DNA from: Brucepastera parasyntrophica | GTDB lineage: Bacteria > Spirochaetota > Spirochaetia > Treponematales > Treponemataceae | DNA: 64,000 nucleotides | Direction of reading: 5' to 3' | Assembly (NCBI RefSeq): GCF_022376835.1 | Contig: NZ_CP084606.1 | Location: 2,842,739-2,906,738, forward strand | Shown here: positions 1 through 64,000 of the stretch, in pieces | Layout: the number at the start of each line of letters is the position of its first letter | Numbering within the stretch: position 1 is the first letter of the stretch | Notes under the pieces: generated by a model | What the model was told of the DNA's origin: nothing | What the model saw: the letters and a program-made list of their open reading frames with translations, nothing else | The model's database searches: none | Program-made: the position numbers and the translations under genes

Positions 1-65
1 CCGAGGGATATTCCTTTGACGGACTGACCGCCATCAGAAATCCGGGAACAGTCACCTGGTCATCC

Positions 66-1946
66 GTGGATGTCCTGAGGACTTCACGCTTTGTTCTTTC
101 GTCCAGCCAGGACATAGGGTCTTCATCAACCGGGACTGTTATGGATATAGCCGATCCCGGCACAACCATACAGCTGATACGGCTTTCCCAGGGTACCTGG
201 TTCTGGACCGTCTTTGCGGAAACTGTAGACGGGCTTGATGTCAGCGCTCCCGGTGTCTCGTGGTTCACCGTACAGCCCATTCCGCCGCTTCCCTCTCCGG
301 GCGGAAGATTGCCTGCCGACCAGTATGTGATCGGCCCGGACGATCTTATGAACAGCCGGAATATTGTATTCAGATGGAACAGTGTCGCCGGCGCGAACGC
401 CTATGTTTTCTCCCTGTTCCATGAGCCCGACAGTGAGGCCGCGCAGACAAGGACCCTGTCCCGGGACGCTTCCCGTGAACTCCTTCTCCGGACAGAGCCT
501 CTGCCTGATAATTCTTTCACGCTGGAAGATCTGTCCATTCTTGACCGCGGAACCTTTATGTGGCGGGTAGAAGCCGTGTTCACGGCTGAGGACGGATACA
601 TTGAACAGCCCGGTATCGCCGGCGAGAACCGTTTTATTGTTGATATTCCGCAGCCTTCAAAGCCGCAGGTCACTAATCCGGGGCCCTCTATGGCAGATAA
701 AAGATTTTCCGCCGGCCTTTTTGCGGTTCTGTTTTTTCTGTCCTTCCGGCTGGCTGCGCAGACTGCGTCCGGTACACCGGCCCCGGCGGAAGGAGATGTT
801 CCGGCGGAAACAGCCGCGGAAAAACAGGCGTATTATATAGAAGAAACAGAAGAAGGATGGCGTTTTATCCAGATGCTTGAATGGCCCCGGCAGAGTCATG
901 TCCGCCGCTATGAAATAATTGTGGAACGGCAGGATGATGAAAGCAGGGAATATACCGAGTTTCTCAGGGAATCTGTTGAAACAAACTATATAGAAATTTC
1001 AATTCCGGCAGGCGAGTACCGTTACCGGCTTGTGGTGTATAATCTGCTTAACCGTGCGGACGGCGAGTCGGACTGGCTGCATTTCAGTGTATTCCGGGCC
1101 ATTCAGCCGGAGCTGGAAAACTTTGCTCCGCGTAATTATTACCTTGATGAAACCTTTGACCGTTCCATGGTGCTTTCGGGCGACAGCTTTGTCGAAGGCG
1201 CGGAAATTTTTCTTATTGAGCAGGATGTTCCGGGCGAACCGGTTGCAGGCGATATACGGCGGCGGAGAAAAATTTTCCCCGTTGAAAAAACAATAGATTC
1301 CTCCCAGAGACGCGCGGAGGTTGTGTTCGGCGACGCCATGCAGTCGGGCTCCTATGATGTTGTTGTGCAGAACCCGGGCGGACTCTGGTCTTCCGCCGGG
1401 ACCCTGACTGTCAAATTCCAGAAACCGGTAGATTTCAATATTTCCGCGGGCTACGCTCCCATGATACTGCTTTACGGGTCGGACATGTCGACCTACTTTG
1501 AAAAAAGGTTTTACCCCCTCGGGGCAAATATCCGTATGTCCCTTGTCCCCATAAAAAAGACATACGGATATTTCGGTTTTGAAATTGACGGCTACTGGAA
1601 TTTTATCAAAAACGAGGCCGACGGTTATACGGTTTCGACCCATCTGATCGGGGGACATTTTAATCTGCTGTACCAGAAGCCCCTGATACCGAAGCGGCTT
1701 GTCCTGAATGTCAGGGCGGGCGGCGGCGTGTTTGCCTTCCTCAATATGTATTTTGACTTCGGCGGCGGTCTGGAATCGGAGCCGCTTAATACATGGTTTC
1801 CAACGGCAGGCGGAGGCCTGTCATTGCAGTGGTTTGTATTCAAACGTCTTTACGCGGACCTTGGCGTAACATATATGCACTTTTTCTCGAAGGAAATGCC
1901 GAGCGGTTATCTGCTGCCCGTCATTTCCGTCGGCTGGCAGTTCTAG
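66..1946 (+). CDS. Hypothetical exported protein. N-terminal tandem beta-sandwich (Fn3-like) repeats; internal signal-peptide-like segment (MADKRFSAGLFAVLFFLSFRLAAQ, possible alternative start ~690); C-terminal beta-barrel-like region ending in Phe (putative outer-membrane protein). The ORF may continue upstream of the window.
   Basis: Long ORF from the track. Repeated W-x-V/aromatic domain motifs, an internal hydrophobic h-region plus AQ cleavage-like site, and a C-terminal ...VISVGWQF ending typical of OM beta-barrels. Confidence 0.5.
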   Translation: MDVLRTSRFVLSSSQDIGSSSTGTVMDIADPGTTIQLIRLSQGTWFWTVFAETVDGLDVSAPGVSWFTVQPIPPLPSPGGRLPADQYVIGPDDLMNSRNIVFRWNSVAGANAYVFSLFHEPDSEAAQTRTLSRDASRELLLRTEPLPDNSFTLEDLSILDRGTFMWRVEAVFTAEDGYIEQPGIAGENRFIVDIPQPSKPQVTNPGPSMADKRFSAGLFAVLFFLSFRLAAQTASGTPAPAEGDVPAETAAEKQAYYIEETEEGWRFIQMLEWPRQSHVRRYEIIVERQDDESREYTEFLRESVETNYIEISIPAGEYRYRLVVYNLLNRADGESDWLHFSVFRAIQPELENFAPRNYYLDETFDRSMVLSGDSFVEGAEIFLIEQDVPGEPVAGDIRRRRKIFPVEKTIDSSQRRAEVVFGDAMQSGSYDVVVQNPGGLWSSAGTLTVKFQKPVDFNISAGYAPMILLYGSDMSTYFEKRFYPLGANIRMSLVPIKKTYGYFGFEIDGYWNFIKNEADGYTVSTHLIGGHFNLLYQKPLIPKRLVLNVRAGGGVFAFLNMYFDFGGGLESEPLNTWFPTAGGGLSLQWFVFKRLYADLGVTYMHFFSKEMPSGYLLPVISVGWQF

Positions 1947-2200
1947 GGGACCTGACGCCGGCTGATGGTGCGCATAATCCGGACTTTTCTGCTGAAGGAA
2001 CGGTCTGTAAAAACAGTCTAACAGGCAGTGAAATGTCCGGCTTGGTATATACTTTAAATCAGCGCAGGTTCAGCAAACCTTGCTCCTGATAAAACTATCC
2101 GCGGCAAAAAACTTCAGCGCAAGTTTATACGAGCTTCTGCCGCGTCAGGGAACCGGTCAATGTAGGAAAAACCGGGACCTGTCCGTTACCGGAGGCATTC

Positions 2201-4852
2201 ATGAAAAAAAAGTTATCCTGTTTGCACGCAGCTTTTATACCGGCTTTGGCCGCGGCCCTCCTGCTGACCGCCTGCAACGCCTTTAATGTTTCCGTGCCCG
2301 AATATCTTGAAGAATATACTTCAAACGCCGCGGCGGAGAGCTGGCGGATTACCACCGGCTCCCAGACCGGACCCGACAGTAAAAAAATTATTATACCGCC
2401 TTCTGACCCGGCGGAAGAAAGCAGCCACACCCTTATAAGCGTCCGGCTCAGGAACCCGAAAAAGTACCCGCTGGCGCTGGGGCTTTCCCGTTATGACACA
2501 GCCGAGGGGGAATATGTTTCTGTTGCCGGTGAAGCCGAAGCGGAACAGACTTCAGCCGACTATATAACAATAACGGTTAAAGATGCCTCCATCCGGGACG
2601 AGTTCCGGTTCCGGCTGTCGATGAAAACACAGGACAATCTCCGGACCTTTGCCGACTATAACCTTCCCCTTATCCGCTGCAATGTCACCCCCGCTTCCGC
2701 TGATAATCTTGAGGTGCGGAATGAAGCCGGGACGCCCACCGTATACTGGAACATGAATACCGCGGATGATTATATTGACGTGAATGAAGTTACGGTATAC
2801 CTCAAGGCCGAAAATACGATTAATACATATATGTATACGAGGGAGACAGATTCTGGTCCCTGGAAAACCGCCGGAGGGACAGAGCTTGATTATACTGATC
2901 CTTCCGCCAGTCTGGCCTTTCCTGCCGGTATGATATCGCAGGAAACAGGGGCTATGGATACGGAAGAATTTGAAAAATACTATAATTTCGCTGTTGTTCT
3001 GAAAAATTCCGACGGGCTTGAGGCCCGGAACGCAACGCCCGGTTTCGGCTGGGACGTATCTCCCGCGGTATTGGCCGGCATTGCCCAGTCGGATGATAAC
3101 CCCGCCCGGGTAAAAGTCACTCTGATCGCGCAGGACGGCAGCCTGAAGGCCGACGAAATACTGTATACGCTGGGCGGCGACAGTACGGTTCATACTTACG
3201 GAAATCCGTTTGAGGCCGCCATCGGAACGGAACTTGTTGCCTGGTCGACAAAGAGCGGCCGGATACCCTCGCGGAAAACCTCGCGAACCCTCATGCTCGA
3301 TACCGTAGTGTTTGTGGATGAAAACTCAACCCCGGCGGCGGATGATAATTATGGATTTGTACCGGCTCTTCCCGCGCCTACAATAGAGGCCGCCATAGAC
3401 TTGCTGAAAACGGCAGATTCCGCTTCCGGCACGGCCGTCCCGCGATATGTCCTGCTTATGTCCGATGTTACTTCCGGCAATTCCGGAAACACCAGCGCGC
3501 TGGTTGAAATAGTAAATTATGACAAAACCCTTGTTATACAGCCGATGGCAGAGAATGATACCGTAACTATTGACGCGGCTGACAGCGGAAGGACAATGTA
3601 TATATCCAGCACATATAACCCGGACATTACCCTGAAAAACCTGATAATAACGGGCGGAAGTCTTTCCTCCGATTATGGTCATGGGATTTTGCTGGTGAAC
3701 CGCGGGACCCTTACTCTGGACAACTGTACCATTACAGACAATGGTAATGGTTTCGGATCAGGCGGAGGGATTGCCCTAAACGGTAACTGGACGCTTAATA
3801 TAAAGGGCGAAACCCGGATCACGGAGAACACAGCCGCGAACGGCGGCGGAATATATAACCGCGGCGGGACTGTCAATATTGAAGACGGAACAATTTCCGG
3901 AAACGGCGCCTCAATGGGCGGGGGCATATACAATGACGGCGGAGCGGTCAATATTGAAAATGCGACCATTTCAGAAAATAACGCTGATCAGCGCGGCGGC
4001 GGTATCTGCATAGTAGCGGGCGGCGGCGGGAGCGTTACCCTGAACGGCGGGACCATTTCCGGCAATGAGACAGCCGGAAACGGCGGCGGAGTATATGTGG
4101 GCGGAGATACATTCAACATGAACGGCGACTTAGTCACTGGAAATACCGCGCAGAACGGCGGCGGTGTGCATATTGAGCTCGGGGCTTTCAATATGACCGG
4201 CGGGGTTATTACCGGCAATGAGGCCACGGTAAACGGCGCCGGTGTGTGTGTAAACGACGGGACCTTCTCCATGCAGGGCAACGCGAAGGTTATTATGGAA
4301 AACCCCGTGTATCTCAAGTCCGGAAAAACGATAACCCTTTCAGGTGATTTCAAGTACCGGGATGCTATCGCCAAGATACAGCCGGAAATGTACGATATAA
4401 ATGTCCGGGTGCTTGACGGGCTGGCCGGATACATTGCGGACAACCATACCAGCTTCGCGGTTGAGGATCAGGAGAACAGCGGTTCCTACCTCAGCTGGGC
4501 TGTCGATAAAAACGGGTACCTTGTTAAAGCCATCGGGATAAGCTGCGATTTTGTGGATGGTATATACGGGCTTGCCTTTACCCCGCCCTCGGATGGACTT
4601 ATCGTAGATAAAGAGGATACTGTCAATATTACTGTTAACCGGTCGTCTCTTCCCACAGCAGCCGGGCTTTCATATACCATACTGATAGAAGGTGAACCTG
4701 ATGTCTCCGCGGAGCTGCTGTCAGGCAATATGATCCCCTTTACCGCGCCAAATACGGCCGGGCAGCACACTGTTTTTGTGGAAATCATTGTGGACATGGA
4801 CAGCAGAAAAACCGCCTATTCCGGCAGCTTTGTGCTGACCGTGAGAATGTGA
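2201..4852 (+). CDS. Large surface lipoprotein with right-handed parallel beta-helix repeats (Pmp-like GGG[IV]/NGGG motifs).
   Basis: ATG with GGAGG RBS. Signal peptide ending in the lipobox LLTAC. More than 10 tandem repeats of xNGGGIYxxGGTVNIxxGTISGN type. Confidence 0.75.
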   Translation: MKKKLSCLHAAFIPALAAALLLTACNAFNVSVPEYLEEYTSNAAAESWRITTGSQTGPDSKKIIIPPSDPAEESSHTLISVRLRNPKKYPLALGLSRYDTAEGEYVSVAGEAEAEQTSADYITITVKDASIRDEFRFRLSMKTQDNLRTFADYNLPLIRCNVTPASADNLEVRNEAGTPTVYWNMNTADDYIDVNEVTVYLKAENTINTYMYTRETDSGPWKTAGGTELDYTDPSASLAFPAGMISQETGAMDTEEFEKYYNFAVVLKNSDGLEARNATPGFGWDVSPAVLAGIAQSDDNPARVKVTLIAQDGSLKADEILYTLGGDSTVHTYGNPFEAAIGTELVAWSTKSGRIPSRKTSRTLMLDTVVFVDENSTPAADDNYGFVPALPAPTIEAAIDLLKTADSASGTAVPRYVLLMSDVTSGNSGNTSALVEIVNYDKTLVIQPMAENDTVTIDAADSGRTMYISSTYNPDITLKNLIITGGSLSSDYGHGILLVNRGTLTLDNCTITDNGNGFGSGGGIALNGNWTLNIKGETRITENTAANGGGIYNRGGTVNIEDGTISGNGASMGGGIYNDGGAVNIENATISENNADQRGGGICIVAGGGGSVTLNGGTISGNETAGNGGGVYVGGDTFNMNGDLVTGNTAQNGGGVHIELGAFNMTGGVITGNEATVNGAGVCVNDGTFSMQGNAKVIMENPVYLKSGKTITLSGDFKYRDAIAKIQPEMYDINVRVLDGLAGYIADNHTSFAVEDQENSGSYLSWAVDKNGYLVKAIGISCDFVDGIYGLAFTPPSDGLIVDKEDTVNITVNRSSLPTAAGLSYTILIEGEPDVSAELLSGNMIPFTAPNTAGQHTVFVEIIVDMDSRKTAYSGSFVLTVRM

Positions 4853-4860
4853 GGAGGGGA

Positions 4861-7800
4861 ATGATGAGACGGAATACCTGCGTTTTACTGGCCGCGGCTG
4901 TTCTTGCCGCCTTATATATGACGGTTTCATGCAGCAACGCCTTTCTTGAGCGGGTCCCCTCGCGCGGACCGGCTCCGGCCGCTGAGGGAATGCTTGATAT
5001 CACGGCATCCGCCGCTTTGTCCGCGGGACGGGCCGCCTTTCCGAATATCGTAATAAGCAGATACGAGTTTACCGTCAAGGACGGGGCCGGAAAAGTAATT
5101 GGTTCAATCACTGAAACAGCGTCCGGTAACGCTGTCAGTATTACTTATCCTGCCTCGGCCGGATATACAATAACCGTGGCCGGAAAAGATTCTTCCGGCA
5201 AAGAGCTTGTCTCCGGCGAAGCTGCTGTTACTGAGGCCCATATCACCGCGGGGACGATGGAAATTAAGATATATCCTGTTACAACAGGCGGAACAGGTTC
5301 AGTTGATCTTAAAATAAAATTCCCGAAGGAATTTGATGACGGCAGTCCGGTAACAAGGGTCATAGCTGAACTCTTGCGGAGTGACGGCACCCAGGCCGGC
5401 CAGGCGCAGACAATTCTCTCAGGTTCATTCGGAGAGCCGGATGCCGGAAGCAGTTCCATAACCGTTGCGTACGATTCCGCGCCCGCCGGCATTCTGCGCC
5501 TGAAACTCACGTTTTACCGGTGGAAAACCACAAATCCTGAGGACGGGATTCCGGCCGGCGTTGTATACGAAAGCCTGAATGTCTGGGCAAATACCTGCAC
5601 GGACAGCTGGCTTAAAGTTACCGATACAACAACCGGTGTGTATGAGCTCGCGGAATACCTTGAACTCACTGAAGATGATTTTTATGATGCTACGGTGACG
5701 CTGGAGAGCGTAAAACAAGAATTTGATGATAATGGAATTGTGCTTGATCTTGTGCTAAACATTGACTATTATCACGAAGTTTCTGCAGAAAAAGTATCAT
5801 TAACTTTTACCATTGGTTTCGACGGTCAGTCGTTCACGATTACAGATGCCAAAGGTTCCTCCGCTGGGCTTGAACCGGATAAGACTTCTGATGGTGTTTT
5901 CAGTGTTTCAAATATTTCCCTTTTTCCCGGTCCGAATAAATTTGTGCTAACTGTAACAGCACCCGACAAACAAACAACAAAAACGTATAATCTGATATAT
6001 ACAACTCCTCCGATTTGGTATGTGGATGAAACCATAGGGGATGATGACAACACCGGAACGGCTACATATCCTCTTGCCAGTGTCAGCGCGGCACTTTCCC
6101 GCATAGCCGCATTGTATGATCCCGATACATGGCCGCATGATTTTGTTAATAATGAATCTGTTGGTCAAAAAACCGCCGAAATCCGGATCAACGGTGACCT
6201 TACTCCAACTGCAGATGACGCCAATCCCAATGGTTTCATTGTTATCGACAATGCCGCCGGTTCATATCCTCCCATACTGCTCAGCGGCAAAGGCGTTTCA
6301 TACCCGGGCGCCCTGGACGCGGATGGAGAGGCCCGCGTGCTGTATATAAACAACGCTGACGTTACCCTGGGCGAAAACCTTACATTGAAAGGCGGTAGCG
6401 CGGAAAGCGGCGGCGGCGTGTACGTGACCGGACCAAACGCGAAATTCACGGTGTCCGGCGGGGAAATTTCGGAAAATGAATCAACCGGTTCCGCCGATGC
6501 AAACGGCGGCGGAGGCATATACGCCGGAAACGGCGCTAAGGTGTTTATGACAGGAGGCACCGTCAGCGAAAATGAGGCGGTAAACGGAGGCGGCCTGTAT
6601 GTTACGGGAAGCGGAACGGCCCTTGAGATGACCAACGGAACCGTCACTGACAATGAGGCCGCCAAGGGCGGCGGCGTGCTGGTCCTGAATAACGCCGTTT
6701 TTACAATGAAGGACAATATCTTCCAGGGCGGAATTATCACCCGAAACACCGCTGTTTATGACGGCTCTTCTCTGCTCACAGGCGCCGGCGCGGGTGTGCT
6801 GGTATATACCGGAGGGAGCTTTAACCTTGAAGCGGGACAAATAACACAAAACGAGTCGGAACTGAACGGCGGCGGTGTACTGGTTATGGGCGGGACCTTC
6901 AATATGAGCGGCGGAACCATTGGCGGCAGTTCAACATCTGATGCCAACAAAGCGGTATACGGCGGCGGCATAGTCCTGTATGATGACGCTGTCTTTACCC
7001 TGACCGGCGGGGAAATCAGTTATAATGAAGCGGAGGAAGGCGGCGGCGTGTATATCAATAATGCTGCCGGAGGCGTCACCGCTGCAATGACCGATGGAAA
7101 AATCAGTTACAATACCGCGGATTCCGGCGGCGGGGTGTATATAACCGGAACAGGCCACAGGTTTAACATGAGCGGCGGGGAAATTTGCTATAATGAGGCA
7201 AACGCATCATTATATGCAGGCGGCGGCATTTATATTGAGGCAGACGCCAATACAGCCGTCAATCTGTCCGGTTCCGCACAGATACACCATAATACTGCAA
7301 CTGACGGTTTTGGCGGCGGAATTTACGCATACGGCGGAACCATTATCCTGAGTGAAGCCGCGGAAATAAGTGAAAATGAAGCGCTGGGCGGTGGCGGTTG
7401 CGGCGGCGGGATGTATCTGCAGGGCCAAAACAAATTTACGATGAACGGCGGAGCTGTCCGCGGTAATACCGCGAACAGTCAGGGAGGCGGGCTTTTTACG
7501 CAGCAAACTGAGTTTACCATGACTGCCGGAAGCATAGAAGATAATAATGCCGTCAATCTCTCTAATAGCTTCGGCGGAGGAGTATACCTGGACAGTGGAT
7601 CGCAGTTTACCATGAGCGGGACCGCGGTAATCAGAAACAATAAGGCAAACAGACAGGGCGGCGGTGTGAATATTTATTGTTCAACCTTCAATATGAACGG
7701 CGGGACAATAACAGGAAATCTGCTTACAAATACATCCTATTCCGAACCCGGCGCGGGTGTGTATGTCGAAGCGCCCCAGCTGAATTTCCCTGCTATATTC

Positions 7801-8226
7801 TCCATGAGCGGTCCTGCCCAGGTGACTGCAGATAATGACGTATATCTGTCACTTGGTGGCACCGGAAACTACCGAGCCATGCTAACGGTCGGCGGTAATC
7901 TCACCGCTTCAAAGGCCGCAGTCATTACGCCGGCAAGTTACCCCAGCGGAACGGACACTGTTCAGGTGCTGGACGGTGACACAGGGCTGATAACGGCAAA
8001 CGCCTCGAAGTTCGGCGTTACCCCGCAGATTGACGGGATTGACACGATATACTGGCAGGTGGACACGGAAGGGAAGCTGGACAAGATTCAAAGTCAGTCC
8101 ATTACTAACTTTGATGATCTCAAAAATGCAATAAACACTACCAACATTGGCGGAACCGCTATTCTGCTCATCGTCGGTACATTCGAAATGGAAGATACCA
8201 TCGCAATCAGTGATTCAAAAATATAA
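4861..8226 (+). CDS. Giant beta-helix repeat lipoprotein, paralog of the upstream gene. The reading frame is broken near its end and continues in 8214..9188. The track start GTG 4849 overlaps the upstream stop; ATG 4861 behind a GAGGAGG RBS is preferred.
   Basis: Lipobox MTVSC. About 25 NGGG[IV]Y/GGG[VL] beta-helix repeats. Starts 8 bp after the upstream stop, so probably in one operon. Confidence 0.75.
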   Translation: MMRRNTCVLLAAAVLAALYMTVSCSNAFLERVPSRGPAPAAEGMLDITASAALSAGRAAFPNIVISRYEFTVKDGAGKVIGSITETASGNAVSITYPASAGYTITVAGKDSSGKELVSGEAAVTEAHITAGTMEIKIYPVTTGGTGSVDLKIKFPKEFDDGSPVTRVIAELLRSDGTQAGQAQTILSGSFGEPDAGSSSITVAYDSAPAGILRLKLTFYRWKTTNPEDGIPAGVVYESLNVWANTCTDSWLKVTDTTTGVYELAEYLELTEDDFYDATVTLESVKQEFDDNGIVLDLVLNIDYYHEVSAEKVSLTFTIGFDGQSFTITDAKGSSAGLEPDKTSDGVFSVSNISLFPGPNKFVLTVTAPDKQTTKTYNLIYTTPPIWYVDETIGDDDNTGTATYPLASVSAALSRIAALYDPDTWPHDFVNNESVGQKTAEIRINGDLTPTADDANPNGFIVIDNAAGSYPPILLSGKGVSYPGALDADGEARVLYINNADVTLGENLTLKGGSAESGGGVYVTGPNAKFTVSGGEISENESTGSADANGGGGIYAGNGAKVFMTGGTVSENEAVNGGGLYVTGSGTALEMTNGTVTDNEAAKGGGVLVLNNAVFTMKDNIFQGGIITRNTAVYDGSSLLTGAGAGVLVYTGGSFNLEAGQITQNESELNGGGVLVMGGTFNMSGGTIGGSSTSDANKAVYGGGIVLYDDAVFTLTGGEISYNEAEEGGGVYINNAAGGVTAAMTDGKISYNTADSGGGVYITGTGHRFNMSGGEICYNEANASLYAGGGIYIEADANTAVNLSGSAQIHHNTATDGFGGGIYAYGGTIILSEAAEISENEALGGGGCGGGMYLQGQNKFTMNGGAVRGNTANSQGGGLFTQQTEFTMTAGSIEDNNAVNLSNSFGGGVYLDSGSQFTMSGTAVIRNNKANRQGGGVNIYCSTFNMNGGTITGNLLTNTSYSEPGAGVYVEAPQLNFPAIFSMSGPAQVTADNDVYLSLGGTGNYRAMLTVGGNLTASKAAVITPASYPSGTDTVQVLDGDTGLITANASKFGVTPQIDGIDTIYWQVDTEGKLDKIQSQSITNFDDLKNAINTTNIGGTAILLIVGTFEMEDTIAISDSKI

Positions 8227-9188
8227 CCATCCTCAGCTCCGGAAATTTTACCCTGAGCAGGCCTTCCGGTTTCACCGGTTCCTTCTTTACGGTTGACGGC
8301 GGCGCTTCCCTGACGCTGGGCGAGATCGGCAGTATGAATACACTGACCATGGACGGAAATAATATTTCCGCTGACGCTCCCTTAGTCATTGTAAACAATG
8401 GAACTCTGACTATTAATGACGGAGTGACGTTGCAGAATAATAATCGTACAGATTCATCATATGGGGGTGCTGTCGATATAATTAATGGTAGAATGGAAAT
8501 GAGCGGAGGGAAAATTACCGGAAATTATTCAATTAATGGCGCCGTTGCAGTTCAGAATAACGGGGTATTTACCATGACAGGCGGAGATATTACTGCGAAC
8601 ACTACAAATAATCAAATTGGAGGTGTATATATAAATGGAGGGACCTTTACTTTAGTTGATGGATGTATTTCAGAATCAACTTATGGAGGGATGGGCTTCG
8701 GCGGTACCGGTACTTTTATTATGACTGGTGGCACAATATCAGGGGCAGCTACCGCTACTGGTACTCTCGGACGTCTTGGAGGAATATCAGTTTGGACTGT
8801 AAGTGACTGGGACCGTAATAGTGTTACTATTAAACTCAGCGGAGAAATAGATATTGATATGATAACCTTGTCTTCTGATCCTCTCATTGCTGCCAGTAAC
8901 TTGATTCCTATTTGCATGGCAGGTACAGTCACTTTGCCATCCGTTGGCAGCACCATAAAAATAAGAGCCTTTAGTTCTTACAGGATAGGGGAGCTTCCAG
9001 ATACCACTAATTATTATGAGTATGCCCCATTCGTAGGGGAAACTGTCCTCCAGGGAACCGATGGTTATACACTGGCAGCAAGTGATGTCGCAAAATTCGT
9101 GTTATGTGATGAGAACGGCGATCCGGTATCAGATTACAAAATTGAACTTAACGCTGACGGTAATGGTATTATAGCAGCCGCTCCCTGA
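8214..9188 (+). CDS. 3' continuation of the 4861..8226 beta-helix lipoprotein after a -1 frame change at an A5 run (8217-8221). The track ORF is 8334..9188.
   Basis: Open frame from 8214 (FKNITILSSGNFTLSRPSGFTGSFFTVDGGASLTLGEIGSMNTLTMDGNN...) carries the same repeat architecture. Restoring one A gives a single ~1450-aa protein. Confidence 0.6.
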   Translation, partial: FKNITILSSGNFTLSRPSGFTGSFFTVDGGASLTLGEIGSMNTLTMDGNNISADAPLVIVNNGTLTINDGVTLQNNNRTDSSYGGAVDIINGRMEMSGGKITGNYSINGAVAVQNNGVFTMTGGDITANTTNNQIGGVYINGGTFTLVDGCISESTYGGMGFGGTGTFIMTGGTISGAATATGTLGRLGGISVWTVSDWDRNSVTIKLSGEIDIDMITLSSDPLIAASNLIPICMAGTVTLPSVGSTIKIRAFSSYRIGELPDTTNYYEYAPFVGETVLQGTDGYTLAASDVAKFVLCDENGDPVSDYKIELNADGNGIIAAAP

Positions 9189-9193
9189 TATAC

Positions 9194-9228
9194 CTGAAAG
9201 ACAGCGTTATCTGCTGCCTTTCAGGACA
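9194..9228 (+). terminator. Hairpin terminator after the beta-helix lipoprotein operon.
   Basis: cctgaaagacagc / gctgcctttcagg stem of about 13 bp with one mismatch, followed by a T-rich tract. Confidence 0.45.
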
Positions 9229-9750
9229 GGGTTCTGATGTTTTCATGAAAAACGGAGAGGGCCGCGGCAGTCCATACGGAAACCTCTGATGTGACTGCCA
9301 TCTGCTCAAAATGTCCTGAAAAAATCCGGAATATGGGGTATGCGGTTTTCTTTTCACGGGAACCAGGCCCCTTCGCATCATACCGGATTTCTGTTTTTCT
9401 GCCCGGAATAGGTGCGGCCCGCAGGCTTTCTCACATTCTTTTTTGAAGCCTGTTTTTGGTGCCGGAACTACACTCCTTATTTTTCCATTGGAAGGGCCGT
9501 TCCTTCCCCAATAAAAAAGTCATTTTCCCCGCGGTTTTTCCTTTACAAACCGGACTTTCCGGTACATACTTGAATTATCAGTACAACCTGTTGTACACCC
9601 GCTCCGGCTGAAAATCCGCGAAAAACCGCGAAAATATGTATCTTCCAAAGCCGGGATGAGGCACTGTTCCTCATCCCGTATCAGTGTTTTTTTTGTACCC
9701 GCATTATCCAGGTAAAGTGCCCTGTTCCCGGGAGCGGGCGGAAAGCGGGT

Positions 9751-9833
9751 TTACACAAAGTGCTGTGTGAGACGGAAAAAGTTTACACATTGCCGTGTGT
9801 AAGGAAAAAAACTTTACACATGGTCATGTGTAA
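9751..9833. promoter_or_regulatory. Array A: three tandem 20-bp palindromes TTACACA-N6-TGTGT(A/G)A at 9751-9770, 9783-9802 and 9814-9833. Each is followed by GG(A)AAAAA; unit period 31-32 bp. Lies upstream of the lipoprotein gene that starts at 9892.
   Basis: Read directly from the sequence. Related to array B at 12840-13093, which is in inverted orientation. Confidence 0.7.
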
Positions 9834-9891
9834 GTATTTCGCGTGACGGAAAGATCCCGGCGTTTTACTGCTGATAATAAGGAGAAAAAAA

Positions 9892-10014
9892 GTGAAAAAG
9901 AGACTGTCTTGCGCCCTGTTTCTGCCGGCTGTCCTCGCGGGCGTGCTTCTGGCCGTTTCCTGTGAAAACCCCTTTTACCGGGACTTCCTCAAAAAACCGG
10001 TTACCGTTACCTGA
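9892..10014 (+). CDS. Mini-ORF encoding only a lipoprotein signal peptide (VKKRLSCALFLPAVLAGVLLAVSC + 16 aa), ended by an in-frame TGA at 10012. It is the N-terminus of the downstream lipoprotein (gene interrupted).
   Basis: GTG start 8 nt after AAGGAG. Lipobox LAVSC. Same frame as 10015..12531. Confidence 0.5.
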   Translation: MKKRLSCALFLPAVLAGVLLAVSCENPFYRDFLKKPVTVT

Positions 10015-10071
10015 GACGCGAACGGGGGCGCGGGCGCCGTCCCTAGGGCGGCTGAGGCTGAAAAAGATGAT

Positions 10072-12531
10072 GTGATAACCGCTCCGGACGGAACCGGGTT
10101 GTCGAAAACAGGCATGGGCTTTGCGGGCTGGAACACAAAGGCCGACGGGACCGGCGTCTCCTATGCGGCGGGCTCAAAGATAAAGATAACGGGAAACCTG
10201 AAACTCTACGCCCAGTGGGCCGGGAACAGTTACACGGTAACCTATGACGGAAACGGCCACACGGGAGGCGCGGTCCCGGCCTCGGCTGACTCGGTGTACG
10301 GGGAAAGCCACAGCCTTGCCGGGCCGGGCGGTCTCGAAAAAACCGGCCACAGTTTCGCGGGCTGGAACACGGAACCTGACGGGAGCGGGACACCGTACCC
10401 CGCGGGGACGGGCGTGACGGCTGACTGGGACGGTCCTGTTACATTATATGCCCGGTGGGTGAGCGGCAACGCTGATTTAAGCAATCTGACGGTAAGTGAA
10501 GGGGCCCTGTCCCCTGCCTTTGACCCTGGCGTCATATCTTACACGGTGGAAGTACCCGACACCACGGACAGCCTGACGGTGACAGGCGCCGCGGCGGACA
10601 GCGGGGCGGAACTCAGCGCGAACAGCGGAGCGCCCCAAACACTGAGCGGAGACAGCACTCCGGTAACAATACGGGTGACCGCGGCGGACGGAAGCATAAA
10701 GGACTACACGGTAACCATAGTCCGGCTCGACACCGCGAAAACCATAACGGGTTTCAGTTTTACCGGACTTGCGGAAGGCAATATAAATGAAAATGAAAAA
10801 ACGGTCACGCTCACAGCGCCGTACGGGACGGCTGTAACAGGCCTCGTACCCGATATAACGCACACCGGTGTGAGCGTGAGTCCCGCGTCCGGCGAAGCGG
10901 AGGACTTTACAAACCCGGTAACATACACGGTGACCGCAGCTGACAGCAGTGCGCAGATCTATACGGTAACGGTGAGCGTCGCCTCCCTTGTGTCGATAAC
11001 TCTGAGCGGCGCATACAAGACTCAATATAAAATTGGTGAAAGTCTTGACACCTCGGGACTGGTAATTACGGGGACGGACAGCGCAGGGAACAGTGTGGCA
11101 ATACCTGCCTCCTCATGCGACTTTACAGGCTTCAATAGCGCGACGACGGGTGAAAAAACGGTGACGGTAACCGTGACGGGTACGTCCGTGACAAAAACTT
11201 TCTCCGTGACCGTGCTGAGCAATAACGCGAACTTAAGCGCCCTGACGGTGAGCAACGGAACCCTGACCCCTGTCTTTGACACGAACACGACAAGCTACAC
11301 GGTGAGCGTGGCGAACAGCGTGACCAGTATAACGGTAACCGGTACAAAAGCCGACAGCACCGCAGGTCTGAGTTCTAACAACGGAGAGGTTCAAACGCTT
11401 TCCTTGGGAACGAATCCCATATCCATAACAGTGACCGCGCAGGACGGAACAACCAAGGTATACACGGTAACGGTGACGAGATCGGTACCCAGTACCAACG
11501 CAAACCTTAGTGGCATATCGTTAACTTCGGGAACCCTGAGCCCTGTGTTTACATCCGATGTACTTAATTATACGGTACGCCTGGCTAACAGCGTGAGCGG
11601 CGTCAGGATAACGGGGATAGCGGCGGACAGTGGGGCTGTTGTGAGTGGCAGCGGCTCAACTGACACGCTTACGGTCGGGACGGCAACGCCCAAAACAATA
11701 ACGGTGACCGCCGAGGACGGTGTGACAACAAAGACCTACACCGTAACGGTGACGCGGCAGGGCAGCGCGAGCCTGAGTGCATTGACAGCCAGTGCGGGTC
11801 AGCTGACTCTGGCGTCGTCGGAAACGAATTTCGCAACTACTGGATTTGCATCGGCAGCACTTGACTATATAGTGGGGATAGCTGGAACAAGCGGTGAAAC
11901 GAAGAGCGTAACGATAAACGCGACATCTGCCAGCGGAACGGTGAGCTATTCGCTTGCCGGAGGAGTCGTAAGTGGAATAAGTCGCGGGAACCCTCAAGCG
12001 CTTGAGATAACGGTAACAAACGGAAGCGAAACTTGCATATACACGGTGACCTGTATGCTTGTCGGCTACACGGGCGAGGCAGGCCTTGTATTCTACGACA
12101 AAGGAAATAGCACCGGAGGCTGGCAATACCTTGAGGCTGCGACTGCGGATGCAGGTACGGCGGAATGGGGCTTATCCGGAGTACGCATAAGCGAAACGGT
12201 GACAAGTATAGGAAGCGGAAAGGGAAACACAGGGATACTGGTGAGTGCGCTTACGGCAGCGGGAGAAAGCGGACGGGCAGCACTGCTGTGTGATGCATAC
12301 AGCGGCGCTGGGAGGACTGACTGGTATATGCCGAGCAAAGACGAGCTTAATCTGATGTACAGTAATCTGCACAAGAACAGCCTGGGCAGTTTTACGAACC
12401 ATGGGTACTGGTCGTCGTCTCAGTACTCTCCTAATGAATACGGCGTAGCGTGGAGTCAGTACTTCAACAGTGGAGACCAGATGGACAACAGGAATATTTC
12501 ATTTTACGTACGGGCCTGCCGGGCTTTTTAA
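10072..12531 (+). CDS. Surface protein body. Flg_new (Listeria-Bacteroides) repeats x2, four cadherin-like beta-sandwich domains (ADLSNLTVSxGxLSPxF...YTVTV.R), and a C-terminal DUF1566 (Lcl-like) domain. The in-frame open reading extends back to 10015, right after the TGA.
   Basis: YTVTYDGNGHTGG / GHSFAGWNTEPDGSG / LYARW motifs. Repeated beta-sandwich modules. WYMPSKDELNLMYSNL DUF1566 motif. Confidence 0.75.
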   Translation: MITAPDGTGLSKTGMGFAGWNTKADGTGVSYAAGSKIKITGNLKLYAQWAGNSYTVTYDGNGHTGGAVPASADSVYGESHSLAGPGGLEKTGHSFAGWNTEPDGSGTPYPAGTGVTADWDGPVTLYARWVSGNADLSNLTVSEGALSPAFDPGVISYTVEVPDTTDSLTVTGAAADSGAELSANSGAPQTLSGDSTPVTIRVTAADGSIKDYTVTIVRLDTAKTITGFSFTGLAEGNINENEKTVTLTAPYGTAVTGLVPDITHTGVSVSPASGEAEDFTNPVTYTVTAADSSAQIYTVTVSVASLVSITLSGAYKTQYKIGESLDTSGLVITGTDSAGNSVAIPASSCDFTGFNSATTGEKTVTVTVTGTSVTKTFSVTVLSNNANLSALTVSNGTLTPVFDTNTTSYTVSVANSVTSITVTGTKADSTAGLSSNNGEVQTLSLGTNPISITVTAQDGTTKVYTVTVTRSVPSTNANLSGISLTSGTLSPVFTSDVLNYTVRLANSVSGVRITGIAADSGAVVSGSGSTDTLTVGTATPKTITVTAEDGVTTKTYTVTVTRQGSASLSALTASAGQLTLASSETNFATTGFASAALDYIVGIAGTSGETKSVTINATSASGTVSYSLAGGVVSGISRGNPQALEITVTNGSETCIYTVTCMLVGYTGEAGLVFYDKGNSTGGWQYLEAATADAGTAEWGLSGVRISETVTSIGSGKGNTGILVSALTAAGESGRAALLCDAYSGAGRTDWYMPSKDELNLMYSNLHKNSLGSFTNHGYWSSSQYSPNEYGVAWSQYFNSGDQMDNRNISFYVRACRAF

Positions 12532-12631
12532 CTATTAAATGTTTGAACCGCGGAGGCTTGGCAGGCGGTCAAAATGTTTTTTTACTATGATTTATGCCTT
12601 GGCTTAAGCAGTAAATACTGGCATTCTAAAG

Positions 12632-12660
12632 GGGAACGAGTTGCTGTGCAAGTCGTTCCC
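12632..12660 (+). terminator. Candidate terminator hairpin downstream of the DUF1566 lipoprotein gene.
   Basis: gggaacga / tcgttccc 8-bp stem with a 13-nt loop, followed by a T-rich tract. Confidence 0.35.
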
Positions 12661-12839
12661 TACTTGATTCTTCGACTTGCCTAACTTGTCTCCAGAGGAG
12701 TAAGGCGGAGTAACGACACGGCACACTGGATTTTAGAGAAATTCTACCGGAAAGCCGTTCAGGAATTTGTCGCTGAGCAGGTTAATCTGGAAGTTCTCTG
12801 ATGGGCTTTGTTTTTTGCCAAACTACGGCAGTTTGTACC

Positions 12840-13093
12840 TTACACATTACCGCGTGTAGCCCGGGACAGTTTTACACATATCGGTGTGTAAGATAGCCTC
12901 TGTTTTTCCATAGACGCTGACTGTCGGGCAAGCGCGCCAGTCACCAAGAGAAAGAAACCCGCTATAACAGCCTTCCATATCCACGCGGCAGTTCCAAACC
13001 AAATTACTTCCTACACATCCCAATGTGTAAACTTTCCCTTTCTTACACACACTATTGTGTAAGCTTTCCTTTTTCTACACACTGCATTGTGTA
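12840..13093. promoter_or_regulatory. Array B: the same palindrome family in inverse orientation. 12840-12859 is degenerate, 12872-12891 is perfect, and a triplet lies at 13011-13030, 13043-13062 and 13074-13093 with a 31-32 bp period and T/C-rich 3' tails.
   Basis: Read directly from the sequence. The units are reverse complements of the array A units. Confidence 0.7.
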
Positions 13094-13548
13094 ATCTTTT
13101 TTCTTCTTGAAAAATACCTGAAACCATATCCCGCCGCAAAAACATAGCGTTACATAATTTTTTGCCTCAAATACGATAGCCCATCGTATCAGGCCTGGTT
13201 TTACCGTATCGCTATACACTAAAACTTTCGTCAGGAATAAGGACGAGGGGGCAGCGTAAGACCCCTGACTTTGGCTATTAGCCAAAGTCAGGAGGCTGGA
13301 GACTTTATGATTATTGAAGGAAAGGGTAATCTGAATCCGACGGGAATTGGAAGCCGGGACCGGTTGGCCCCTCGCGGAGAGGGAACATTCTGAAAAGAAA
13401 GACCTCGGTTCGGAGAGAAACAATACCGGCCGCCGAATAAACGAATGCGAAATAGTTTTTATGGCTATTATCGCGAATAGGAGCTCGGTGTACCCCGAAA
13501 AAGCAGGGAAGACTTCCATCCCTTATTTTATAAGAATGGGAGAAAAGT

Positions 13549-14091
13549 ATGAAAGAAGAGGCAAAACGGTATGTTGGTTTAGATTTAGCCAAACGAACAA
13601 TGGAAGTATGTATTCTTAATGACTGCGGAAAAACAGAGCTGAGTAAAAGCGGGGTAAAGACTGACGAAACCGGAAGGAGCCAATTGGCAAACATCTTGAA
13701 ACAAACAGATATTGTGGGAATGGAAGCCTGTGCGTATGCATTTGTACTGGGGAGATATATAGAACAAGCTGTTGGGTGTACGGTATATATTCTAAACCCA
13801 GGGAAGTTACAAATGATATGGCGCTCGACACGAAAAACAGACAAGGAAGACGCACGTAAAATAGCTTCATTTATTCAAAGATATCCGAAAGAAGAATTAC
13901 CGATAGTAGTAATGCCAAGTGAAGAAGAGGAAATGCTGCGGAAATACGTATCAATGAAAAGTTATTTGACCAAACTGCGGACCAGTGTCCTTAATCGGTT
14001 ACATGTAGTATATGTCCAAGCAGGAATAACGACCATAAAAAAGAGTCATTTACATACACCCGAAGGAAGAATGAAACAAAAGGAAGGATGA
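13549..14091 (+). CDS. IS110-family transposase, N-terminal DEDD (RuvC-like) domain. Ends at an in-frame TGA at 14089.
   Basis: YVGLDLAK...MEACAYAF...KTDKEDARKIA motifs. Confidence 0.75.
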   Translation: MKEEAKRYVGLDLAKRTMEVCILNDCGKTELSKSGVKTDETGRSQLANILKQTDIVGMEACAYAFVLGRYIEQAVGCTVYILNPGKLQMIWRSTRKTDKEDARKIASFIQRYPKEELPIVVMPSEEEEMLRKYVSMKSYLTKLRTSVLNRLHVVYVQAGITTIKKSHLHTPEGRMKQKEG

Positions 14092-14103
14092 CCGGAAATA
14101 CTG

Positions 14104-14658
14104 GTGATATTTGCGGAACTATTAGAAAAAGAATTAAAAACGACCGAAGAGCAATTAAAAGAGTTAGAGAGAATCATAGAAAATAACGTAAAAGGCCATG
14201 AATTGGCGCCGTATGTGATGTCGATTCCTGGGGTAGGAATTGGTGTAGCGGCAGCATTTCTTGCCTATGTGGGGGATGGGAGTCGGTTTTCAAAAGCAAG
14301 TGAAATAGCCAATTATGTAGGACTGGTGCCCCGAATAGATTGTTCGGGAGAAACGAATCGGTATGGCAATATTACTAAAGAAGGATGCCGGGCCTTACGA
14401 AGGGTGATATTACAATCGGTATGGTCATTAGTACGATGTAAAGAAGGCGGCGGCCGATTACAAGCAAAATTTTTCGCGCTTAATGAACGGATGGGAAAGA
14501 CGAAAAGTGCTGTTGCGATTGCGCGAAGGATGGTTACCCTTATGTGGATATTGGTACGGCGGAAAGAATTCTATGCAGATATATCAACGGAACAACTCAA
14601 ACGGAAGTTTCGTTATTATCACATACATTATGAGGGATGGGAGTCAAAAATCGCTTGA
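14104..14658 (+). CDS. IS110-family transposase, C-terminal (Transposase_20) domain. Same frame as 13549..14091.
   Basis: SIPGVGIGVAAAFLAYVGDGSRFSKASEIANYVGLVPRIDCSG motif. Confidence 0.75.
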   Translation: MIFAELLEKELKTTEEQLKELERIIENNVKGHELAPYVMSIPGVGIGVAAAFLAYVGDGSRFSKASEIANYVGLVPRIDCSGETNRYGNITKEGCRALRRVILQSVWSLVRCKEGGGRLQAKFFALNERMGKTKSAVAIARRMVTLMWILVRRKEFYADISTEQLKRKFRYYHIHYEGWESKIA

Positions 14659-14762
14659 CAATAATCATAGGAGCGAGGGGGTGCCGCGTCTGCGGTGCTC
14701 CTGTCCGGAGCCTGACGGCCGGCTGTTCCGGCTGGAAGGCGTTCCCCCTTTAAAATAAAAAA

Positions 14763-14797
14763 GGCGTGTCCGGCAAAGCGCTGTGTCCGGGCACGCC
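14763..14797 (-). terminator. Rho-independent terminator for the minus-strand gene 14806..15834.
   Basis: ggcgtgtccgg / ccgggcacgcc 11-bp stem. On the plus strand an A-run precedes it, which is a T-run after the stem on the minus strand. Confidence 0.6.
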
Positions 14798-14805
14798 ATC
14801 TTTTC

Positions 14806-15834
14806 CTATTCCCCGTCCTGTGTTCCCGGGGAATATTCCCTGCGGAGGGTTTCCTCGTCCTTGAGGCTTTCGGTCATGCGGTCAAGTTCGCTTTTTGCCT
14901 TTGAATCTCCTGTCGAAGTATACAGGTCCTGCATGAGGGCGATTGCGCCTCCGGTGTTTCCGAGCAGTTCCGTCAGGAGCGCCGCGTTATAGCCTGCCGC
15001 GAAGTTTCCGTTTTCGGCGTATACCTCGCTGAATATTTCGCGGGCGTCCGCGTAGGAACCGTTCTTTACCAGAGTGTCGGCTTCCTTCATTCTGGGGTCT
15101 TTTGTTTTGTCTTTTTCAAAATACCTGTGTTCGACTGCTGTCCAGGGCGCGATTTCCCTGCTGAACAGGGCGAGTTCGTCATTTATAATCATCCTGACCA
15201 GATCGAGTTCTGACATGAGGGAGGTCCTGACATTCAGAATGTCCGTGTCTTCCTTCCGGTCGGAGGCAGTTCCCGATTTTGTTACCTGGCTTATGATCCT
15301 GCCGTTGTCGGCTCTGATAAAGCGGTAGGTGAAGTCAAGGGTAACGACCCGCTCCGCGGTATAGATTTTTGTGAGGGAATCATTCGAGGAGGAAACTTCG
15401 CTGACGTTTTCCAGAGTACGGGCCGAAAGAAGATTGATTTCGCCGGTGAGGTAGGCGTCGACTACCGAGGCGTAACCGCCCTGCGTATTTCCCGCTCTGG
15501 CCAGCTGGTCCTGGCTGATAACAACAAAGGCGTTTGAGGCAAGCAGTTTGTCCGTGACTGCAGTTGTCAGGGCCTGGGCCGCCTGCTCTTCAAGGCGGGT
15601 GTTGTATTTATTCGCCGGAGAAAAAAAACGCTGATACACTGTGTTTAGCTGGCCGCTGTCCGTTTTATTATAGGCCAGATCAAAGGGGGCGACCGCGATA
15701 CGCTGGACCCCGCTCATGTCGGTCAGGGGAGGCTTTGTGACCTGGACCCGGACCGAGGTCGCGCAGGAAAAAAACAGCACAAGCAGGGCCGCCGGTAAAA
15801 AAACATTTTTCAGGATTGCAGCCTTTTTATTCAT
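14806..15834 (-). CDS. Hypothetical lipoprotein with a C-terminal TPR-like helical region.
   Basis: Start MNKKAAIL preceded by AAGGAG. Lipobox FFSCA. The track ORF extends to 15915. Confidence 0.55.
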   Translation of the reverse strand: MNKKAAILKNVFLPAALLVLFFSCATSVRVQVTKPPLTDMSGVQRIAVAPFDLAYNKTDSGQLNTVYQRFFSPANKYNTRLEEQAAQALTTAVTDKLLASNAFVVISQDQLARAGNTQGGYASVVDAYLTGEINLLSARTLENVSEVSSSNDSLTKIYTAERVVTLDFTYRFIRADNGRIISQVTKSGTASDRKEDTDILNVRTSLMSELDLVRMIINDELALFSREIAPWTAVEHRYFEKDKTKDPRMKEADTLVKNGSYADAREIFSEVYAENGNFAAGYNAALLTELLGNTGGAIALMQDLYTSTGDSKAKSELDRMTESLKDEETLRREYSPGTQDGE

Positions 15835-16007
15835 AACATCTCCTTTTGCGGCCGGCGTGACGCGAATTCCTCCCCGCCTAAAGAATAATATAGATTCTTT
15901 TTTATATAAGGTCAAACGGCCCGGCCTGTTGACCTGTCCGGCGGAAAGAAAGGCCTGTTGCTTTTACCCTGTCTCCGTATATAATATGGAAGACAAGGAG
16001 ACCCCGT

Positions 16008-16447
16008 ATGAAAAAATTATTTTTTGTCATCATTAGCCTGGCCGCGCTGGCGGGAAACGGTTTCGCGCAGACCAAGTCTGATGACATCAGGCGCCTGCTC
16101 GAACTTTCCGGCGCGAAAAAACAGGCCGCCCAGATGTTCAATTTAATGCTGCCTGATCTGATAAAAATAGCTCCCGACGCCCCCATGAGTTTCTGGGCAG
16201 CTTTTGAAAATAAACTTGACCTGGATGAATTTACCGAACTTTTTGTTCCTGTGTATGATACCTATTTTACGCATGATGAAATCAGGGACATTATCATTTT
16301 TTATGAAAGCCCCTCCGGGAAAAAGATGACTGAAATGGCCCCTATATTACCCAGGATTCGTACGCGATCGGACAGAAGTGGGGAGAAAAACTTGCCGTCG
16401 AGATTCTGACCGAGCTGACAGCCAGCGGGTACCTCAAACAGATATAG
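16008..16447 (+). CDS. DUF2059-family periplasmic protein; the frame is broken at a C4 run (16339-16342).
   Basis: Signal peptide. The conserved C-terminus YAIGQKWGEKLAVEILTELTASGYLKQI is recovered in the -1 frame. Confidence 0.6.
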
Positions 16448-16648
16448 GAAAATACGCCGAGGTCCGGTATCAGGAAGAAACGCGCCTGGCCGGAGCCGGA
16501 CAGAATAATATTCCCGCCCTCCGCTGTATGTATCCTGTACACCCGGCCGGCCTGTCCGGCTTTTTTTATTTCCGGAGTCCCGCCTGCTGTATTACTCTGA
16601 TCCTTTATTTCCTTTTGCGGAAAACTGTGGTATAATACAGGGATAGTT

Positions 16649-18591
16649 ATGGCAAAAGGCGAATTTGAAAGACAGTTTAAGGCTGCCCTCCGGGCCGGTC
16701 AGAAGCGGGATTACCGGCAGGCTATACGCATTCTCGAGTATCTCGCGGCCTGTGGTTTCGCGGAAGGTGACCCCTCCCTGCAGGACGGCGGCCAGTCCCA
16801 TCCCGAAATCTTTTTATATCTGGCCCGTTCATGGCACGCCCAGAAAAAATACGCGAGGGCGGCCGCTTACGCAAGGGCCTTTCTCCGGCGGCGGTCTTCG
16901 GACGCGTCCGGCTGGTTTTTTCTTGCCAGGTCCTATTTTTCAGGCGGGCTGTATGACCGGGCCCTGTACGCCATAAAAAAAAGCCTTGAGCTGAACCCTG
17001 ATTCCGCGGACGCGAGGGGCTTGCTGGGCGCCCTGTATTTAAAACAGAAGAGGTTCCGGCTCGCGCGTTCGGTATTTGAGGACGCCCTTTCCATTGCGCC
17101 TGACGACCCCCGTCTGAACCAGGGATATCTGAACGCTCTTTTTATCGACGCTGTCCGGACTTACAAACGAGGCGGTGCCGAAGAAGCGAGGCAGATGCTT
17201 ACCTTTCTTATCAACAATGGAATAGACGGCGTGGCGCCCCGGCTGTATCTTGCCCACGCGCTCAGGGACCTCGGCTATCTGCCCGAGGCCCTCACCCAGT
17301 ATGAGGCCGCTGTCCAGTTCGCCCCTGACGATACCTCCCTGCTGTGGTATTTTGTATCAATATACCTGATGATGGGAAATACCGAAGAAGCTGTCGCTCT
17401 TCTTGCCTCACTTGACGAGTCCTTTAACCCTGAAGCTATCTCGCAGCGTTTTGTTGATCTGCAGATTATTAAAACCAGCCTTGAAAATGAAAACTGGACG
17501 GGCGCCGCACAGGCGGCCCGGGCTTACATAAAAAACTATGGCAGCGACGGACTGTCGCACGCCCTTATGGGCGAAGCCCAGAGAAATCTCGGAAATAATG
17601 ATATAGCGGTAAACCATTTTAACCGGGCCATCGAACTGGACCGGCAGAACCCCGCGCCCTATTACGGAATCCTGATGGTGTACGCTTCCGCCCGGAACTG
17701 GAAGGAGCTGAAGGCCGCTCTGGCCAGGGCCGACCGGGCCGGCTGTGATCCTTCCGCAATACAGTTTTACCGGGTGCTTGCCGAGGCAAACCTCGATTCC
17801 GATCCCGCTGAGATTTTGCCCGCTGTCCAGGAACAGGTTAAAACCTACGGCGCAGCTCCTCCCTTATTGCTTGCCCTGGCCCGGACCTATTTCCGGATGG
17901 GTCTTTCAGAGCTGGCGATCGGCTGGTACCGGAAAGTAATCGGGTTCGGGCAGAAAAACGAACTCGGAGCCGAAGACCTCGAGGAAGCCTGGCTGGGCTA
18001 TATTGCCTGCTGCGAGGACCAGGCAATGAATGAAGAACTTTCCGAAGCTTACCGGAACTATCTGGACGGCTGGGAAGACAATTCGGATATCCGCAGGGAA
18101 TTTATTTCTTTCCTTGAAAACACCGGCGGCTGGGGCGAGGCCGCGGACCAGCTTGAAAAGCTGGAAGCCTATAATACTTCTTCGGCGAATATCAGAAAAC
18201 TTGCCCTGTACCGGAGGCGGGCGGGGCAGTACCGGACGGCCGCCGTTCTGTACCGCGACATACTGAGAAAGAAGCCCGATGACCGCGCCATTCTCGCGAA
18301 CCTTGTATTCTGCCTTGACCGGATGGGGAGGAGGAATCCGCCCGCCTGCTCATACAGGAAGCTAACCGGGTCCTGAAGCCGGACGCGGACGGGCTTCTGA
18401 TTGAGGGCAGGCTTCATTCACGCTCAGGTGATTTTGACCGGGCCCTCGCGGTGTTTAGAAAAATAATTGACACCTGGCCCAAAGACATACGGGGCTGGGA
18501 AGAAATAGCCCTGGTTTATGAAAAGAAAAATGTCCCCGATATGGCCGCCGTGTTCAGGGAAAAGGCGGCCGGCCTGAAAAAGAAAAAATAG
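16649..18591 (+). CDS. TPR-repeat protein; the frame is broken at a G4 run (18325-18328), with the C-terminal repeats continuing to 18591.
   Basis: Many TPR-like repeats. The downstream frame encodes ...GDFDRALAVFRKIIDTWPKDIRGWEEIALVYEKKN. Confidence 0.7.
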
Positions 18592-18655
18592 CCGGGCCGC
18601 TGAAGGATTCCTCCGGATGTTTTCTTCCGATCGGCTGGAGATTCCTTTATGCATA

Positions 18656-18862
18656 TTAACAAGTGTTCATATATATGTGAACAACTGTTAACCGGTATAT
18701 GAACGACTGTTAACATTGGCCGGCTGGCAGAAGTAAAATACTTTCAAAGCAGGCGTTTATCCTGCGCAGGATAAATGCGTTTTCCCCGGACCAGGTTGAC
18801 AATAGTAACAAGTGTTAATATGCTGTGAAAATAGATGGATTATGCGTGTTAACAATTGTTAG
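18656..18862. promoter_or_regulatory. Cluster of TetR-type operator palindromes: TTAACAAGTGTTCA, TGAACAACTGTTAAC, TGAACGACTGTTAACA, TAACAAGTGTTAA and GTTAACAATTGTTAG. Predicted promoter TTGACA(18796)-N17-TATGCT(18819) overlaps one of them. A 12-bp-arm hairpin lies at 18753-18779.
   Basis: Read directly from the sequence, upstream of the TetR gene at 18892. Confidence 0.5.
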
Positions 18863-18891
18863 TTCCGCATATTCCTGACAGGGAGTCCTGA

Positions 18892-19497
18892 ATGACAACA
18901 AGGGAAAAACTGCTGAACGCCTCTCTCGATTTATTTTCAGTACGGGGATACAGGGCCGTTTCAATTCGCGAAATCGCCTCCGCTGTTGGAATAAGGGAAA
19001 GCGCCGTATACAATCATTTTACAAATAAACGCAATATCATGGAGAGTCTTGCCGCGGAAGCGGTAAAAAAAATTGCCGAGTTTTCGCAGTCTCTCCACAG
19101 GCGCGCTGTCCGGCATCCGGAGAAAAAAAACACTCCAGGTATCCGGGAAAGTTATTCGCGGCTTGCCCTTGAATTATTCCTGTTTTATACCCAGGACGAT
19201 TTTATATCAAAATTCAGGAAACTCCTGACAATCGAACAGTTCGCCGATCCCGAGGCAGGAAACCTGTACCGGGGTTATTTTGTCGGCGGCGTCATAAAAG
19301 AACAGAAACAGCTTTTTGCGGATTTTGTAAAGACCGGATATTTTGTCCCGTGTGACCCTGAAACGGCGGCCGTTCAGTTTTACTCTCCTGTTTTTCTTTT
19401 CTGCTCCGATTATGACACCGGCGGCGATGGGCGTATGCTGCAGAGGAAACTGAAATCGCATACCGAGCAGTTTGCAAAATTGTATGAAAAAAATTAA
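18892..19497 (+). CDS. TetR/AcrR-family transcriptional regulator.
   Basis: N-terminal HTH LDLFSVRGYRAVSIREIASAVGIRESAVYNHF. Confidence 0.8.
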   Translation: MTTREKLLNASLDLFSVRGYRAVSIREIASAVGIRESAVYNHFTNKRNIMESLAAEAVKKIAEFSQSLHRRAVRHPEKKNTPGIRESYSRLALELFLFYTQDDFISKFRKLLTIEQFADPEAGNLYRGYFVGGVIKEQKQLFADFVKTGYFVPCDPETAAVQFYSPVFLFCSDYDTGGDGRMLQRKLKSHTEQFAKLYEKN

Positions 19498-19509
19498 CGG
19501 AGTACAGAT

Positions 19510-20655
19510 GTGACTGAAAAAATCCAGAAGAGAATGAATTTTATCATCAGTGTTGTTTATGTGCTGTTCATTATCGGCATCGCTTACGCCAGCTTCAGAC
19601 TTATCGGATTGATCTTTCCCTTTATCGTTGCCCTCCTTCTCGTCCGTCTGCTGCACCCTATGATAATGTTTATCCACCGGAAGCTCAAAATAAATAAGAA
19701 ATTTCTTTCAATTGTTTTTATGGCCCTTTTGTATATACTTGCGGGAGGTCTTATTTTCTTTATTGTTACACAGCTTGTTTTTCTGCTGAAGGACGTGTTT
19801 ACCACTCTGCCTGCATATTACAGGGAGACAATTGCCCCTGCTTTGACAAAACTGTATGACTGGATGAGCGGGCTGATTAACAAGGTCCCCGAGTCCTGGG
19901 CTTCAGCCGCCCAGACCGTTCAGTCAAGCATCATGGACGGTCTCCAGAATTTTATCCTGTCAGTATCACAGAAAGGGGTTTCTTTTCTTACCAACTTTAT
20001 TAATGGTATTCCCGGATTTCTTATCAGCCTGATATTTGTTATTCTGTTTTCATTTTTTGTGAGCGTGCATTATGAAAAGATAGTTGTCTTTATAAAAGCC
20101 CAGCTCCCTGAAAAGACCACGGTTTATCTGAAAGACCTGAAAAAACTGATGAAAGATACGGTAGTCAAATATATCAGGGCCTATCTCATTTTAATGTCTA
20201 TAACTTTCATTGAGCTGTCCATCGGGCTGACAATAATCCGGACCCCGGGTTCTATCGGGGTCGCGGCCGGAATCGCCCTCTTTGACGCCCTGCCGATTTT
20301 CGGGACCGGCGGTATTATGATTCCCTGGATAATTTTTGAACTGATTCAAATGAATTTTTCCTACGCGCTGGCCCTCGCCATTGTATACGGGATTGTAACT
20401 GTTGTAAGAAATATTATCGAGCCGAAAATAGTCGGCGACCAGCTTGGCCTGAACCCGGTTGTTTCACTTATGGCCATCTATGTCGGTTACCGGCTATTCG
20501 GTGTGCTTGGTATGATTTTTTTCCCTATGCTCGCCCAGATACTCATAGCCCTGCATAAAAACGGGAGCATAAAACTGTACCGTGAAGAAATAAAAAAAGA
20601 CACTGAAACGGAAGCGGGGCCTGACACGGCCCCCGGCGAACCGCCCGCGACCTGA
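19510..20655 (+). CDS. AI-2E family transporter (PerM/YtvI/UPF0118-like permease).
   Basis: About 8 TM helices, family-typical length and motifs. GTG start 7 nt after GGAG. Confidence 0.7.
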   Translation: MTEKIQKRMNFIISVVYVLFIIGIAYASFRLIGLIFPFIVALLLVRLLHPMIMFIHRKLKINKKFLSIVFMALLYILAGGLIFFIVTQLVFLLKDVFTTLPAYYRETIAPALTKLYDWMSGLINKVPESWASAAQTVQSSIMDGLQNFILSVSQKGVSFLTNFINGIPGFLISLIFVILFSFFVSVHYEKIVVFIKAQLPEKTTVYLKDLKKLMKDTVVKYIRAYLILMSITFIELSIGLTIIRTPGSIGVAAGIALFDALPIFGTGGIMIPWIIFELIQMNFSYALALAIVYGIVTVVRNIIEPKIVGDQLGLNPVVSLMAIYVGYRLFGVLGMIFFPMLAQILIALHKNGSIKLYREEIKKDTETEAGPDTAPGEPPAT

Positions 20656-20727
20656 TAGGAACATAATAATATTGCTTTTTCCCGTATCTGTGTTATAGTA
20701 AATTATATGCAGATACAGGAGGGGTAT

Positions 20728-21405
20728 ATGAAACAGTTTTGTCTTGCGGTCATTCTGGCCGGCATGTGTTTTTTTCCATTGCTCGGCGAAGATGCCGCCG
20801 TTGACGCGGCCGCCACGGACGGAAGTTCATCCGACATAGTTTTTGATATTAACCAGCTGATAAAAAAAGGGCTTTTCAAGAATAAGGACGCGATAGCTGA
20901 AAAGGCCCAGTTTCTTCAGGAAAAAGACCAGCTGTCTCTGATCGCGGATAACAAAAAAAGCGGCGTGGGTCCTTTCTTTCTCAATTTTTTCCTCGGTTTC
21001 GGGATCGGTTCTTTTGTCCAGAAAGACCTTGTAGGCGGGTTTATCATGCTCGGCGCCGATATCGCGAGTATTGCCATGATGATTCCTTTTGTGGTGCATA
21101 TGGGCAGGTTTTTTGCCTATTTCCTGATCCTCCCGGTAATTGCCATGGCGGACCCTGACAGTGATTTGGCAAAAGATTTTTCTGCGGCGGTTGATGACGC
21201 GGCAAAATACAGCGGTTTATTTATTGCCGGAGGTGTTTTAATGCTTGCCTCACGGATTTTTGGGAGCGTAAAACCATGGACACACGCCAGCAAATGGAAC
21301 TCAACATTAAACAGCGCCCTTTCCCAAAAAGCAAAAATCACTATTGGGATCGAACCGGTCATCATGCCTGACCAGTATGGTTTCAAGGTGGCAATACATC
21401 TGTGA
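20728..21405 (+). CDS. Hypothetical membrane protein with a signal peptide.
   Basis: MKQFCLAVILAGMCFF start, then several hydrophobic helices. Confidence 0.5.
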   Translation: MKQFCLAVILAGMCFFPLLGEDAAVDAAATDGSSSDIVFDINQLIKKGLFKNKDAIAEKAQFLQEKDQLSLIADNKKSGVGPFFLNFFLGFGIGSFVQKDLVGGFIMLGADIASIAMMIPFVVHMGRFFAYFLILPVIAMADPDSDLAKDFSAAVDDAAKYSGLFIAGGVLMLASRIFGSVKPWTHASKWNSTLNSALSQKAKITIGIEPVIMPDQYGFKVAIHL

Positions 21406-21410
21406 TTATT

Positions 21411-22148
21411 TCAGCATGATTTTTTCGCGGCGCTGATAAAAAGGAACTGGGGCTTTTTCAGCAGCCGCTCGTAGGCTTCACTGCTGCTTTTTTTGAAATC
21501 TTCCGTTGGAAAGGGTTCCGCTACCGTTTCGATCGTAAAGCCCGCGTCGGCGACGGGCTGCAGAACCCTGTTCAGCGGCCTCGCGAAAAACTCTACTTCT
21601 ATGCTTTCTTCACCCATTGACCAGGTGTCGGTGATTAACTCGGTGGTAAAATAATTTTCACGGTTGAATAACAGATAATCGGCAAAGGGATGATGGACGG
21701 AAAAAAGCAGACGGCCGTTTTTTTTCAGAATCCTGAAAAATTCTCCAAGCGCGGTTGTCCAGTCTTTCAGATAATGAAGCACAAGGGAAGCCACAATCAG
21801 GTCCATTGATTCGTTTTCAAGAAAGGGCAGGGGGTTATTTAAATCGGCCCTGAACAGAGCAGCCCTGTTCCCTGTTCTTTCCCGGGTTATTTCAATCATT
21901 GTTTCATTGAAGTCCAGCGCTGTTACCTCGGCGCCGTGATTGAGGAGCCATTCCGTATACCACCCGCCGGCGCATCCCGCGTCGAGCGCTTTTTTTTCGT
22001 TAACATCAGGCATAAGCGAAAGCATCGCGGGGCGTTCGTAATAGGCATTGTAAGCCTTGGTGTCAACAAAGCCCGCGTAATACTTTGCCATTCTGTCATA
22101 AGACTCCATTGATACCGATTCCGTATGTATTCCATTGCTGCATTTCAT
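21411..22148 (-). CDS. Class I SAM-dependent methyltransferase.
   Basis: LDAGCAGGWYTEWLL (motif I) ... DLIVASLVLHYL. Confidence 0.75.
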   Translation of the reverse strand: MKCSNGIHTESVSMESYDRMAKYYAGFVDTKAYNAYYERPAMLSLMPDVNEKKALDAGCAGGWYTEWLLNHGAEVTALDFNETMIEITRERTGNRAALFRADLNNPLPFLENESMDLIVASLVLHYLKDWTTALGEFFRILKKNGRLLFSVHHPFADYLLFNRENYFTTELITDTWSMGEESIEVEFFARPLNRVLQPVADAGFTIETVAEPFPTEDFKKSSSEAYERLLKKPQFLFISAAKKSC

Positions 22149-22262
22149 TATATAAGTATATCATGCCGGAAGAAAAAAGATAAGCACAGGGCTGTCCAGT
22201 AAGTTTGTTACTTATTGGACAGCCCCCGGAGAATTTTCTGATAGAGGGGGCCGCGCAAAAAA

Positions 22263-22760
22263 TTATTTTTTCCGGATAAACCGTATTTCGCAGGCCTCAT
22301 CGCCGCGGGCAATAGTCTTTGGAAGTTCCAGCTCGCAGCCGTAGCTCTCGGCGATTCCGCGGTCACCGTACATTGCGAAATCACAGAGTTTGCTGATCTG
22401 TTCATCGCCGCAGCCCTGTTTTTGCCAGGCTTTAACCAGCGGGCAGTAATGAAAATCAACATCGAGATTATCATCCGTACTTCTGAGAATTTTCATTTCA
22501 AAGATCATTCGCGCCGGTTTTGAGAACTGTTTCTTTTTCAGGCCTTTGAGACTGGTTGTTTTTCCCTTTTCAATCAGCCCCTTTCCCTGGTACAGACCGC
22601 ACCGCCGGATTGCCTCGGAGGCATATTCATCGGGATTGAGGCCTTTTTTTTCAGCCTCATCACACAGAAAATACATCCACAGGGCGCGGTGTTCCAGCAG
22701 TTCCCGGACCTTGCGGATCAGGACATTCCTGTTTTTCGGTTCGTTTGTTATCTTGCTCAT
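22263..22760 (-). CDS. L-2-amino-thiazoline-4-carboxylic acid hydrolase-family protein. The start MSKITNEPKN is preferred over the upstream extension that overlaps repeat copy 1.
   Basis: HYCPLVKAWQKQGCGDE motif. AAGGA RBS before the ATG at 22760. Confidence 0.55.
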   Translation of the reverse strand: MSKITNEPKNRNVLIRKVRELLEHRALWMYFLCDEAEKKGLNPDEYASEAIRRCGLYQGKGLIEKGKTTSLKGLKKKQFSKPARMIFEMKILRSTDDNLDVDFHYCPLVKAWQKQGCGDEQISKLCDFAMYGDRGIAESYGCELELPKTIARGDEACEIRFIRKK

Positions 22761-22771
22761 GTCGGATCCTT

Positions 22772-22867
22772 TTATTCGGGGCGAAGGTAATGATTTAACG
22801 GCCGCTTGCGCGGCCTGCGAATACCCCAGACCGAAGGTCTGCCCTGCTCCGCGGCGGGGTATTTTAT
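22772..22867 (+). repeat. Structured intergenic repeat, copy 1 (short form lacking the UUCG-hairpin module).
   Basis: TTATTCGGGGCGAAGG ... GGCCGC-ttgc-GCGGCC ... CAGACC-gaag-GGTCTG ... GGGGTATTTTAT. Confidence 0.7.
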
Positions 22868-22945
22868 CGCAGTTTCTGTAATTATAACCCATTTTTGCCG
22901 ATCCGCAAGTCTATCCTTTCCTTTTATAAAGAATAAACTCCATAT

Positions 22946-23067
22946 TTATTCGGGGCGAGGGTTTAATCAGCCTTCGGCTGGTTCTGTAAGGAAATGATTT
23001 AATGGCCGCTTCCGCGACCTGCGAATACCCCAGACCGAAGGCCTGCTCTGCGGCGGAGTATTTTATT
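22946..23067 (+). repeat. Structured intergenic repeat, copy 2 (full form).
   Basis: TTATTCGGGGCGAGGGTTTAATCAGCC-ttcg-GCTGG...GGAGTATTTTATT. Confidence 0.7.
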
Positions 23068-23143
23068 GCGCCGGTGTTTTTCCTGCTGTATACTGAAGTA
23101 TCCGGTTCTTTCCGGACAGCAATATTTTTACTGGAGTATACAT

Positions 23144-24067
23144 ATGAAAGTCAAGTTATTAAAGCGTGTTTTTCTGATTCTGATTGTCATTTTTGCCGCT
23201 GTTTTCATTCTGAGGTTTATCTACGAACTTTACGGAAGCCGGTATTCGGGCGCAACAAGTTATGAATCATCATACAGCACCGCTTCATACTATGATATGT
23301 CAAACATGACAGGAAAGACCCAGAATTACGCAACCGCCAGGCAAAAGATTGAGGGCGCGGCTGGGGCGTCGGTCAACTACGACCAGAAGTATGAAATGGT
23401 TTCAAATATGACTTCAGACAGTACTGATTTTGAAAACGATGAAAACCTCATCAGAGAGAGAATCGCCGGTTTCAGCGGAATTATTCAGACGGAAAGGTCC
23501 CAGGGACTGGAAGGCTACCGGAGTCTGTGGATTTCAGCCGGTGTTTCTCCCGCGAAATTTGACGAGCTGGTAGAGGGCCTTAAGGAAATCGGGACGCCCA
23601 CCGGTTTTTCCGTCACAAAAACCGATAAAACGGAAGATTTCCGGTTTCTGCTTTCCCACCGGGATTTTCTGATAAAAACAAAGGACGCTTACAGCGCCCT
23701 TAAAACCAGGGGCGGGGACATATCGGACTTTCTCGCCCTTGAAAGCATGATCCTGGAAACCGAGGAACAGATTATGCTGGCCGACGTGTCCCTGGGCGTC
23801 TTTGATGAAAGCCTGTCCCTGTGTACGGTTGAGTTTACCCTGCGGGAAACACAGGAACAGAAAAAGACGGGCGGAATATCGCTTTCATTTATACTGAGCC
23901 GCGCGTGGTATGCCCTTGAATGGACCGTCTCGTTTTATCTTATTGCCCTTGTTTTTGTTCTGGCGCTTGGCTTCGCAGGCCTGGGTATAACCTTTATATG
24001 GGAACGCATTACAGGCGTGTCGGGCCAGAAGAAAAAGGATGACGGAAAGGATGATTCAGCGGAATAA
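23144..24067 (+). CDS. DUF4349-domain membrane-anchored protein (N- and C-terminal TM helices).
   Basis: ATG after GGAG. Architecture typical of DUF4349. Confidence 0.6.
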   Translation: MKVKLLKRVFLILIVIFAAVFILRFIYELYGSRYSGATSYESSYSTASYYDMSNMTGKTQNYATARQKIEGAAGASVNYDQKYEMVSNMTSDSTDFENDENLIRERIAGFSGIIQTERSQGLEGYRSLWISAGVSPAKFDELVEGLKEIGTPTGFSVTKTDKTEDFRFLLSHRDFLIKTKDAYSALKTRGGDISDFLALESMILETEEQIMLADVSLGVFDESLSLCTVEFTLRETQEQKKTGGISLSFILSRAWYALEWTVSFYLIALVFVLALGFAGLGITFIWERITGVSGQKKKDDGKDDSAE

Positions 24068-24126
24068 GAAACATAGTCCTGAAGGACTGAACCGACTTGC
24101 GGTCAGTTAGTAAGAAAGCGGAAGCG

Positions 24127-24150
24127 GTGGAACCGACTGACAGTCGGTTC
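24127..24150. terminator. Bidirectional terminator hairpin between convergent genes.
   Basis: Perfect ggaaccgactg / cagtcggttcc 11-bp stem. Confidence 0.5.
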
Positions 24151-24167
24151 CATTTGCGGACACAGTT

Positions 24168-25322
24168 TCAGAACCTCATTCTGAGTTTCGCGGTGATTTC
24201 AAAGCTGGTATCGGTCGAATCAGGTCCGAGTTCCCCGTGTTTTTCGTTCCCGGAAAAGGTGTCACGGTCAAGCGGTACGCGTCCCGTAAAGCTCAGGGTC
24301 GCTCCCTGAAAAAGATCATGCTCAAACCCGATAACAGGCGAAAAGGAAATATCATCGAGCCCCGCTACGCAGGAAAGGCTGGCGTTCGTATAATCATTAA
24401 ACCGGTACATCAGCATCGCGTACAGGTAATTTCTTTTTTCATAAACGGCTGATGAAAATGATTTTTTTCCGCTGAAAAAATATTCAGCCAGAATATACAG
24501 GCTGCCGTCAAAAAAGGAATAATCAAAGCCCGCGCTTGCCGCGATTCCGTCAAAGCCCGCGCGGTCGCGGTTATCGTACATATAGAAAACTTCCGCGGTG
24601 AGGCCAAGTTCCACTTCCGCCTTTACCGAAAGGCCCGCGTAATGCAGTCCGTCCGGAGTTTCCGCTTTTGGAATTTCATAAGTGTATAGCAGCTGAACAC
24701 TTGCCCTGTCCCAGTGTTTGTCGCCGGACAGGCCGAACAGCGCTCCGTTGCCGTCCTGTTCAAACGCGTTCTTCGGGGCGGCTGCAAAGGCCTGTATTTT
24801 TGAAGTATCGGAAGGATACAGCGAAACTGAGCTTCCGAGGATTGCGCGCGGCCGCGCGTCCGGGTGGAGCGGATTTCTCGGATTCAGAAAATCAGACGGA
24901 CCCCATACCTGTCCGTATCCGAAGGCAAGCCGCATGAGGCCTGCCTCGACATCAAGCAGTTCGCTGTTTATTCTGAAGTAGAGGCGTTCCAGCTCGAGCG
25001 CGGCAATATAGTTTTCTCCTCCGCTGAACGCCGTGAGGGGCAAAGAGTGCGCCGGCGAGTTATTCAGCATTGAAGCGACAAGGGCCGTGCTGCCCGCCGC
25101 TGCGGTCAGATTGAATGAAGTGAAAACCGAGGCGCGCTCGCCGACATTCACCTTCAGGCGGAGATTCGCATATTCTTCAGCGCCGAATCTGATCTCGGAC
25201 GGATCGCTTCCGCCGGCAAGCGTGAGTTTTGTATCAAGCAAGCCTGACAGGACAGGCGCCTGAGCGAAAACCTCCGCGGACAGACAGAGAAGCAGCAAGA
25301 GCAGAAGCGGCGTTTTTTTCAT
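24168..25322 (-). CDS. Putative outer-membrane beta-barrel protein.
   Basis: Signal peptide MKKTPLLLLLLLCLSAEVFA. C-terminal ...LRMRF (terminal Phe). 4-bp overlap with the upstream LolA-like gene. Confidence 0.55.
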   Translation of the reverse strand: MKKTPLLLLLLLCLSAEVFAQAPVLSGLLDTKLTLAGGSDPSEIRFGAEEYANLRLKVNVGERASVFTSFNLTAAAGSTALVASMLNNSPAHSLPLTAFSGGENYIAALELERLYFRINSELLDVEAGLMRLAFGYGQVWGPSDFLNPRNPLHPDARPRAILGSSVSLYPSDTSKIQAFAAAPKNAFEQDGNGALFGLSGDKHWDRASVQLLYTYEIPKAETPDGLHYAGLSVKAEVELGLTAEVFYMYDNRDRAGFDGIAASAGFDYSFFDGSLYILAEYFFSGKKSFSSAVYEKRNYLYAMLMYRFNDYTNASLSCVAGLDDISFSPVIGFEHDLFQGATLSFTGRVPLDRDTFSGNEKHGELGPDSTDTSFEITAKLRMRF

Positions 25323-26070
25323 CGTTCAAGATTCCTCATGCTGAAAACGGAATCGGAAATGGGTTCATCAAGAAGAATGCTGTTCATGACAAAGGTTGTT
25401 TTGCTCCCCTTGCGGAGAAGGTCGCGCATTTCAGATTCTACCGGGAACCGGCGGCCGCCGAAGTTTTCCGCCCGGATCAGTGTATATTCTTTCAGCTTTG
25501 CTCCCGAGAGCGCGTACAGTTCATAATGCAGGAGATCAAAATTTTCCTTGTCAACCCAAAGCTTCTGTTTGGGATAACTCTCCGTTTTTTTCTTCGCGGT
25601 CAGATCAAGTACCCAGACTTCCCTCCCGTTCCATGTTTCGCTTCCGCTTAAAACGGGAGTATAGCGGTCCGAGAGTTTTTCATTATTGATCGTATCCTCA
25701 TAGGAGAGGTCTGAGCCCATCATTGATTCCTTGAGCATGTGTCCCGATATGAGCATAACCTGCTCATTATCCGGCGAGTATACATACAGGCGCCCGCCCT
25801 TTTTGAGATATTTGGTGCCCCTGTCTTCCGGGTTTGTGAATTCGATAAAGCTGTCGGAATTACCCTTTGCTGATGCCTTCATTTTTTTTACATAGGTTTT
25901 ATTCTGATATTCAATTATCATCTCGCCTTCATACTGAATAGTGTCATATACTTCATTATCATCAATTTTTTGAGAATATCCGGCGCTGATAAATTCTGCT
26001 GTCCAAAAAGGTGAAAAACTGAAACGGCGGCGAGAGAGAGTAATACTGCAATGCAGATGTTTTTTTTCAT
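25319..26070 (-). CDS. LolA-like outer-membrane lipoprotein-sorting protein. The frame is broken at a T6/A6 run (25966-25971); the signal-peptide exon lies at 25970-26070.
   Basis: AGGAGG RBS plus MKKNICIAVLLSLAAVSVF. Restoring one A yields ...ILKKIDDNEVYDTIQYEGEMIIEYQNKTYVKK. Confidence 0.6.
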
Positions 26071-26188
26071 TGAAAATACCTCCTGTATTTTTCTGCAGGG
26101 AGTTTTAATTCCCGTATTATATAATGCAATAGTTCAAAGACACCTGTCTTCTGAATTGTATTCCCTGCGTATTCAGCGGTCTGTCCGC

Positions 26189-27724
26189 TTACATCAGGGG
26201 CGCGAAGATGCGCAGTACATCCTGAAGCAGCCGCGGAAAAAAACTGCTTTTGCAGTCCTGTTCGGTAATCTGATGGCATTTTTCAAGAGTCAGCAGAAAA
26301 TCATCCTTTACTTCCATTACCGATGAAGTTTTATACATCCATACTCCGCATTCAAAATGCAGATACAGACTCCTGAAATCAAGATTTGTCGTTCCTACTG
26401 TCGCAACAGTATCATCTGAAACAAAAGTTTTTGAATGAATGAACCCGTCCGTGTATTCATATATTTTGACGCCCGCCTCAATAAGGTCCCTGTAGTAAGA
26501 CCGTGTTGTGATATGAACAATGCGTTTGTCCCAGCGGTGGGGCGTAACAATCCTCACATCGACACCGCTCTTTGCCGCAAGCCGCAGGGCCGAGAGCATA
26601 CTGTTATCTATTATGAGGTAGGGTGTGTTTATATACACATACTTTTTTGCCGTGTTTATGATCTGCAGATATACGTGTTCGCCGACATTTTCCGTGTCCA
26701 TCGGACTGTCAGCGTAAGGCTGGACAAGGCCATCAGCGGAAACCGTACATTCTTCTTCCTTCCAGGGATAGTATTTTGAATAATCTTCCGTATCAGGTGT
26801 GCTTAAGTCCCACATTTGCAGGAACATGAGAGTTAGGCTCCACGCGGCTTCGCCCGTTATCATTATTGAGGCGTCTTTCCAGTGGCCGTGTTTGTCTATC
26901 GCGTTTATATATTCATCGGCAATGTTTATGCCTCCGGTAAAAGCCACCTTTCCGTCGATTGACGCGATTTTTCTGTGGTCCCTGTTATTCTGCTTGGTTG
27001 TCAGAAAAGGTTTGAATGGGTTGAACGCGATGCACTGTATTCCCAGGCTCTGCAGTTTTTGCGGGTACTTATGAGGAAGATCAAAAAAAACTCCGACGTC
27101 ATCATACATTACCCTGACTTCCACGCCGTTCGCGGCCTTTTCCTTAAGTATATCAAGGATCGCGTTCCACATGATGCCTTCCCTGATAATAAAGTATTCA
27201 AGGAAAATATATTTTTCAGCCTTTTTCAATTCTTCGAGCAGATATTCAAATTTCATTTCACCCGGCGTCAGATATTTTGTCGCGGTGCGGCTGTATATGG
27301 GAAAGCCGGCAAAATCCTGCAGGTACCGTATCTGGGGAATATGCTCGGGGGCGTCCCTGCAGGCTGTTTCAAAATGGTTGCCCGGAAGCAGAAAGCGGTC
27401 CCTGCTTTGCGATTCGATGACAGCGAGCTTCTTTTCAAACTTTTTTGTAGAAGTCTGCGCGGTAAAAAAAAGATAAAACAGCCCGCCGAATATCGGAAAA
27501 AGCAGGATGAGGAAAACCCAGGTCAGTTTGTATGCGTCCTTGTCCCTTTTGTTTATTATATACAGCGCGACCAGAACACTGAGTAGAGAGAGAGCCCATC
27601 CGATGAGTTCGGAACTTCTGCTTGTGCTGATTATTGCGTACACGAGAAAAAGCGCCTGCAGGACAATCAGAAAGGCAATAAATAATTTTCTCCGGCAGAA
27701 TAATTCCGATTTTCGATTTTTCAT
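26189..27724 (-). CDS. cls: Cardiolipin synthase.
   Basis: Two N-terminal TM helices and two HKD motifs (DHRKIASIDG...; IHSKTFVSDD...). Confidence 0.85.
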   Translation of the reverse strand: MKNRKSELFCRRKLFIAFLIVLQALFLVYAIISTSRSSELIGWALSLLSVLVALYIINKRDKDAYKLTWVFLILLFPIFGGLFYLFFTAQTSTKKFEKKLAVIESQSRDRFLLPGNHFETACRDAPEHIPQIRYLQDFAGFPIYSRTATKYLTPGEMKFEYLLEELKKAEKYIFLEYFIIREGIMWNAILDILKEKAANGVEVRVMYDDVGVFFDLPHKYPQKLQSLGIQCIAFNPFKPFLTTKQNNRDHRKIASIDGKVAFTGGINIADEYINAIDKHGHWKDASIMITGEAAWSLTLMFLQMWDLSTPDTEDYSKYYPWKEEECTVSADGLVQPYADSPMDTENVGEHVYLQIINTAKKYVYINTPYLIIDNSMLSALRLAAKSGVDVRIVTPHRWDKRIVHITTRSYYRDLIEAGVKIYEYTDGFIHSKTFVSDDTVATVGTTNLDFRSLYLHFECGVWMYKTSSVMEVKDDFLLTLEKCHQITEQDCKSSFFPRLLQDVLRIFAPLM

Positions 27725-27745
27725 AGTTCGCTCCGATTAAACAAT

Positions 27746-29019
27746 TCAGCGCCTCAGGGCTTCCACCGGTTCAATAAAGGCGCTTTTCAGGGAGGGGATT
27801 ATTGTACATATCGCTGAAATAATCACACCGAAAAGAAATCCCTGTACAATATATACCGGCGAAAAATTGAGAAAGATAGTTCCCGCCATCGGGAATTCCT
27901 TTAAGCCTCCGCCGGTGAACGTGTCAAAACTGATCGGGAAGAATGACCCGATCCAGGTAGAAAGACCCCCGACAATACAGCCGGCCAGAGAACCTATTAT
28001 ACTGAGAAACACAGCTTCAAAAAAGAATACCATAACAATTTCCGATCGTGTCATCCCGAGGGCTCCCATCATTCCAATTTCCTTGATCCGTTCATGGATT
28101 ATCATAACCACCGTATTTATTATCAGGAAACTTGCGACAATCTGAAATACCAGGAAGATGATAACAAAAATAATTGTACTCTGCTGCATTACGACAACCC
28201 AGTAATTATCCTGCCATTCCCTTATAACATTGCCGTCCCCCAGCAGGGCTTTTACCTTTCCGGCAATATTTCTTGTATCCTTTTCATTGTCGGCATATAT
28301 GAAAAGCTGCTGGGTACCTTCATCAAGAACAAGAAGTTTCTGAAGACGGTCAAAGGATACCATGATTACCTGTTCGTCATATTTGCGGTAATCGTATTCA
28401 AAAATCCCCACAATTTCAGGGCTCCAGTATTTATCGGAAAACTGGGCGGACACTACTTTGAGCGGGATTCTGTCGCCTATGGCGAGCCCCGCTTTTTTTG
28501 CCATATAAACACCAATCGCGCATTCATTGCTTCCTTTTTGCGGGTATCTTCCGGTCACAAGACCATCGCTCCTGTCAGTCAGATTGAAATTATTGATTTC
28601 TTTTTCGCGGTCTATATCGATTCCCCATAAAAACGCGTGTTTGATTAAACTGTCGGACAGGGTAGCGTAGGCGTTGATTCTCGGAAGAACTGCTTTTACT
28701 CCGGGAACAGCTTCTATTTCCCGGATCAATTCTCCGGTACTCCTTCCGTCAGCTACCGGAAACTGGACAGGATAGTATTCCTTGTCTTCTTCGAACAGCG
28801 ATGATACTACATTCACATGGCCTGTGTCAAAAACACGGACAACATCTTCAATTCCTTTTATCATTCCGTCCATCATCGATTGCATAAATATATTGAAGAA
28901 AACAGCGATACCAACGGCAGCGATGCAGAGAATAGTCCGGCGGAGGTTCCTCCAGATATTTCTGTATGCTATTTTTTTCAGGGTCAGAAACCCGCCTCTC
29001 TTTTTTTTGAAAGTTCCAT
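27746..29019 (-). CDS. Type-VII ABC transporter permease (FtsX/MacB/LolC-E-like). The frame is broken at a T8/A8 run (29001-29008); the N-terminal TM helix is encoded upstream of the track ORF.
   Basis: AGGAG RBS plus ATG 29019. The +1 frame gives FLTLKKIAYRNIWRNLRRTILCIAAVGIAVFF. The C-terminal FtsX 3-TM bundle is present. Confidence 0.7.
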
Positions 29020-29036
29020 ACTATACTCCTGATATA

Positions 29037-30775
29037 TCAGTCAAACCGCAGACTGTCCGTGACCGGCATTTTTAACGCCCGCCTGGTCGGGAAAAACGCC
29101 ATAGCAGATGACAGCAGCGTCGCTACTATACCCGTACCGATAATGACGGGGACATTCCACGCCGCCCTGAAATAGGACGCTACCCGGTAACCGAAATCTC
29201 CGCCGGCTTCCATCGTAATCGAAGAAAAGTCCAGACCGTATTTGACCATTGGTATATTAATCAGACAGCCTATAATTACTCCGGCGATCGATCCGAGTAA
29301 TCCTGCGGCCCCCGCCTCAAGCATATAAGAAAGGAGAAGCTGACCGTCAGTCATTCCAAGGGCTCTCAGCATCCCGATTTCCCTGGTCCGTTCCAGTATA
29401 GCCATGAGCATGGTATTCGCTATTCCGATAAAGGAGAGAATGAACAGAAGAATAATCATAAGCTGTGTGGAAACCGCGTCGGCATTTGATACCGCGAGAT
29501 AATCCGCCGCGTAATCCTTCCAGCCGTAAACGCCGAGTTCGGAAGGAAGTGTCCGCCCTCTGTCAGCGAGTCCGGAGACAAGGGCCGCCTGCACAGCCCC
29601 AGGGGACTCCTTTTTACCGGGGAGGGATGCGTCGTTTGCCCCTTTTTCACGGATGAGCAATTCAGTGATATGCCCTTCAAGCATGAGGCCGGCCTCATCC
29701 TGCAACACATTAAGCGGAAGATATCCGACATTGGCGTTGTTTTTCGGGTTCGGTGAATTTATGACCCCGACAACAACCGCATCGACCAGCTGATTGACAT
29801 GCCTGACCGCCCCGGAATAATCAGCCCTGATCATTATATCGAGGATTTTTTCAGGAAGGCCTCATCTTCATTTACAAGATAAAAATCCCCGGTCAGCGGG
29901 TCCTGTTCATATGCGGATAAAATTGTGCGTAATTCATCCGGCGTTACTATTTCCGAAAGATCGTTTTCTATTTTTTCACTGCGCAGGACTTCCGGCGCCG
30001 CTTTTATATCAATGACGGTTGAAATCCGTACATCCATCCGTCCGCCTTCCGCGAGTATATTCCAGAAGCGGTTGAGATCGGCGGCGGAAACCGTCTCCTT
30101 CAGGATAAAGCGTTCTTCAATGTTTTCAGACGGATCTTCTTTTTGCGCAAAAAATTCCATGCCTTTTTTTCTTGAAGACGCAGGCTCATAGAGCGACAGG
30201 ATAAAATCGCGTTCTTCCTGATCCCTCGCGTAATTCAGAATATCCGTTTTCAGTTCACTTTCCGCCGGACGCTGGGGAATTCCTGTTTTCAGTTTTTCGG
30301 CGGCCATTGTTCCGAGCGCAATTTCAAAACCGTCCGGCTCGATAAAACGTCCGGATTCCATATAGTTTGCGTAACGTAAAAGTCTTATCTCCGCTTCCGG
30401 ATCGACCGCGTTGAATTCCATCGGCGCGGACCCGGTCGCCGAATAAAGGGTTCCGGTGAATACAAACCGGGGCGCGGAATCGTAACCTTTTTCATTCAGG
30501 ACTTCGGCATAGGTTTCCCAGCCTGAAAAATTTTCATACATGGGAAGATCATCCTTTTTTTCAAAATACAAATGGGTTTGTATTTTATCGGCCCCGATTT
30601 CATAACTCACAATATTGCGTTCCGAGTCAAGATTGATCCCCAAAAGCCAGCCGTCCACAAAAATATACATGGATACACTGATTGCTATTGCCAGAGTGGT
30701 AATAACCGTTTTAACCCGGTGACGGGAAAGATTACGGAAAGCCATTCCTGCAATGGAAAAAAATGATGTTTTCAT
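29037..30775 (-). CDS. Second type-VII ABC permease with a long periplasmic domain. Split into two track ORFs by a frame change at a T6/A6 run (29846-29851).
   Basis: N-terminal TM and MacB_PCD domain (30775..29834). Restoring one A reads ...LKKILDIMIRADYSGAV... into the FtsX C-terminal half. Confidence 0.65.
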
Positions 30776-31457
30776 TACCTGACTGTCTCCGACTCGACTT
30801 GTCCGTCCCTGAGCATAATAATACGCCGGGCGTAATCCATAACCATCTGATCATGGGTGGAAAATATAAAGGTGGTCCCCGCGCTGCGGTTTAGATTAAG
30901 CATGAGTTCAAGGATTTCCTTTCCTGTTGTTGAATCAAGATTTGCGGTCGGCTCATCCGCGAGAATGAGCGCCGGCTTTTTTACCAGTGCCCGCGCAATA
31001 GCGACACGCTGCTGCTGCCCGCCCGACATTTCCTTTGGCCGCCGGTTTTCCATTCCTTCTAGTCCGACATCCCTGAGCGCTGCCATGGAGCGTTCTCTGA
31101 TTTCATGTTTATCAAACCCAAGCAAAACAAGCGGGAAGGATATGTTTTCCAGAACAGACAAAACGGGAATCAGGTTATAAGCCTGAAAGATAAAACCGAT
31201 ATTGTTCCGCCGTATCAGCGCAAGTTCCTTTTTACTGAGCGAGGCTATATCCGTTTCCTCAATGAGAATGGAACCTGAACTGAGCGCATCAAGGCATCCG
31301 ACGAGGTGCAGAAAAGTTGACTTTCCGCTTCCTGAGGGCCGGCGATTGCGGAAAATTCTCCCGCTTCAAAACCGAGATTTACTCCCCTCAGCGCGTGTAC
31401 GGTTATTCCATTCAGACTGTAATCCTTGACCAGATTATTCGTTTTTACAACAGTCAT
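30775..31457 (-). CDS. ABC transporter ATP-binding protein (MacB/LolD-type). The frame is broken at a G3/C3 run (~31336-31338).
   Basis: The Walker A GPSGSGKST is recovered after the frame correction. Signature LSGGQQQRVAIARAL; Walker B ILADEPT. Confidence 0.75.
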
Positions 31458-32548
31458 TCCTGTTCTCCTTTCTTTTCCTTTTCTTTTTTCAGTTCCGAAA
31501 GAGCCTGGAGGCCGAAAATATCATTTGCCTGCAGTTCCTCGGTAATTGAATTGGGTACCAGCATCATGGAATTGCCTGCTTTCAGTCCCTCATTCAGTAT
31601 TGAAAGAATCTTCAGTTTCATGGCTGGTTCGTTCTTCGAATATATTTTGACAGCTTCCTCTAGTCTGTTCGCTATCTGGATTTCGGCTTCCGCGAGCAGG
31701 ATGCGGCTGTTTTTCTCCCGTTCCGCCTGGGCCAGCCTGCTCAGGGAATCCTGCAAATGTTCCGGTATCTGGATATCGGTAATTTCAATATGCTGCACGG
31801 TAATACCCCATTCAGTTGTTTTTCCGTCAACATCGGTTCTGATCTGTTTTTCAATTACATCTCCCCGTTCCAGAAAGGTGGAAAGATCGTGACTGCTGAT
31901 GGCATTGCGGAGGGCTGTTTTTGAAGAGAGAATTACAGCTTCCTCGTAATTCTGTACTTCGCAGACCGCCTTTTCCGGATCCCATACCAGCCAGAAGCAT
32001 ATCGCGTCAACAGTTACTGTAACCGAATCCCGGGTCAGGGTTTCCTGCGCAGAGAAATCAGTTACACGTATGCGGAGGTCAACAATTTTCGCGACACGGT
32101 CCGCAACCGGAATAAGAAAAAACAGGCCGGGGCCTTGTATGCGGTGAAAGCGTCCGAACCGGAGTACAATGGCCCGTTCCCATTCTTCCATCTTCTGTAT
32201 GGATGGAGCAATAAGAACAGCCGCCGCCGCGAAGAGGAGGGTAAGCGCCAGCTGCGGGACCGCGCATACTGCAAGCACACAGGCCGCAATAATGCATATT
32301 TTTATCGCGGCCGCCCAGCGTGAAAAAAGCACCATCAGGAGAAGGGCCGCGACAGGGACCCCCAGCAGTAATCCGAAATCTATTAACGGCGGCAAGGCCC
32401 CTGTCAAAAGCAGAACAATAACGGAAAAACTGATAAACAGTATAAACAGGATTATTCCAGCGGCATTGATTGAAAAATCGCTCCGCCGTTTTGTATATTT
32501 TGAATCCTTGATTCGCGGTTTATCATTATTTTTTTTCTGTGGTTCCAT
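31454..32548 (-). CDS. SPFH/band-7 (stomatin/prohibitin-like) membrane protein.
   Basis: Four N-terminal TM segments plus an SPFH domain (IVLRFGRFHRIQGPGLFFLIPVADRV). ATGA overlap with the ATPase gene. Confidence 0.7.
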   Translation of the reverse strand: MEPQKKNNDKPRIKDSKYTKRRSDFSINAAGIILFILFISFSVIVLLLTGALPPLIDFGLLLGVPVAALLLMVLFSRWAAAIKICIIAACVLAVCAVPQLALTLLFAAAAVLIAPSIQKMEEWERAIVLRFGRFHRIQGPGLFFLIPVADRVAKIVDLRIRVTDFSAQETLTRDSVTVTVDAICFWLVWDPEKAVCEVQNYEEAVILSSKTALRNAISSHDLSTFLERGDVIEKQIRTDVDGKTTEWGITVQHIEITDIQIPEHLQDSLSRLAQAEREKNSRILLAEAEIQIANRLEEAVKIYSKNEPAMKLKILSILNEGLKAGNSMMLVPNSITEELQANDIFGLQALSELKKEKEKKGEQE

Positions 32549-32549
32549 A

Positions 32550-32948
32550 CTATTCCTCCTTAAAGTTTTTTATAAGGCTGACCGCTTCCGCGCGTTCAAC
32601 GCCAAGTTCTTCCATGTCTGTGACAAACCGGGCGACAATTTCCCTTATCCGCCGGTTTCTTCCGTCATCTTCAAGCACGGGCCGTTTATCTGAAATGTAG
32701 GTGCCGCTGCCGACCTGGGTTTCCAGAATTCCCCTGATCTCCAGTTCCCCGTACGCTTTTGCGATAGTATTCGGATTGATCTTCAGTTCGATAGCCAGCG
32801 CCCGGATGGTGGGGAGCCTGTCCCCGGTTTTCAGCCGTTCGGACAGGATAGCGTGTTCGATCTGCTGAATAATCTGCCGGTATATCGGCACCCCGTTTGA
32901 CGGGTCCAGAGTAAATGTAATTTCTCTGTTTATGATTGTACTATTCAT
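32550..32948 (-). CDS. GntR-family (YtrA-subfamily) transcriptional regulator.
   Basis: wHTH PIYRQIIQQIEHAILSERLKTGDRLPTIRALAIELKINPNTIAKAY. The short length is typical of YtrA. Confidence 0.8.
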   Translation of the reverse strand: MNSTIINREITFTLDPSNGVPIYRQIIQQIEHAILSERLKTGDRLPTIRALAIELKINPNTIAKAYGELEIRGILETQVGSGTYISDKRPVLEDDGRNRRIREIVARFVTDMEELGVERAEAVSLIKNFKEE

Positions 32949-32978
32949 CTAGTACAATCATAAATGCACTAGTACAAT
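32933..32978. promoter_or_regulatory. GntR operator: perfect palindrome TGATTGTACTA-N6-TAGTACAATCA spanning the gntR start codon, plus a third half-site TAGTACAAT at 32970-32978.
   Basis: Read directly from the sequence. Confidence 0.6.
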
Positions 32979-33075
32979 ATGTCAATATTTTTTTTAAAAA
33001 AAAATTAAATAAATATTGAGCTGATGCGTAAAATCCGGGAAGTCATACAGGAAAATATATGGTTTTACCTCATGT

Positions 33076-33198
33076 TTATTCGAGGCGAGGGTTTAATCAG
33101 CCTTCGGCTGGTTCTGTAAGGTATGTAATGGCAGCTTCCGCGACCTGCTAATACCCCGGACCGAAGGTCTGCCCTGTTCTGCGGCGGAGTATTTTATT
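33076..33198 (+). repeat. Structured intergenic repeat, copy 3 (full form).
   Basis: TTATTCGAGGCGAGGGTTTAATCAGCC-ttcg-GCTGG ... CGGACC-gaag-GGTCTG ... GGAGTATTTTATT. Confidence 0.7.
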
Positions 33199-33215
33199 CT
33201 TTTTTATATATTTCT

Positions 33216-34004
33216 TTGATATCCGGGTCATTATGTGTTATGCTTATAGCAGTGAAACCAAATATATCTCAAATTCCCAAAGCTGTTTTATTTGATTTGG
33301 ATGATACGCTCATATCTTTTGAAGATGTATCGGGCCACGCCTGGCGGAAAAGCTGCGGCGACTTTACGGAAGATTATGATCTTGATTTTTCCGCCGAAGA
33401 ACTTTTTGAAAAAGTCCATGAAACCAGGAACTGGTACTGGAATGACGCGGACCGGCACCTTGCCGGAAGAAAAGACCTGAAAAAAGCCCGGCGCGAGATT
33501 ACAGCCCTTGCCCTGAATCACTTTGGCGTTTCCGATGAAAAACTGGTAAATGAACTGGCTGATAATTTCAGCGCGTACAAGGACACTCTTTTGTGCGTAT
33601 TTCCCGGATCAATTGAAACGCTTTCCGTCCTGAAAAATAAAGGCTTCCGCCTCGGCCTTGTTTCCAACGGAACTACCGGCGAACAGCGGGCAAAGCTGGG
33701 CCGGTTTAATCTGGCCGGTTTTTTTGAAGTAATACTGATAGAAGGCGAAGTCGGCTACGGAAAACCTGATGTGAGGATATTTGAAAAAGCCCTTCAGATG
33801 CTCAGGCTGCGGCCCGAAGAAGTCTGGATGGTCGGTGATAATCTTGTCTGGGACATTGAAACCCCGCAAAAACTGGGAATCTTTTCAGTATGGAACGATT
33901 ACGCGAAAAAGGGCCTTCCCGAAATTTCTTCCGCTGTCCCTGACGCGATAATTTCCAATGTAGTCGAATTGCTTCCCCTGCTGATTCCGCGCCCGAATAA
34001 ATGA
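33216..34004 (+). CDS. HAD-family hydrolase.
   Basis: FDLDDTL motif I, VSNGT motif II, and GDNLVWDIE motif IV-like. Confidence 0.7.
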   Translation: MISGSLCVMLIAVKPNISQIPKAVLFDLDDTLISFEDVSGHAWRKSCGDFTEDYDLDFSAEELFEKVHETRNWYWNDADRHLAGRKDLKKARREITALALNHFGVSDEKLVNELADNFSAYKDTLLCVFPGSIETLSVLKNKGFRLGLVSNGTTGEQRAKLGRFNLAGFFEVILIEGEVGYGKPDVRIFEKALQMLRLRPEEVWMVGDNLVWDIETPQKLGIFSVWNDYAKKGLPEISSAVPDAIISNVVELLPLLIPRPNK

Positions 34005-34237
34005 TAAGGGATATTTATCCCGTGCCTGCTTCATTTTTTACCGCGCCCGGAGAAAACCGCGCAGACTGCCGCAAAGTAAAGCGGCTTCTCCGTCCGTCGG
34101 CCTGAAAAAATACAAAAAAACATAAAAAAAGCGCCCCAGGCCGGATTTAACTTGCTCCCCGGCAAAAGCATTTCTTATACTATATATAGGGGAAAACAGG
34201 ATCACACCCCAAAAATACGGAAAGAAGGAGAAATTTC

Positions 34238-35755
34238 ATGAAGGACAAGAAACTGACTCATGAGAACGGGGCTCCTGTCGCGGATAATACCAATTCGCTG
34301 ACAGCCGGCGCCCGCGGACCCATGATGCTCCAGGATGTATGGTTCCTCGAAAAACTGGCCCACTTTGACCGGGAAGTTATTCCCGAGCGGCGGATGCACG
34401 CCAAGGGGAGCGGAGCTTTCGGGACCTTTACAGTTACCCACGATGTTACAAAGTATAGCAAGGCAAAAGTATTTTCCGGAATTAATAAAAAGACAGAGGT
34501 ATTTGTCCGTTTTTCAACCGTCGCCGGAGAACGGGGCGCGGCCGATGCGGAGCGGGATATCCGCGGTTTTGCCATAAAATTCTATACTGAAGAGGGTAAC
34601 TGGGACCTTGTCGGAAATAACACTCCCGTCTTTTTCCTCCGTGATCCTCTCCGTTTCCCCGATCTGAACCACGCCATAAAACGTGACCCGCAAACCAATA
34701 TGCGCTCGCCCCAGAACAACTGGGACTTCTGGTCTTCCCTGCCTGAGGCTTTTCATCAGGTGACCATAACCATGAGCGACCGGGGTATTCCCGCGTCCTA
34801 CCGGCATATGCACGGCTACGGAAGCCATGCCTACAGTCTGTACAACGCGAAGAATGAACGGGTATGGGTAAAATTCCACTTCCGCACACAGCAGGGAATT
34901 TTAACTATAACCGATCAGGAAGCGGCGGAACTCGTCGGCATAGACCGGGAGAGCCACCAGAAGGACCTCTTCCACGCGATTGATGAAGGAAGTTTCCCCC
35001 AGTGGAAAATGTATTTCCAGATTATGACGGAAGAGCAGGCAAAGAACCATAAGGAAAATCCCTTCGATATTACCAAGGTGTGGAGCCAGAAGGAATTTCC
35101 GCTGATTGAAGTCGGGCTTCTTGAGCTGAACAGGAACCCTGAAAATTATTTTGCCGATGTTGAACAGGCCGCGTTCAATCCCGCGCATATTGTTCCCGGC
35201 ATCGGTTTTTCGCCGGACAAACTTCTCCAGGGCAGGCTTTTTTCATACGGAGACGCGCAGCGCTACCGGCTCGGGGTCAATAACGACCTTATTCCGGTCA
35301 ACAAACCAAAGATCCCTGTCCATGCTTACCACCGTGACGGCCAGATGCGGGTGGACGGAAATTACGGGTCAACCATCGGATATGAGCCTAACAGCTACGG
35401 AGAGTGGGCACAGCAGGACGCTTTCCGTGAGCCTCCCCATGATCCTGACGGTCCCATAGACCATTATGAACCGAAGGATGATAAAACCGATAACTGTTTT
35501 TATCAGGCCGGCAACCTGTACAGGCTTATGAGCGAAGACCAGAAGCAGGTCCTTGCCGAGAACACCATGCGCAACATGGGAGGCTGCACGGATAACGTAA
35601 AATACCGGCACGCGGCCCACTGTTTCCTTGCCGATCCTGATTACGGTAAACGGATATGCAAGGCCATGGAACTTGACGCCGCCAAAGCTGAACAGCTTTC
35701 AAAGCTGGATCACGCGGCATTAATGGACGCAACTAAGGCAAAAGAACATGAATAA
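34238..35755 (+). CDS. katA: Monofunctional heme catalase.
   Basis: [29 protein letters not shown], and the overall catalase core. Confidence 0.9.
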
Positions 35756-35759
35756 CAAA

Positions 35760-35794
35760 GATCCGGGCGTTATGCCCGGATCTGCTTTATTTTG
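35760..35794 (+). terminator. Rho-independent terminator after the catalase gene.
   Basis: gatccgggc / gcccggatc 9-bp stem followed by a T-rich tail. Confidence 0.6.
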
Positions 35795-35826
35795 CCTGAA
35801 AAACAAAAGGGGATAAAAAATATATT

Positions 35827-36252
35827 ATGAGAAAAATACTGCTACTTGCTGCGGGAGTCCTCGCGCTTTTGCTCGGGACTGTCGGGATATTTCTTCCGAT
35901 TCTGCCGACCACGCCATTTGTGCTTCTCGCCGGGATTTGCTTTTCCTTCAGTTCGCAGAAAGCCTATAATCTGCTCCTGAAAAGCCGGTTCTTTGGTCCA
36001 TACATCGAAAATTACCGGACAAAAAAAGGAGTCCCGGTGGCTGCGAAGGTAAGAGGGATTGTTTCTCTGTGGCTGCTCCTGGCCGTGTCAGCGTTCGCGA
36101 TGGCAAAGGTCTGGTCAACCATCATGTTTGCCGCTGTCGGTACGGGCGTTACCATCCATCTTCTGCTTATGAAAACCTGGCGCCCGGAAAAACAGTCATT
36201 GCCGGAATTTTCCGCCGCGGAGGAAATAGAGCAGGTGAGCGGAGAGGCATAA
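35827..36252 (+). CDS. DUF454 (YbaN-family) inner-membrane protein.
   Basis: GIFLPILPTTPFVLLAGICF motif. Confidence 0.7.
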   Translation: MRKILLLAAGVLALLLGTVGIFLPILPTTPFVLLAGICFSFSSQKAYNLLLKSRFFGPYIENYRTKKGVPVAAKVRGIVSLWLLLAVSAFAMAKVWSTIMFAAVGTGVTIHLLLMKTWRPEKQSLPEFSAAEEIEQVSGEA

Positions 36253-36272
36253 GCGCGGAACGGAAAAGACTG

Positions 36273-36665
36273 CTATTCAGGTTTTTCTTCCGCCGCCGAA
36301 CGGATTGCGTCAATTGCCTTCCGTATGATTTCCATTTCACTTTTTCCCGGCTTTACCGCTTTAAGAAAACCGCTGGCGGCACTGATAATCTTTTGTTCAG
36401 TCATGCCGTCATTTGCCGGACCATTCAAAAATATACCGGTATATCTCCGGTTTATCCCGGAAAGGGATTTCGCTTCATCCTCATCTTCCCATCTGTGGAC
36501 TGACTTTTTTCCGCCGCTGACAGTTACTGTTCCGTATTCATAATTGTACAAATATATTTCCGTGAACACCCCGGTTTTTCCGTCATAGACTATCCGGATA
36601 TAATTCTTTGTGAAGTCCTTTTTCAGTTCTTCCCGGTATTCCAGCGTTTCCGGATGTTCATTCAT
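36273..36665 (-). CDS. Hypothetical protein.
   Basis: ORF only. Lies 118 bp downstream of the nucleotidyltransferase gene. Confidence 0.4.
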   Translation of the reverse strand: MNEHPETLEYREELKKDFTKNYIRIVYDGKTGVFTEIYLYNYEYGTVTVSGGKKSVHRWEDEDEAKSLSGINRRYTGIFLNGPANDGMTEQKIISAASGFLKAVKPGKSEMEIIRKAIDAIRSAAEEKPE

Positions 36666-36782
36666 TCTTTTCCCCGGCCTTTTAGGTTTATGTATCCGAC
36701 AGGCATTTCCGAAAGAAACGCGTGAACAGGACTTTCTTTATGGTATTGAAGGCGACGGGAACAGTCAATATATTCCTTCGTT

Positions 36783-37610
36783 TCAGCCTGATTGCGTTTT
36801 CCCTTCCGGTCCATCCCCGGCAGTATCTGCTCCGGCTTTATACATGATAAACCCCAGAAATTCTTTTCTGAAAATTTTCTCCCGGCGCCTGTAATCTTTC
36901 AGTGAAGCAATGTTCTGTCTGTACAATTTCTTCATGAGTTTTTCATAGTTGACGGGAAGTTTTTCAAGATCATAACTGTAATACAGTCTTCTGTCCTCGG
37001 CGGGCGCGTATTTTCCGTTCAGGTAATACAGGCTTTTTATCCCTTCCCTGAGAGCCGAGTCCAGGTTCTGATGGAGCTGGGGATACGCTTCCCGCCTTTC
37101 CCAGCGGTCTGTTTTATATTCGGAGAGCAGAAAATTGATATACCCAAGCGCATTGGCCAGCGCCATCGGCAGGTCTTCCCCGGCAAACTCATATATTTCC
37201 GCGAGGGTTTTTTCATAGCGTTTTTCCGGATCATACAGAACAACGGATTCCATGAGCGCGGACTTGGCAGGTTCACCGGAATTTCTGAAAACCTGCGCAT
37301 CCATTTTATCCTGGAAAAGGATCTGGAACCATTCATTTCCCCTCCGCACACAATGGAAGGGGATTTCAGGCTCCTCATTCCCGCCAAAAATTTCTTCCGG
37401 TGTTATTCCTGAACCCTGCTTTTTAAAAACGGTCAGGTCAATCATGCCGCCAAATTTTCCCGGCCAGAAATCTCCGCGGGCCGCACTCCCGGAAAGCAGA
37501 ATGGTTTCTATGCCGCTTTTATCAATATTCGAAAGAAATATTTCCGTTTTCTTTTTCAAACCGGCAATATAATGTTCCTGCTGCCTGATAACAGCCTTTT
37601 TCATTTTCAA
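36783..37610 (-). CDS. Nucleotidyltransferase-fold protein (Lnu/ANT-like minimal NTase).
   Basis: LLSGSAARGDFWPGKFGGMIDLTVF resembles the GS...[DE]h[DE]h NTase motif, but the second acidic residue is not clearly conserved. Confidence 0.45.
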   Translation of the reverse strand: MKMKKAVIRQQEHYIAGLKKKTEIFLSNIDKSGIETILLSGSAARGDFWPGKFGGMIDLTVFKKQGSGITPEEIFGGNEEPEIPFHCVRRGNEWFQILFQDKMDAQVFRNSGEPAKSALMESVVLYDPEKRYEKTLAEIYEFAGEDLPMALANALGYINFLLSEYKTDRWERREAYPQLHQNLDSALREGIKSLYYLNGKYAPAEDRRLYYSYDLEKLPVNYEKLMKKLYRQNIASLKDYRRREKIFRKEFLGFIMYKAGADTAGDGPEGKTQSG

Positions 37611-37857
37611 TATCAGCCTCCTGAACCGGCTATTGTTTTATTGTCCTGCAGCAGCCACTGTGCCGGATAAACAGATTCATATATATTTGCTGATCAGTAT
37701 ACCATGTCTTTTTCACGGTGTATATTTTATTTTGACGGAAATAAAATATGCTGTTTTCTGTAAACAATATTGACATTACTATAACGTTATACTACTATAC
37801 TGATATATTACTATAATAATATACTATATACTCATAGCATATAAAACGGAGAAACAA

Positions 37858-38430
37858 ATGCTTACGAAACTGCATTTTCTGGTCCTTGGCATAGTACGGG
37901 AAAATCCGGTAAATCCATACCGGATACTGAAAATTTTTGAAGAACTCAGGCTTTCCGAATGGCTGACCGGGGCCAATTCATCAATTTACGCCGCGGTAAA
38001 CGCCCTTGTAAAAAAAGGCTATATTGCCGGAAAACAGGAAAAAGCGGAAAGCGACCGGACCAGAGTTATATACAGCAGTACAGCCGAAGGTGAAGCTGTT
38101 TTTCTGGAAAACCTCCGTCTGCTCCTTTCCGGAGATTCGGATGATTATTCCTCTTTATCTACCGCAACACTTTTTCTCTGTCATCTGCCGAAACGGGATG
38201 TTTCCCAGCTTTTGGGTGAAAAATATACGGAGCTGAAAAAAAAGGAAGCTGTTCTCCGAAAACGGATCCATCATATGGAGACGGGCAGCCGCGCCAACTT
38301 TACACTTCTGATGAATACAAAGCATCTGCTGAATACTGTTTCGGCGGACCTGAAAACACTTGATATGCTCAGAACGGAAATCAGGGAGTCAAAGTCGTGG
38401 AATTCCTTTATAAGCAGGGACATTCCATAA
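37858..38430 (+). CDS. PadR-family transcriptional regulator.
   Basis: N-terminal wHTH LVLGIVRENPVNPYRILKIFEE...SIYAAVNALVKKGYIAG. The AT-rich upstream region has ACTATA-type direct repeats. Confidence 0.7.
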   Translation: MLTKLHFLVLGIVRENPVNPYRILKIFEELRLSEWLTGANSSIYAAVNALVKKGYIAGKQEKAESDRTRVIYSSTAEGEAVFLENLRLLLSGDSDDYSSLSTATLFLCHLPKRDVSQLLGEKYTELKKKEAVLRKRIHHMETGSRANFTLLMNTKHLLNTVSADLKTLDMLRTEIRESKSWNSFISRDIP

Positions 38431-38645
38431 AACCCGGTATGCATACAATCAGCCGGTCGCCTGACCGGTATGTTTATGCAAACAATGGCTTTTTGTTTCC
38501 ATGCTTTTGTAACTCATCCGGTATCCGCCGGTGATTTTCAATGTCTGTAAAAAAACTCCCCCAGAAGTGGCTTTTTCACAAAAACTTGCGTACTTTAGTA
38601 CTAGTATCGTAATTAATTATCAATAAATACAAAAGGAGGGATAGT

Positions 38646-39500
38646 ATGGTCAAAAAACTATCCGATACATATGAATTGAACAACGGGCTTAAAATACCCT
38701 GTGTCGGTTTTGGCACCTGGCAGACCCCGGACGGAGAGGTCGCTGTTAACGCGGTCAAAAGCGCAATTGAATGCGGTTACCGGCATATTGATACCGCCGC
38801 GGTTTACGGAAATGAGGAAAGTGTGGGGAAGGCTGTCCGCGCCGGTACGGTATCCCGGGATGATATCTTTATCACAACAAAATTATGGAATGATGAGCAT
38901 GGATATGAAGCCGCGTTAAAAGCCTGTGACGTTTCACTGGAAAGGCTCGGCGTCGATATTATCGATCTGTATCTGATTCACTGGCCCAATCCGATAAAAT
39001 TCCGCGGCAGCTTCGAGCGGACAAATGCCGAAACCTGGCAGGCAATGGAAGAATTATACCAGGCGGGAAAGGTAAAGGCTATCGGTGTGAGCAACTATCT
39101 TCCGCATCATCTTGAATCATTGCTGAAGACGGCGAGGATTATGCCGATGGTCAACCAGATCCGACTGTTTCCCGGGTATACCCAGAAGGAAACAGTAAGT
39201 TACTGCCGGGAGAAAAATATTCTTATTGAAGCGTACAGTCCTCTGGGGACTGGGAAGCTGCTTGACGCTCCTGAACTTGTTCCAATAGCGGAAAAATATT
39301 CAAAATCTCCCGCCCGGATATGTCTCCGCTGGAGTCTGCAGATGGGATTTCTTCCTCTCCCGAAATCGGTTACCGCTTCCCGGATTAAGGAAAATGCCGA
39401 TATTTTTGATTTTACGCTGTCGCCCGCCGAAATGGACATACTGACTAATATGCCGAACCATGGCGGAGACGGCATGAATCCTGATGAAGCTCCGTTTTAA
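38646..39500 (+). CDS. Aldo/keto reductase (2,5-diketo-D-gluconate reductase-like).
   Basis: LNNGLKIPCVGFGTWQ, HIDTAAVYGNE and IHWPNP motifs. Confidence 0.85.
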   Translation: MVKKLSDTYELNNGLKIPCVGFGTWQTPDGEVAVNAVKSAIECGYRHIDTAAVYGNEESVGKAVRAGTVSRDDIFITTKLWNDEHGYEAALKACDVSLERLGVDIIDLYLIHWPNPIKFRGSFERTNAETWQAMEELYQAGKVKAIGVSNYLPHHLESLLKTARIMPMVNQIRLFPGYTQKETVSYCREKNILIEAYSPLGTGKLLDAPELVPIAEKYSKSPARICLRWSLQMGFLPLPKSVTASRIKENADIFDFTLSPAEMDILTNMPNHGGDGMNPDEAPF

Positions 39501-39559
39501 ATTCCGGTAACCGGCTGAAACAGATTGCCTGAGAATAACCGCAGGACAGGGAGGCTGAA

Positions 39560-40928
39560 ATGAAAGTAGTAATTATCGGCGCAGTCGCGGGCGGCACGAC
39601 TGCCGCGACAAAGATAAGGCGGAATGACAAGTCCGCTGAAATTATTCTTTTCGAACAGGATGGGGATATTTCATATTCAGCCTGCGGCATACCGTATTAT
39701 GTGGGGGAGAAATCCCCAAAGCCGAATCCCTGACTCCCCGGGGTCCCGCATGGTTTAAGGACAAATATAATATTGATGTCCGTATTTTTCACCGTGTGAC
39801 CGCAATACATCCCGATAAAAAAACGGTTGAGGTTCTTAATCTTAAGACCGGTGAAAGCAGTACGGTTTCGTATGATAAACTCATTTTTTCAACCGGAGCC
39901 CTGCCGGTCATTCCCGCTCCGTTCGCAACGGCGCTTGACGCCGGAAACATATTTACGGTCAGAACGATCAGGGACGCGGTAAAAATACGGACTTTCATAA
40001 CGGAGTCAAAACCGGAACGCGCCGTTATAATCGGGGCGGACTGATAGGACTCGAAATGGCGGAGCAGCTGAGAAAACTGGATATTGATGTCACTCTGGTA
40101 CAGTGGCACCCTCATATATTATATCAGATGGATGAAGATATGATCCTGCCCGTGCAGTATGAGCTTGAACAGCATGGCGTTCATCTGAAACTCGCGACTG
40201 AAGTGACCGGATTTCAGCGGGGCCCGGGCAATAATATACATATTCTGGAAACGGCCGGGGGAGAAAAACTGGAAGCAGACATGGTCCTTCTCGCCGCGGG
40301 AGTTCGTCCGAATACGGAACTGACCGTAGGCACCGGCATTAAGACAGGTGTGACTGGTGCCGTAAAAGTTGACGCGTATATGAGAACAACTGTTCCGGAT
40401 ATTTATGCTGCCGGTGATGTAGCGGAGAGTTTTTCGGTTATCACGGGCAAGGCTGTTTACCGTCCCCTCGGAACAACGGCCAATAAAACAGGACGGATAG
40501 CAGGGGATGCTGTGACAGGCGGCGGTCTCAAACACCGGGGGGTACTGGGTACCGCAATTGTCCGTGTGTTCGGCATTACTGTTGCGTTTACCGGACTGAA
40601 TGAACGTGAGGCTGCTGACCACGGTTATGACTGTATCAGCAAACGCGATACCTATCCCGATCACGCTCCCTATCTGGGCGGCGAAAATATGGTGGTAAAA
40701 ATTATCGCGGATAAAAAATCCGGCCTTGTTCTCGGCGCCCAGATTACCGGAAGGGCAGGGGTGGATAAACGTATCGATGTGCTGGCTACAGCCATTACTT
40801 ACAGGGCCCGCGTCGAAGACCTGTTTCATCTTGACCTTGCCTATTCCCCTCCCTATTCAATTGTAAAAGATCCCATTCAGTATGTAGGCATGGCTATGGA
40901 AAAACAAATCCAGGGAAAGAATTCATAA
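39560..40928 (+). pseudogene. CoA-disulfide reductase / NADH oxidase (pyridine nucleotide-disulfide oxidoreductase) broken into three ORFs by single-base deletions in G runs (39703-39707 and ~40038).
   Basis: MKVVIIGAVAGGTTAATKIRR...CGIPYYVGG | EIPKAESLTPRGPAWFKDKYNIDV... | GLIGLEMAEQL... The C-terminal dimerisation domain is intact. Confidence 0.7.
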
Positions 40929-41291
40929 ATCGGGGCTTGCCGGTCCAATCGACTGACCGGCGGTCAGTTTCTTTAAAATGACCGGAAACAGACTTGTCTT
41001 TTGAGTTCCGGTTCCGGGATAAACAGGAACCAGTCCGGGACAGAAACAGACGATCCCGTCAAGTTTCCGGACTGGTCTGATGAAGTCTTTGTGCAGTCCT
41101 GAATGAAGGCCTATAATATCAGTTTTATATTGTGACTCCTTTTTCCGCTTGTTTTCTTTTCCGGCTGTCCGAATATACTTCCACAGCATGAATAGATATG
41201 TTTTTTTGAAAAGACATTGTTTTTTCATGTATAAGGTGTATAATTTGAAAAAGGTTTTATCAGTATCTAACCATACACAGGAGTATCTTCA

Positions 41292-42394
41292 ATGAGCAGG
41301 GACCAGAGTTTTTCACTAAAGTATAATAAGTTTATTTTCAGGGCGGCCTTATGCCTTCTTATAGCTGAAGCGGTATATATGATAATATCATTTGCTCCCG
41401 CGCTGCCTCTTTTTTTGAGCTGCTGAAACAGGCCGGTACAATTTCAACAGACGAGGCAGACAGGCTGCTTGCGGAAAAAATACTCCTTAATCCCGTACAT
41501 TTCCAGTTTCTGTGTTTTATATCCCTGCTGCTTCTTTTTTTGGGATTGTTCCGAAAATATATAATTCCCACCGTAATCAATGTAAAAATTCCATCAAGAT
41601 TCTATACACCGATGGATGTCAACTTTGATAAATCACAGTTTTATAAACTGCTTGAATCGGACCCCCAGTATGAAAAGAGCATGCAGGATGCAAGAGATAA
41701 CAAGGCTTATGAACGCAAAGCGAAAACCTCTTTTTTGTTCACCTCCATTATGCTGATAGTGGTCTACTATATTTCGCTTGTTTTGTTCAGAGGGCCTGTT
41801 CTGGATACTTTAACAGGATTGTACAGACCCGGAAATCCGGTGGCAATGGTCATTGATTTTCTGCATAAAACATTCAGAAGCAGTCATGAGATTTCCGGTT
41901 TTACCTCTAATCTGTTTAACGCGATTCTTTCCGGAATACTGTTTCTCGGCATTATAGTTCCTTTTATTACGTTCTTCAGAAGAAGAGATGAAACAACAGC
42001 GTACAATATTGAGACTTTTACGGACGCCCGGTGCTACTGTGATGAGTGCGGCTGGGCCGGTGTGGATATTCTCAAGACAACCAGTTCGGTTAAAATAAAC
42101 AGGGTTAAAACCGACAGAAAGAAAAAGTATGTTCCCATAAAGAATGTGTATATAGACACTATATCAAGAAGTACCGGGGCCAAAGAAAAAAGCACTCTGA
42201 AATCGACAACATACAAGGTTTATGAGTACGATATTTTTGAAGCTACCTATAATGACACATATAGCTGCAGGCAGTGCGGCAATATAACATCAGGTACGCA
42301 TACGGAAAAAGAATTTGGCAAGGATGAGTATATTACGACAAAGGATATGCACTGGAATGGTAACTACCGTGATCCGAACCTTGAACAGGCTTGA
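41292..42394 (+). CDS. Hypothetical membrane protein with a C-terminal Cys-rich (zinc-ribbon-like) region. The frame is broken at a T7 run (41410-41416).
   Basis: MSRDQSF... then, after the frame correction, ...LFFELLKQAGTISTDEADRLLAEKILLNP.... CYCDECGW...CRQCGN. Confidence 0.5.
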
Positions 42395-42737
42395 CCGCCG
42401 GACGCGCTGAAGAAAAACAGTCAGGGAATTACAGCCTCATGAATACTCAGAGGTCATGTGACACAGTCATTCATCTTTATCCGTTGTATCGTTGTTATAC
42501 ACGTTTCGATAGTTTTATACTGTACCACGGAGTGGTACGGAAAACAAAAAGTACACGGTGTTAAATTATTATAACCGGAATATTTCCTGTTTCGTATGCC
42601 CATTATAGGCGCGCAGTTTTTCCCGCTATTTCTTCCGGCGTTTCCGTGCAGTGAAAAAAATCTTGACAAAAGAAGTGTTTTCGGAGGATACTGGATTTGA
42701 CATAATGGACAGTCATTTATTGAAGGGGTATAAATAT

Positions 42738-43361
42738 ATGACTGAAGAAAAACAAGGTGATAAAACAAAAAGTAATATTATACAGACTGCCCTTCAGCTG
42801 TTCGCGGAACAGGGATACGCGCAGACTTCTGTTGATATTATTGTAAAAGCTTGCGGTATCGCAAAAGGTACTTTTTACTACTATTTTAAAAGTAAAGAGG
42901 AATTGTTTGATGTGATTCTGAAAAAAGTTTCAGATGAAAGCATTGAGCTGGTAAATCCTATTTTACAGGAAAAAACCAATGCGATCAGAAAGCTGGAAAA
43001 GATGTTTTTTCTATTGTACAAATATTCAGTATCAAACGGGTATAAACTATTTAAAGTTATCGGACCGATGGATGAACTCATTTTGTATAAAATTCATCAG
43101 CGTTCCTGTGAACTTCTTTCACCGCTCCTTACCCTGATTATAAAACAGGGAATAGCCGAGAATATTTTTCACACTGACTATCCGGCGGAAGTCGCGGAGA
43201 TATCGATGCTTGCTTCAAATTTTCTTCTGGATGAAGTTCTTTTTCCCTGTTCAGGGAAAAAGAACATACGCCGTCTTTTGGCAATCCAGAATATGCTTGA
43301 ATTATCTTTGGACGTTAAACCGGGTTCTTTTAGTTTTATGAAAGCGAAAAGAAATCAATAA
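42738..43361 (+). CDS. TetR/AcrR-family transcriptional regulator.
   Basis: SNIIQTALQLFAEQGYAQTSVDIIVKACGIAKGTFYYYF. A palindrome GTACCACggagTGGTAC lies upstream at ~42510. Confidence 0.75.
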   Translation: MTEEKQGDKTKSNIIQTALQLFAEQGYAQTSVDIIVKACGIAKGTFYYYFKSKEELFDVILKKVSDESIELVNPILQEKTNAIRKLEKMFFLLYKYSVSNGYKLFKVIGPMDELILYKIHQRSCELLSPLLTLIIKQGIAENIFHTDYPAEVAEISMLASNFLLDEVLFPCSGKKNIRRLLAIQNMLELSLDVKPGSFSFMKAKRNQ

Positions 43362-43390
43362 CATGCCGGATGTGTTCCTGCATTTAAGAG

Positions 43391-44074
43391 ATGTTAAGCG
43401 AAAAGAATATGGATGAAAAGCTTCTAGCCAAACTGAGAATTCCGGACGGCGGAAATATTCTGATTCTTGAAAAACCTGATTTTGTACAGGCCTTTAACGG
43501 AGTCAGTTATGATGTAACTCCTGCGAACCTGCCCTATGATTTTGTGCTTGCCTTTGTTTTTTCAGTAACAGAAATGGCGGAAAAAATCAAATGGTCGTCG
43601 GGAATACTATTGCTGAAAAAAAACGGACGTATCTGTTTCGCATATCCCAAGAAAGGTAATGGGGTCTATTCCGATTATATTGAGCGGGACAATATTATGG
43701 AAAATCTCTCAGTCGATGATGACGGCTATTTTGAAAATACTTTATATAAGTTTAATATCATGGTCAGCCTTGATAATGTATTTACCATAGTAGGTTTAAA
43801 ATATACGGACCGGAGTGTGACCATAAAGCAAAGACCAAGCCAGCGGTCCGCTGATTACGCCGGTAAGGTCCCCGGGATCGCGGAAAAACTGAGGGGCAAT
43901 ACCGGCGTTCTGGCTTTGTATGAAAACCTCGCGCCCGGATACCAAAAGGATTGGGCGCGGTACATTTACAGCGCCCGGACAGACGCGACCAGAAAAAAAC
44001 GGTTTGCGGAAATGGTAGATATTCTTGAACAGGGCTATAAATCTATTGCCCTGTTCAGGCAAAAGAAAAAATAA
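43391..44074 (+). CDS. YdeI/OmpD-associated (DUF1801-like) family protein.
   Basis: C-terminal YIYSARTDATRKKRFAEMVDILEQG motif. Confidence 0.55.
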   Translation: MLSEKNMDEKLLAKLRIPDGGNILILEKPDFVQAFNGVSYDVTPANLPYDFVLAFVFSVTEMAEKIKWSSGILLLKKNGRICFAYPKKGNGVYSDYIERDNIMENLSVDDDGYFENTLYKFNIMVSLDNVFTIVGLKYTDRSVTIKQRPSQRSADYAGKVPGIAEKLRGNTGVLALYENLAPGYQKDWARYIYSARTDATRKKRFAEMVDILEQGYKSIALFRQKKK

Positions 44075-44077
44075 TCC

Positions 44078-44214
44078 TTATTCAAGGCGAGGGTTTAATC
44101 AGCCTGCGGCTGGGTCTGTAAGGTATGTAATGGCCGCTTCCGCGGCCTGCGAATACCCCAGGCCGAAGGTCTGCAGCTCTTCGAGCTGACTGCTCTGCGG
44201 CGGAGTATTTTATT
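44078..44214 (+). repeat. Structured intergenic repeat, copy 4 (full form plus an extra hairpin CAGCTCttcGAGCTG).
   Basis: TTATTCAAGGCGAGGG...GGCCGC-ttcc-GCGGCC...CAGGCC-gaag-GGTCTG...GGAGTATTTTATT. Starts 4 bp after the upstream stop and overlaps the stop of 44210..45121. Confidence 0.7.
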
Positions 44215-45121
44215 TTAAAAATCCGTTTATAATCTGTTCGATGGACTCTTCCTCATCCAGGCCTAATGTCATAAGTTTGATAATCTGTTCTCCCGCAATC
44301 TTTCCGATAGCGGCTTCATGGATCAGGGACGCCTCGCTGTGGTTCGCGGTTATTTCGGGAATGGCCTGTACGCCTGCATTATCCATGATTATTGCATCAC
44401 ATTCGGAATGCCCCATACAGGAGGCGTTCCCGTTTATCTTTGAGAGAAAAATCTGCCTGGAATCCCCTTTTGCAACGGAGCGTGAACTGACTGTTGTGGC
44501 TGATTCCTTTCCGTCCAGATTAATCAGAAATTCAGTTTCCGCAGTCTGGCGTTCATGGGTCATCAGTTTTTCTTTTATAACAAGTTTTGCTCCGTCCTTA
44601 AGCTCGGCCCTTGTTATTCTTTTTGTTGAATCAACGCCTTCTATCTGGACGGTATCCATTTCCATATAGCTTCCGGGTTCCATATATACATTTGTTACGG
44701 GATTGAGTATGCGCTGGCCGCTTCCCTCACCATAATGTTTTTCCCTGTATACAACCCGCGCATTTTCCGCAATATGGAAAGTATGGATGCCATCATGCCG
44801 GGAGGCAGCTTTTTCATTATTATGGATTCCGCATCCGGCTATTATCGTAACATCCGCATTTTCACCGATATGAAAATCATTGTACACGGTTTCACCGATC
44901 CCGCCCTGGCTGATAATAACGGGAATATGTACATGTTCGTGTTTTGTTCCCGGTTTTATATAAATATCCATGCCCGCATTATTTTCTTTCGGCACGATTG
45001 AAATATCTTCCGTACTGCCTGAACCTATACTGCTTCCGTTTATTCTGATGTTATAGGCGCCCTTCGGTATATTCATTATACCGGAAATCTTTTGCAATAT
45101 TTTTTTCTGTATGTCATTCAT
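44210..45121 (-). CDS. SufB/SufD-family Fe-S cluster assembly protein.
   Basis: UPF0051/SufBD C-terminal beta-helix region. Adjacent to a SufC-like ATPase. Confidence 0.6.
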   Translation of the reverse strand: MNDIQKKILQKISGIMNIPKGAYNIRINGSSIGSGSTEDISIVPKENNAGMDIYIKPGTKHEHVHIPVIISQGGIGETVYNDFHIGENADVTIIAGCGIHNNEKAASRHDGIHTFHIAENARVVYREKHYGEGSGQRILNPVTNVYMEPGSYMEMDTVQIEGVDSTKRITRAELKDGAKLVIKEKLMTHERQTAETEFLINLDGKESATTVSSRSVAKGDSRQIFLSKINGNASCMGHSECDAIIMDNAGVQAIPEITANHSEASLIHEAAIGKIAGEQIIKLMTLGLDEEESIEQIINGFLK

Positions 45122-45270
45122 ATATACTCCGTAGACTTGGTACAATACTGATTTAAGCCATCAAGGTTGAATCAGCATTGCCTGTCAGGCAGGTTTATTA
45201 TACTTCCTTGCCTGACGGTACTTAGAATTGGAATTCCCGTCATTCCTGATGAAGACAGGAATACATCATC

Positions 45271-45984
45271 TCATTTGAAAAATTTACAGGTATCAATATC
45301 CTTCAGCAGCGCCGGGAGTATATCGTTTTTCTGTCCCTGCGCGGTTATTTTTCCTGATGTCACCACAATGATTGTATCCGCTATATTGAGAATTCTCTCC
45401 TGATGGGAAATAATAATTACAGTCCCCTTTTTTTGTTTCATTTTTTCAAAAACACCTGTCAGGTTCTGAAAGCTCCATAAATCAATCCCGGCCTCCGGTT
45501 CATCAAATATGGAAAGCTGTACATTCCGCGCGAGGAGCATGGCTATCTCTATTCGCTTAAGTTCTCCGCCGGAAAGGCTTGAATCCATTTCACGGGTTAC
45601 GTATTCCGCCGCGCATAAGCCGACTTCTGACAGATAGGCGCATGCCTCTTCAGTATTTAGTTTTTTCCCGGCCGCGAGTTCAATTAAATCCTTGATAGTG
45701 ATTCCCTTGAATCGTACCGGCTGCTGGAACGCAAAACCGATACCTTCCTTTGCGCGTTCCGCTATACTCATCTTGGTTATGTCTTTTCCATTGAACAGAA
45801 TACTTCCTTCTGTAGGTGATTCAATCCCGGCTATGATTTTTGCCAGAGTCGACTTGCCGCTCCCATTCGGTCCCGTAATAACCGCAAACATACTGTCGGG
45901 AAGAAGCAGATTAATATTTTCCAGAATATTTTTTTTCTCACCTGAAACAGTGACCGTAAATGAAATATTCTTTAATTCCAGCAT
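45271..45984 (-). CDS. sufC: Fe-S cluster assembly ATPase SufC.
   Basis: Walker A GPNGSGKST, signature LSGGELKRIEIA, D-loop. AAGGAGGA RBS. Confidence 0.8.
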   Translation of the reverse strand: MLELKNISFTVTVSGEKKNILENINLLLPDSMFAVITGPNGSGKSTLAKIIAGIESPTEGSILFNGKDITKMSIAERAKEGIGFAFQQPVRFKGITIKDLIELAAGKKLNTEEACAYLSEVGLCAAEYVTREMDSSLSGGELKRIEIAMLLARNVQLSIFDEPEAGIDLWSFQNLTGVFEKMKQKKGTVIIISHQERILNIADTIIVVTSGKITAQGQKNDILPALLKDIDTCKFFK

Positions 45985-46035
45985 TGGAATCCTCCTTTGG
46001 ATTATTTTATCCCGGCATTAAGGGGTAATAAAAAA

Positions 46036-46076
46036 GACTTTTAACAAAACGGATTATCCGCTTTGTTAAAAGTCTC
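46036..46076 (-). terminator. Hairpin (14-bp stem) followed by a U-run on the minus strand, 50 nt upstream of sufC. Candidate leader attenuator or expression platform.
   Basis: agacttttaacaaa / tttgttaaaagtct stem. The plus strand has an A-run immediately before it. Confidence 0.4.
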
Positions 46077-46348
46077 GTTACCCGGAAGATTGTCTTTTGC
46101 TCTTCCGTAAGCCGCACAGCCAGGCCTTCCGCCAGTATGTTGACTTGTGCGTTTCAACTACTCCCTTTCAACCTGATTATAATATACACCCGCGGCCCGG
46201 CAATATTCAAGGGGCCTGGTATAGCAGGAGAGGATATGTCATGAGAAAACACCGGTTTTTACCTGAATTTACACGTTTTTTACGCTTTATGTGCTATACT
46301 GTATCCTGTATGAACAGCGGAAAATGTATGATGGAAGGAGTAAGTTTT

Positions 46349-48055
46349 ATGAAAACAAACAGGTTCATTCAAATGCTGCTATGTGCTTTGGGTATTGTTT
46401 TTCTGGCGTCCTGCAATACCGGCGGTGATTCCGGAGAGAATCCTGTGAATAATAAGGGAGGTGATACCGTTCCCTCGGTTTCCCAGGTTCCCGACGCGGC
46501 CGATATTCTTGATACCATAACGGCCCTGAAAGTTTCCCTTTCCGGAGTCGATACAACGGAAACATGGACAACATACACCGATATAGCTCTGGCGGACGGC
46601 GCTACGGTGATAACCGGAACCGGGGCAACAGTCGCAGGCGACCTGATTACTATTTCAGATCCGGGAACCTATATGCTGAGCGGGACCCTGACCGACGGAC
46701 AGGTTCATGTTAATGATGTTGGCGACAATGTTTATCTGATACTTAACGGCGCTAATATAACCTGCTCAAACAGCGCTCCCCTCGCCATTTTCGGGAGCAA
46801 GAAAAAGGTAGTAACTCTTGCCCCCGGAACCACCAATTATTTAACCGACGGAAGCGTCTATACCGTATTTTATAACAGCAAAAATGATGAACCGAACGGA
46901 ACCCTCTTTGCAAAAAAGGCGCTTACCATAAATGGTACGGGAACCCTGTATGTTAACGGTAACTTTAATAACGGTATATCCTGTAAGGACAACCTTGTAA
47001 TACTCAACGCGACCGTTATAGCATCTTCTCCCAATAACGCCCTGAAGGGAAATGATTCGATTATAATAAAGGACGCGGATGTTACCCTCACATCGGATGC
47101 CGACGGCATGAAATCCGACAGTGACGACGACGGCCTCGGATATGTTTATATTGATAATTCTTCCGTAACCATAACCGCGGTAAATGACGGCATAGATGCG
47201 TTCCGCTCGGTGCGCATTGCGGGCGGCGTTTTTGATATTACCACAGGCGGCGGCAGCAATGCTGTCCATGCCGACGATGACAGCAGAAAGGCAATAAAAA
47301 GCGATATGGACATGCTCATTGAAGGCGGGACTTTCAATATTAATGCCTATGAAGATGCGCTCCGTTCCAAGGGATCAATGGTTCTCTCCGGCGGCACGAT
47401 GAATTTGTCTTCAGCCAATGCCGCTGTCCGCGCGGAAGACCTCCTGCTGATAGACGGCGCGGATATTACCATTACCAAATCAACGGGCGGATTCAGGGCA
47501 AAGAAAATTGTCATGAATGACGGTGACGCAAACATAATTTCATCCGGATACGGAATATATAATACGGGGGCAAACGTGGCGGACCCCGAAAACACTACGA
47601 GCTTTACCGTTATTTCCGGCGGAGATGTTTCAGTCAATGCCGTCCAGGAATCCTTTTATTCTCCGGGCGTTCTGCAAATCGCCGGGGGAAAGGTGTCTGT
47701 CCACGCTCCTGTTGATCCGGCGGATGAGCCGCTTTCAGTTGCGGGCCTGGTTATTAACGGCGGTACACTTGCCGCTCCCGGTCCGGAAGGAAACGTTATT
47801 ATTCCGGCAAAGAATTCGGAACAGCCGAGCGTACTTGTTACATTTAATACCGCGGTAAACGCGGGCGATGTTCTTGAACTTAAAAATGCGGGCGGAACAA
47901 CCCTTGTAAACTATACCGCAGCGCGGGCGTATAACTCCATTCTGATAAGTGAACTTCAGCTCGTGTCCGGTTCAAGTTATTCAATAGCGCTGAACGGTTC
48001 ACAGGTCAAGACTTTTAAAATGTCGGGAAAGGTTCTGCGCGTTAGCGTTAACTGA
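46349..48055 (+). CDS. Lipoprotein with a right-handed beta-helix of Cthe_2159-like (carbohydrate-binding) type.
   Basis: GGAAGGAG RBS plus ATG 46349. Lipobox FLASC. Repeated DG..s.....I.gG units. Confidence 0.55.
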   Translation: MKTNRFIQMLLCALGIVFLASCNTGGDSGENPVNNKGGDTVPSVSQVPDAADILDTITALKVSLSGVDTTETWTTYTDIALADGATVITGTGATVAGDLITISDPGTYMLSGTLTDGQVHVNDVGDNVYLILNGANITCSNSAPLAIFGSKKKVVTLAPGTTNYLTDGSVYTVFYNSKNDEPNGTLFAKKALTINGTGTLYVNGNFNNGISCKDNLVILNATVIASSPNNALKGNDSIIIKDADVTLTSDADGMKSDSDDDGLGYVYIDNSSVTITAVNDGIDAFRSVRIAGGVFDITTGGGSNAVHADDDSRKAIKSDMDMLIEGGTFNINAYEDALRSKGSMVLSGGTMNLSSANAAVRAEDLLLIDGADITITKSTGGFRAKKIVMNDGDANIISSGYGIYNTGANVADPENTTSFTVISGGDVSVNAVQESFYSPGVLQIAGGKVSVHAPVDPADEPLSVAGLVINGGTLAAPGPEGNVIIPAKNSEQPSVLVTFNTAVNAGDVLELKNAGGTTLVNYTAARAYNSILISELQLVSGSSYSIALNGSQVKTFKMSGKVLRVSVN

Positions 48056-48095
48056 AAACAGGAAAATCTATTTGCCGGGTCTGAGCGCCCTGCAT

Positions 48096-48144
48096 ACAAA
48101 AAACGGTACTGTTCTGCTATACTGCAGGCAGTACCGTTTTTTGT
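48096..48144. terminator. Bidirectional terminator.
   Basis: Perfect 15-16-bp stem acaaaaaacggtactg / cagtaccgttttttgt with an A-run on the 5' side and a T-run on the 3' side. Confidence 0.65.
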
Positions 48145-48151
48145 ATATTTC

Positions 48152-48394
48152 TTAAAAAGGTTCCTGATAAAATTCTTCACCTTCCGGGACCACCTGTTCG
48201 TTTTCCGGAAAAATTTCCGTATCAACAGGCGGGCTTACCGGGGTATCGTCATGGGGAAGGTCCAAAAGATTTTCCATACTTCTCTGGACTCTGGCTTCAT
48301 AACCGCCCTTTGACCAGTAAATAAATCCGCCGACAAGAAATGCTATAATAAGAGTCCAGAAAATTACCGTGCTGAGCTTTATTTTTACAGGCAT
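48152..48394 (-). CDS. Small membrane protein (one TM helix).
   Basis: ORF with a VIFWTLIIAFLVGGFIYW helix. Confidence 0.45.
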   Translation of the reverse strand: MPVKIKLSTVIFWTLIIAFLVGGFIYWSKGGYEARVQRSMENLLDLPHDDTPVSPPVDTEIFPENEQVVPEGEEFYQEPF

Positions 48395-48617
48395 TTATTT
48401 CTCCTCAGTTCCGTGGAATAAACCTTTTGAAAAGCCCTGAACTATATTTGATATACCTGATGTATTTCAGGTGAAACTTAAGAGCTATTGCCGGAGAACA
48501 GACTTGAACTGTCACGCCGATCACTCAGCAAGGGATTTTAAGTCCCTGGTGTCTACCAATTCCACCACTCCGGCAATTATGATAGTATATTATCCGATTA
48601 TTTCACGGAGGTCAACA

Positions 48618-49528
48618 ATGTTCAGTGACACGCACTGCCATCTTACCTATATAAAAGACAGGGGCGAAAATATTTCTCCGCACATATCGGAAATGAAAAA
48701 GGAATCTTTCCGTTTTGTTCAGGACATAGGAACAAAGCCGGGAGATCTGCAGCCGCGGATCGAAACCGTTATTAATGAAGCGGGGGAAATTCCCGGGTTT
48801 CTGCATTTTTCCTGCGGACTCTGGCCTGCCGCGGATATAATTGCGGACCGTGACAATTCACTTTTTCTTCTTGAAGAGGATATAAAGATTCTGACCGGAA
48901 AACAGAAGGCTGCGGTTCTCGGTGAATGCGGACTTGACCGTTACTGGAACGGTCCTCCGGCAGCTGAAAGAATCGCCGCCCTGCGGAATAGCGGCGGAAC
49001 TTCTCCGGACGATGACGGTCCCGGGACAACCGATATAAAAGGAGAGGAAGATCTTTTCGGACGCCAGCTTGATTTGGCTCGTAAATATGATATCCCAGTG
49101 ATTATCCATTCCCGGGACGCCTTTGAGCCGACATATGAAATAATAAAAACGCAGGCTATGACTGCGGGGTAATACACTGTTTCAGTTATGGGGTTGCCGA
49201 GGCGAGGGCCTTCCTTGATCGGGGCTGGTATATTTCTTTTCCAGGGAATATTACCTGGCCAAAAAAAGAAGCTGACAAAGGCCGGGTTTCTTCCCTGCTC
49301 AGGTTTGTTCCCCGCGACAGGCTTCTCCTCGAAACCGATGCTCCATATCTCACGCCGAACCCCTTCCGGGGTAAACCGAATACGCCTCTGTTAATCAGAT
49401 ATACATATGCCTGCGCCGCCGATATTCTCGGTATAACAATAGAAAGGCTCGCGGATATTGTATATGAAAATGCCTGCGGCCTGTTTTTAAAGCAGAGCTG
49501 TACTGAACCAGGGAACATACGTAATTAG
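48618..49528 (+). CDS. tatD: TatD-family metal-dependent hydrolase. The frame is broken at a G4 run (49166-49169).
   Basis: N-terminal MFSDTHCHL. After the correction, ...HCFSYGVAEA...PRDRLLLETDAPYLTPNPFRGKPN. Confidence 0.7.
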
Positions 49529-51316
49529 CATGAGAATTACAAACTGTACGAGAAGATAGGGCAGGATATTTTTTGCAATTTTCATAACCGGTTTGTCAAA
49601 GGTATAACTTGCGATAAAAAGGTTCAGTCCAACCGGGGGTGTCAAAAATCCCAGGGCAAGGTTTGACAGAAAAATTATTCCCAAATGAACGGAATTAATT
49701 CCGAAAGATTCCGCAATAGGTATTATCAGAGGCGACACTACAAGAATGGCCGAGTAAAGGTCCATGATGCAGCCGACCACCAGAAGAAGAATGTTAAGCA
49801 GGAAAAGAAACAGATACTTTGAGTGAACAAAAGAAATAACAAATTCTGTAAGCATATAGGGGATTCCGGCGTCAATCATAAAGTAGGCAAGGCCCTTGGC
49901 CGCGCCGATAATTATCAGCACCCCTCCCGCGACCGGTATGCTTTTTAATATAACCTGAAGAGATGCCTTAAGCGTGAGATCCTTCCTGATTACAACTTCA
50001 AGAATAAACGCGTACAGAGCCGCGAACGCGGCAGTTTCAATAAGAGAAAATATCCCGGAGAAATACAGAATAACAATGCCGATAGGCATCAGCAGCTCGG
50101 CAAACCCGCCTTTCAGGGAATCCCAGAGCTGCCTGCCGGAAAATCTGGTCCTCTCGACAGTAGATTTTCCCTGAACTATCCCGATAATGATCATCGAAAG
50201 GGCCAGCAGAATTCCCGGAATAATACCTCCCTTGAATAAATCAAACATTTCAACGGAATAAATATTGGTCGAACCGTAAATAATTATCGCAAGGCTGGGA
50301 GGAAAAAGCAGCCCAATGGAACCCGAGGCGGTTACCAGAGATTCCGCCTTTTCCTGCTTATAACCGCTGCCGGTTAATATAATCGTGAGAAGGGAGCCTA
50401 GTGCAAGAATTGTTACTCCCGAAGCCCCGGTAAAGGTAGTGAAAAATGTCGCTACAATAACTGTGGCAATTACCGGTCCACCCTTTATCCAGCCCACACT
50501 GCTTTTAACGACTTCCAGCAGCCGTTTTCCCGCGCTTCCTTCCGCCAGCAAATATCCCGCCAGCGTAAAAAGGGGAATGGTTGCAATGTTTTTGTCTATC
50601 AGCATGTTATATGATTCAAGCGCAATAACTTCCACATACCCGCCGTTTTTACTGAACGCAACGTATGCTATTCCGGAGAAGACAAGAAAAATAGGCATAC
50701 CAAACAGCGCGCCGATAATAAGAATAATGACCAGAGGCCAGACCAGAATATCCGTTGCAGAAATCCAGGCATTGAATATCGTCTGTAAGAATTCCGGACT
50801 GGGCAGATGCAGGTAATATAAAATTCCCGAAAGAGGTCCGGTCGAAATGAGTATGCCGAAAATAATACCAAGTATTGACGCGATTTTTTTCGGCCGGCGT
50901 TTTACCGCCATAAACAGCATGGCAAAATACATGAGCGGAAGCGACAGGAAAATGACAGGGTAGGGTATCCCCCATAGTCTGTCACCGGGCTGAAAAGCCA
51001 TAAACAGTTCGGAGAAGGCAGTAAAAAAGAGGGCTGTCAGAATTGCGGTCGTCAGCCCCGATATTACCGGTTCCGTAAAACGCCGCATTTTATCGGGAAG
51101 TATCCTGTTAATCACATCCAGACTGATATGTTTGTTTTCCGCCCAGGTAAGAATACCCGCTATATTGGCGAATATAAAAACCAGGTGAACAATAACCATG
51201 TCGGAAGAACGCAGTGTAATGCTGTCGTTTAACGACAGCATTTTAAACACAAAGGGGAAAAGTGCCAATAAAATAAGAAGAATTACCCCGGTAGCTTCTG
51301 CAAGTTTGCGCAGCAT
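49487..51316 (-). CDS. tatQM: TRAP transporter fused small/large permease (TatQM / DctQM fusion).
   Basis: 609 aa: a DctQ-like 4-TM N-terminus plus a DctM 12-TM domain. Confidence 0.75.
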   Translation of the reverse strand: MLRKLAEATGVILLILLALFPFVFKMLSLNDSITLRSSDMVIVHLVFIFANIAGILTWAENKHISLDVINRILPDKMRRFTEPVISGLTTAILTALFFTAFSELFMAFQPGDRLWGIPYPVIFLSLPLMYFAMLFMAVKRRPKKIASILGIIFGILISTGPLSGILYYLHLPSPEFLQTIFNAWISATDILVWPLVIILIIGALFGMPIFLVFSGIAYVAFSKNGGYVEVIALESYNMLIDKNIATIPLFTLAGYLLAEGSAGKRLLEVVKSSVGWIKGGPVIATVIVATFFTTFTGASGVTILALGSLLTIILTGSGYKQEKAESLVTASGSIGLLFPPSLAIIIYGSTNIYSVEMFDLFKGGIIPGILLALSMIIIGIVQGKSTVERTRFSGRQLWDSLKGGFAELLMPIGIVILYFSGIFSLIETAAFAALYAFILEVVIRKDLTLKASLQVILKSIPVAGGVLIIIGAAKGLAYFMIDAGIPYMLTEFVISFVHSKYLFLFLLNILLLVVGCIMDLYSAILVVSPLIIPIAESFGINSVHLGIIFLSNLALGFLTPPVGLNLFIASYTFDKPVMKIAKNILPYLLVQFVILMLITYVPWFSTALL

Positions 51317-51319
51317 AAA

Positions 51320-52375
51320 TTAGTTCCGGAGTCCTTTTACGGTTTCCTGTATCTTATGGTAAAGCGGAACACTGACTGCTCCCGGAATTGTTTTTGAAAT
51401 GTTTTCCACATCTTTATCAAATTCAGCTTCCCACTGTTTTAATTCCGCCGCCGTCGGCTGAATCATGGTTACGCCGTCGGCTTCCATTTTTTCAATGTAA
51501 TAGTTGTCTGCGTCATCAAGCGAAACATCAAGGCGCTTTCTCATTTTATCCACGGCTTCCAGCATGGCCGGTTTATATTTATCAGGCACCTGCGCCCACG
51601 ATTCATTTGAAATAACGAAGCCGGCCATAACCGGACACAATTTTGTGTCCAGCGCGTAACTGATTGCCTTTGAGAAGCCGGTTACATATGCATACATATG
51701 AACCCCGAAAAAACCCCGGACTCCGCCGTTACTTTTCAGCGACTGTAAAACCTTTGCCGACTGCATGTCTTCAATTGTAAAGCCCGCTGTCCTGAAGGCG
51801 TCGCCGAGAATGGGGCTGTCAATTCCCGCAGATGCAATTTTTATCTTTTTCAGCTCGCTCAGATCTGAAAATTTGTCCTTTGTATAAAAGGAAAGCCATC
51901 CGACATTTGTCCAGGCTATCATCTGAAAGCCGTTTTTTTCATATTCTTTTTCAAGCTCGGGACCCACTGTATCCAGAACAGCATTCAGTTCTTTCTGGTT
52001 CTGGATAAGAAAGGGAATTGAAAAAGTATAGATCGAGGCTGAAGGCACTACTTCATATAATCCTATGGTGGTCAGAATAGCCCCGTCCAGAGGTGCCTTT
52101 TGACCGGGACGGGCGGAACGGAATTTCTGTATAACGCTTTTTTCTCCTCCGAGGGAGTTCGCGTCATAAAAGGTTATCTGTACTTCGCCGTTGGTAATTT
52201 TTGCCCATTCCTGAGCGAGCGCCCTCTGTTCAATATCCCAGGGCGACCTGCTCGGCGCCACCGACGCGATTTTCAAATGGACCTTAGCCTGTGCCGAAAC
52301 AGAAAAAAACAGGACGCTGCAGAAAAAAGTGATGCTGACAATCTTTTTCATATTCATAATGGTTTCCTTACTCAA
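51320..52375 (-). CDS. tatP: TRAP transporter periplasmic substrate-binding protein (TatP / DctP-like).
   Basis: Signal peptide and DctP-family fold motifs. 8-bp overlap with tatT. Confidence 0.7.
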   Translation of the reverse strand: MSKETIMNMKKIVSITFFCSVLFFSVSAQAKVHLKIASVAPSRSPWDIEQRALAQEWAKITNGEVQITFYDANSLGGEKSVIQKFRSARPGQKAPLDGAILTTIGLYEVVPSASIYTFSIPFLIQNQKELNAVLDTVGPELEKEYEKNGFQMIAWTNVGWLSFYTKDKFSDLSELKKIKIASAGIDSPILGDAFRTAGFTIEDMQSAKVLQSLKSNGGVRGFFGVHMYAYVTGFSKAISYALDTKLCPVMAGFVISNESWAQVPDKYKPAMLEAVDKMRKRLDVSLDDADNYYIEKMEADGVTMIQPTAAELKQWEAEFDKDVENISKTIPGAVSVPLYHKIQETVKGLRN

Positions 52376-53330
52376 GAATAAAATATTCTTTATTTTGTTT
52401 CATCCAGTACGCCTGCTCCTGGGAAAGGATAATGGCTAGTCTGTTTTCAGGCTGCAGGTCCGGATCAATAGCCAGAGCCTTGTCAATATATTCATCAAAT
52501 CCGGCGCTGTCCTGAGTGGGGATGCAGAAATTCTGTACATAGGCCAGATAGGTTGAGGGACTTAACCCCCTGGAGTACTCCAATGCGTTCCGGTAGGCGT
52601 CTTCGGCTTTTTCAAAACCGCCGCCAAGCGATTCTGGGGCTGCTGCGTAAAATGCTGTCAGGACTTCCCATATCGCGCCGTTATTAAAGGCAGGATCAAG
52701 TTCCACTGCCCGTTCCAGCATGGCAAGCCCTCCCGGCACGTTTTCCAGATATATCGGTTCAACAGGATTAAGGGAAAATGCCGCCAGCGTGCCGCTTCCT
52801 GCCCAATATAATGCCGCAACATCATTTTTGTTACATTTTGCGAGCATTTTTTGCGCATTCGTTTCATTCTTTCCGAAGACGGCCTCGGTAAACGCCGGGT
52901 ACCGGTGATTCAGGCCGACCAGGACATAGTCCTTTCCCCTGACATAGAAATTCTGGGCCCTGAGATAGGCCGCATCCTGCTCATCAAATTTGTCATAGGG
53001 GAGCCGGGAAGCCGGCTGCTGGACAAACACATTCGCATACATGATATACAGCTGGCCGGTCATTATGGCCAGTCCCTCATGTCCGGGGTTCTGCAAATGC
53101 ATGATTTCATATAATTTGAGCGCGGTCGGGAAAAAATCCCTGACAAGCTGGGGGTCGTTTTCGCCGGTAAGGGCTATCATGGGATTTGATTCCTCATTTA
53201 TTCCGGCTGCCTTCTCCGAAGAGGGCGCGAGCATATCGGCTATGGAATTAAACGCCAGTTTTTTGATTGAACAGCCCGAAACAAGTATTACTGTGAATAC
53301 AGTCAACGCCAGGTAAAAAACTTTTCTCAT
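52368..53330 (-). CDS. tatT: TRAP-transporter-associated TPR lipoprotein TatT.
   Basis: Start MRKVFYL. Lipobox VSGC. All-helical TPR-like protein sitting immediately upstream of tatP and tatQM. Confidence 0.6.
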   Translation of the reverse strand: MRKVFYLALTVFTVILVSGCSIKKLAFNSIADMLAPSSEKAAGINEESNPMIALTGENDPQLVRDFFPTALKLYEIMHLQNPGHEGLAIMTGQLYIMYANVFVQQPASRLPYDKFDEQDAAYLRAQNFYVRGKDYVLVGLNHRYPAFTEAVFGKNETNAQKMLAKCNKNDVAALYWAGSGTLAAFSLNPVEPIYLENVPGGLAMLERAVELDPAFNNGAIWEVLTAFYAAAPESLGGGFEKAEDAYRNALEYSRGLSPSTYLAYVQNFCIPTQDSAGFDEYIDKALAIDPDLQPENRLAIILSQEQAYWMKQNKEYFILE

Positions 53331-53617
53331 ACGGTTAATTCCTTTTTCCATTCCGCCAGAAAGTGTTCGTAGGCCGCTATGGTCGCCGAGACGGCGGTAT
53401 CCTGAAGCTGGCCTCGTCCTTCTACATCATTTCCATCGATTATGTACAGACTGCGCAAAATGCCTTCAATATCTTCAATAGTACATTCGGGATCATGATT
53501 TTTCCGTCGGTGCAGACCTCTGGTTTCTTCTTCAAAAATCTGCCGGTATTTTTCGTCAAATGCACTGGTTGTCTCACACATTAGTAAAAATATAGTAGTT
53601 TTTTTGATGACTATCAA
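53327..53617 (-). CDS. Small hypothetical protein, translationally coupled (ATGA) to tatT.
   Basis: ORF only, acidic. Possible internal start at MCETTSAF. Confidence 0.35.
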   Translation of the reverse strand: MIVIKKTTIFLLMCETTSAFDEKYRQIFEEETRGLHRRKNHDPECTIEDIEGILRSLYIIDGNDVEGRGQLQDTAVSATIAAYEHFLAEWKKELTV

Positions 53618-53626
53618 GTATAATTT

Positions 53627-53723
53627 TTATTAGAGGTGAGGGTTTTATACCCGAGACCAATTCCACGGGAGAGCAAAATACTCCAGACCGAAGGCCTGCC
53701 TGCTCTGCGGAGGGGTATTTTAT
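53627..53723 (+). repeat. Structured intergenic repeat, copy 5 (divergent 5' half, conserved 3' core). Ends 6 bp before the ATG of 53730.
   Basis: TTATTAGAGGTGAGGG ... CCAGACC-gaag-GCCTG ... GGGGTATTTTATT. Confidence 0.6.
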
Positions 53724-53729
53724 TATATT

Positions 53730-54041
53730 ATGGAAGAAGATACTCGAAAAGAAGAAATGGATATCATTATAAATGATTCCTTCAAAGAATTAAGCTATGC
53801 GCTCAGCAAGGCCTCTGATCCCGAGCTGATCGGGGAATTCCTGGAAGAACTGTTTACTCCGACAGAACTGAAGGAAATGGCTTTGCGCTGGGCCCTGGTG
53901 AGGGAACTGGAAGACGGCGTTACCCAGCGGGAGATTGCGCGAAAGCTGGGTTTGAGTCTGTGTAAAATAACCAGGGGTTCGAGAGAGCTTAAAAAGGAAA
54001 ATTCGGCTTTCCGGCAGATGATACGGCTGTCAAAAACATAG
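53730..54041 (+). CDS. TrpR-like DNA-binding protein (YerC/YecD family).
   Basis: LFTPTELKEMALRWALVRELEDGVTQREIARKLGLS. Confidence 0.65.
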   Translation: MEEDTRKEEMDIIINDSFKELSYALSKASDPELIGEFLEELFTPTELKEMALRWALVRELEDGVTQREIARKLGLSLCKITRGSRELKKENSAFRQMIRLSKT

Positions 54042-54113
54042 TTTCCCGGGATATCCGGGTTTTATTTTCAGAGGATTACCCCCGTATTCGATATACCTTG
54101 CCCGAATATAAAA

Positions 54114-54136
54114 AGGCCCGGGTGCAAAACCCGGGC
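54114..54136. terminator. Bidirectional terminator between convergent genes.
   Basis: ggcccgggt-gcaaa-acccgggcc perfect 9-bp stem. Confidence 0.6.
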
Positions 54137-54162
54137 CATCTCTGTTTGATTGTACCTGCCGG

Positions 54163-57003
54163 CTATTCCAGCAATTGAGCGATCTGAGGCCGCTGCCAGC
54201 GGACAGCAATATCATAAGGGGTTTCTCCCGCAATATTCCGCGCCCTGCGGTCAATTCTGGGCATATTCAGGAGTTCTTTTACGCTGTCCGCGGTTCCCAG
54301 CCGGGCTGCATAGTGAAGCAGTCCGTCGCCAATTGTATCTGTTTTCCCCGCCGCATATTCAGCCAGAAGGGGAATAAAAGCCGGTATTTTGGTAAGTACA
54401 AGACTTACCACATTTTCACCTGAGTTATCCGAAGCAAAGGGGTCCGCTCCCGACGCAAGCAGAATCCGGGCCGCGGTCTCATCATTGTTTTTTACTGCGA
54501 GCAGAAGGGCCGTTGTCCCTGTCCTGTTCCGGTTATTGACCGGAATTTTTGCGTCTATAAGTGACTGAAGTATTTCCGTGCTGCTGTGTTCCATTACCGC
54601 GATATGAAGAGGAGTGTTTCCGTCGGAATCGACCAGGTTCGTGTTTGTGCCGATTACAGCCATAACAGTTTCCCTGTTTTTGCGGAAGGCCAGGGAAAGA
54701 GGAGTTCTTCCGTATGAATCGCGGGCCATGGGGTTTCCTCCGGCCTTTCGGATCAGGGAAATGATTTCCGGCGCGGAATATTCTACGGCTTCATGGAAGG
54801 CGTTCCGTCCGTACATATCCTGCATGACCGGAGAAGCTCCTTTTTCAAGAAGAAGCCGTACCGAATCGGGCCTGTTTCCCTGAATGGCGTCAGTCAGCGG
54901 AGTTTTTCCTGTTTCATCAACCGCATTTATGTCGGCGCCGTTTGCAAGGAGCATTTGAAGGAAGGTGATATTTTCTGTTCTTGCTGCTTCGTGAAGGGTT
55001 GTTTTCCCCGCAAGGTTTCGGGCATTTATAAGGCGGCGTCCGTTTGTTCTCGCGTCATATGAAAGCAGCATATTCGCCGCGTTTTCCGCGGACCAGTTGA
55101 TACAGGCATGGAGCGCCGTATTTCCGAGAAAATCCCTTGCGTTTATATCTGCCGCCCGTTCCGCAGTATTCTGCGACAGAAGAGTTCTGACAGTGGCGCT
55201 TGAATCTGCCTTTACCGCATTGAAAAGAGGAGTCTCGCCGTTTGAATTTCTGGCGTTTAAATCGCCTCCTTTTTCCACAATAAGGGAAACCACGCTGTTA
55301 AGCTGCCATTCGGCGGCCAAATGGAGCGGAGTATTTCCCGCTCCGTCGGATGATTTTATAACATTTGAATTGAGAACCCAGTCCTGCCTGCCTCCCATGC
55401 GGGAAAGCGCGGCCCTCAGGGCTGATTCACCTGCGACATTGGGATTGAATACATCGGCCCCATAGGCGAGCAGGATTTCTCCGGTATCCCTTGTGTTATT
55501 TCTTACCGCTATATGAAGGGGTGTATCGCCGTTTTTGTCCCTGGCATTCACATCAGCTTTCTTTTCTATAAGATAGTTTATAATATCCGGTTCACTCTGA
55601 TTTATAATTGCAATATGAAGAGGGGTCCTTCCGCGTGAATCCCGTGACTGTACGTTTGAATCAATTATTACGGCCTGTGTCATTACCAGACCGCTTTTAA
55701 GGGCCTTAATCAGGGCCGTATTTTCATCAATGTCTTCGGCGTGAATATCTGCCCCCAGTCTGACAAACAGATTCGCCTGCGCAATCTGATTCCGTTCTAT
55801 GGCGAGGGAAAGAGGGGTTACTCCCTTTTTGTTTCTTTCATTTGTATCCGCGCCATGGGAAATCAAGGTACGGATAATGTTTTCACTCATTCCGAGACGG
55901 GCCGCTATATGGAGCGGGGTTTCTCCGTAACTGTCTTTTTTATTGGGATCGGCCCCGGCATTCAGAAGGGCTGAAAATATTTCAGACCGGGAGCCGGCAG
56001 GCATAACCAGATGGAGCGGGGTATTTCCGGCTGAGTCCTGCTGATTGGGGTCTGCCCCAGCCTTCAGGAGAATGAAGGTACACTGGATATGGCCATTCCG
56101 GACTGCTTCATGCAGGGGCGTCGCGCTGGAAACGTCCTTTACGTTTACCTGTACCCTTCTCTCAATCAGATAGTTCACAAAACCCGTGTGGCCGTTTGCG
56201 GAGGCAATGTGAAGGGGTGTTTTTCCCTCCTCAAAGCGCATACCGGGGTTTCTCTTGAGGACAGCTGTTTCAAAATATGCAAATTCACCCAGCAGAGGTT
56301 CCGCTCCGGCGATCAGAAGCGCCGCGGCTATACGGGCGCTTGCGTCATTAAAGGGGTCTGTGTATGCAACCGCAAGGGGCGTCATCCCCGTGGAATCGGC
56401 CGCCGAAACATTTCCGTCAGACCGCAGAATAAGTGTCACTGCGTCTTCGTTAAGATCAGCCACCGCATAATGAAGGAGGGTCTTGCCGTTACTGTCTCTC
56501 TGGTTCACGGTATTTTGTGTAATAATGGAATTAAATGTATCAGTTCCCCTGTCAAGGGCCATTCTGTAAACAGCCACACCATGCAGGTTTACGGAAAAAA
56601 CATTGGATCCGGCCATAGCCAGAACTCTGGCAGCGTCAAGACATCCTGCGTCAACCGCGGCCGCAAGGGGCGTGTCACCTTCATTATCCATTGTTTCTTT
56701 CGATGCATTCATACTTAAAAGAAACTGAACCATTTCAGCGTCATTTCTCAGCGCCGCTATGTGCAACAGGCTTTGTCCCTGGGCGTTTTTCTGATCGACG
56801 GATTCGGACCCGGTCAGCCTTCTTTTTGCCTCGGCTGATCTTCCGCTGGAAATAAGGTCGATAAGGCTGGAATCAGTTTTTTCCGGAGCCGGTGTTGTTG
56901 TACATGATGATACCGCATATACTGCAATAATAATTGTTAATAACAAAACAGATTTTCGTAACATTTTTTCAGTCATAAAATCCCCCGCTTTTATAATCGG
57001 CAA
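54163..57003 (-). CDS. Ankyrin-repeat lipoprotein with about 25 ANK repeats. The likely start is MTEKMLRK at 56976 or MLRK at 56964.
   Basis: Lipobox AVSSC. Repeated GxTPLHxAxxxGHxxxVxxLLxxGAD units throughout. Confidence 0.8.
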   Translation of the reverse strand: MPIIKAGDFMTEKMLRKSVLLLTIIIAVYAVSSCTTTPAPEKTDSSLIDLISSGRSAEAKRRLTGSESVDQKNAQGQSLLHIAALRNDAEMVQFLLSMNASKETMDNEGDTPLAAAVDAGCLDAARVLAMAGSNVFSVNLHGVAVYRMALDRGTDTFNSIITQNTVNQRDSNGKTLLHYAVADLNEDAVTLILRSDGNVSAADSTGMTPLAVAYTDPFNDASARIAAALLIAGAEPLLGEFAYFETAVLKRNPGMRFEEGKTPLHIASANGHTGFVNYLIERRVQVNVKDVSSATPLHEAVRNGHIQCTFILLKAGADPNQQDSAGNTPLHLVMPAGSRSEIFSALLNAGADPNKKDSYGETPLHIAARLGMSENIIRTLISHGADTNERNKKGVTPLSLAIERNQIAQANLFVRLGADIHAEDIDENTALIKALKSGLVMTQAVIIDSNVQSRDSRGRTPLHIAIINQSEPDIINYLIEKKADVNARDKNGDTPLHIAVRNNTRDTGEILLAYGADVFNPNVAGESALRAALSRMGGRQDWVLNSNVIKSSDGAGNTPLHLAAEWQLNSVVSLIVEKGGDLNARNSNGETPLFNAVKADSSATVRTLLSQNTAERAADINARDFLGNTALHACINWSAENAANMLLSYDARTNGRRLINARNLAGKTTLHEAARTENITFLQMLLANGADINAVDETGKTPLTDAIQGNRPDSVRLLLEKGASPVMQDMYGRNAFHEAVEYSAPEIISLIRKAGGNPMARDSYGRTPLSLAFRKNRETVMAVIGTNTNLVDSDGNTPLHIAVMEHSSTEILQSLIDAKIPVNNRNRTGTTALLLAVKNNDETAARILLASGADPFASDNSGENVVSLVLTKIPAFIPLLAEYAAGKTDTIGDGLLHYAARLGTADSVKELLNMPRIDRRARNIAGETPYDIAVRWQRPQIAQLLE

Positions 57004-57249
57004 AATAACTAGAGGGTTCAGTTATTTCGGCTTGTTTTTAGGGTAAATATCCCTAATAAGAAGATATGATCATATTTGATAACAATTTGTATGGGAAAAA
57101 GTATCGCCGGGTTCTGATATTCTGATAGTGCTGAAAACCATTATACCGACCGTTCTGTATAGATATATACGATATCGTATTCATTTCTTATGGACGATTA
57201 TATGCTGGTTTATGCACAGAACGTATATTACTAAAATTCTGCTTCGTAT

Positions 57250-57403
57250 TGTCTATTATAATGGACAGTTTTAAACTCAATATATCAAATTTTGCTCTGT
57301 TTTAAGTGATTTGCCGGGCCTACCGGCAAATTATGGATTTCTTTAGTGGTTTTCGACAAAAAATTTTATTACTTTATCTTGATATTGTCCATTATAATGG
57401 ACA
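57250..57403. promoter_or_regulatory. Two copies of an 18-bp palindrome, TGTCTATTATAATGGACA (57250-57267) and the perfect TGTCCATTATAATGGACA (57386-57403). Each contains TATAAT. A tttgccgg/ccggcaaa hairpin (57310-57330) lies between them.
   Basis: Read directly from the sequence, upstream of the ankyrin gene on the minus strand. Confidence 0.55.
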
Positions 57404-57665
57404 GTAAATGCAAATTATCTGTTCGTTTCAGGGATTCCCGGTTGGTATACGGGTTCACAGGACAAAAATATACCGACCGGTCGGTACAGAGTCTGCATTG
57501 TCTGATTCATCCTTTCTGTGAAAATCTATTTTATCCCGCCTGTTCGGGACCGGCCTCAAAGCGGACCGTTCCGAACACCTAAAACTGCCGGAACCAACCC
57601 TTCCGGAATTTCCGCCGTTCAGGGCCGGAAACAGGCCGGCCCTGGACACTTTACCTGAGCAGATA

Positions 57666-58142
57666 CTAGAACTCGAATTCGTCCGACCAGTCAAATTCAC
57701 CCGATGTTTCTATGTTTCCGGGCCAGTGGGCGCACCAATCCGGGACCCCCGGAGATTCAACCCTGTCCATACTGGGCGTATAGGGTTTAATATCAATAAC
57801 AGGAGAGCCGTCATGCGCATCTATCCACGCAATTTCTATGGTCCCCGTACTGTGATCCAGGCCGCAAACCTGGACTGTCGACAGGGCTATCGGGTTTGGC
57901 CTGACCGGTGAACGTGTTGCCAGAATACCCATTTGCTCCGGCGCCTTCCGGTACGGGCGGGGAACTGTCAGTACTGATCTGGCTTCTTCCGTATCAAAAT
58001 CACTGAACCACCAGATGACATTCAAATGACTGAATCCGTCAATCGCCTCAAGAGCAGGCCGGTATGCTTTTTCAAGTTCAATACTCATACCTGTTTCGGT
58101 TACCCTTATCCAGCCTATAGGCTTTACACAATACTGCTTCAT
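57666..58142 (-). CDS. TsaA/TrmO (YaeB) family tRNA methyltransferase-like protein.
   Basis: Length and motifs fit (GFSHLNVIWWF...PNPIALS). Confidence 0.55.
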   Translation of the reverse strand: MKQYCVKPIGWIRVTETGMSIELEKAYRPALEAIDGFSHLNVIWWFSDFDTEEARSVLTVPRPYRKAPEQMGILATRSPVRPNPIALSTVQVCGLDHSTGTIEIAWIDAHDGSPVIDIKPYTPSMDRVESPGVPDWCAHWPGNIETSGEFDWSDEFEF

Positions 58143-58197
58143 TTCCTACCTCCGTATATAGATTTATCAAGAAGCGTATTCAGTGTAGAGTCTGACA

Positions 58198-59040
58198 TCA
58201 TGTGAGGGTCAAGAAATTACAGTATTTTTTTACCGGAATTTGAATTTCAGTAATATATTTTTCGGGACTGGTTTCGTTCCATGGACCTCGGTGGCAAATC
58301 TGCCTGTTTTTTCCTTCCATACTGAAATTTGTATGCGCTGAAAGCCAATGCGCGAAGGACAGGTAAACTCCTGCGATATTTTCAAAAGGCCCGTATACCA
58401 ATGTACTTGCCATTGATTCTACGGCTTCAGTTGTTCTCCAGACTATGCCCGGCCTGTCCGCTTCCCTTCGGTCTACCCTGACGCAGATTTCCACATCAAC
58501 ATTCTGTTCCTTGTATTCTTCATCATGGTAAATAGCGAAATTTTCAGTATTCTGGGGCAGCCTTATCTTTTCTTTTTTAACGGATTCTCCCAGTTCTTTC
58601 CAAAGCAACTCCTCTGAGAAATAATCAGGGATAATTTTCCGCAACGAAAGAACCTGATATGCAGGTATTTTCTTTATAATAAAATCGTGCCGGACCGAGA
58701 CGGTATCATCGGTAATGGTTTCCATGACCGTTTCTATTCTTTTCAGTTTCCATGTTTCCGCTTCAATTGTTTTCCTGATTTCTTCCTTTTTATTTTCCAT
58801 CTTTGCCGAAATAAAAGTTCCGTTCCAGTTATGCAGCGCCTCCGTTATTTCGGAAACAGTGAAGCCTGTGTCCTTCAAAAAGAGTATTTTCTGCAGAGTC
58901 ACAATTTGGTCCGTAGAATAATAGCGGTATCCGGTATAATAATCAGTACGCGCTGGTTTTAATAACCCCTCTTCATCATAATAACGCAGCATCCTGATTG
59001 AAACCTGCATGAGTTTTGAAAATTCTCCTATCCTGAACAT
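58198..59040 (-). CDS. MerR-family transcriptional regulator with a C-terminal GyrI-like effector-binding domain.
   Basis: MFRIGEFSKLMQVSIRMLRYYDEEGLLKP HTH. The track ORF extends to 59109. Confidence 0.75.
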   Translation of the reverse strand: MFRIGEFSKLMQVSIRMLRYYDEEGLLKPARTDYYTGYRYYSTDQIVTLQKILFLKDTGFTVSEITEALHNWNGTFISAKMENKKEEIRKTIEAETWKLKRIETVMETITDDTVSVRHDFIIKKIPAYQVLSLRKIIPDYFSEELLWKELGESVKKEKIRLPQNTENFAIYHDEEYKEQNVDVEICVRVDRREADRPGIVWRTTEAVESMASTLVYGPFENIAGVYLSFAHWLSAHTNFSMEGKNRQICHRGPWNETSPEKYITEIQIPVKKYCNFLTLT

Positions 59041-59378
59041 ACCTGAAGCCCCATTGGTTTGTGTGTCCGGGAAAGGATACCAATGATAGAAAAATGATAC
59101 AACTGGCAAATTTTTTCTGTTTCACTTTATCTTCGGCCCGTCAAAAAAATAACCGAATATTCGATTTTATTTCTTTTGGCAGGTTACGCTGACGGAAACT
59201 ATGTATATATTAAAACTATGGAAGGAACATGATAAAAACGGAGGGATGCTTTTATCATGTACTGTTTGCGAAACAGTCTTTTTTAACAGCAGGCTGCGCA
59301 GTTTATGAAATTTCACAGCTGTAAACTGTAAGTGTCATCAGTTCTGCCGGCATCCAGGCAATCTATAGAGGAGTAAAA

Positions 59379-61988
59379 ATGAAATATTATTCGCAGAGTA
59401 CGAAAGATGTTATGAATGAAATGAAAACATCTTGGGATGGATTGAGCGCTGATGAAGCTTTCCAGCGTCTGCAAAGGGCCGGCGCGAATAAACTTGCGGC
59501 TGCAAAACATAAAAGCCTTTTTGTCCGTTTTCTGGAACAGATCAGGGACCCCATGATTATAGTACTCATTGGCGCCGCTATCCTGTCAGGCGCCTTCGGC
59601 GAAATCGCGGATATGGTTATTATTCTGATTGTAGTTGTTCTGAATGCAGTTCTCGGTATTTTTCAGGAAAGCAAGGCGGAAAAGGCTATCGAAGCCTTGC
59701 AGAAAATGTCCGCTCCGCATACCCGGGTGAAAAGAGACGGCGCGGTTATTGAAATAAAATCGGAAGAGGTTGTCCCTGGTGATATTGTTCTGCTTGAGGC
59801 CGGAGACTCCGTACCTGCCGACATGCGTATTATAGAAGCGGCAAGTCTCAAAATAGAAGAGGCCGCGCTGACCGGCGAATCGGTTCCCGCCGAAAAAACT
59901 GCGGAAGCCCTCCCTCAATCGGAAACGGATATTCCTCTGGGCGACCGGCTAAATATGGCTTATATGGGAACAAACGTTGTATACGGCCGCTGTGAAGGAC
60001 TTGTGATTGCCACAGGCATGTCAACTGAAATGGGAAAAATAGCGGAAATTCTTGCCGATACCAAGGTAGAAAAAACCCCCCTGCAGCAAAAACTTGCGAC
60101 GCTCAGCAAGGTCCTCAGCATTGCGGTGCTGGCTATCTGTATCTTCATTTTTTTCTTCAGTGTATTCAAAAACGGCGGGTTCCACGGCGGTCATGTTTTT
60201 GAAATGCTTTTAACTGCGGTCAGCCTTGCGGTAGCCGCCATCCCCGAAGGACTGGTTGTTGTGGTTACTGTTCTTCTTTCTATTGGCGTTACCAAAATGT
60301 CGGAACGGAATGCAATTATCAGGCGGCTGACAGCCGTAGAAACACTCGGCAGTACGCAGGTTATCTGCTCCGATAAAACAGGGACCATTACCCAGAATAA
60401 AATGACTGTTGTGGACAACACCGGAGATGAAAAACTGCTTGCGACTGCTATGGCGCTCTGCGGGGATGTGCAGGTTGATGATTCCGGAAATCTGCTGGGG
60501 GAACCTACAGAAATGGCCTTGGTTGAATATGCCGTCCGTCTGCATTTGGATAAAAGGGATATGGAAAAAGACTGTCCCCGAATCGGAGAAGCTCCTTTTG
60601 ATTCAATACGCAAAATGATGTCAACCATTCATTCCATGCCTGACGGAACAGTACGGCAATATACGAAAGGCGCTCCTGATGAAATCCTCGCAAGATGTTC
60701 AGGAATTTTCGTTAACGGAAAAGTGATTCCGCTTACCCCTGAACTCCGGGATCAGGTAGCCTCTGAAAACAGAAATATGGCGGGAAAGGCTCTCAGAGTC
60801 CTGGCCGCGGCATGGAAGGATTACGACAAGAAACCCCTGGAGCTTTCGCCTGAAAAACTGGAGAGGGATATGATTTTTATCGGCCTCGCCGGCATGATTG
60901 ATCCGATCCGTCCGGAGGTGAAAGCGGCGGTAGAAAAATGTTACAACGCCGGAATGCGGGCTGTAATGATTACAGGTGACCACCGGGATACGGCGGTCGC
61001 AATAGCCAGGGAACTCGGTATTCTGACTGATGAAAGCCAGGCAATTACAGGGTCTGAACTGTCGCTGCTTTCGGATACGGAATTCGAAGAGCGCATAGAA
61101 CATATTTCCGTTTATGCCCGCGTACAGCCGGAACACAAGGTCCGGATTGTAATGACCTGGAGGAAAAAGGGTAAGATTACTGCGATGACAGGCGACGGGG
61201 TTAATGATGCGCCTGCCCTTAAGTCGGCTGATATCGGCATCGGTATGGGAATCACCGGCACGGATGTTACCAAGAATGTGGCCGACATGGTCCTTGCTGA
61301 TGATAATTTTGCTACTATTGTATATGCAGTTGAGGAAGGCAGGCGTATATATGAAAATATCCGCAAAGCCATTCAGTTTTTGCTCTCCGCCAATCTCAGT
61401 GAGGTAATATCAATCTTTGTTGCAACAGTCGCCGGATTCCGCCTGTTCGCGCCTATTCATATTCTTTGGATTAACCTTATTACCGATACCTTCCCCGCGA
61501 TGGCTTTGGGGATGGAAAATGCTGAACCGGACAGCATGGGAAAACCTCCCCGTAATCCGAAGGAGACAATATTCGCGGACGGACTCGGCATCGCTGTTAT
61601 CTACCAGGGTATAATTATTGCATTGCTGACACTCGGTTCCTTTTTTGTAGGGGTCAGGACATCTCATCTTACCGGAATGACAATGGCTTTTTTAACCCTT
61701 TCCATGTGTGAAATTTTCCATTCAATCAATATGCGGTCAAGGGAAAAATCCCTTTTTGTTCTGAAAGGCCATAATAAATATCTTCTTGGCGCAATGATTT
61801 TATCCTTTGTATTGACGCTGACTGTTATTTATGTTCCCGGCTTGAATGACCTGTTTGCCCTTACGCCCCTGTCTGTTTCTCACTTGCTTATTGCTAATGG
61901 GCTCGCATTTATGATTATTCCGATTGTTGAACTGGTCAAGCTGTGCATGCGACTTTTCAGCAGAAATAAAAAGAAGCAGAGCGAGTAA
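59379..61988 (+). CDS. Ca2+-transporting P-type ATPase (P2A, SERCA/PMR1-like).
   Basis: TGES, DKTGTITQN, TGDGVNDAPALK. Ten TM helices. Confidence 0.85.
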   Translation: MKYYSQSTKDVMNEMKTSWDGLSADEAFQRLQRAGANKLAAAKHKSLFVRFLEQIRDPMIIVLIGAAILSGAFGEIADMVIILIVVVLNAVLGIFQESKAEKAIEALQKMSAPHTRVKRDGAVIEIKSEEVVPGDIVLLEAGDSVPADMRIIEAASLKIEEAALTGESVPAEKTAEALPQSETDIPLGDRLNMAYMGTNVVYGRCEGLVIATGMSTEMGKIAEILADTKVEKTPLQQKLATLSKVLSIAVLAICIFIFFFSVFKNGGFHGGHVFEMLLTAVSLAVAAIPEGLVVVVTVLLSIGVTKMSERNAIIRRLTAVETLGSTQVICSDKTGTITQNKMTVVDNTGDEKLLATAMALCGDVQVDDSGNLLGEPTEMALVEYAVRLHLDKRDMEKDCPRIGEAPFDSIRKMMSTIHSMPDGTVRQYTKGAPDEILARCSGIFVNGKVIPLTPELRDQVASENRNMAGKALRVLAAAWKDYDKKPLELSPEKLERDMIFIGLAGMIDPIRPEVKAAVEKCYNAGMRAVMITGDHRDTAVAIARELGILTDESQAITGSELSLLSDTEFEERIEHISVYARVQPEHKVRIVMTWRKKGKITAMTGDGVNDAPALKSADIGIGMGITGTDVTKNVADMVLADDNFATIVYAVEEGRRIYENIRKAIQFLLSANLSEVISIFVATVAGFRLFAPIHILWINLITDTFPAMALGMENAEPDSMGKPPRNPKETIFADGLGIAVIYQGIIIALLTLGSFFVGVRTSHLTGMTMAFLTLSMCEIFHSINMRSREKSLFVLKGHNKYLLGAMILSFVLTLTVIYVPGLNDLFALTPLSVSHLLIANGLAFMIIPIVELVKLCMRLFSRNKKKQSE

Positions 61989-62276
61989 GCATATCGCCTT
62001 CGTATAGGGCTATTGCCATTCATGTTTATGATTATCTGCGAATACTAAGACCTGTAATTATAAACATGAATGAAAAAAGTAAAAAACAATCATAAAAGAT
62101 TATGGGATATGACAGCCTGTAAAAGCTTTACGAATACGGGAAGAATAATTTTATGGAGTTTGTGTGCAGAGAATGAATCCGGTTGACTGCTGGTAAAGTA
62201 CGTGATATGTAAAAGACATGGCAGAAATTTTCAACATATTATGTTTTAGTCTATTCGGAAATCGGGGAAACTCTGT

Positions 62277-63140
62277 ATGGAAATGCTGAATGATATTATT
62301 GAAACTATTGAAAAGCATCTCCGGGGTCCGCTTGACCTTGCGCGACTTGAAAAAAAGAGCGGCTGGAATAAATATTATCTGCACCACGCGTTTAAATTGG
62401 CGACAGGCTTGCCTTTGATTGAATATGTCCGGGGCAGAAAGCTGACCGAAAGCTTAAAAGATCTGTCTGATACAAATCTCGGAGTAGTCGATATCGCCTG
62501 CGAATATGGATACGGTTTTGAACAGAGTTATATACGGGCCTTTAAATCCCAGTTCGGCATGACACCCTCTGCTTACAGGGCAAATCCGGTTCCTCTGCGC
62601 ATTATTACACAATACGACTGTCTGAGGCACTTTGAATTCAAAAATGGAATTCTTTTTATGCCCCAGTTCGTAAGACTTCCTGCCATAACCCTCGCAGGTA
62701 AACGGTTTATTATTTACAGTGATGAAAACTATAATGAAGGTACCGCAAATATCGTTGGCAGACAAACTTATGAAGAACTGCTGGCTGACTTTCCTGATTT
62801 GCAGGATACGGATTATTATGGCTATGTGGAGGATTCCGAAGAAACCTATGTTTATAATACCTATATGCCTGCCGTTCATATTACAGCCGGCAAGACTGTG
62901 TCTGGAAAATGGGAAACCGTATATCTGCCTGCCGGACAATATGCGAAATTTGTGTATATAGGCTTCCACAGCGCCGCCGAGGTTGATATGAAGAAACTTG
63001 CGGAACTATACGGATTCATAGAAGGCGAATGGGCGGACAAAATTGACCGCAGCCTCAGCAAAATTCATTTTGAACAAATGGAAGTCCCGCCCGCGTATGA
63101 ACCATATTGTGAAATGGGAATTCATTATCCCATTATATAA
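62277..63140 (+). CDS. AraC-family transcriptional regulator with a GyrI-like effector-binding domain.
   Basis: AraC HTH followed by a C-terminal GyrI-like region. Confidence 0.7.
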   Translation: MEMLNDIIETIEKHLRGPLDLARLEKKSGWNKYYLHHAFKLATGLPLIEYVRGRKLTESLKDLSDTNLGVVDIACEYGYGFEQSYIRAFKSQFGMTPSAYRANPVPLRIITQYDCLRHFEFKNGILFMPQFVRLPAITLAGKRFIIYSDENYNEGTANIVGRQTYEELLADFPDLQDTDYYGYVEDSEETYVYNTYMPAVHITAGKTVSGKWETVYLPAGQYAKFVYIGFHSAAEVDMKKLAELYGFIEGEWADKIDRSLSKIHFEQMEVPPAYEPYCEMGIHYPII

Positions 63141-63224
63141 CGGGCATTAAAAAGCTGAATATCTGTTTTCTGATATTCAGCTTTTCAGTGGTTCCGGTAT
63201 ACTGTGTGAAACACGGACAGATAA

Positions 63225-64000
63225 CTAATTGATACTTAAGTTCCTGCTGAAAAAAGGAACGAAGTCTTCTTTCAAAAAGGTATGAGGAATCAGATGTCCG
63301 CCTTCAAAAGTTTTCAGTGTATTTTCAGTTCCGTAAGAATCCAGAAGTTTGTGAAGATATTCGCTGCCCTCCCTGATCCAGGGATAATAGTCCCTGGTCC
63401 CATACATTATCATAATTGCTTTCAGTGAGATTCCTCCGGATTTATAATCATCTATTTTTTTATCCCAGTCACCGAAACCTTTGTTCCAGCGGGCAAGAAT
63501 TTCATTATCTATTTCCGATCCATCGAGTACTGGGATTTCAGCTTTGGGTTTTTCACCAGTCATGTCAGGAGAAAATACAATGCCATATGCTGTCAGAAAG
63601 CCTGAGTCCCATGTCCGCATAATAGCCGGTGTCAATTCTGAATTCGGAAAAACTCCGGGGCCGAGGGCCTGGACACATGAAAAAACATCGGGATGTTTCA
63701 GGGCAAGATTCAGAGTCCCGAAACCGCCCATAGAAAAACCTGCGATTCCTCTTGCTTCTTTTTTTGCTATAGTCCGGTATTTCGAATCAATCAGCGCAAC
63801 AAGTTCCTTTGCGATATAATCTTCATAGTTGCCTGTTGCCGGCGAATTAACGTAAAATGATCCCCTGTACAAATTGCTTCCTTCCGGTTCAACAATAATC
63901 ATTTCTTTTGCATCCTGCCCTGAAAAAGCCTCGTCCGCAAATTCAAGCGAACGCACGAGCTCTCCCGGAACTTCATTATATCCATGAAGAAAATACACAA
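63225..64000 (-). CDS. Esterase (alpha/beta hydrolase, S-formylglutathione-hydrolase-like), 5' end beyond the window.
   Basis: GIAGFSMGGFG nucleophile elbow. The ORF runs off the window edge. Confidence 0.65.
   Translation of the reverse strand, partial: VYFLHGYNEVPGELVRSLEFADEAFSGQDAKEMIIVEPEGSNLYRGSFYVNSPATGNYEDYIAKELVALIDSKYRTIAKKEARGIAGFSMGGFGTLNLALKHPDVFSCVQALGPGVFPNSELTPAIMRTWDSGFLTAYGIVFSPDMTGEKPKAEIPVLDGSEIDNEILARWNKGFGDWDKKIDDYKSGGISLKAIMIMYGTRDYYPWIREGSEYLHKLLDSYGTENTLKTFEGGHLIPHTFLKEDFVPFFSRNLSIN

Follow-up and report, generated by a model that had tools for sequence, protein, structure and literature searches.

Clusters of a 20-bp palindrome, TTACACA-N6-TGTGTAA, lie at both ends of a surface-lipoprotein gene in the spirochete Brucepastera parasyntrophica, and a gene for an IS110-family recombinase is close by. 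Is this a phase-variable locus, in which the palindromes are IS110 target or recombination sites, or do the palindromes bind a regulator? An initial annotation had proposed both readings. We examined them in the 64-kb stretch of DNA that contains the locus (the window).

Eight palindromic sites in three phased clusters

When the window was searched allowing up to two mismatches, we obtained eight sites in three clusters: arrays A and B and a pair, C (Table 1). Dinucleotide shuffles of the sequence contained 0.11 sites on average and one at most, and none of 100 reached the eight of the real sequence. Using a position-weight matrix built from the eight sites, we obtained scores of 20-29 bits for the sites themselves and 9.9 bits for the runner-up 20-mer in the 64 kb. 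By this measure the palindrome has no copy beyond this locus in the window, which is part of a 3.24-Mb genome. The starts that the initial annotation gave for array A and pair C all held, as did the first two of array B; the third copy of array B begins at 13075 and not at 13074.

Table 1. Coordinates of the palindrome clusters and neighboring features in the window
Feature	Position	Strand	Description
Lipoprotein gene	9892-12531	+	Signal peptide, lipobox Cys, then Pfam domains
Array A	9751-9833	+	Three palindromes; spacers purine-rich on the + strand
Array A sites	9751-9770 (1 mismatch), 9783-9802 (0), 9814-9833 (0)	+	Start-to-start distances 32 and 31 bp
Pair C	12840-12891		Two palindromes
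Pair C sites	12840-12859 (2 mismatches), 12872-12891 (perfect)		Start-to-start distance 32 bp
Array B	13011-13094	-	Three palindromes; spacers purine-rich on the - strand
Array B sites	13011-13030 (1 mismatch), 13043-13062 (0), 13075-13094 (1)	-	Start-to-start distances 32 and 32 bp
Hairpin	13259-13297		19-nt arms AGACCCCTGACTTTGGCTA / TAGCCAAAGTCAGGAGGCT; abuts the left IS junction
Solitary IS110-family element	13296-14690 (limits +/- ~10 bp)	+	Homology to three related IS copies
IS110 5' leader	13296-13548	+	Conserved in four IS copies
IS110 transposase ORF	13549-14658	+	DEDD_Tnp_IS110 and Transposase_20 domains

Within the clusters, the start-to-start distances agree with the periods of 31 and 32 reported by Tandem Repeats Finder, and the spacing of about three helical turns that had been proposed applies to all three. 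Positions 1-7 and 14-20 of the palindrome carry 1.3-2.0 bits of information, and the six positions in the middle carry 0.06-0.41 bits. No two of the eight central hexamers are alike in either orientation; the most similar two, in direct orientation, are one nucleotide apart. A CRISPR array was considered and rejected: the repeats here are 20 bp and the spacers 11-12 bp, alike and purine-rich, whereas CRISPR arrays have repeats of 23-50 bp and unique spacers about as long as the repeats.

The lipoprotein start codon follows the end of array A by 58 bp. Pair C lies 309 bp past the stop codon, and pair C and array B together occupy the region 0.3-0.5 kb downstream of the gene. No ORF lies behind arrays B and C; both are downstream and point toward the 3' end of the lipoprotein gene. 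Arrays A and B had been described as an inverted-repeat pair enclosing this gene. They are inverted, but their orientation can be told only from the purine-rich spacers; that of pair C, whose spacer is not purine-rich, is ambiguous. The best inverted arm between the two arrays is 51 nt with 75% complementarity, and the longest exact inverted match is 15 nt (AAAGTTTACACATTG, at 9778 and 13021), most of it conserved half-site. Since the flanking sequences show no similarity past the arrays (local alignment z = 1.0 and 0.2), the arrays are self-contained modules of ~100 bp and not parts of a larger duplication.

The arrays have a polarity: their spacers are purine-rich on one strand, and every mismatch falls in the 3' half-site. 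A simple symmetric operator does not need such polarity. In array A, the A-rich tract said to follow each copy is present after copies 1 and 2 (GACGGAAAAAG and GGAAAAAAAC) but not after copy 3, which is followed by GTATTTCG. We found no counterpart of the locus in related genomes, so evolutionary conservation contributes no evidence.

The lipoprotein gene and the adjoining IS110 element

Pfam matches in the lipoprotein comprise two Flg_new domains, three Cadherin-like domains, Big_3, DUF5018, and a sub-threshold Lcl_C (DUF1566) domain, which scores 31.0 bits against a curated cut-off of 34.9. This is the Flg_new/cadherin-like/DUF1566 architecture previously assigned to it. An in-frame TGA interrupts the ORF at 10012-10014 (codon 41), a position occupied by Tyr in two paralogs from this genome, and the NCBI annotation covers only the 818-aa remainder, without the signal peptide. 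To judge by its sequence as assembled, the gene is a pseudogene, broken by this nonsense codon.

Upstream of array A, at 9653-9697, is a hairpin that resembles a terminator and includes a T8 run, and the ribosome-binding site of the lipoprotein gene is at 9879. Since array A lies between the two, the lipoprotein promoter is expected in or beside it. A consensus scan of positions 9700-9891 gave no convincing sigma-70 promoter near array A. We also found no convincing -24/-12 promoter, only a bare GG-N10-GC at 9848-9861.

The IS110 transposase gene starts 455 bp after array B, close to the 450 bp first estimated, and is contained within a bounded element. Homology to three related IS copies (loci L068, L069, and L070), which occur in unrelated contexts, begins at ~13296 and stops at ~14690. 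Sub-terminal inverted repeats are present at 13306-13316 (TATGATTATTG) and 14659-14669 (CAATAATCATA). In the leader, a fold of 12 base pairs is kept in the four copies via compensatory changes on both sides, a pattern consistent with the bridge RNA described for the IS110 family. The transposase matches PF01548 (E = 7.6e-16) and PF02371 (E = 3.7e-20), and it aligns over 100% of its length to homologs of 366-369 aa. It is thus full length but for an in-frame TGA at 14089-14091. Its best database relative is 73% identical, and the protein database contained no close intact relative.

The palindromes had also been proposed as IS110 targets, a proposal that the element's boundary does not support. 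The left junction lies 200 bp away from array B, directly against a hairpin (Table 1) that is unrelated to the palindromes and unique within the window. No TTACACA-type site occurs inside the IS110 element (best score -0.7 bits) or in L068-L070 (best 7.6 bits). By its limits and gene content, the IS110 element is a self-contained, inactivated insertion in a long convergent intergenic region, unrelated to the palindrome system.

Similar site arrangements in other systems

The motif TACACA-N6-TGTGTA is present in two to three tandem copies, spaced 32-35 bp, in Firmicutes genomes, metagenomes, and viral contigs. At 19 such loci, the array has a gene for a 68-93-aa HTH_26 protein (PF13443, Cro/C1-type) no more than a few hundred bp away. 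Three of the loci (L007, L073, and L075) were read in detail; in each, the 17-bp stretch that separates a -35-like hexamer from TATAAT is taken up by one site. We know of no publication on tandem TACACA-N6-TGTGTA operators beside HTH_26 genes; their placement suggests that these half-sites are the operators for small HTH_26 repressors, a family on Firmicutes mobile elements. The spirochete arrays share with these prophage- or ICE-like loci the core half-sites, the 6-bp gap, the two to three copies, the period of about three turns, and the variable centers. The differences are also clear. The Firmicutes arrays sit between divergent genes, one of them a small HTH_26 gene, whereas a six-frame search of our window detected no homolog of these proteins. 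The Firmicutes site lies within a clear sigma-70 -35/-10 spacer, but the spirochete array has no recognizable core promoter. The outer bases also differ (TTACACA in the spirochete, ATACACA in Firmicutes), and only in the spirochete locus is there another array, in inverted orientation, at a distance of 3.2 kb.

Better-known systems resemble the locus in other respects. The phage 434 operator, ACAA-N6-TTGT, has the half-site and 6-bp gap geometry of the spirochete palindromes. The tripartite OR and OL operators of phage lambda, which reportedly undergo CI-mediated long-range looping, likewise form two mutually inverted sets of three pseudo-palindromic sites, 2-3 kb apart, around a gene block. 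Lambda dimers bind cooperatively, a property that is only predicted for the spirochete arrays. The lambda operators, however, have a spacing of ~23-24 bp and overlap two promoters that face outward, with a repressor gene between the operator sets, whereas the spirochete arrays have a 32-bp period, face inward, and enclose no repressor gene, and any looping is putative. Phased sites are also bound cooperatively by Lrp at the pap operon and by bacterial enhancer-binding proteins such as NorR (three sites), oligomers that wrap or assemble on DNA. As in those systems, three sites about three helical turns apart lie upstream of a surface-structure or regulated gene. The spirochete site sequences are different, however, and there is no GATC/Dam component and no convincing -24/-12 promoter; no gene for Lrp or an enhancer-binding protein was identified in the window.

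What the arrays may do

With moderate confidence, we favor the reading that the eight palindromes are operators of a single dimeric DNA-binding protein, encoded outside the window, and that array A controls the lipoprotein gene. The claim draws on site anatomy and on the Firmicutes analogy. Conserved half-sites, variable centers, and phasing of about three turns fit cooperative binding of a dimeric helix-turn-helix protein, the most likely type of regulator. Each dimer would read the outer 5-7 bp of the half-sites (TTACACA/TGTGTAA) in successive major grooves and leave the central 6 bp unread. With sites 31-32 bp apart, the dimers would occupy one face of the DNA and could bind cooperatively, and the in-phase A-tracts between sites would favor bending. 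Because array A ends just before the start codon and lies downstream of the terminator-like hairpin, it probably overlaps or adjoins the lipoprotein promoter and may repress or activate that gene. Pair C and array B could form a loop of ~3.2 kb with array A or control an unannotated leftward transcript. The multi-operator alternative of the initial annotation thus fits the anatomy of the sites and the Firmicutes analogy, but we found no regulator gene adjoining the arrays and no convincing promoter. The nearest candidate, a TetR-family gene 5.8 kb away, has no such site in front of it.

The other reading proposed at the outset, an invertible segment, seems highly improbable to us. A recombinase, either IS110/Piv-type or encoded elsewhere, would invert the 9.75-13.1 kb region using the arrays as inverted recombination sites. 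The locus does resemble that of Piv in Moraxella, where a DEDD-type recombinase gene also sits beside a surface-protein gene within inverted repeats. Arrays A and B are inverted around such a gene, they share the exact 15-nt stretch, and a DEDD-family gene is nearby. Short inverted repeats, moreover, suffice in some systems; the fim switch uses repeats of 9 bp. In contrast to Piv, the IS110 gene is a pseudogene within a bounded element that has its own ends and leader RNA and lies apart from the repeats, and its relatives are scattered among unrelated contexts. Furthermore, since all eight central hexamers differ, the sites have no common crossover core. Inversion would also carry the whole gene along with array A, leaving it coupled to a promoter within or beside the array. 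Pfam searches of the window's genes detected no tyrosine or serine recombinase, nor any recombinase besides IS110. A role for the arrays in transcribed RNA is unlikely, though less so than inversion. REP-like stem-loops in the 5' and 3' UTRs of the lipoprotein mRNA, or in an RNA transcribed leftward, would stabilize the RNA or bind an RNA-binding protein at the GGA-rich spacers. Each unit indeed consists of a 7-bp stem and a 6-nt loop, followed by a spacer that is rich in purines and contains GGA on just one of the strands. The deviations in the three imperfect copies of arrays A and B become G-U pairs if exactly that purine-rich strand is transcribed, but three substitutions, all at the outermost positions of the stem, make up this pattern (p about 0.1). 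Predicted folding is much more stable than for shuffled sequences (z = -5.3 and -4.6), a trivial consequence of the palindromes. The arrays lie at both ends of the gene, as REP clusters often do; unlike dispersed REPs, they have no copies elsewhere in the 64 kb, and a scan of a sequence collection, which may or may not include this genome, gave no locus from it. There was no match to an Rfam family, and no RAYT (IS200/IS605-like TnpA) domain, the REP/BIME partner, among the window's genes. The stem sequence is the same in all copies, without compensatory change, and the loops vary, which argues for recognition of sequence and not of structure.

We give as little credence as to inversion to the idea of a non-autonomous mobile cassette, in which the inverted arrays are Tn7- or Mu-like ends with multiple transposase-binding sites and the lipoprotein gene is cargo. 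Three repeated sites at each end, inverted, fit this idea. So does the G+C content of the enclosed segment, which is 57.5% in the 10001-12000 bin compared with 46% in the bins on either side, but the neighboring upstream surface-protein region (4001-8000) is already at about 51-53%. The flanking bases differ (CGGGT on the left, TCTTT on the right), so that a target-site duplication is absent, and the arrays enclose no transposase. The sites are internally palindromic, pair C falls within the supposed element, and searches of public genomes, metagenomes, phages, and plasmids turned up no further copy. Marginally less probable still are relic iteron- or centromere-like repeats, that is, sites for a replication initiator or partition protein left by an integrated plasmid or phage. 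Iterons and sopC-type centromeres are tandem, phased protein-binding repeats, which the arrays with their A-rich spacers resemble, and the Firmicutes analogues reside on mobile elements. However, the Pfam-scanned genes of the window include no rep, par, integrase, or phage genes, the flanking genes encode chromosomal surface and TPR proteins, and phage and plasmid collections yielded no match.

Returning to the operator reading, we consider one extension of it unlikely, more so than a role in RNA but less so than inversion. A candidate regulator bound to the two convergent three-site arrays and pair C would close a ~3.2-kb loop around the lipoprotein gene. The result would be a higher-order repression or insulation module like that of lambda OL-OR, acting on a chromosomal antigen gene and possibly controlling a family of them in this lineage.

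The apparent link between an IS110/Piv recombinase and inverted-repeat phase variation dissolves once the boundaries of the IS element are mapped. As a by-product, the comparison indicates that the half-sites are common to putative HTH_26 repressor operators on Firmicutes mobile elements. If the spirochete arrays are operators, this one gene, with sites arranged 3+2+3 about its two ends, would offer a small natural system in which to test cooperative looping over long distances. The arrays would also provide bait, well suited to DNA pull-down with eight near-identical sites, for the transcription factor that controls a surface lipoprotein. The lineage is one of free-living spirochetes that have been little studied, and to our knowledge none of its regulons has been characterized.

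Eight phased palindromes around a lipoprotein gene

A motif search of the window for TTACACA-N6-TGTGTAA, allowing two mismatches at most, gave eight sites in the 64 kb and no others, compared to a mean of 0.11 sites in dinucleotide-preserving shuffles, none of which reached eight (0 of 100). The eight sites scored 20-29 bits on the position-weight matrix derived from them, while the runner-up 20-mer in the window scored 9.9 bits. The sites form three clusters (see the table). Array A is upstream of the lipoprotein gene; the other two, pair C and array B, are 3' of it in a convergent intergenic region. Start-to-start spacing is a uniform 32 bp in pair C and array B; in array A, it is 32 bp and then 31 bp. 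Periods of 31 and 32 were called by Tandem Repeats Finder. The eight-copy palindrome with a 31-32 bp period, as described in the initial annotation, is therefore real and statistically secure. Two details required correction: the first two copies of array B are where that annotation placed them, but the last starts one nucleotide later than the 13074 it listed; and the A-rich tract it assigned to each copy of array A follows two of the three, the third lacking it.

Positions 1-7 and 14-20 have an information content of 1.3-2.0 bits, against just 0.06-0.41 bits for the six in the center. Since arrays A (+) and B (-) have a common unit, (A)AAGT-TTACACA-N6-TGTGTA(A/G)-G(A/G)AA, when the purine-rich spacer is written on top, they are truly inverted relative to each other, as originally claimed. 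Aligned in inverted orientation, the two arrays agree at 75% over 51 nt, and their longest identical run is 15 nt. The arrays are also polar. Their spacers are purine-rich on one strand and, with each cluster read in its own orientation, the 5' half-sites are perfect in all eight copies, with deviations confined to the 3' half-site. The three deviations that fall in arrays A and B would form G-U pairs if that strand were transcribed, a weak pattern that involves only three to five substitutions (p ~0.1). Separately, runs of seven A residues occur within array A and between the ribosome binding site (RBS) and the GTG start of the lipoprotein gene; both are short for slipped-strand phase variation, and a change in length there would matter.

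Coordinates of the arrays and associated features
Feature	Position	Remark
Array A palindromes (starts)	9751, 9783, 9814	motif search, <=2 mismatches
Pair C palindromes (starts)	12840, 12872	motif search, <=2 mismatches
Array B palindromes (starts)	13011, 13043, 13075	motif search, <=2 mismatches
sigma-70-like match	9542-9570	TTTACA-17-CATACT
Separate palindrome	9581	GTACAACCTGTTGTAC
Strong hairpin	9653-9677	followed by T8
Terminator-like hairpin + T8	9653-9697	
A7 runs	9805-9811; 9885-9891	
RBS	9879	
Lipoprotein ORF	9892-12531	signal peptide with lipobox cysteine
Lipoprotein in-frame TGA	10012-10014	codon 41
Hairpin at left IS110 junction	13259-13297	19-nt arms
IS110 homology limits	~13296 to ~14690	
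IS110 sub-terminal inverted repeats	13306; 14659	TATGATTATTG; CAATAATCATA
IS110 leader	13296-13548	aligned to L068:593-847, L069:2745-3000, L070:1-269
IS110 transposase ORF	13549-14658	DEDD_Tnp_IS110 and Transposase_20 domains
IS110 in-frame TGA	14089-14091	
Apparently split ORFs (ABC ATPase; oxidoreductase)	30775-31457 (-), 39560-40928 (+)	two or three pieces
Window regulators	18892, 42651; 32550; 37858; 53730; 58198; 62277	TetR (two); GntR; PadR; TrpR-like ORF; MerR; AraC
HTH_26 loci (19)		L001, L003, L006, L007, L014, L015, L019, L023, L041, L045, L046, L052, L054, L056, L062, L071-L074

The lipoprotein gene and the neighboring IS110 element

Pfam domains of the lipoprotein are two Flg_new repeats, three Cadherin-like domains, Big_3, and DUF5018; a match to Lcl_C (DUF1566) is sub-threshold (31.0 bits versus a cut-off of 34.9). 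Codon 41 is TGA (VTVT*DANGG), a position occupied by Tyr in two paralogs from the same genome (P0131 and P0160), and the NCBI annotation covers only the 818-aa remainder (P0129), without the signal peptide. In the assembly, the gene is either a pseudogene or affected by a base-call error. A single in-frame TGA is present in each of two neighbors, the lipoprotein and IS110 transposase genes, whose ORFs are otherwise full-length. As the other long ORFs of the window are intact under table 11, the TGAs do not stem from a recoded genetic code. Genes for an ABC ATPase and a pyridine-nucleotide-disulfide oxidoreductase look divided into two or three ORFs; several window genes may therefore be pseudogenes, or there may be errors in the assembly, which bears on the reading of both TGA codons.

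By exact look-up of its proteins, the window is from the complete 3.24-Mb genome of Brucepastera parasyntrophica, a spirochete, whose record includes ULQ59486-ULQ59522. Large proteins that look secreted and have no Pfam match are encoded upstream of the lipoprotein gene; on the downstream side are a DUF6340/TPR lipoprotein gene on the opposite strand and a TPR protein gene. In protein searches, the best non-self relative of the lipoprotein was at most 42% identical, and relatives of the DUF6340 neighbor were at most 49% identical and lacked synteny. As the locus is absent from the related genomes examined, there is no evolutionary conservation to support any reading. Literature that mentions Brucepastera does not treat the locus.

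The IS110 ORF aligns end to end with transposases of 366-369 aa, and its in-frame TGA falls where homologs have Leu. Its best relative in the protein database shares only 73% identity, and thus the search revealed no close intact copy from this genome or any other. Three related copies from metagenomes (L068, L069, and L070) lie in unrelated contexts, beside genes for a PIN toxin, a caspase-like protein, and a DsbD-type protein, and alignment to them gave the limits of homology and the sub-terminal inverted repeats. The leader, 250 nt from the left end to the start codon, is conserved in all four copies, whose proteins are only 63-73% identical, and the common fold retains 12 base pairs despite changes on both sides. 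It had no match in Rfam 15. The leader is probably the bridge RNA of the family; the IS110-family bridge RNA reportedly looks like such a leader.

A near-perfect hairpin, unique in the window, abuts the left junction and may be the target of this copy or a terminator for the convergent genes. By matrix scan, TTACACA-type sites are absent from the interior of the element (best score -0.7 bits) and from the three related loci (7.6 bits), and the suggestion that the palindrome is an IS110 recombination or target site is not upheld. The reported gap of about 450 bp between the IS110 gene and array B exists, but it is made up of 200 bp of host DNA and the leader. The IS110 element is a separate, inactivated insertion, unrelated to the palindrome arrays.

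Phased palindromes in other genomes

Public genomes, metagenomes, and viral contigs were scanned for TACACA-N6-TGTGTA in two phased copies. No spirochete was among the matches, the source genome included. The scan recovered a recurrent Firmicutes architecture of two or three sites with a 32-35-bp period in a divergent intergenic region, with examples in Enterocloster lavalensis, [Clostridium] asparagiforme, Jutongia hominis, an Acutalibacteraceae MAG, gut and bioreactor metagenomes, and five IMG/VR contigs. In E. lavalensis, locus L006 on NZ_PYII01000033 has three sites. In 19 loci, a gene of 68-93 aa from one family, HTH_26, a Cro/C1-type HTH (PF13443, E = 1.6e-12 to 2e-8), is found no more than a few hundred bp from the array; the Firmicutes proteins had no PHROGs match. 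In three loci (L007, L073, and L075), the 17 bp that separate a -35-like hexamer from TATAAT are occupied exactly by one site (in L007, TTGAGA-TTACACATTTAAATGTG-TATAAT), which is the classic geometry of a putative operator. The module belongs to mobile elements; the TGTG of the site in the spacer makes up an extended -10 together with TATAAT, and the opposite gene often encodes a J-domain-like or small conserved protein. Judged by sequence, this analogue shows that such half-sites at this phasing serve small HTH repressors as putative operators in Firmicutes; binding of the spirochete sites by an HTH_26 relative does not follow from it.

The 60 metagenome matches were mostly microsatellite-like TG/CA/TA repeats or exact tandem satellites, and 0 of 60 were similar to the window. 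Among other observations, a Bacteroidota MAG contig (JBDKKX010000123.1; L002:1-420) carries at its end at least six copies of a perfect palindrome, ATACACACG(A/G)(C/T)CGTGTGTAT, with irregular 33-73-bp spacing and in two oppositely oriented groups, which look like iterons or another protein-binding array.

Possible roles of the arrays

The most likely explanation, which we hold with modest confidence, is that the arrays are phased operator sites of a putative dimeric regulator of the surface-lipoprotein gene. Conserved half-sites around an unread center are the signature of an HTH dimer, the textbook case being the phage 434 operator, ACAA-N6-TTGT. Such a dimer would contact successive major grooves via two 5-7-bp half-sites, with inner cores 11 bp apart and the center unread. 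With three helical turns to a period of 31-32 bp, the dimers of a cluster would lie on one face of the DNA, with the intervening A-tracts in phase. Array A lies between the terminator-like hairpin and the RBS, and thus the lipoprotein promoter should be within or beside it; a consensus scan and reading placed no convincing sigma-70 (-35/-10) or sigma-54 (-24/-12) promoter near the array. The 700-bp gap 5' of array A also contains, within 9529-9700, a sigma-70-like match, an 11-nt inverted repeat (CGCGGTTTTTC / GAAAAACCGCG), a separate palindrome, and a strong hairpin followed by T8, features that may mark a small unannotated transcript.

A profile search of all six frames revealed no homolog of the Firmicutes HTH_26 protein in the window. 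None of the window's regulator genes is adjacent to the arrays or has a TTACACA-type site. We know of no CRP, TyrR, NifA UAS, cop-box/BlaI, Rex, DnaA box, parS, or EbfC site with the same half-site and spacing, and searching the literature for the half-site strings yielded nothing beyond incidental hits to primers and sequences.

Transcribed hairpins or REP-like arrays are an unlikely alternative to operators. The strand polarity and G-U deviations leave some room for a reading at the level of RNA or single strands, but invariant stems with variable loops favor recognition of sequence over structure, and the strong predicted folds follow trivially from the palindromes. Nothing credible was found in Rfam, at the gathering threshold or at a relaxed E-value. 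We regard an inversion switch as very improbable. Strand exchange by tyrosine recombinases requires identity within the central region, and the eight central hexamers (AAGTGC, TTGCCG, TGGTCA, TTACCG, TATCGG, TCCCAA, CACTAT, and CTGCAT) include no identical pair in either orientation, leaving no shared crossover core. Pfam searches detected no tyrosine or serine recombinase domain among the window's genes. The flanks of arrays A and B share nothing beyond the arrays (local alignment z = 1.0 and 0.2), and no target-site duplication was found outside them. Moreover, array A and the gene would move as one if 9751-13094 were inverted, and no promoter would thereby be switched on or off. The proposal of phase-variable inversion by an IS110/Piv-type enzyme is therefore not supported: the IS has its own boundaries and a TGA, the centers differ, and a different hairpin sits at its junction. 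That the arrays are the ends of a non-autonomous cassette seems equally remote, and relic iterons or a centromere-like site are the least probable of these readings; in BLAST searches, array A had no meaningful match among phages or plasmids.

The convergent intergenic region that holds pair C and array B was roughly 900 bp long before the IS arrived. Nucleotide and protein alignments behind array B remained at shuffle level, with no ORF or decayed paralog found. As operators, pair C and array B could act together with array A across a 3.2-kb loop, by analogy with the long-range loop between lambda OL and OR. They could also control an unannotated leftward transcript, or they could be vestigial. 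The 3+2+3 layout of the arrays at both ends of one gene is unusual.

Follow-up and report, generated by a model that had tools for sequence, protein, structure and literature searches.

The 64,000-nucleotide stretch analysed here (the window), from the 3.24-Mb genome of the gut spirochete Brucepastera parasyntrophica, contains a locus that, judged from its sequence, is one 879-codon lipoprotein gene split by a single in-frame TGA (10012–10014, on the forward strand, like the other features of the locus). We put at about even the chance that this TGA is a real nonsense mutation of recent origin, in a gene belonging to a family of surface lipoprotein paralogues. An ordinary recent knock-out or an assembly error, rather than a special decoding signal, is the most likely explanation. 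The family appears to combine Flg_new, cadherin-like and Lcl_C/DUF1566 domains. A preliminary description had offered a pseudogene, read-through and a base-call error as explanations, and these proved to be the right set of options.

The gene starts at a GTG codon at 9892, with a Shine-Dalgarno sequence, AGGAG (9880–9884), legible in the sequence 7 nt upstream across an A7 run. From this GTG the frame reads MKKRLSCALFLPAVLAGVLLAVSC ENPFYRDFLKKPVTVT and then reaches the TGA. Positions 9892–9963 encode the lipoprotein signal peptide MKKRLSCALFLPAVLAGVLLAVS and the lipobox cysteine Cys24 (LAVS/C). We assigned the signal peptide by eye and by alignment with two paralogues in the same genome, P0003 (lipobox LFTSC) and P0032 (LFTAC), which align with it across the signal peptide, the lipobox and the following repeat. 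Its features are those of bacterial lipoproteins, comprising the basic MKKR, the hydrophobic LSCALFLPAVLAGVLLAV and the S-C24 lipobox. The TGA occupies codon 41, 17 residues past the cysteine to be lipidated. The zero frame downstream is open for 838 codons (10015–12531), with neither a second stop nor a frameshift, to a TAA at 12529–12531. Direct reading confirmed the previously described succession of a LAVSC signal peptide and a TGA, and the domain matches given below agree with the claim that the same frame continues into a Flg_new/cadherin-like/DUF1566 reading frame. The full-length gene thus keeps undamaged signals for translation (Shine-Dalgarno sequence and start) as well as an undamaged signal peptide and lipobox.

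The TGA lies in the first beta-strand motif (PVTVT*DANGG, the asterisk marking the stop) of Flg_new repeat 1, a Listeria-Bacteroides or InlB B-type repeat (10003–10215; Pfam PF09479). The PF09479 match covers residues 38–108 (profile positions 2–65 of 65) whichever letter is placed at residue 41, and scores 82.1 bits with X, 84.8 with W and 87.9 with Y. When the part downstream of the TGA was searched alone, the match began only at profile position 6. Because repeat 1 bridges the TGA, and the two paralogues align across the junction, the join is no accident and the two parts were one gene of 879 codons. The Flg_new matches, at 69–88 bits against a gathering cut-off of 27, belong to the family. 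The remainder (within 10015–12531) contains a second Flg_new repeat, a DUF5018-like region, a Big_3 domain (11011–11214), three cadherin-like domains (best match, 11233–11481) and a C-terminal Lcl_C/DUF1566-like domain (12292–12522), the last scoring 31.0 bits, below the Pfam gathering score of 34.9.

The NCBI proteins at this locus, of 352, 818 and 819 residues, are all N-terminally truncated and devoid of the signal peptide. The remainder is 100% identical to ULQ61212.1 (818 aa) and WP_439647447.1 (819 aa) of B. parasyntrophica, which are placed at internal starts within 10072–10077, the longer at GTG 10072 and the shorter at ATA 10075. The products of these starts lack a signal peptide, and the sole Shine-Dalgarno-like sequence nearby, GAGG, lies 15 nt upstream. 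Judging by their names in the sources, none of the three versions is labelled a pseudogene. The practical use of the result is in annotation: the locus should be recorded as a single 879-codon lipoprotein gene, disrupted or miscalled.

The residue expected at the TGA is well defined by the repeat family. Among 506 homologous repeats, the column holds Tyr in 331, Phe in 173 and Leu in 2, with neither Trp nor Cys; a tblastn search gave the same picture (264 Tyr, 121 Phe and 2 Leu, with no Trp). Both paralogues carry Tyr at this column and have no stop there. The preliminary description had placed the TGA at an aromatic position, which is borne out by Tyr or Phe in 504 of the 506 repeats, and had given the consensus as Phe or Trp, which is wrong. 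Its proposal of a TGG-to-TGA change rested on that consensus and loses its support with it. TGG to TGA is the sole one-step route from an aromatic codon to TGA, so that a TGG ancestor may be the most economical guess, and a guess only; it has no backing in the family, because Trp is absent from all 506 repeats and both paralogues have Tyr. A Tyr or Phe codon needs two changes to become TGA. For a single-step mutation the ancestral residue must therefore have been Trp, Cys or Leu, each of them atypical of this Tyr/Phe column.

A full-length protein search recovered only the locus itself and the two paralogues (ULQ60752.1 and ULQ60845.1; 42–52% identity). No orthologue was found among 5.8 billion proteins or in contig collections, and a search with the N-terminal part alone gave no match at E ≤ 1e-5. 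A scan of a collection of genome contigs yielded 80 Flg_new loci, all in other taxa, and the exact TGA context had 0 matches in metagenomes.

Several observations favor a recent nonsense mutation. The stop falls at codon 41 of 879, where the paralogues carry Tyr, as in a nonsense pseudogene. The gene does not look like an old, decaying pseudogene, with a single lesion, 838 open codons and every domain still scoring. The lipoprotein family is redundant in the genome, where two paralogues have intact N-termini. One of these, P0003, ends abnormally within a cadherin-like repeat, which suggests more decay within the family. The neighboring IS110 element, itself decaying, and the use of TGA as a working stop in this genome point the same way. 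Against a real mutation, an error would leave just such a picture, a lone lesion in a flawless 2.6-kb gene; the base accuracy of the assembly is limited, the Tyr/Phe column calls for an unusual ancestor if the change took one step, and the searches gave no orthologue with an intact allele.

If the mutation is real, release factor 2 would terminate translation at codon 41, releasing a 40-residue pre-lipopeptide. The 838-codon remainder would either stay untranslated or be initiated internally, its product then lacking an export signal, and the gene would be functionally off in both cases. UGA is the leakiest stop codon according to published work, and publications suggest that a near-cognate Trp-tRNA may at times read it, giving traces of full-length protein with Trp at the Tyr/Phe position. 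Such read-through would be passive leakage rather than a control device. According to the literature, bacterial genes that are intact apart from an in-frame stop are common, and they are often expressed at low levels (PMC7918605, PMC9122581).

The lipoprotein gene adjoins a decaying IS110 element, whose transposase gene (13549–14658, forward strand) is separate from it and carries an in-frame TGA of its own. This second TGA, reported earlier, is present at 14089–14091; the kinship with the lipoprotein TGA that the earlier report had hinted at did not hold. It falls on a Leu that, of 20 aligned sequences, at least 90% share (CTT in the nearest relatives). From the alignment, the IS110 TGA is therefore an independent event that arose by another substitution, in a mobile element undergoing decay. 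A shared mutational cause was rejected, the IS110 change being Leu to stop, and the two TGA contexts have no common motif.

Palindrome arrays flank the lipoprotein locus. We considered an invertible or mobile cassette bounded by these arrays and rejected it: the only adjacent recombinase is the broken IS110 transposase, which lies outside them. No matching target duplication was seen, and the pattern of the arrays had no meaningful match in metagenome or viral collections.

In the window, the lipoprotein gene and the IS110 transposase gene are the only recognisable genes with an in-frame TGA. About 3.7% of random substitutions in its coding sequence create a stop. If substitution errors are no more numerous than the roughly 11 indel errors counted in the preliminary description, they should produce fewer than 0.5 nonsense codons per window. 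The window has two, which counts in favor of real mutation. TGA is the outcome of just 21% of one-step nonsense changes, and both stops are TGA (p about 0.05, n = 2), which weakly favors better tolerance of a leaky stop.

A substitution error in the assembly or base calling is the strongest competitor to a real nonsense mutation, and we regard it as possible, if somewhat the less probable. The organism would then carry an unbroken 879-codon gene with a sense codon at this site, TGG being the simplest. This fits an otherwise undamaged gene and a Trp at residue 41 that suits the Pfam model (2.7 bits better than X). It also fits an error-prone assembly, in which a TatD-family gene and an oxidoreductase gene have each demonstrably lost one base from a homopolymer. 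With one A added to the A5 run (49145–49149), the TatD match grows from profile positions 2–144 (72.9 bits) to 2–252 (185.5 bits); with one more G in the G4 run (40033–40036), the Pyr_redox_2 match grows from positions 157–280 to 63–280 and the motif AVIIGGGLIGLEMAE is restored. Further candidate deletion sites lie at 29846–29851 and 8217–8221. Of the 11 other errors described earlier as homopolymer deletions, two are thus confirmed and at least two more are plausible. GGGGG/CCCCC runs are also scarcer than expected (45 observed, 70 expected). Such deletions in conserved genes mean that the base accuracy of the assembly is limited, and that gene-content claims on this type strain need a read-level check.

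The nature of the errors nevertheless argues against this explanation. Every proven error is a homopolymer deletion and none a substitution, while the TGA at 10012–10014 lies outside any homopolymer. Starting from the Tyr or Phe codon typical of the family, two wrong bases would be needed to reach TGA, and an error from TGG presupposes a residue that none of the homologous repeats has. A systematic, methylation-type miscall of CCTGG as CCTGA was rejected, as CCWGG still occurs 122 times (160 expected) and CCTGA is not enriched; the unlike contexts of the two TGAs likewise speak against a common miscall.

Programmed or maintained read-through of the UGA, with Trp inserted to give low or cell-to-cell variable amounts of the surface lipoprotein, is very improbable. 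Its appeal lies in the perfectly kept downstream frame and in the near-cognate Trp, which is aromatic like Tyr and Phe and scores positively in the model. Published surveys, too, hold that in-frame stops are often read through in the short term (PMC7918605). An intact downstream frame, however, shows just that the lesion is young, no orthologue is available to show conservation, and the paralogues have no stop at this position. The sequence after the TGA showed no stimulatory structure and had no Rfam match. Its minimum free energy is −27 kcal/mol, whereas shuffled versions average −30.4 (z = +1.08), and 175 of the 200 shuffles are as stable or more so. The stop context, ACC-UGA-G, has G as the fourth base, whereas PMC9122581, citing Engelberg-Kulka 1981, gives A as the base following a leaky UGA. 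These results leave the suggestion of UGA-controlled expression without support. Bypass by a prfB-like +1 frameshift was also rejected: the +1 frame closes 21 codons on, and it is the zero frame that encodes the conserved DANGG motif. UGA is read through at a low basal rate, 6% in one Bacillus subtilis reporter (catA86-TGA). The rate in E. coli is lower.

A selected form of read-through deserves separate mention, though we think it very improbable. A Tyr codon could have mutated to TAA, and selection could then have kept a TAA-to-TGA transition, which would raise leakiness and restore a trickle of Trp-bearing lipoprotein. The two steps needed from Tyr or Phe, and the occurrence of TGA at both stops of the window despite its 21% share of nonsense routes, are compatible with a selected leaky stop and far from proof of one. 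If true, a selected leaky UGA would mean low or variable adhesin display, a substitution-based alternative to repeat-tract phase variation.

Systematic decoding of UGA, as selenocysteine, as Trp or Gly under a variant code (tables 4 and 25) or by a dedicated suppressor tRNA, can be dismissed as highly improbable, the sequence offering nothing in its favor beyond the stop being UGA. Some termite-gut treponemes do make selenoproteins. Here, selenocysteine was rejected in view of the missing SECIS-like hairpin and Rfam match and of homologues with Tyr or Phe rather than Cys, and the product is an exported, beta-rich, adhesin-type protein rather than a redox enzyme. A global TGA = Trp code, judged unlikely earlier, is excluded, and UGA = Gly goes with it: TGA terminates 10 of the 25 open reading frames of at least 300 codons in the window, frames that by construction contain no internal TGA. 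The advice to look for a suppressor tRNA could be followed within the window, which holds none, its single tRNA gene being tRNA-Leu(UAA).

Comparison with known systems places the locus among familiar types. In domain content it resembles the Listeria InlB B-repeat/Flg_new (TIGR02543) proteins and the proteins with the Legionella Lcl C-terminal domain (DUF1566), here behind a lipoprotein signal peptide; it differs from them in that its Lcl_C match is below the gathering score and its nearest relatives are the two paralogues of the same genome. With SelB/SECIS-dependent recoding it shares an in-frame UGA inside a conserved domain, but it lacks the hairpin, its homologous residue is Tyr or Phe rather than Cys, and it encodes a structural repeat protein destined for export. 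With UGA reassignment (codes 4 and 25) it shares a UGA at an expected aromatic position. Reassignment involves a tRNA-Trp with a 4-bp anticodon stem, and spirochaetes go unmentioned in the survey that describes it (PMC13092985). In the window, by contrast, UGA is a frequent true terminator. Nonsense pseudogenes and "pseudo-pseudogenes" (Feng et al. 2022, PMC9122581; Belinky et al. 2021, PMC7918605) likewise have a lone in-frame stop and intact signals, and UGA is the codon classically known to be read as Trp at low frequency. The read-through stops of Salmonella are mostly UAG with C neighbours, whereas the present one is UGA-G. Among redundant surface-protein paralogues, a lone nonsense codon is biologically routine.

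The reading frame of the lipoprotein gene opens at GTG 9892, seven bases after a Shine-Dalgarno sequence, AGGAG (9880–9884, forward strand), encodes MKKRLSCALFLPAVLAGVLLAVSC-ENPFYRDFLKKPVTVT and is then interrupted by TGA at 10012–10014, 17 residues beyond the lipobox cysteine. Past this codon the frame (…DANGGAGAVPRAAEAEKDDVITAPDGTGL…) stays open for 838 codons, ending with TAA at 12529–12531. Whatever residue fills codon 41, the full product of 879 residues contains two Flg_new repeats, a DUF5018-like stretch, a Big_3 domain, three Cadherin-like domains, and a C-terminal Lcl_C (DUF1566-type) domain whose score of 31.0 bits lies below the gathering score of 34.9. The first Flg_new repeat covers residues 38–108 and profile positions 2–65 of 65, scoring 82.1, 84.8, and 87.9 bits with X, W, and Y at residue 41, respectively. 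Since this match spans residue 41, and the fragment 3' of the TGA alone matches only from profile position 6, the TGA sits within the domain and the locus is one gene, interrupted, in agreement with the preliminary description.

The signal peptide is absent from all three NCBI protein calls for the locus (10072–12531): WP_255949345.1 (352 aa), ULQ61212.1 (818 aa, start ATA 10075), and WP_439647447.1 (819 aa, start GTG 10072). The ORF downstream of the TGA is 100% identical to Brucepastera parasyntrophica proteins. Among 5.8 billion proteins, the same architecture was found only in two paralogues from the same genome, P0003 (ULQ60752.1; 42% identity) and P0032 (52%), and no orthologue turned up in this protein set or in the contig and metagenome collections. 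In both paralogues the lipoprotein N-terminus is intact and can be aligned with the sequence in the window, reading MKRK…LFT(S/A)C ENPF… K T x TVTYH(A/V)NGG where the window has …TVT*DANGG. P0003 (758 aa), encoded elsewhere in the genome, ends abnormally within a cadherin-like repeat (…SITVTETLIEIFMQWRRS), and may also have been truncated, by frameshift or insertion. The adjoining 1125-aa ORF opens with a lipoprotein signal, MMRRNTCVLLAAAVLAALYMTVSC (4849–4950), and the ORFs at 66–9188 encode large repeat proteins with hardly any Pfam matches; the gene is therefore located in a surface-protein gene cluster.

A 20-bp palindrome, TTACACA-N6-TGTGTAA, with 0 occurrences expected by chance in 64 kb, is found solely around the lipoprotein gene, at seven sites with at most two mismatches and an eighth, at 12840, from a separate search. 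Three copies with 31–32 bp spacing and A-rich spacers (9750–9834) end 58 bp 5' of the start codon, a pair lies at 12840–12892 (copies at 12840 and 12872), and a further array with T-rich spacers occupies 13008–13103 (copies at 13011, 13043, and 13075). Because this downstream array is an inverted copy of the upstream one, inverted triple arrays bracket the 3.2-kb segment between them, which is richer in GC (57.5%) than its flanks (46%). The arrays may act as operator arrays or terminators, or may be REP-like elements; they had no meaningful match in metagenome or viral collections, nor in 80 homologous loci.

To identify the residue once encoded at the TGA, we built a profile from 80 collected loci with Flg_new repeats and retrieved 520 instances of the repeat. 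At the position of the TGA, 331 of these have Tyr, 173 Phe, 2 Leu, and 14 a gap, and tblastn gave Tyr 264, Phe 121, and Leu 2. As Trp appears in neither count, the (F/W) consensus proposed earlier does not hold. The TGG-to-TGA change derived from it is the sole single-step aromatic route, and Trp is tolerated by the Pfam model, but the family and both paralogues indicate Tyr. Reaching TGA from TAY requires two changes, and it is improbable that one codon took two neutral hits in succession in 2.5 kb of otherwise undamaged sequence. TGA may instead have been reached through an atypical intermediate (Trp, Cys, or Leu) or by a tandem double substitution.

A second in-frame TGA, also reported in the preliminary description, is present at 14089–14091 in the transposase gene (13549–14658) of an IS110-family element (~13300–14690). 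It is excluded as a second TGG-to-TGA change by its alignment column, where at least 90% of sequences have Leu (alignment with 19 relatives, 44–74% identity), and by CTT in the two closest relatives with available DNA. The change, from Leu to a stop, is independent of the first and affects a mobile element in decay. The protein search returned no intact copy of the transposase from the same genome (best match 73% identical). Of the one-step substitutions that create a stop in the genes of the window, only 21% give TGA, so that two TGA stops have p ~0.05 (n = 2), a faint hint that a leaky stop is better tolerated than other stops. In the ~250 nt 5' of the transposase gene (13300–13548), conservation with the metagenomic relatives L083 and L084 is about as high as in the coding part; this would fit the non-coding (bridge) RNA of IS110 elements, although the putative RNA had no Rfam match.

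With one A inserted into the A5 run at 49145–49149, the TatD_DNase match grows from profile positions 2–144 (72.9 bits) to 2–252 of 253 (185.5 bits); with an extra G in the G4 run at 40033–40036, the Pyr_redox_2 match grows from 157–280 to 63–280 and the dinucleotide-binding motif AVIIGGGLIGLEMAE is restored. One-base homopolymer deletions are thereby proven to split both genes; the oxidoreductase gene carries another, upstream lesion, since its N-terminus is still missing after repair. Two more runs are likely further sites: T6 at 29846–29851, in an FtsX-type permease gene, and A5 at 8217–8221, where a repair would fuse two surface-protein ORFs of 1125 aa and 284 aa (4849–8226 and 8334–9188). 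The homopolymer deletions described earlier are borne out at least in part. G5/C5 runs are under-represented (45 observed, 70 expected) and GGGGT/ACCCC over-represented (96 observed, 64 expected). This pattern suggests an unpolished long-read assembly. The true TatD start (MFSDTHCH) lies further downstream than that of the mechanical ORF 48471–49172, beneath whose 5' end runs a tRNA-Leu(UAA) gene (48488–48575, minus strand).

We favor a real, recent nonsense mutation, to which we give an even chance, because substitutions account for the minority of errors in this assembly, the surface lipoprotein family of the gene is redundant, P0003 also ends abnormally, and a decaying IS element adjoins the gene. 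Termination at codon 41 would leave the long ORF untranslated, or translated from an internal start into a protein that lacks the export signal; from published work, traces of full-length protein could arise if Trp is now and then inserted at UGA by near-cognate decoding. A wrong base at 10014 is somewhat less probable, yet a serious contender given the unpolished long-read signature, and mutation and miscall alike predict just one lesion, with the rest of the gene undamaged. However, all proven assembly errors are homopolymer deletions, the TGA lies outside any homopolymer, and a random substitution produces a stop in only ~3.7% of cases. Systematic miscalling of CCTGG as CCTGA is ruled out, as CCWGG sites remain frequent (122 observed, 160 expected) and CCTGA shows no excess.

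A maintained read-through site is very unlikely. Folding of the 91-nt stretch from 10000 is no more stable than that of shuffled sequences (-27 vs -30.4 kcal/mol, z +1.08), Rfam gave no match on 9000–15200 even at E ≤ 1, and neither approach detected a SECIS-like or read-through-stimulating element. The stop tetranucleotide is UGA-G; the classic leaky context, according to PMC9122581, has A as the next base. A prfB-like frameshift is ruled out because the +1 frame closes after 21 codons. Least probable of all is reassignment, selenocysteine, or a suppressor tRNA: the 25 open frames of at least 300 codons end in TGA (10), TAA (12), or TAG (3), so the code is standard, in line with the preliminary view that a global TGA=Trp code is unlikely; homologues have Tyr or Phe and never Cys at the position; and the suppressor check, confined to the window, found tRNA-Leu(UAA) as its sole tRNA gene.

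The main value of the finding lies in a corrected annotation and a warning on assembly accuracy. The observation itself is accurate and the feature ordinary: a lipoprotein gene with a nonsense interruption, or a miscalled one.

Follow-up and report, generated by a model that had tools for sequence, protein, structure and literature searches.

The window, which is the whole 64-kb stretch of DNA analysed, contains an insertion sequence that, judging by its alignments, is a single-copy ISLin1-like member of the IS110 family that has entered an AG dinucleotide within a structured intergenic region (Table 1). The preferred reading, with a probability of about 0.8, is that 13302-14673 is such an element, encoding a bridge (seek) RNA of about 180 nt and a DEDD/Ser recombinase that is stopped at codon 181 by TGA, and that the perfect hairpin beside it is part of the insertion site. 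With the sequence as read, no full-length recombinase can be made by this copy, which most likely was inactivated recently and could move only with help in trans. The element is an ordinary member of a class that was explained in 2024.

Table 1. Features of the element and its insertion site (positions are those of the window)
Feature	Position	Strand	Remarks
Insertion sequence	13302-14673	+	1372 bp with one core copy; ends from alignments A2, A3 and A5
Perfect palindrome	13264-13292		14-nt arms, 1-nt spacer; host flank; ends 8 nt left of the core
Left target half-site and core, AGGCTGG+AG	13293-13301	+	Imperfect match to the 3' side of the target-binding loop
Left core dinucleotide AG	13300-13301	+	
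Left subterminal inverted repeat TATGATTATTG	13306-13316	+	Reverse complement of 14659-14669 without mismatch; -10 box in its first six bases, TATGAT
Predicted bridge RNA	13323-13501	+	Closing helix, 5' stem-loop, target-binding loop module, donor-binding loop module
5' stem-loop P1	13329-13352	+	10 pairs, 6 of them changed on both sides
Right-target guide CCCCUCGC	13368-13375	+	Target-binding loop, 5' side; reverse complement GCGAGGGG identical to 14673-14680 (8/8)
Left-target guide UUCGGAG	13409-13415	+	3' side of the target-binding loop; same sense as left flank plus core
Candidate right-donor guide AUAAA	13437-13441	+	Donor-binding loop, 5' side; complementary to TTTAT at 13304-13308; weak, discontiguous
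Left-donor guide AUAGGAG	13477-13483	+	3' side of the donor-binding loop; equals right end plus core, 14667-14673 (7/7)
Leader segment GACTTCCATCCCTTAT	13511-13526	+	Able to pair with the ribosome-binding site AUGGGAG (13536-13542)
N-terminal ORF, RuvC-like DEDD domain	13549-14091	+	Ends in the premature TGA
In-frame TGA, codon 181	14089-14091	+	Linker between the two domains
C-terminal part of the frame, Transposase_20	14092-14658 (ORF 14104-14658)	+	Catalytic Ser in DCSGET; otherwise intact
3' end of the ORF	14630-14645	+	Complementary to 13511-13526 over 16 nt
-35 box TTGACA	14655-14660	+	Right end; overlaps the stop codon; conserved in relatives
Right subterminal inverted repeat CAATAATCATA	14659-14669	+	11 bp, perfect match to the left repeat
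Right core dinucleotide AG	14672-14673	+	
Right target half-site CGAGGGG	14674-14680	+	

Pfam searches of the read-through product detect DEDD_Tnp_IS110 (PF01548) at residues 9-153 (E=7.6e-16) and Transposase_20 (PF02371) at residues 222-298 (E=3.7e-20), which confirms the IS110-family assignment made in the sequence-only reading. A check of the open reading frames also bears out its statement that the two domains lie in one frame and are separated only by the TGA. Residues D12, E59, D98 and D101 and the Ser of DCSGET are all present and align with those of ISCro4/IS621, and the IS621 and ISCro4 transposases of solved structure are distant relatives of the protein (E about 1e-17). The protein has 2424 homologues, the best of which have 73% identity and are encoded by single ORFs of 366-369 aa. 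The metagenome matches listed are mostly about 40% identical, and the closest relatives were retrieved individually.

The transposase had been proposed to be either inactivated or expressed by read-through. Inactivation is favored, since the codon at this position encodes Leu in 13/13 relatives (CTT in five, CTG in four, CTA in two, and TTA and TTG in one each) and is TGA in none, in an alignment column that is nearly invariant. The TGA most likely arose by a recent nonsense mutation, or possibly through a sequencing error, and is less likely to be a programmed read-through signal. The remainder of the ORF shows no decay, which fits a very recent mutation and also an intact gene. A second lone in-frame TGA occurs in the window, at 10012 in a surface-protein gene (9892-12531). 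An alternative genetic code with TGA as a sense codon was considered and rejected; TGA terminates 17/38 long ORFs in this genome and is absent in frame from clear long genes such as 4849-8226, 54163-57003 and 59379-61988.

The TGA is known from one copy in one assembly sequence, and it could have come from an error in sequencing or assembly or represent a minority allele, in which case an intact 369-aa recombinase would be made and the element would be active. In favor of this explanation, no damage is seen in the frame, in any other conserved residue, in the bridge RNA or in either inverted repeat, and the stop at 10012 could hint at base-calling errors. However, nothing in the sequence suggests an error, such as a homopolymer at the TGA site, and a single TTA-to-TGA change is an ordinary mutation in a kind of element whose copies are commonly pseudogenised; an error is considered unlikely. 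Considerably less likely is that the TGA is decoded, by programmed read-through, selenocysteine insertion or suppression, to give a low, regulated level of full-length recombinase. A UGA followed by C is a weak terminator in well-studied bacteria, and the in-frame TGA of the surface-protein gene could be read in the same direction. Nevertheless, the stop is not conserved, TGA is a normal stop in this genome and the top matches among the 120 homologues listed are single full-length ORFs. No strong hairpin was found 3' of the TGA (-7.3 kcal/mol, z=-1.6), and nothing there is SECIS-like.

To place the boundaries of the element, it was compared with 17 close relatives and about 60 distant ones. 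Nucleotide homology starts at 'AG ACTT TATGAT' (13300-13302) and ends with 'CATAGG AG', and the GC content is about 0.40-0.45 within the element compared to about 0.55 in the right flank. At the left junctions an AG lies 6-5 nt ahead of the -10 box in 55/68 relatives. At the right junctions AG follows CATAGG in 38/52, and the first of the two bases is A in 50/52. In this copy, as in the relatives, insertion leaves a shared AG core at both junctions without a long target duplication. The AG core is confirmed by ISLin1, which is inserted in a 36-bp tandem repeat where uninterrupted units are available for comparison. Beyond the left subterminal repeat lie 4 bp and then the 2-bp core, and beyond the right one lie 2 bp and again the 2-bp core. 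No second copy of the element was found elsewhere in the 64-kb window.

It is highly improbable that the element instead reaches left to 13252, takes in the hairpin and ends in 8-bp direct repeats CGAGGGGG (13244-13251 and 14674-14681). The direct repeat ATAAGGACGAGGGGG / ATAGGAGCGAGGGGG does bracket 13252-14673, but a repeated 8-mer is expected many times by chance within 2.5 kb. Both the 17-bp geometry of the junction promoter and the left-target guide fit a boundary at 13301/13302, and 8-bp target duplications are not made by IS110-family elements (PMC11187229, PMC11208160). These repeats were rejected as the element ends, since 13252-13299 is absent from all relatives and homology begins at the AG core.

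With the boundary at 13301/13302, the non-coding leader that belongs to the element spans 13302-13548 (247 bp), and only 15 bp separate the stop codon from the right end. A structured leader of about 285 bp had been described, of which this part stands; 13264-13299 does not form one unit with it. The perfect 14-bp hairpin at 13264-13292 that had been placed in this leader is real, but is not part of the leader or of the bridge RNA. Since homology with the relatives starts only at 13300-13302, 13264-13299, including the hairpin, is host flank, and by this comparison the hairpin belongs to the insertion site. It is common to 0/17 relatives. The 64 kb contain only four perfect hairpins of 14 bp or longer, this one included, and the four are unrelated in sequence.

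Comparative evidence indicates that the upstream non-coding region encodes a bridge RNA, as the sequence-only reading had supposed. A covariance model (R1), which was built within this analysis and on which the RNA assignment rests, matches the window at 13323-13501 with 160.9 bits (E=4e-33). Among the fetched loci there are 84 matches to R1; all but two are on the transposase strand and nearly all are just 5' of the gene. No Rfam family was matched. An Rfam scan of 12500-15300 at E up to 10 returned only noise far below the gathering scores (XIST_intron on the hairpin, Mu-gpT-DE and DnaX). The evidence for structure in the leader is comparative, since a fold of the single sequence was no better than shuffles (z=-1.03). 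In the first alignment 93.6% of cells are paired and 24/46 pairs show compensatory change, compared to 9-11 in slid controls. With 84 sequences 91% are paired and compensatory change is seen in 42/46 pairs, while for slid controls across both tests the figures were about 40% paired cells and 9-23 pairs with compensatory change. Because R1 guided the fitting of alignment A7, the pair counts of A7 lean towards structure.

The internal loops are complementary to the DNA that flanks each copy and to the element ends. On the left side a cognate match between loop and flank of at least 7 nt occurs in 69% of relatives compared to 3.4% for non-cognate pairs, and on the right side a match of at least 6 nt occurs in 51% compared to 4.5% (permutation tests). 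The near-isogenic relatives L005, L009 and L038 have loops CGCAAAG, CGCGAAG and CGCCAAG, and their own flanks read CGCAAAG, CGCGAAG and CGCCAAG, respectively. A structured leader that acts solely in cis, as a regulatory 5' UTR and translational attenuator without guide function, is the least credible of the alternatives, since, although the 3' part of the leader is able to sequester the ribosome-binding site, two variable internal loops covary with each copy's flanking DNA and a purely cis-regulatory UTR would have no reason to track the insertion site.

In the predicted bridge RNA of this copy, the match of the target-binding loop is complete on the right side and partial on the left. The left-target guide UUCGGAG is compared with a left flank of GCTGGAG, and GGAG is exact and is the sole contiguous stretch; across the nine positions of the left half-site there are 5 Watson-Crick pairs, 2 wobble pairs and 2 mismatches. 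The same guide would perfectly match the site of relatives L167-L169 (TTCGGAG). Since the left guide fits its own flank poorly and that site perfectly, this copy may be an off-target or half-matched insertion. The uninterrupted locus would read ...CAAAGTCAGGAGGCTGGAG continuing directly into CGAGGGGGTGCC..., with the hairpin retained, and the target consensus is predicted as NTTCGG-AG-CGAGGGG. A search for the uninterrupted target in the fetched loci gave one match (L017), which is inside a coding ORF and is probably due to chance.

In the donor-binding loop, the ATAGGAG motif of the left-donor guide is nearly invariant across the family. The candidate right-donor guide is only 5 nt long in this copy and is patchy across the family. 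The corresponding pairing is clearer in relatives, with AUAAAC/GTTTAT in L163-166 and AUAUCUA/TAGATAT in L006.

REP-type targeting at the adjacent palindrome array B had also been suggested, and this is not supported. The target appears to be set by loop pairing at 13293-13301 and 14672-14680, and array B (12841-13093) is at least 207 bp from the insertion point. The palindrome array has a second occurrence, at 9752-9832 in front of a different gene, and so it is an unrelated operator-like host feature and not the target. A REP-type target, meaning an extragenic palindrome in many copies, was not found either; the hairpin and the target sequence are both single-copy, with no recurrence within the 64-kb window. 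A weaker form of the suggestion stands, since several relatives, including ISLin1, adjoin hairpins or palindromic repeats. The left flanks of the family are not more structured than control windows (Mann-Whitney p=0.88), and a subset lies directly after strong hairpins.

The closest named relative is ISLin1 of Leptospira interrogans (IS110 family in ISfinder), with 39% amino acid identity over 97% of the protein. R1 also matches upstream of its transposase (71.6 bits). ISLin1 and the window element share the AG core, the CATAGG right end and the TATGAT left end, and the loops of ISLin1 match its own flanks, with UUCAUAGAU on the left and AGAGAGCG on the right. Both also have an 11-bp subterminal repeat, with one mismatch in ISLin1. 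The two differ in that the target of ISLin1 is a 36-bp tandem palindromic repeat and in that the window copy carries a nonsense codon.

Both the window element and IS621 have a recombinase with DEDD and Ser parts (E=6e-17 to 8wt6), but protein identity is only about 25%. As in IS621, the RNA is in the left end, upstream of the gene, and begins with a 5' stem-loop, after which come two further stem-loops whose internal loops serve, respectively, the target and probably the donor; each guide includes the core. At least one base after the core-containing guide matches the other DNA partner, as in handshake guides. The circle junction would likewise create a promoter, which for the window element is read from its sequence. 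In IS621 the left guide is 5' and the right guide 3' (A50-U58, G77-G80) (PMC11208160, PMC11208158). The order in the window element is the opposite, with the top-strand complement first. Its AG core corresponds to the CT core of IS621 when the opposite strand is read, the invariant base occupying the equivalent position, and its subterminal repeats are 11 bp compared to 2-3 bp. Neither a left guide 5' of the right guide in each loop nor a CT core, which characterize the IS621 type, was found.

Perfect 11-bp subterminal repeats are instead reminiscent of IS1111-type elements such as ISEc11, ISPa11 and ISKpn4 (PMC11187229), where repeats of 11-13 bp that are perfect or nearly so mark the type. 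The window element also resembles them in having the top-strand complement 5' of the bottom-strand match in the RNA and in having -35 and -10 boxes that would be brought together across the joined ends. However, its non-coding region and RNA are upstream of tnp, while in almost all IS1111 members the RNA is downstream, ISMtsp17 being an exception (PMC11187229). The left terminal extension of the window element is 6 or 4 bp long and the right one 2 or 4 bp, compared to 7 (or 6) and 3 in IS1111. The ISLin1 transposase shares only about 20% identity with the tight IS1111 cluster (supplementary identity matrix, PMC11187229). Several relatives are located beside hairpins, and some IS1111-type members insert beside folded sequences such as REP and attC (PMC11187229).

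On the model of IS621 and ISEc11, a course of transcription, circle formation and catalysis can be proposed for the element. It would excise as a circle whose junction would read ...CATAGGAGACTTTATGAT..., and the joined right and left ends would form a sigma-70 promoter of TTGACA, 17 bp and TATGAT, both boxes of which are conserved in relatives. This promoter would drive the recombinase mRNA as well as the bridge RNA, which is predicted to be about 180 nt long and to begin near 13318-13324. Both target halves would pair with the first internal loop. The second would pair across the donor junction, through AUAGGAG at the right end and, weakly, through AUAAA at the left end, and the recombinase would exchange the strands at the shared core.

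It is possible, although on balance doubtful, that the ISLin1-like clade is an architectural type of RNA-guided IS110 element that has not been explicitly described, a circular-permutation intermediate between the IS110 and IS1111 layouts. If so, the type would combine an upstream bridge RNA as in IS110 with an IS1111-like guide order and 11-bp repeats that carry the -35 and -10 boxes. Its AG core would be the CT of IS621 on the opposite strand, so that, with respect to strand-exchange polarity, the cargo would be inverted. A long-range pairing would join an anti-Shine-Dalgarno leader segment to the 3' end of the ORF; it covaries, and in the circle it would bracket the junction and the bridge RNA.

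Bridge and seek RNAs form a recently discovered programmable recombination system, and new clades with guides, core and ends extend the catalogue for engineering and evolution. The comparison yields mapped guide positions and a covariance model for the ISLin1-like clade, which is common in spirochaete and in termite-gut or rumen metagenomes. For the annotation of this genome, the ends of the element are corrected and the adjacent hairpin and palindrome array are assigned to the host. The comparison also shows that guide order and subterminal repeats are not tied to RNA position, which bears on the interconversion of the IS110 and IS1111 layouts.

The leader of the element is well supported as encoding a bridge RNA, as the sequence-only reading had proposed. 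The leader region has no match in Rfam and, folded alone, is not unusually stable (z=-1.03), but a covariance model (R1) matches it strongly. R1 was built from aligned leaders, 17 in number (A6), which support a fold made of a closing helix, a 5' stem-loop and two further stem-loops that each contain a large internal loop. Paired cells make up 93.6% of A6, and changes on both sides are seen in 24 of its 46 pairs, against about 40% of cells and 9-11 such pairs when the partners are slid. Searched against the fetched loci, R1 gives 84 matches; only two are not on the transposase strand, and almost every one lies immediately upstream of the gene. Relatives with only 35-40% protein identity are among them, as is ISLin1 (71.6 bits). 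When the 84 sequences are aligned, the share of paired cells is 91% and compensatory changes occur in 42 of 46 pairs, although this alignment leans towards the structure because it was fitted to the model. The RNA at locus L037 scores well (132 bits) apart from an insertion (2775-2805) that makes an extra hairpin (GGGTCAGCCCCTTTCGGGGCTAATC). Some contigs carry second matches (L076 4372-4572; L119 1099-1281 on the minus strand and 1504-1717 on the plus strand, the L119 pair lying close together on opposite strands), which may represent related elements inserted within or next to one another.

The loops of the RNA match the flanks and ends of the element, as would be predicted for a bridge RNA that binds target and donor. 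The 5' side of the first loop is complementary to the second core base and the first seven bases of the right flank. Its 3' side shares only GGAG contiguously with the left flank and core; a nine-position comparison gives 5 Watson-Crick pairs, 2 wobbles and 2 mismatches. In the second loop, the 3' side repeats the right end and core, and the 5' side contributes only AUAAA, complementary to TTTAT at 13304-13308. Across relatives, the first loop 3' side matches its own left flank over a run of 7 or more bases in 69% of the 62 distinct loci (3.4% for non-cognate flanks), and the reverse complement of the 5' side matches its own right flank over at least 6 bases in 51% of 49 loci (non-cognate 4.5%). 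Three near-identical relatives (L005, L009 and L038) are distinguished by a single position in the loop (CGCAAAG, CGCGAAG, CGCCAAG), and their flanks differ likewise. One to three bases past the core, the 3' loop tracks the first bases of the element's left end, resembling what is known in IS621 as "handshake guides". Within the family, the right-donor guide is patchy, being clear in some members (AUAAAC/GTTTAT, AUAUCUA/TAGATAT) and weak in others. The loop matches to flanks and ends rule out a purely cis-regulatory leader.

No second copy of the element was found in the window, so the boundaries were set with relatives, whose DNA was fetched from genomes, metagenomes and individual contigs. 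Nucleotide similarity starts abruptly at AG ACTT TATGATTATTG (13300 onward), with none to the left of 13300, and extends through CTTGACAATAATCATAGG AG (14654-14673) before it ceases. An AG lies six to five bases ahead of the TATGAT box in 55/68 relatives. On the right, AG follows CATAGG in 38/52, and the first base is A in 50/52. ISLin1 lies inside a 36-bp tandem repeat whose uninterrupted units show directly one AG common to both junctions. Together these results place the element at 13302-14673. The GC content, about 0.40-0.45 within the element and about 0.55 on the right side, agrees. If the ends were joined, TTGACA (14655-14660) would stand exactly 17 bp from TATGAT (13306-13311); elements of IS110 and IS1111 type have been described as forming such a promoter at their junction (PMC11208160, PMC11187229). 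No comparable promoter was seen upstream of the leader in the integrated state.

Features of the element and its surroundings (window positions)
Feature	Position	Strand	Remark
Element	13302-14673	+	1372 bp with one core copy; similarity limits in relatives
Core AG, two copies	13300-13301 and 14672-14673	+	junctions of relatives
Perfect 11-bp inverted repeat at element ends	13306-13316 and 14659-14669		exact
Bridge RNA (well supported)	13323-13501	+	R1 160.9 bits, E ~4e-33
First loop, 5' side: CCCCUCGC	13368-13375	+	reverse complement GCGAGGGG exactly equals 14673-14680
First loop, 3' side: UUCGGAG	13409-13415	+	compared with left flank and core GCTGGAG
Second loop, 3' side: AUAGGAG	13477-13483	+	identical to right end and core, 14667-14673
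N-terminal ORF	13549-14091	+	180 aa; same frame as 14104-14658
C-terminal ORF	14104-14658	+	184 aa
Palindrome	13264-13292		perfect 14-nt arms, one-base spacer
TACACA-N6-TGTGTA arrays	9752-9832, 12841-12890, 13012-13093		eight copies, three clusters, always 32 nt apart

The two transposase ORFs do share one frame, parted by a TGA (14089-14091) and then four sense codons. The read-through product carries the Pfam domains DEDD_Tnp_IS110 (residues 9-153, E=7.6e-16) and Transposase_20 (222-298, E=3.7e-20), which confirms the assignment to the IS110 family. A protein search gave 2424 homologues; among the matches listed, the closest share 73% identity, and those with the best scores are single ORFs about 366-369 aa long. 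The TGA column in the protein alignment is a nearly invariant Leu, and all 13 relatives checked at the DNA level have a Leu codon there (CTT x5, CTG x4, CTA x2, TTA, TTG). A single change suffices for TTA to TGA. Apart from the TGA, the rest of the ORF, the bridge RNA and the element ends are intact. The best reading of the sequence is that a nonsense mutation arose recently in the linker joining the RuvC-like domain to the Tnp domain, and the recombinase gene is most likely dead. A sequencing error is possible. Of the initial alternatives, inactivation or read-through, the first is favored; programmed read-through is unsupported, given the Leu codons of the relatives, the absence of notable RNA structure after the TGA, and the use of TGA as an ordinary stop in this genome, since it terminates 17/38 long ORFs in the window and none was found in frame in the window's clear long genes. 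A second lone in-frame TGA (10012-10014) lies within 9892-12531. It alone parts an ORF with a lipoprotein-type signal peptide (GTG 9892, MKKRLSCALFLPAVLAGVLLAVSC...) from an 819-aa surface-protein ORF with Flg_new, Cadherin-like and Big_3 domains. Its context, VTVT-TGA-DANGG, resembles the beginning of a Listeria-Bacteroides repeat, at which an aromatic residue would be expected, and TGG to TGA would take one step. Three readings are possible: a pseudogene, an error, or a hint that the organism suppresses UGA at a low level.

The perfect hairpin that had been assigned to the leader is real, but it stops 8 nt left of the core and lies in host DNA outside the element. In the 64-kb window just four hairpins are perfect over 14 bp or more, and they are unrelated to each other. 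The guide of the window copy would perfectly match the site used by relatives L167-L169 (…CTTCGG AG CG[T/C]GGGGGAGCCG…). Given this and the poor match to its own left half-site, the window copy may occupy a near-cognate site in which the right half provides most of the match; insertions of IS621 into half-matched sites have been reported. When the element is deleted in silico, the locus is predicted to form a compact multi-hairpin fold with the insertion point in the 5' arm of the second hairpin. The joined sequence (13240-13301 and 14674-14745) has three hairpins closed by GGGGG/CCCCC, and the motif GGA(G)CGAGGGGG occurs twice (13243-13251, 14670-14681). The interrupted region may be an unannotated structured RNA downstream of the putative operator array. 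Left flanks in the family overall are no more structured than control windows (p=0.88). A strong hairpin lies a few bases ahead of the insertion in several relatives (L011, L086, L087, L168), and the ISLin1 insertion site is a palindromic tandem repeat. In a subfamily about 45% identical to the window protein (L011, L086, L087, L084, L088), insertion is 2-8 nt after a strong 7-17-bp hairpin, terminator-like at L011, which suggests the 3' foot of hairpins as the target of some clades.

The neighboring palindrome array (12841-13093), previously suggested as a REP-type target, is a separate feature. The same motif and 32-nt spacing recur at 9752-9832, upstream of the surface-protein gene described above, and the window has 11 matches to the motif in all versus 1.0 expected. 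From their sequence, the arrays look like operator arrays for a dimeric regulator rather than a REP family or the target of the element. The other array is upstream of the structured intergenic region interrupted by the IS.

A leader segment just 3' of the bridge RNA (13511-13526) is complementary to the 3' end of the transposase ORF (14630-14645). The pairing recurs at the same position in L001, L004, L008, L010, L016, L089, L102, L106 and L161-L168, and is conserved across loci at 10-21 nt with arms about 1.1 kb apart. The arm sequences vary by subfamily while complementarity is kept (CCATCCC/GGGATGG, CCTGGTCC/GGACCAGG, CCTGATTCCA/TGGAATCAGG, CCAGTCCTC/GAGGACTGG). The leader arm doubles as an anti-Shine-Dalgarno sequence. 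In a circular form the junction and the bridge RNA would lie between the two arms, which could act as a processing stem or a translational switch. We know of no description of this pairing.

In each loop of IS621 the left guide (LTG A50-U58) comes first, followed by a stem-loop and the right guide (RTG G77-G80); its core, CT, has a nearly invariant T (PMC11208160, PMC11208158). The element has the opposite guide order and an AG core with a nearly invariant A; read on the complementary strand, its arrangement is the same as that of IS621. The chemistry is presumably unchanged, with the cargo in inverted orientation with respect to the crossover. Reversed guide order, with the top-strand complement first, is found in IS1111-type seekRNAs (Siddiquee et al., PMC11187229). 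Subterminal inverted repeats of 11-13 bp are the hallmark of that group, and its non-coding region is downstream of tnp in nearly all elements, ISMtsp17 being one of a few exceptions (PMC11187229). The element is like IS1111 in guide order and 11-bp repeats, but its RNA is upstream of the gene as in the IS110 type, and its terminal extensions exactly fit neither. The closest annotated relative, ISLin1 of Leptospira interrogans (39% identity), has the same layout and shares only about 20% identity with the tight IS1111 cluster in a published identity matrix (PMC11187229). On the L. interrogans plasmid pLiSL25 (L170 880-960 and 2278-2400), ISLin1 lies among tandem copies of a 36-bp unit, AGAGCGTTGTGTTGAGTTTTCCAACGCGATTCATAG. 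One unit upstream of this complete copy there is a solo right end of ISLin1 (…CTTGACACAAGAAACATAGGAG), which suggests repeated insertion into the array or recombination within it.

By its sequence, the element is filed as an ISLin1-like, bridge-RNA-guided member of the IS110 family, a kind already known. The analysis maps its bridge RNA and corrects its boundaries. The element itself is ordinary; the remaining interest is in the mixed IS110/IS1111 layout of its clade and the conserved long-range pairing.

Follow-up and report, generated by a model that had tools for sequence, protein, structure and literature searches.

Co-oriented intergenic repeats of Brucepastera parasyntrophica as likely transposase-less derivatives of IS200/IS605 insertion sequences

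Five related repeats in a 64-kb window

We analyzed a 64,000-nt stretch of the Brucepastera parasyntrophica chromosome (the window), for which an initial annotation had proposed five homologous, co-oriented repeats. An nhmmer search over the whole window recovered all five on the plus strand, where they had been placed (E = 3e-25 to 5e-45), and found no sixth copy in the window on either strand. The copies displayed a pairwise identity of 83-95%, and the 5′ arm and 3′ core described as common to them were both enriched, with five matches of the 5′ arm motif against 0.09 expected and four matches of the 3′ core against 0.15 expected. All copies were intergenic and in the same orientation, although the two-sided chance probability of finding 5/5 on one strand is only 0.06. 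The genes flanking them have functions unrelated to one another. No replication direction was readable from the GC and GC3 skew in the window, and no IS200-type tnpA gene was present within the 64 kb.

After refinement of the boundaries, each copy began directly after a flanking pentamer (TTTAT in four of the five, CTTAT in copy 4) and ended with a TTTAT of its own. The flanking and terminal pentamers were thus the same in 4/5 copies, copy 4 having CTTAT versus TTTAT. From the left boundary (^), the copies are laid out as TTTAT ^ T-C-(N8-9)-GGGTTTAAT, hairpin H1, ...TTTAAT and hairpin H2; toward the right boundary follow TGCG, AATACCCC, hairpin H3, CTGC-TCT-GCGGCGG and G(G/A)GTATTTTAT ^. Plus-strand hairpins thus lie near both ends, H1/H2 toward the 5′ end and CTGC-TCT-GCGG(CGG) toward the 3′ end. 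Linker lengths were counted on the sequences of the window copies and of the metagenomic elements described below; in the window copies the left linker spans 18 nt before H1, copy 5 having 19 nt, and the right linker spans 10 nt. H1 and the right-end hairpin were unlike each other.

The modular build, tandem arrangement and gene-relative positions described earlier were all confirmed. Copy 1 (22776..22867, plus strand, 92 nt) lacks the H1 module and contains H2 (22800-22815), AATACCCC (22820-22827), H3 (22827-22841) and the right-end hairpin with its linker and terminal TTTAT (22844-22867). Its flanking target motif TTTAT occupies 22771-22775, and the ribosome-binding site of a minus-strand gene (22263-22760) is 5 nt away from its 5′ end. 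Copy 2 (22950..23066, plus strand, 117 nt), in tandem with copy 1 at a spacing of 78 bp, carries H1 (22968-22980), H2 with one mismatch (23004-23019) and H3 with one mismatch (23031-23045), a small deletion having merged part of H3 with the right-end hairpin. It has its flanking TTTAT at 22945-22949 and its terminal TTTAT at 23062-23066, and an ATG follows its end at a distance of 77 nt. Copy 3 (33080..33197, plus strand, 118 nt), with H1 at 33098-33110, H2 with two mismatches at 33130-33145, H3 at 33157-33171, flanking TTTAT at 33075-33079 and terminal TTTAT at 33193-33197, lies between the predicted divergent promoters of a GntR-like (minus-strand) and a HAD-like (plus-strand) gene.

Copy 4 (44082..44213, plus strand, 132 nt) is the most intact of the five, comprising H1 (44100-44112), H2 (44132-44147), H3 (44159-44173) and the right-end hairpin with TTTAT (44190-44213), next to a flanking motif CTTAT at 44077-44081. 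The extra perfect hairpin that had been attributed to this copy was present as a nested CAGCTC-TTC-GAGCTG at 44174-44188. Copy 4 sits between convergent genes: it starts 3 nt past the stop codon of the plus-strand gene, and the stop codon of sufD (44210-44212, minus strand) lies inside its terminal TTTAT. Copy 5 (53631..53723, plus strand, 93 nt) represents a variant subfamily with a different middle, in which a left half TAGAGGTGAGGGTTTTATACCCGAGACCAATTCCACGGGAGAGCAA stands in place of H1 and H2. Its H3 spans 53684-53698, its flanking and terminal TTTAT occupy 53626-53630 and 53719-53723, and 6 nt separate its end from an ATG.

Metagenomic insertion sequences with the same right end

At its 3′ end, each copy has ~34 nt (AATACCCC…CTGC-TCT-GCGGCGGGGTATTTTAT) that matched a hairpin present at numerous unrelated loci in metagenomes. 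In its 33-nt form, AATACCCCGCTGCTCTGCGGCGGGGTATTTTAT, this hairpin was identical at 10 unrelated loci and near-identical at 8 more, and these loci share with the window copies AATACCCC, CTGC-TCT-GCGGCGG, the 10-nt linker and the terminal TTTAT. Since the search was seeded with the 20-nt 3′ arm only, the match of the 5′ arm is an independent confirmation. At six loci (L013, L015, L045, L063, L064 and L065), an insertion sequence of ~585 bp had this hairpin as its right end, just 3′ of a 148-153-aa gene for an IS200/IS605 transposase. Transposase models were scanned on the four full-length products of L013, L015, L063 and L064, which scored 126-130 bits with the NCBIfam IS200 transposase model NF033573 (cut-off 55) and 23 bits with the REP-associated tyrosine transposase model NF047646 (cut-off 80); Pfam Y1_Tnp matched the L013 and L015 products with E = 1e-34 to 1e-36. 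A homology search with the L013 TnpA identified the L065 product (85% identity), which also has a precomputed Pfam Y1_Tnp hit, and L045 retains only the last 50 residues, with 84% identity to the L013 TnpA.

Similarity among these elements ended at the ...TTTAT boundary, with unrelated flanks beyond it, and the right end of the window copies including this boundary (AATACCCC, CTGC-TCT-GCGGCGG, GGTATTTTAT) equals that of L013, L015, L063 and L065. The metagenomic elements carry a matching hairpin at their left end in the same orientation as the right one, and the two co-vary: CCGCCC-TTCA-GGGCGG is found at both ends of L064 versus CCGCCGC-TCT-GCGGCGG in the others, and one pair within the stems showed a GC to CG swap in 5/15 sequences. 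Left/right linkers were 19/10 nt in L013 and L015 and 18-19/10-11 nt in L063, L064 and L065. The elements sit after a TTNAT target motif. Their left-flank and right-terminal pentamers differed in L063 (TTGAT/TTTAT) and L064 (TTAAT/TTCAT), indicating insertion without target-site duplication there. The same metagenomes also contained transposase-less ~135-bp derivatives (L012, L027, L029 and L058) and a ~45-bp form (L005, L036 and L050). The only host identified for a full insertion sequence (L015) looks like a member of the Oscillospiraceae, not a spirochete.

In the window copies, H3 is a nested insert that splits the ancestral right-end hairpin, and the H2 stem GCCGC/GCGGC resembles the hairpin of the insertion sequences. 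The middle of copy 5 matched a further metagenome locus, L024, over 24/24 nt, and in L024 this type of middle is joined to an uninterrupted right end. We attribute the modular differences from copy to copy to ordinary point decay and to small palindromes of the form CAGnCC-TTC-GGnCTG, oriented either way, that were gained and lost in a nested fashion; H1, H3 and the additional hairpin of copy 4 are such nested extras. At the left end, homology is weak and the match partial: the arm TC...GGGTTTAAT, with a hairpin after a linker of 18-19 nt, is common to the window copies and to L063 and L064. An HMM of the metagenomic left ends gave no significant match to the window 5′ arms; a motif test did match the left arms of copies 2 and 3, with a motif that had been tuned after the data were seen.

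RNA structure and other kinds of mobile DNA

The initial annotation had interpreted the hairpins as RNA elements with UUCG and GAAG tetraloops, compensatory variation in H3 and selection at the RNA level. However, the sole pairing register gives triloops, CAGCC-TTC-GGCTG for H1 and CAGACC-GAA-GGTCTG for H3. A two-sided change was found in 0/30 predicted pairs, the covariation term being unfavorable (positive), and the single changes in H2 and H3 amounted to two wobbles and five breaks on the plus strand versus four wobbles and three breaks on the minus strand. Because the stem mismatches favor neither strand and covariation is absent, a reading as RNA structure is unsupported. We consider it very unlikely that the copies are a plus-strand structured RNA family whose helices are under selection, whether as paralogous genes for small RNAs or as a leader or attenuator acting in cis. 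Such a family would fit the location of all copies on one strand, the terminator-like 3′ ends (stem and T-run) of copies 1, 2 and 4, the position of copies 2, 3 and 5 upstream of plus-strand genes and the three single changes in the short 3′ hairpin UGCUCUG-CGG-CGGAGUA that keep pairing through G-U on the plus strand only. Conversely, single-copy folds were no more stable than shuffles (z = +0.01 to -2.2), and the Rfam 15 covariance models gave no match to the repeats at gathering score, the only weak match being a nematode snoRNA model (13-19 bits versus a cut-off of 52). In addition, no conserved promoter precedes the copies, the predicted promoters place copy 3 outside both neighboring transcripts, the neighboring genes lack a common function, and an insertion sequence with a transposase gene ends in the same 3′ module. 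The sharp boundaries at the TTTAT motif, where similarity begins abruptly, point instead to DNA insertion. The earlier suggestion of a MITE/REP-like mobile element was essentially right and can be made much more specific, whereas we found no support for a selected RNA or for a cis-regulatory or terminator RNA module of an undescribed kind.

Among mobile elements, palindromes of the REP/REPIN type, dispersed and maintained by a single-copy domesticated RAYT transposase, resemble the window family in some respects: they are intergenic, sometimes clustered hairpin repeats (as copies 1 and 2 are clustered), and RAYTs are relatives of the IS200 TnpA, Y1 HUH enzymes that likewise act on hairpins in single-stranded DNA. 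Moreover, JGI annotates the related transposases automatically as "REP element-mobilizing transposase RayT". These transposases nevertheless fail the RAYT model while matching the IS200 model, as scored above, and occur on many short contigs, like multicopy insertion sequences. RAYT genes are single-copy and flanked by inverted REPs, whereas the related tnpA genes lie between direct-orientation hairpins with target and terminal motifs and no inverted REPs. The window copies are composites of 92-132 nt rather than REPs of 20-40 nt, which often form inverted doublets, and we noticed no conserved GTAG-type head on reading the copies by eye. We consider the REP/REPIN reading very unlikely. The least probable reading is a classical cut-and-paste MITE that duplicated a 5-bp TTATT target through a DDE transposase. 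TTATT does occur at both ends of every window copy, the identical pentamers in 4/5 copies fit such a duplication, and under this model the stop codon of sufD at copy 4 would be kept just as well. However, the window copies lack terminal inverted repeats, as TCGRGGCGAGGG... and ...GGRGTATTTTAT are not inverted copies, the pentamers differ at copy 4 and in the full-length relatives L063 and L064, and the related autonomous element codes for a Y1 HUH and not a DDE transposase. ERIC, Correia/NEMIS, RUP, BOX and bcr1 of the Bacillus cereus group resemble the window family in being intergenic repeats of ~100-150 bp with internal-indel variants and possible effects on transcription, and TTTAT direct repeats have been reported at the ends of bcr1. 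As is typical of DDE-mobilized MITEs, however, ERIC, Correia and RUP have terminal inverted repeats and duplicated targets; the window family lacks the former and probably also the latter.

Probable kinship with IS200/IS605 elements and proposed mobility

Judging from their sequences, we consider it likely that the five repeats are PATE-like, transposase-less, nonautonomous IS200/IS605 derivatives (MITEs). Like IS200/IS605 elements (the IS200 group, with IS608 as the mechanistic model), the family has subterminal hairpins at either end, all on one strand, no terminal inverted repeats, a probable insertion site 3′ of a pentanucleotide, probably without duplication, and, in the related full-length metagenomic elements, a Y1 HUH TnpA. 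The asymmetric linkers of 18-19/10 nt in the window copies and 18-19/10-11 nt in the metagenomic relatives compare with 19/10 nt in IS608 (PMC3597680). The window copies depart from these elements in lacking a transposase gene and in having a right-end hairpin that is interrupted by the nested H3 and differs from the left-end H1. Palindrome-associated transposable elements (PATEs) have been reported from Haloquadratum (PMC3119063) and Geobacillus stearothermophilus (PMC10055086). These gene-less derivatives of IS200/IS605 elements are likewise short and intergenic, consist only of a left end and a right end, and are presumed to be mobilized in trans. The target motifs TTTAT and TTCAT are also known targets of the Geobacillus IS200/IS605 elements ISGst2 and ISGst5 (PMC10055086). 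Many of the PATEs described so far differ from the window family in that they encode a guide (omega) RNA and come from elements bearing TnpB or IscB; since the metagenomic relatives are tnpA-only IS200-type elements, no guide RNA is expected here. The window family further differs from PATEs in having a spirochete host of the Treponemataceae and an unusually modular interior with extra small palindromes.

IS608, ISDra2 and ISGst have an established mechanism of movement, which we infer for the window repeats as well. A Y1 HUH transposase (TnpA) acting in trans would bind the subterminal hairpins on the top strand, here the plus strand, and would cut on the left 3′ of the flanking TTTAT and on the right 3′ of the TTTAT in which the element ends. 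The released single-stranded circle would then enter single-stranded DNA elsewhere, typically at a replication fork, on the 3′ side of a further TTTAT, without target duplication and in a strand-specific orientation, which would explain the co-orientation of the five copies. When copy 4 was removed in silico in this manner, with CTTAT joined to TTTAAAAATCC, the SufD C terminus GFLK* was restored, the same C terminus as in relatives; without copy 4, the two convergent genes would be 3 nt apart.

Active IS200/IS605 ends usually have near-identical hairpins. As the right-end hairpin is split by H3 and H1 is unlike the right end, the window copies may be immobile fossils; many of them have probably decayed, and several are probably no longer mobile. 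The initial annotation had called the family undescribed; this is correct for the sequence family, which was absent from the libraries searched, including Rfam, and is what is new here, whereas this kind of element is already well known. Finally, the plus-strand 3′ ends of copies 1, 2 and 4, not those of copies 3 and 5, consist of a G+C-rich hairpin followed by a T-run, and in its uninterrupted metagenomic form the hairpin has a perfect stem of 13 bp followed by TTTTATT. As a secondary effect, this right-end module may act as an intrinsic terminator, and copy 4 may now terminate both of the convergent genes that flank it.

Repeat structure and the RNA reading

The five homologous repeats proposed by the initial annotation (copies 1–5, with refined boundaries at 22776-22867, 22950-23066, 33080-33197, 44082-44213 and 53631-53723, all on the plus strand) were confirmed by direct reading of the intervals and by a MAFFT alignment, which displayed long invariant blocks. 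Searched on both strands of the 64-kb window, a family HMM hit exactly these five places, at E-values of 3e-25 to 5e-45, and no sixth copy. The 5′ arm motif matched five times in the window against 0.09 expected and the 3′ core four times against 0.15 expected, and pairwise identity between copies was 83–95%. The described differences in modules were borne out, as copy 1 lacks the small hairpin H1, the left half of copy 5 is different, and a further perfect hairpin (44174-44188) is present in copy 4. The copies reported to lie in tandem, 1 and 2, are indeed only 78 bp apart, but their flanks could not be aligned, excluding a simple tandem segmental duplication as their origin.

The start of every copy is one base past a flanking TTTAT (CTTAT in copy 4), every copy terminates in TTTAT, and no terminal inverted repeats were found in the window copies. 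H1 is placed 18 nt from the left boundary, and in copy 5 a CCCG...CGGG hairpin begins after 19 nt. A single palindrome type, CAGnCC-TTC-GGnCTG, accounts for H1, for the reverse complement of the hairpin H3, and for the extra hairpin of copy 4; in the window, it is confined to the elements.

We examined the proposal that the repeats are a structured RNA under selection, with tetraloop hairpins and compensatory variation. The only pairing registers available to H1 and H3 were CAGCC-TTC-GGCTG and CAGACC-GAA-GGTCTG, which leave triloops rather than tetraloops. Two-sided changes were observed in 0 of 30 pairs, and the covariation term of RNAalifold was unfavourable. Single changes in the hairpins H2 and H3 produced two wobbles and five breaks when read on the plus strand, and four wobbles and three breaks on the minus strand, which is the outcome expected of neutral transitions. 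Neither strand yielded single-sequence folds significantly more stable than those of shuffled controls. Thus, with neither compensatory change nor excess stability, the selected-RNA interpretation was not supported. The right end of copies 1, 2, and 4 resembles, by its sequence, a plus-strand intrinsic terminator, a likeness that has the look of a side effect. The repeats matched no known Rfam family, and permissive E-values as well as gathering scores returned nothing relevant; the sole Rfam or ARAGORN match in the window was a tRNA-Leu(UAA) gene (48488-48575, minus strand).

IS200/IS605 elements carrying the end hairpin

A scan of a genome collection with a 22-nt core yielded one chance match, within a Polaromonas coding region, and a first metagenome scan with this core yielded none because H3 is lineage-specific and the core was hence the wrong seed. 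Seeding with the invariant 3′ 20-mer of the window copies instead retrieved 59 metagenome loci (designated by L-numbers), about 18 of which formed a coherent group with unrelated flanks. These derived for the most part from a few JGI metagenomes, which we take to be termite-gut samples. All the coherent loci carried a perfect 13-bp hairpin, AATACCCCGCTGC-TCT-GCGGCGGGGTATT, followed by TTTAT. Since the seed covered the 3′ arm only, the matching 5′ arm counts as independent evidence. The window copies hold the same hairpin split by the 15–16-nt nested H3, AATACCCC-[AGACCGAAGGTCTGC]-CCTGC-TCT-GCGGCGGGGTATTTTAT, and their right end retains the top of this hairpin together with the linker of 10 nt and the terminal motif. 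In locus L024, a middle part of the copy-5 type (24/24 nt identical) was joined to the uninterrupted hairpin.

The hairpin lay directly 3′ of a gene for a 148–153-aa product in L013, L015, L045, L063, L064, and L065. The L013 and L015 products matched Pfam Y1_Tnp (E = 1e-34 to 1e-36), and those of L013, L015, L063, and L064 scored 126–130 bits with NCBIfam NF033573 (cut-off 55), showing that these scanned full-length products are IS200/IS605 transposases (TnpA). We rejected their identification as REP-associated transposases (RAYTs), as NF047646 gave 23 bits (cut-off 80). A homology search found the L065 product to be 85% identical to the L013 TnpA, and it had a precomputed Pfam Y1_Tnp match; L045 preserved the last 50 residues only, 84% identical to those of L013.

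Upstream of tnpA, the left end consists of a flanking TTTAT followed, across the element boundary, by TCCCTTGGGGTCTAATACC-CCGCCGC-TCT-GCGGCGG, which repeats the right-end hairpin in unchanged orientation. Left and right hairpins vary jointly between elements, as in L064, where both are CCGCCC-TTCA-GGGCGG. In 5/15 end sequences, one stem pair was swapped from GC to CG, and the end-hairpin helix was 91% paired, compared with 43–62% in slid controls. In the IS of ~585 bp (L015 1908-3777; L013; L063–L065), the 33-nt end hairpin was identical at 10 loci, being kept while TnpA diverged to 64% identity. Between element boundary and hairpin foot, the linkers measured 18–19 nt on the left and 10–11 nt on the right; those of IS608 are 19 and 10 nt (PMC3597680). 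The left-flank and right-terminal pentamers differed (TTGAT/TTTAT in L063 and TTAAT/TTCAT in L064), indicating target and terminal motifs rather than a target duplication. ISGst2 and ISGst5 likewise have TTTAT and TTCAT as their reported target motifs (PMC10055086). The same metagenome data contained ~135-bp derivatives in which a left and a right end are combined without a transposase (L012, L027, L029, and L058) and a ~45-bp single-hairpin form (L005, L036, and L050), corresponding to the PATE-like elements, that is, gene-less IS200/IS605 derivatives, of PMC10055086 and PMC3119063. The acetate kinase gene beside the IS in L015 was nearest to Ruminococcaceae/Oscillospiraceae (74% identity to the best named match); the host thus looks like a member of the Oscillospiraceae, and the IS lineage is not confined to spirochetes.

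At the left end, TC...GGGTTTAAT is common to the window arm TCGRGGCGAGGGTTTAAT and the left ends of L063 and L064, and the H2 stem (GGCCGC-TTCC-GCGGCC) contains GCCGC/GCGGC, as in the IS hairpin. An HMM built from the metagenomic left ends gave no significant match at the 5′ arms in the window, and the motif TTNAT-N6-9-GGGTYTAAT, tuned post hoc, was found in copies 2 and 3 only (0.03 expected). Left-end homology is the weak link of the IS200/IS605 assignment. No tnpA was found in the 64-kb window, and the best 120 matches listed in a metagenomic TnpA search for a Brucepastera homologue were metagenome proteins only. No related repeat was detected around sufD in Breznakiella homolactica (21 kb) or another relative (5 kb), and scans of viral contigs for the 5′ arm and for the 3′ end returned chance matches only.

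Genomic context of the copies and other features of the window

The genes flanking the copies are functionally unrelated (ATC-hydrolase-like, DUF4349, GntR, HAD hydrolase, YdeI/OmdA-like, SufD, and TrpR-like). Three of the intergenic regions concerned are divergent and house copies 1, 2, 3, and 5; copy 4 occupies a convergent one. The reported positions ahead of plus-strand genes were correct, and in divergent regions they are automatic. Copy 1 precedes the ribosome-binding site of the ATC-hydrolase-like gene (22263-22760, minus strand) by 5 nt, and copy 5 lies between a TATAAT box and the start codon of the TrpR-like gene (53730, plus strand), sites expected of a TTTAT-targeting element in A+T-rich control regions.

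At the convergent junction, the sufD stop codon (44210-44212, minus strand) falls within the terminal TTTAT of copy 4. The SufD C-terminus, GFLK*, is the same in relatives, and an in-silico junction of CTTAT (left flank) with TTTAAAAATCC (right flank), such as TnpA excision would create, restored ...GFLK* and left the stop codons of the convergent genes 3 nt apart. This result places the insertion within the last sufD codons, with the terminal motif now providing the stop codon. The empty site would read ...AATAATCCTTATTTTAAAAATCC..., with TTATT not duplicated. Copy 4 thus illustrates that the terminal motif of an element can replace the target motif and so preserve a host stop codon. Separately, SufD (44210-45145, minus strand) is about 72% identical to its next relatives and 71% to that of the spirochete Breznakiella; Lachnospiraceae homologues are nearly as close (66–68%), a hint that the suf genes were acquired horizontally.

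Several other features of the window were recorded. The 20-bp palindrome TTACACA-N6-TGTGTAA occurs four times (9783-9802, 9814-9833, 12872-12891, and 13043-13062; 0 expected by chance), bracketing the gene for an 819-aa cadherin-like/Listeria-Bacteroides-repeat surface protein (10072-12531); these sites look like putative operators of some regulator. Two intergenic sites spaced by about 110 bp (57247-57293 and 57360-57406) carry the perfect palindrome TGTCCATTATAATGGACA, with a variant, and look putatively operator-like. They lie upstream of a minus-strand gene (54163-57003) for a 946-aa protein composed almost wholly of ankyrin repeats (Pfam Ank_2, E = 1e-127, 12 stretches), which is unusual in a free-living bacterium. 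Two adjacent plus-strand ORFs of 883 and 1125 aa (2201-4852 and 4849-8226) contain internal repeats, with a period of ~75 nt, that code for GG..I.GN-like motifs; no Pfam match was obtained for either, and they may be beta-helix surface proteins. Three 284-aa ORFs (8334-9188, 38646-39500, and 41540-42394) were rejected as a multicopy gene or transposase, being mutually unrelated (17–22% identity); their equal length is a coincidence.

Classification and proposed transposition mechanism

We consider it highly probable that the window repeats are a PATE-like family of non-autonomous elements derived from IS200/IS605. A cognate insertion sequence with tnpA would be expected to run from TCGRGGCGAGGGTTTAAT..., preceded by TTTAT, to the end of ...GCGGCGGRGTATTTTAT. 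By analogy with the established behaviour of the family (PMC3597680, PMC10055086), a TnpA dimer would bind the top-strand hairpins and cleave 3′ of both the flanking and the terminal TTTAT, releasing a single-stranded circle, which would enter single-stranded DNA at the replication fork, 3′ of a new TTTAT, with no duplication and in fixed orientation. Fixed-orientation insertion would explain the common strand of the five copies, an arrangement with p = 0.06 when taken alone; within the window, the leading strand was not apparent from GC skew or from third-position skew. Given the shared palindrome type and the IS-like ends, the modularity of the copies comes from small palindromes gained and lost in nested fashion on a scaffold that joins a left and a right end, with point decay in copies 2, 3, and 5 affecting H2 and H3.

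It is also conceivable, though improbable, that the window copies are not mere fossils. Their right-end hairpin is interrupted, and there were three acquisitions of CAGnCC-TTC-GGnCTG, which took up both orientations: as H1 where the left-end hairpin would stand, as H3 within the right-end hairpin, and as the extra hairpin of copy 4. The nested palindromes might then record a turnover of the hairpins recognised by the transposase, that is, retargeting to a different TnpA, or the composite might now serve the host as a terminator or insulator, either strand-specific or bidirectional. An example of such co-option would be the sufD/ydeI-like junction, where the convergent genes would otherwise be just 3 nt apart.

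Single-strand peel-and-paste transposition and PATEs are already established biology, to which the PATE-like family described here is an addition. With this assignment, an apparent new structured RNA family becomes an annotated mobile-element family with exact boundaries, starting after TTTAT and ending at TTTAT, which guards Treponemataceae genomes against the misannotation of such loci as small RNAs or riboswitches. Furthermore, an IS200-type lineage with a highly conserved end hairpin is common to a spirochete and Oscillospiraceae-like bacteria from related habitats, which points to its horizontal spread.
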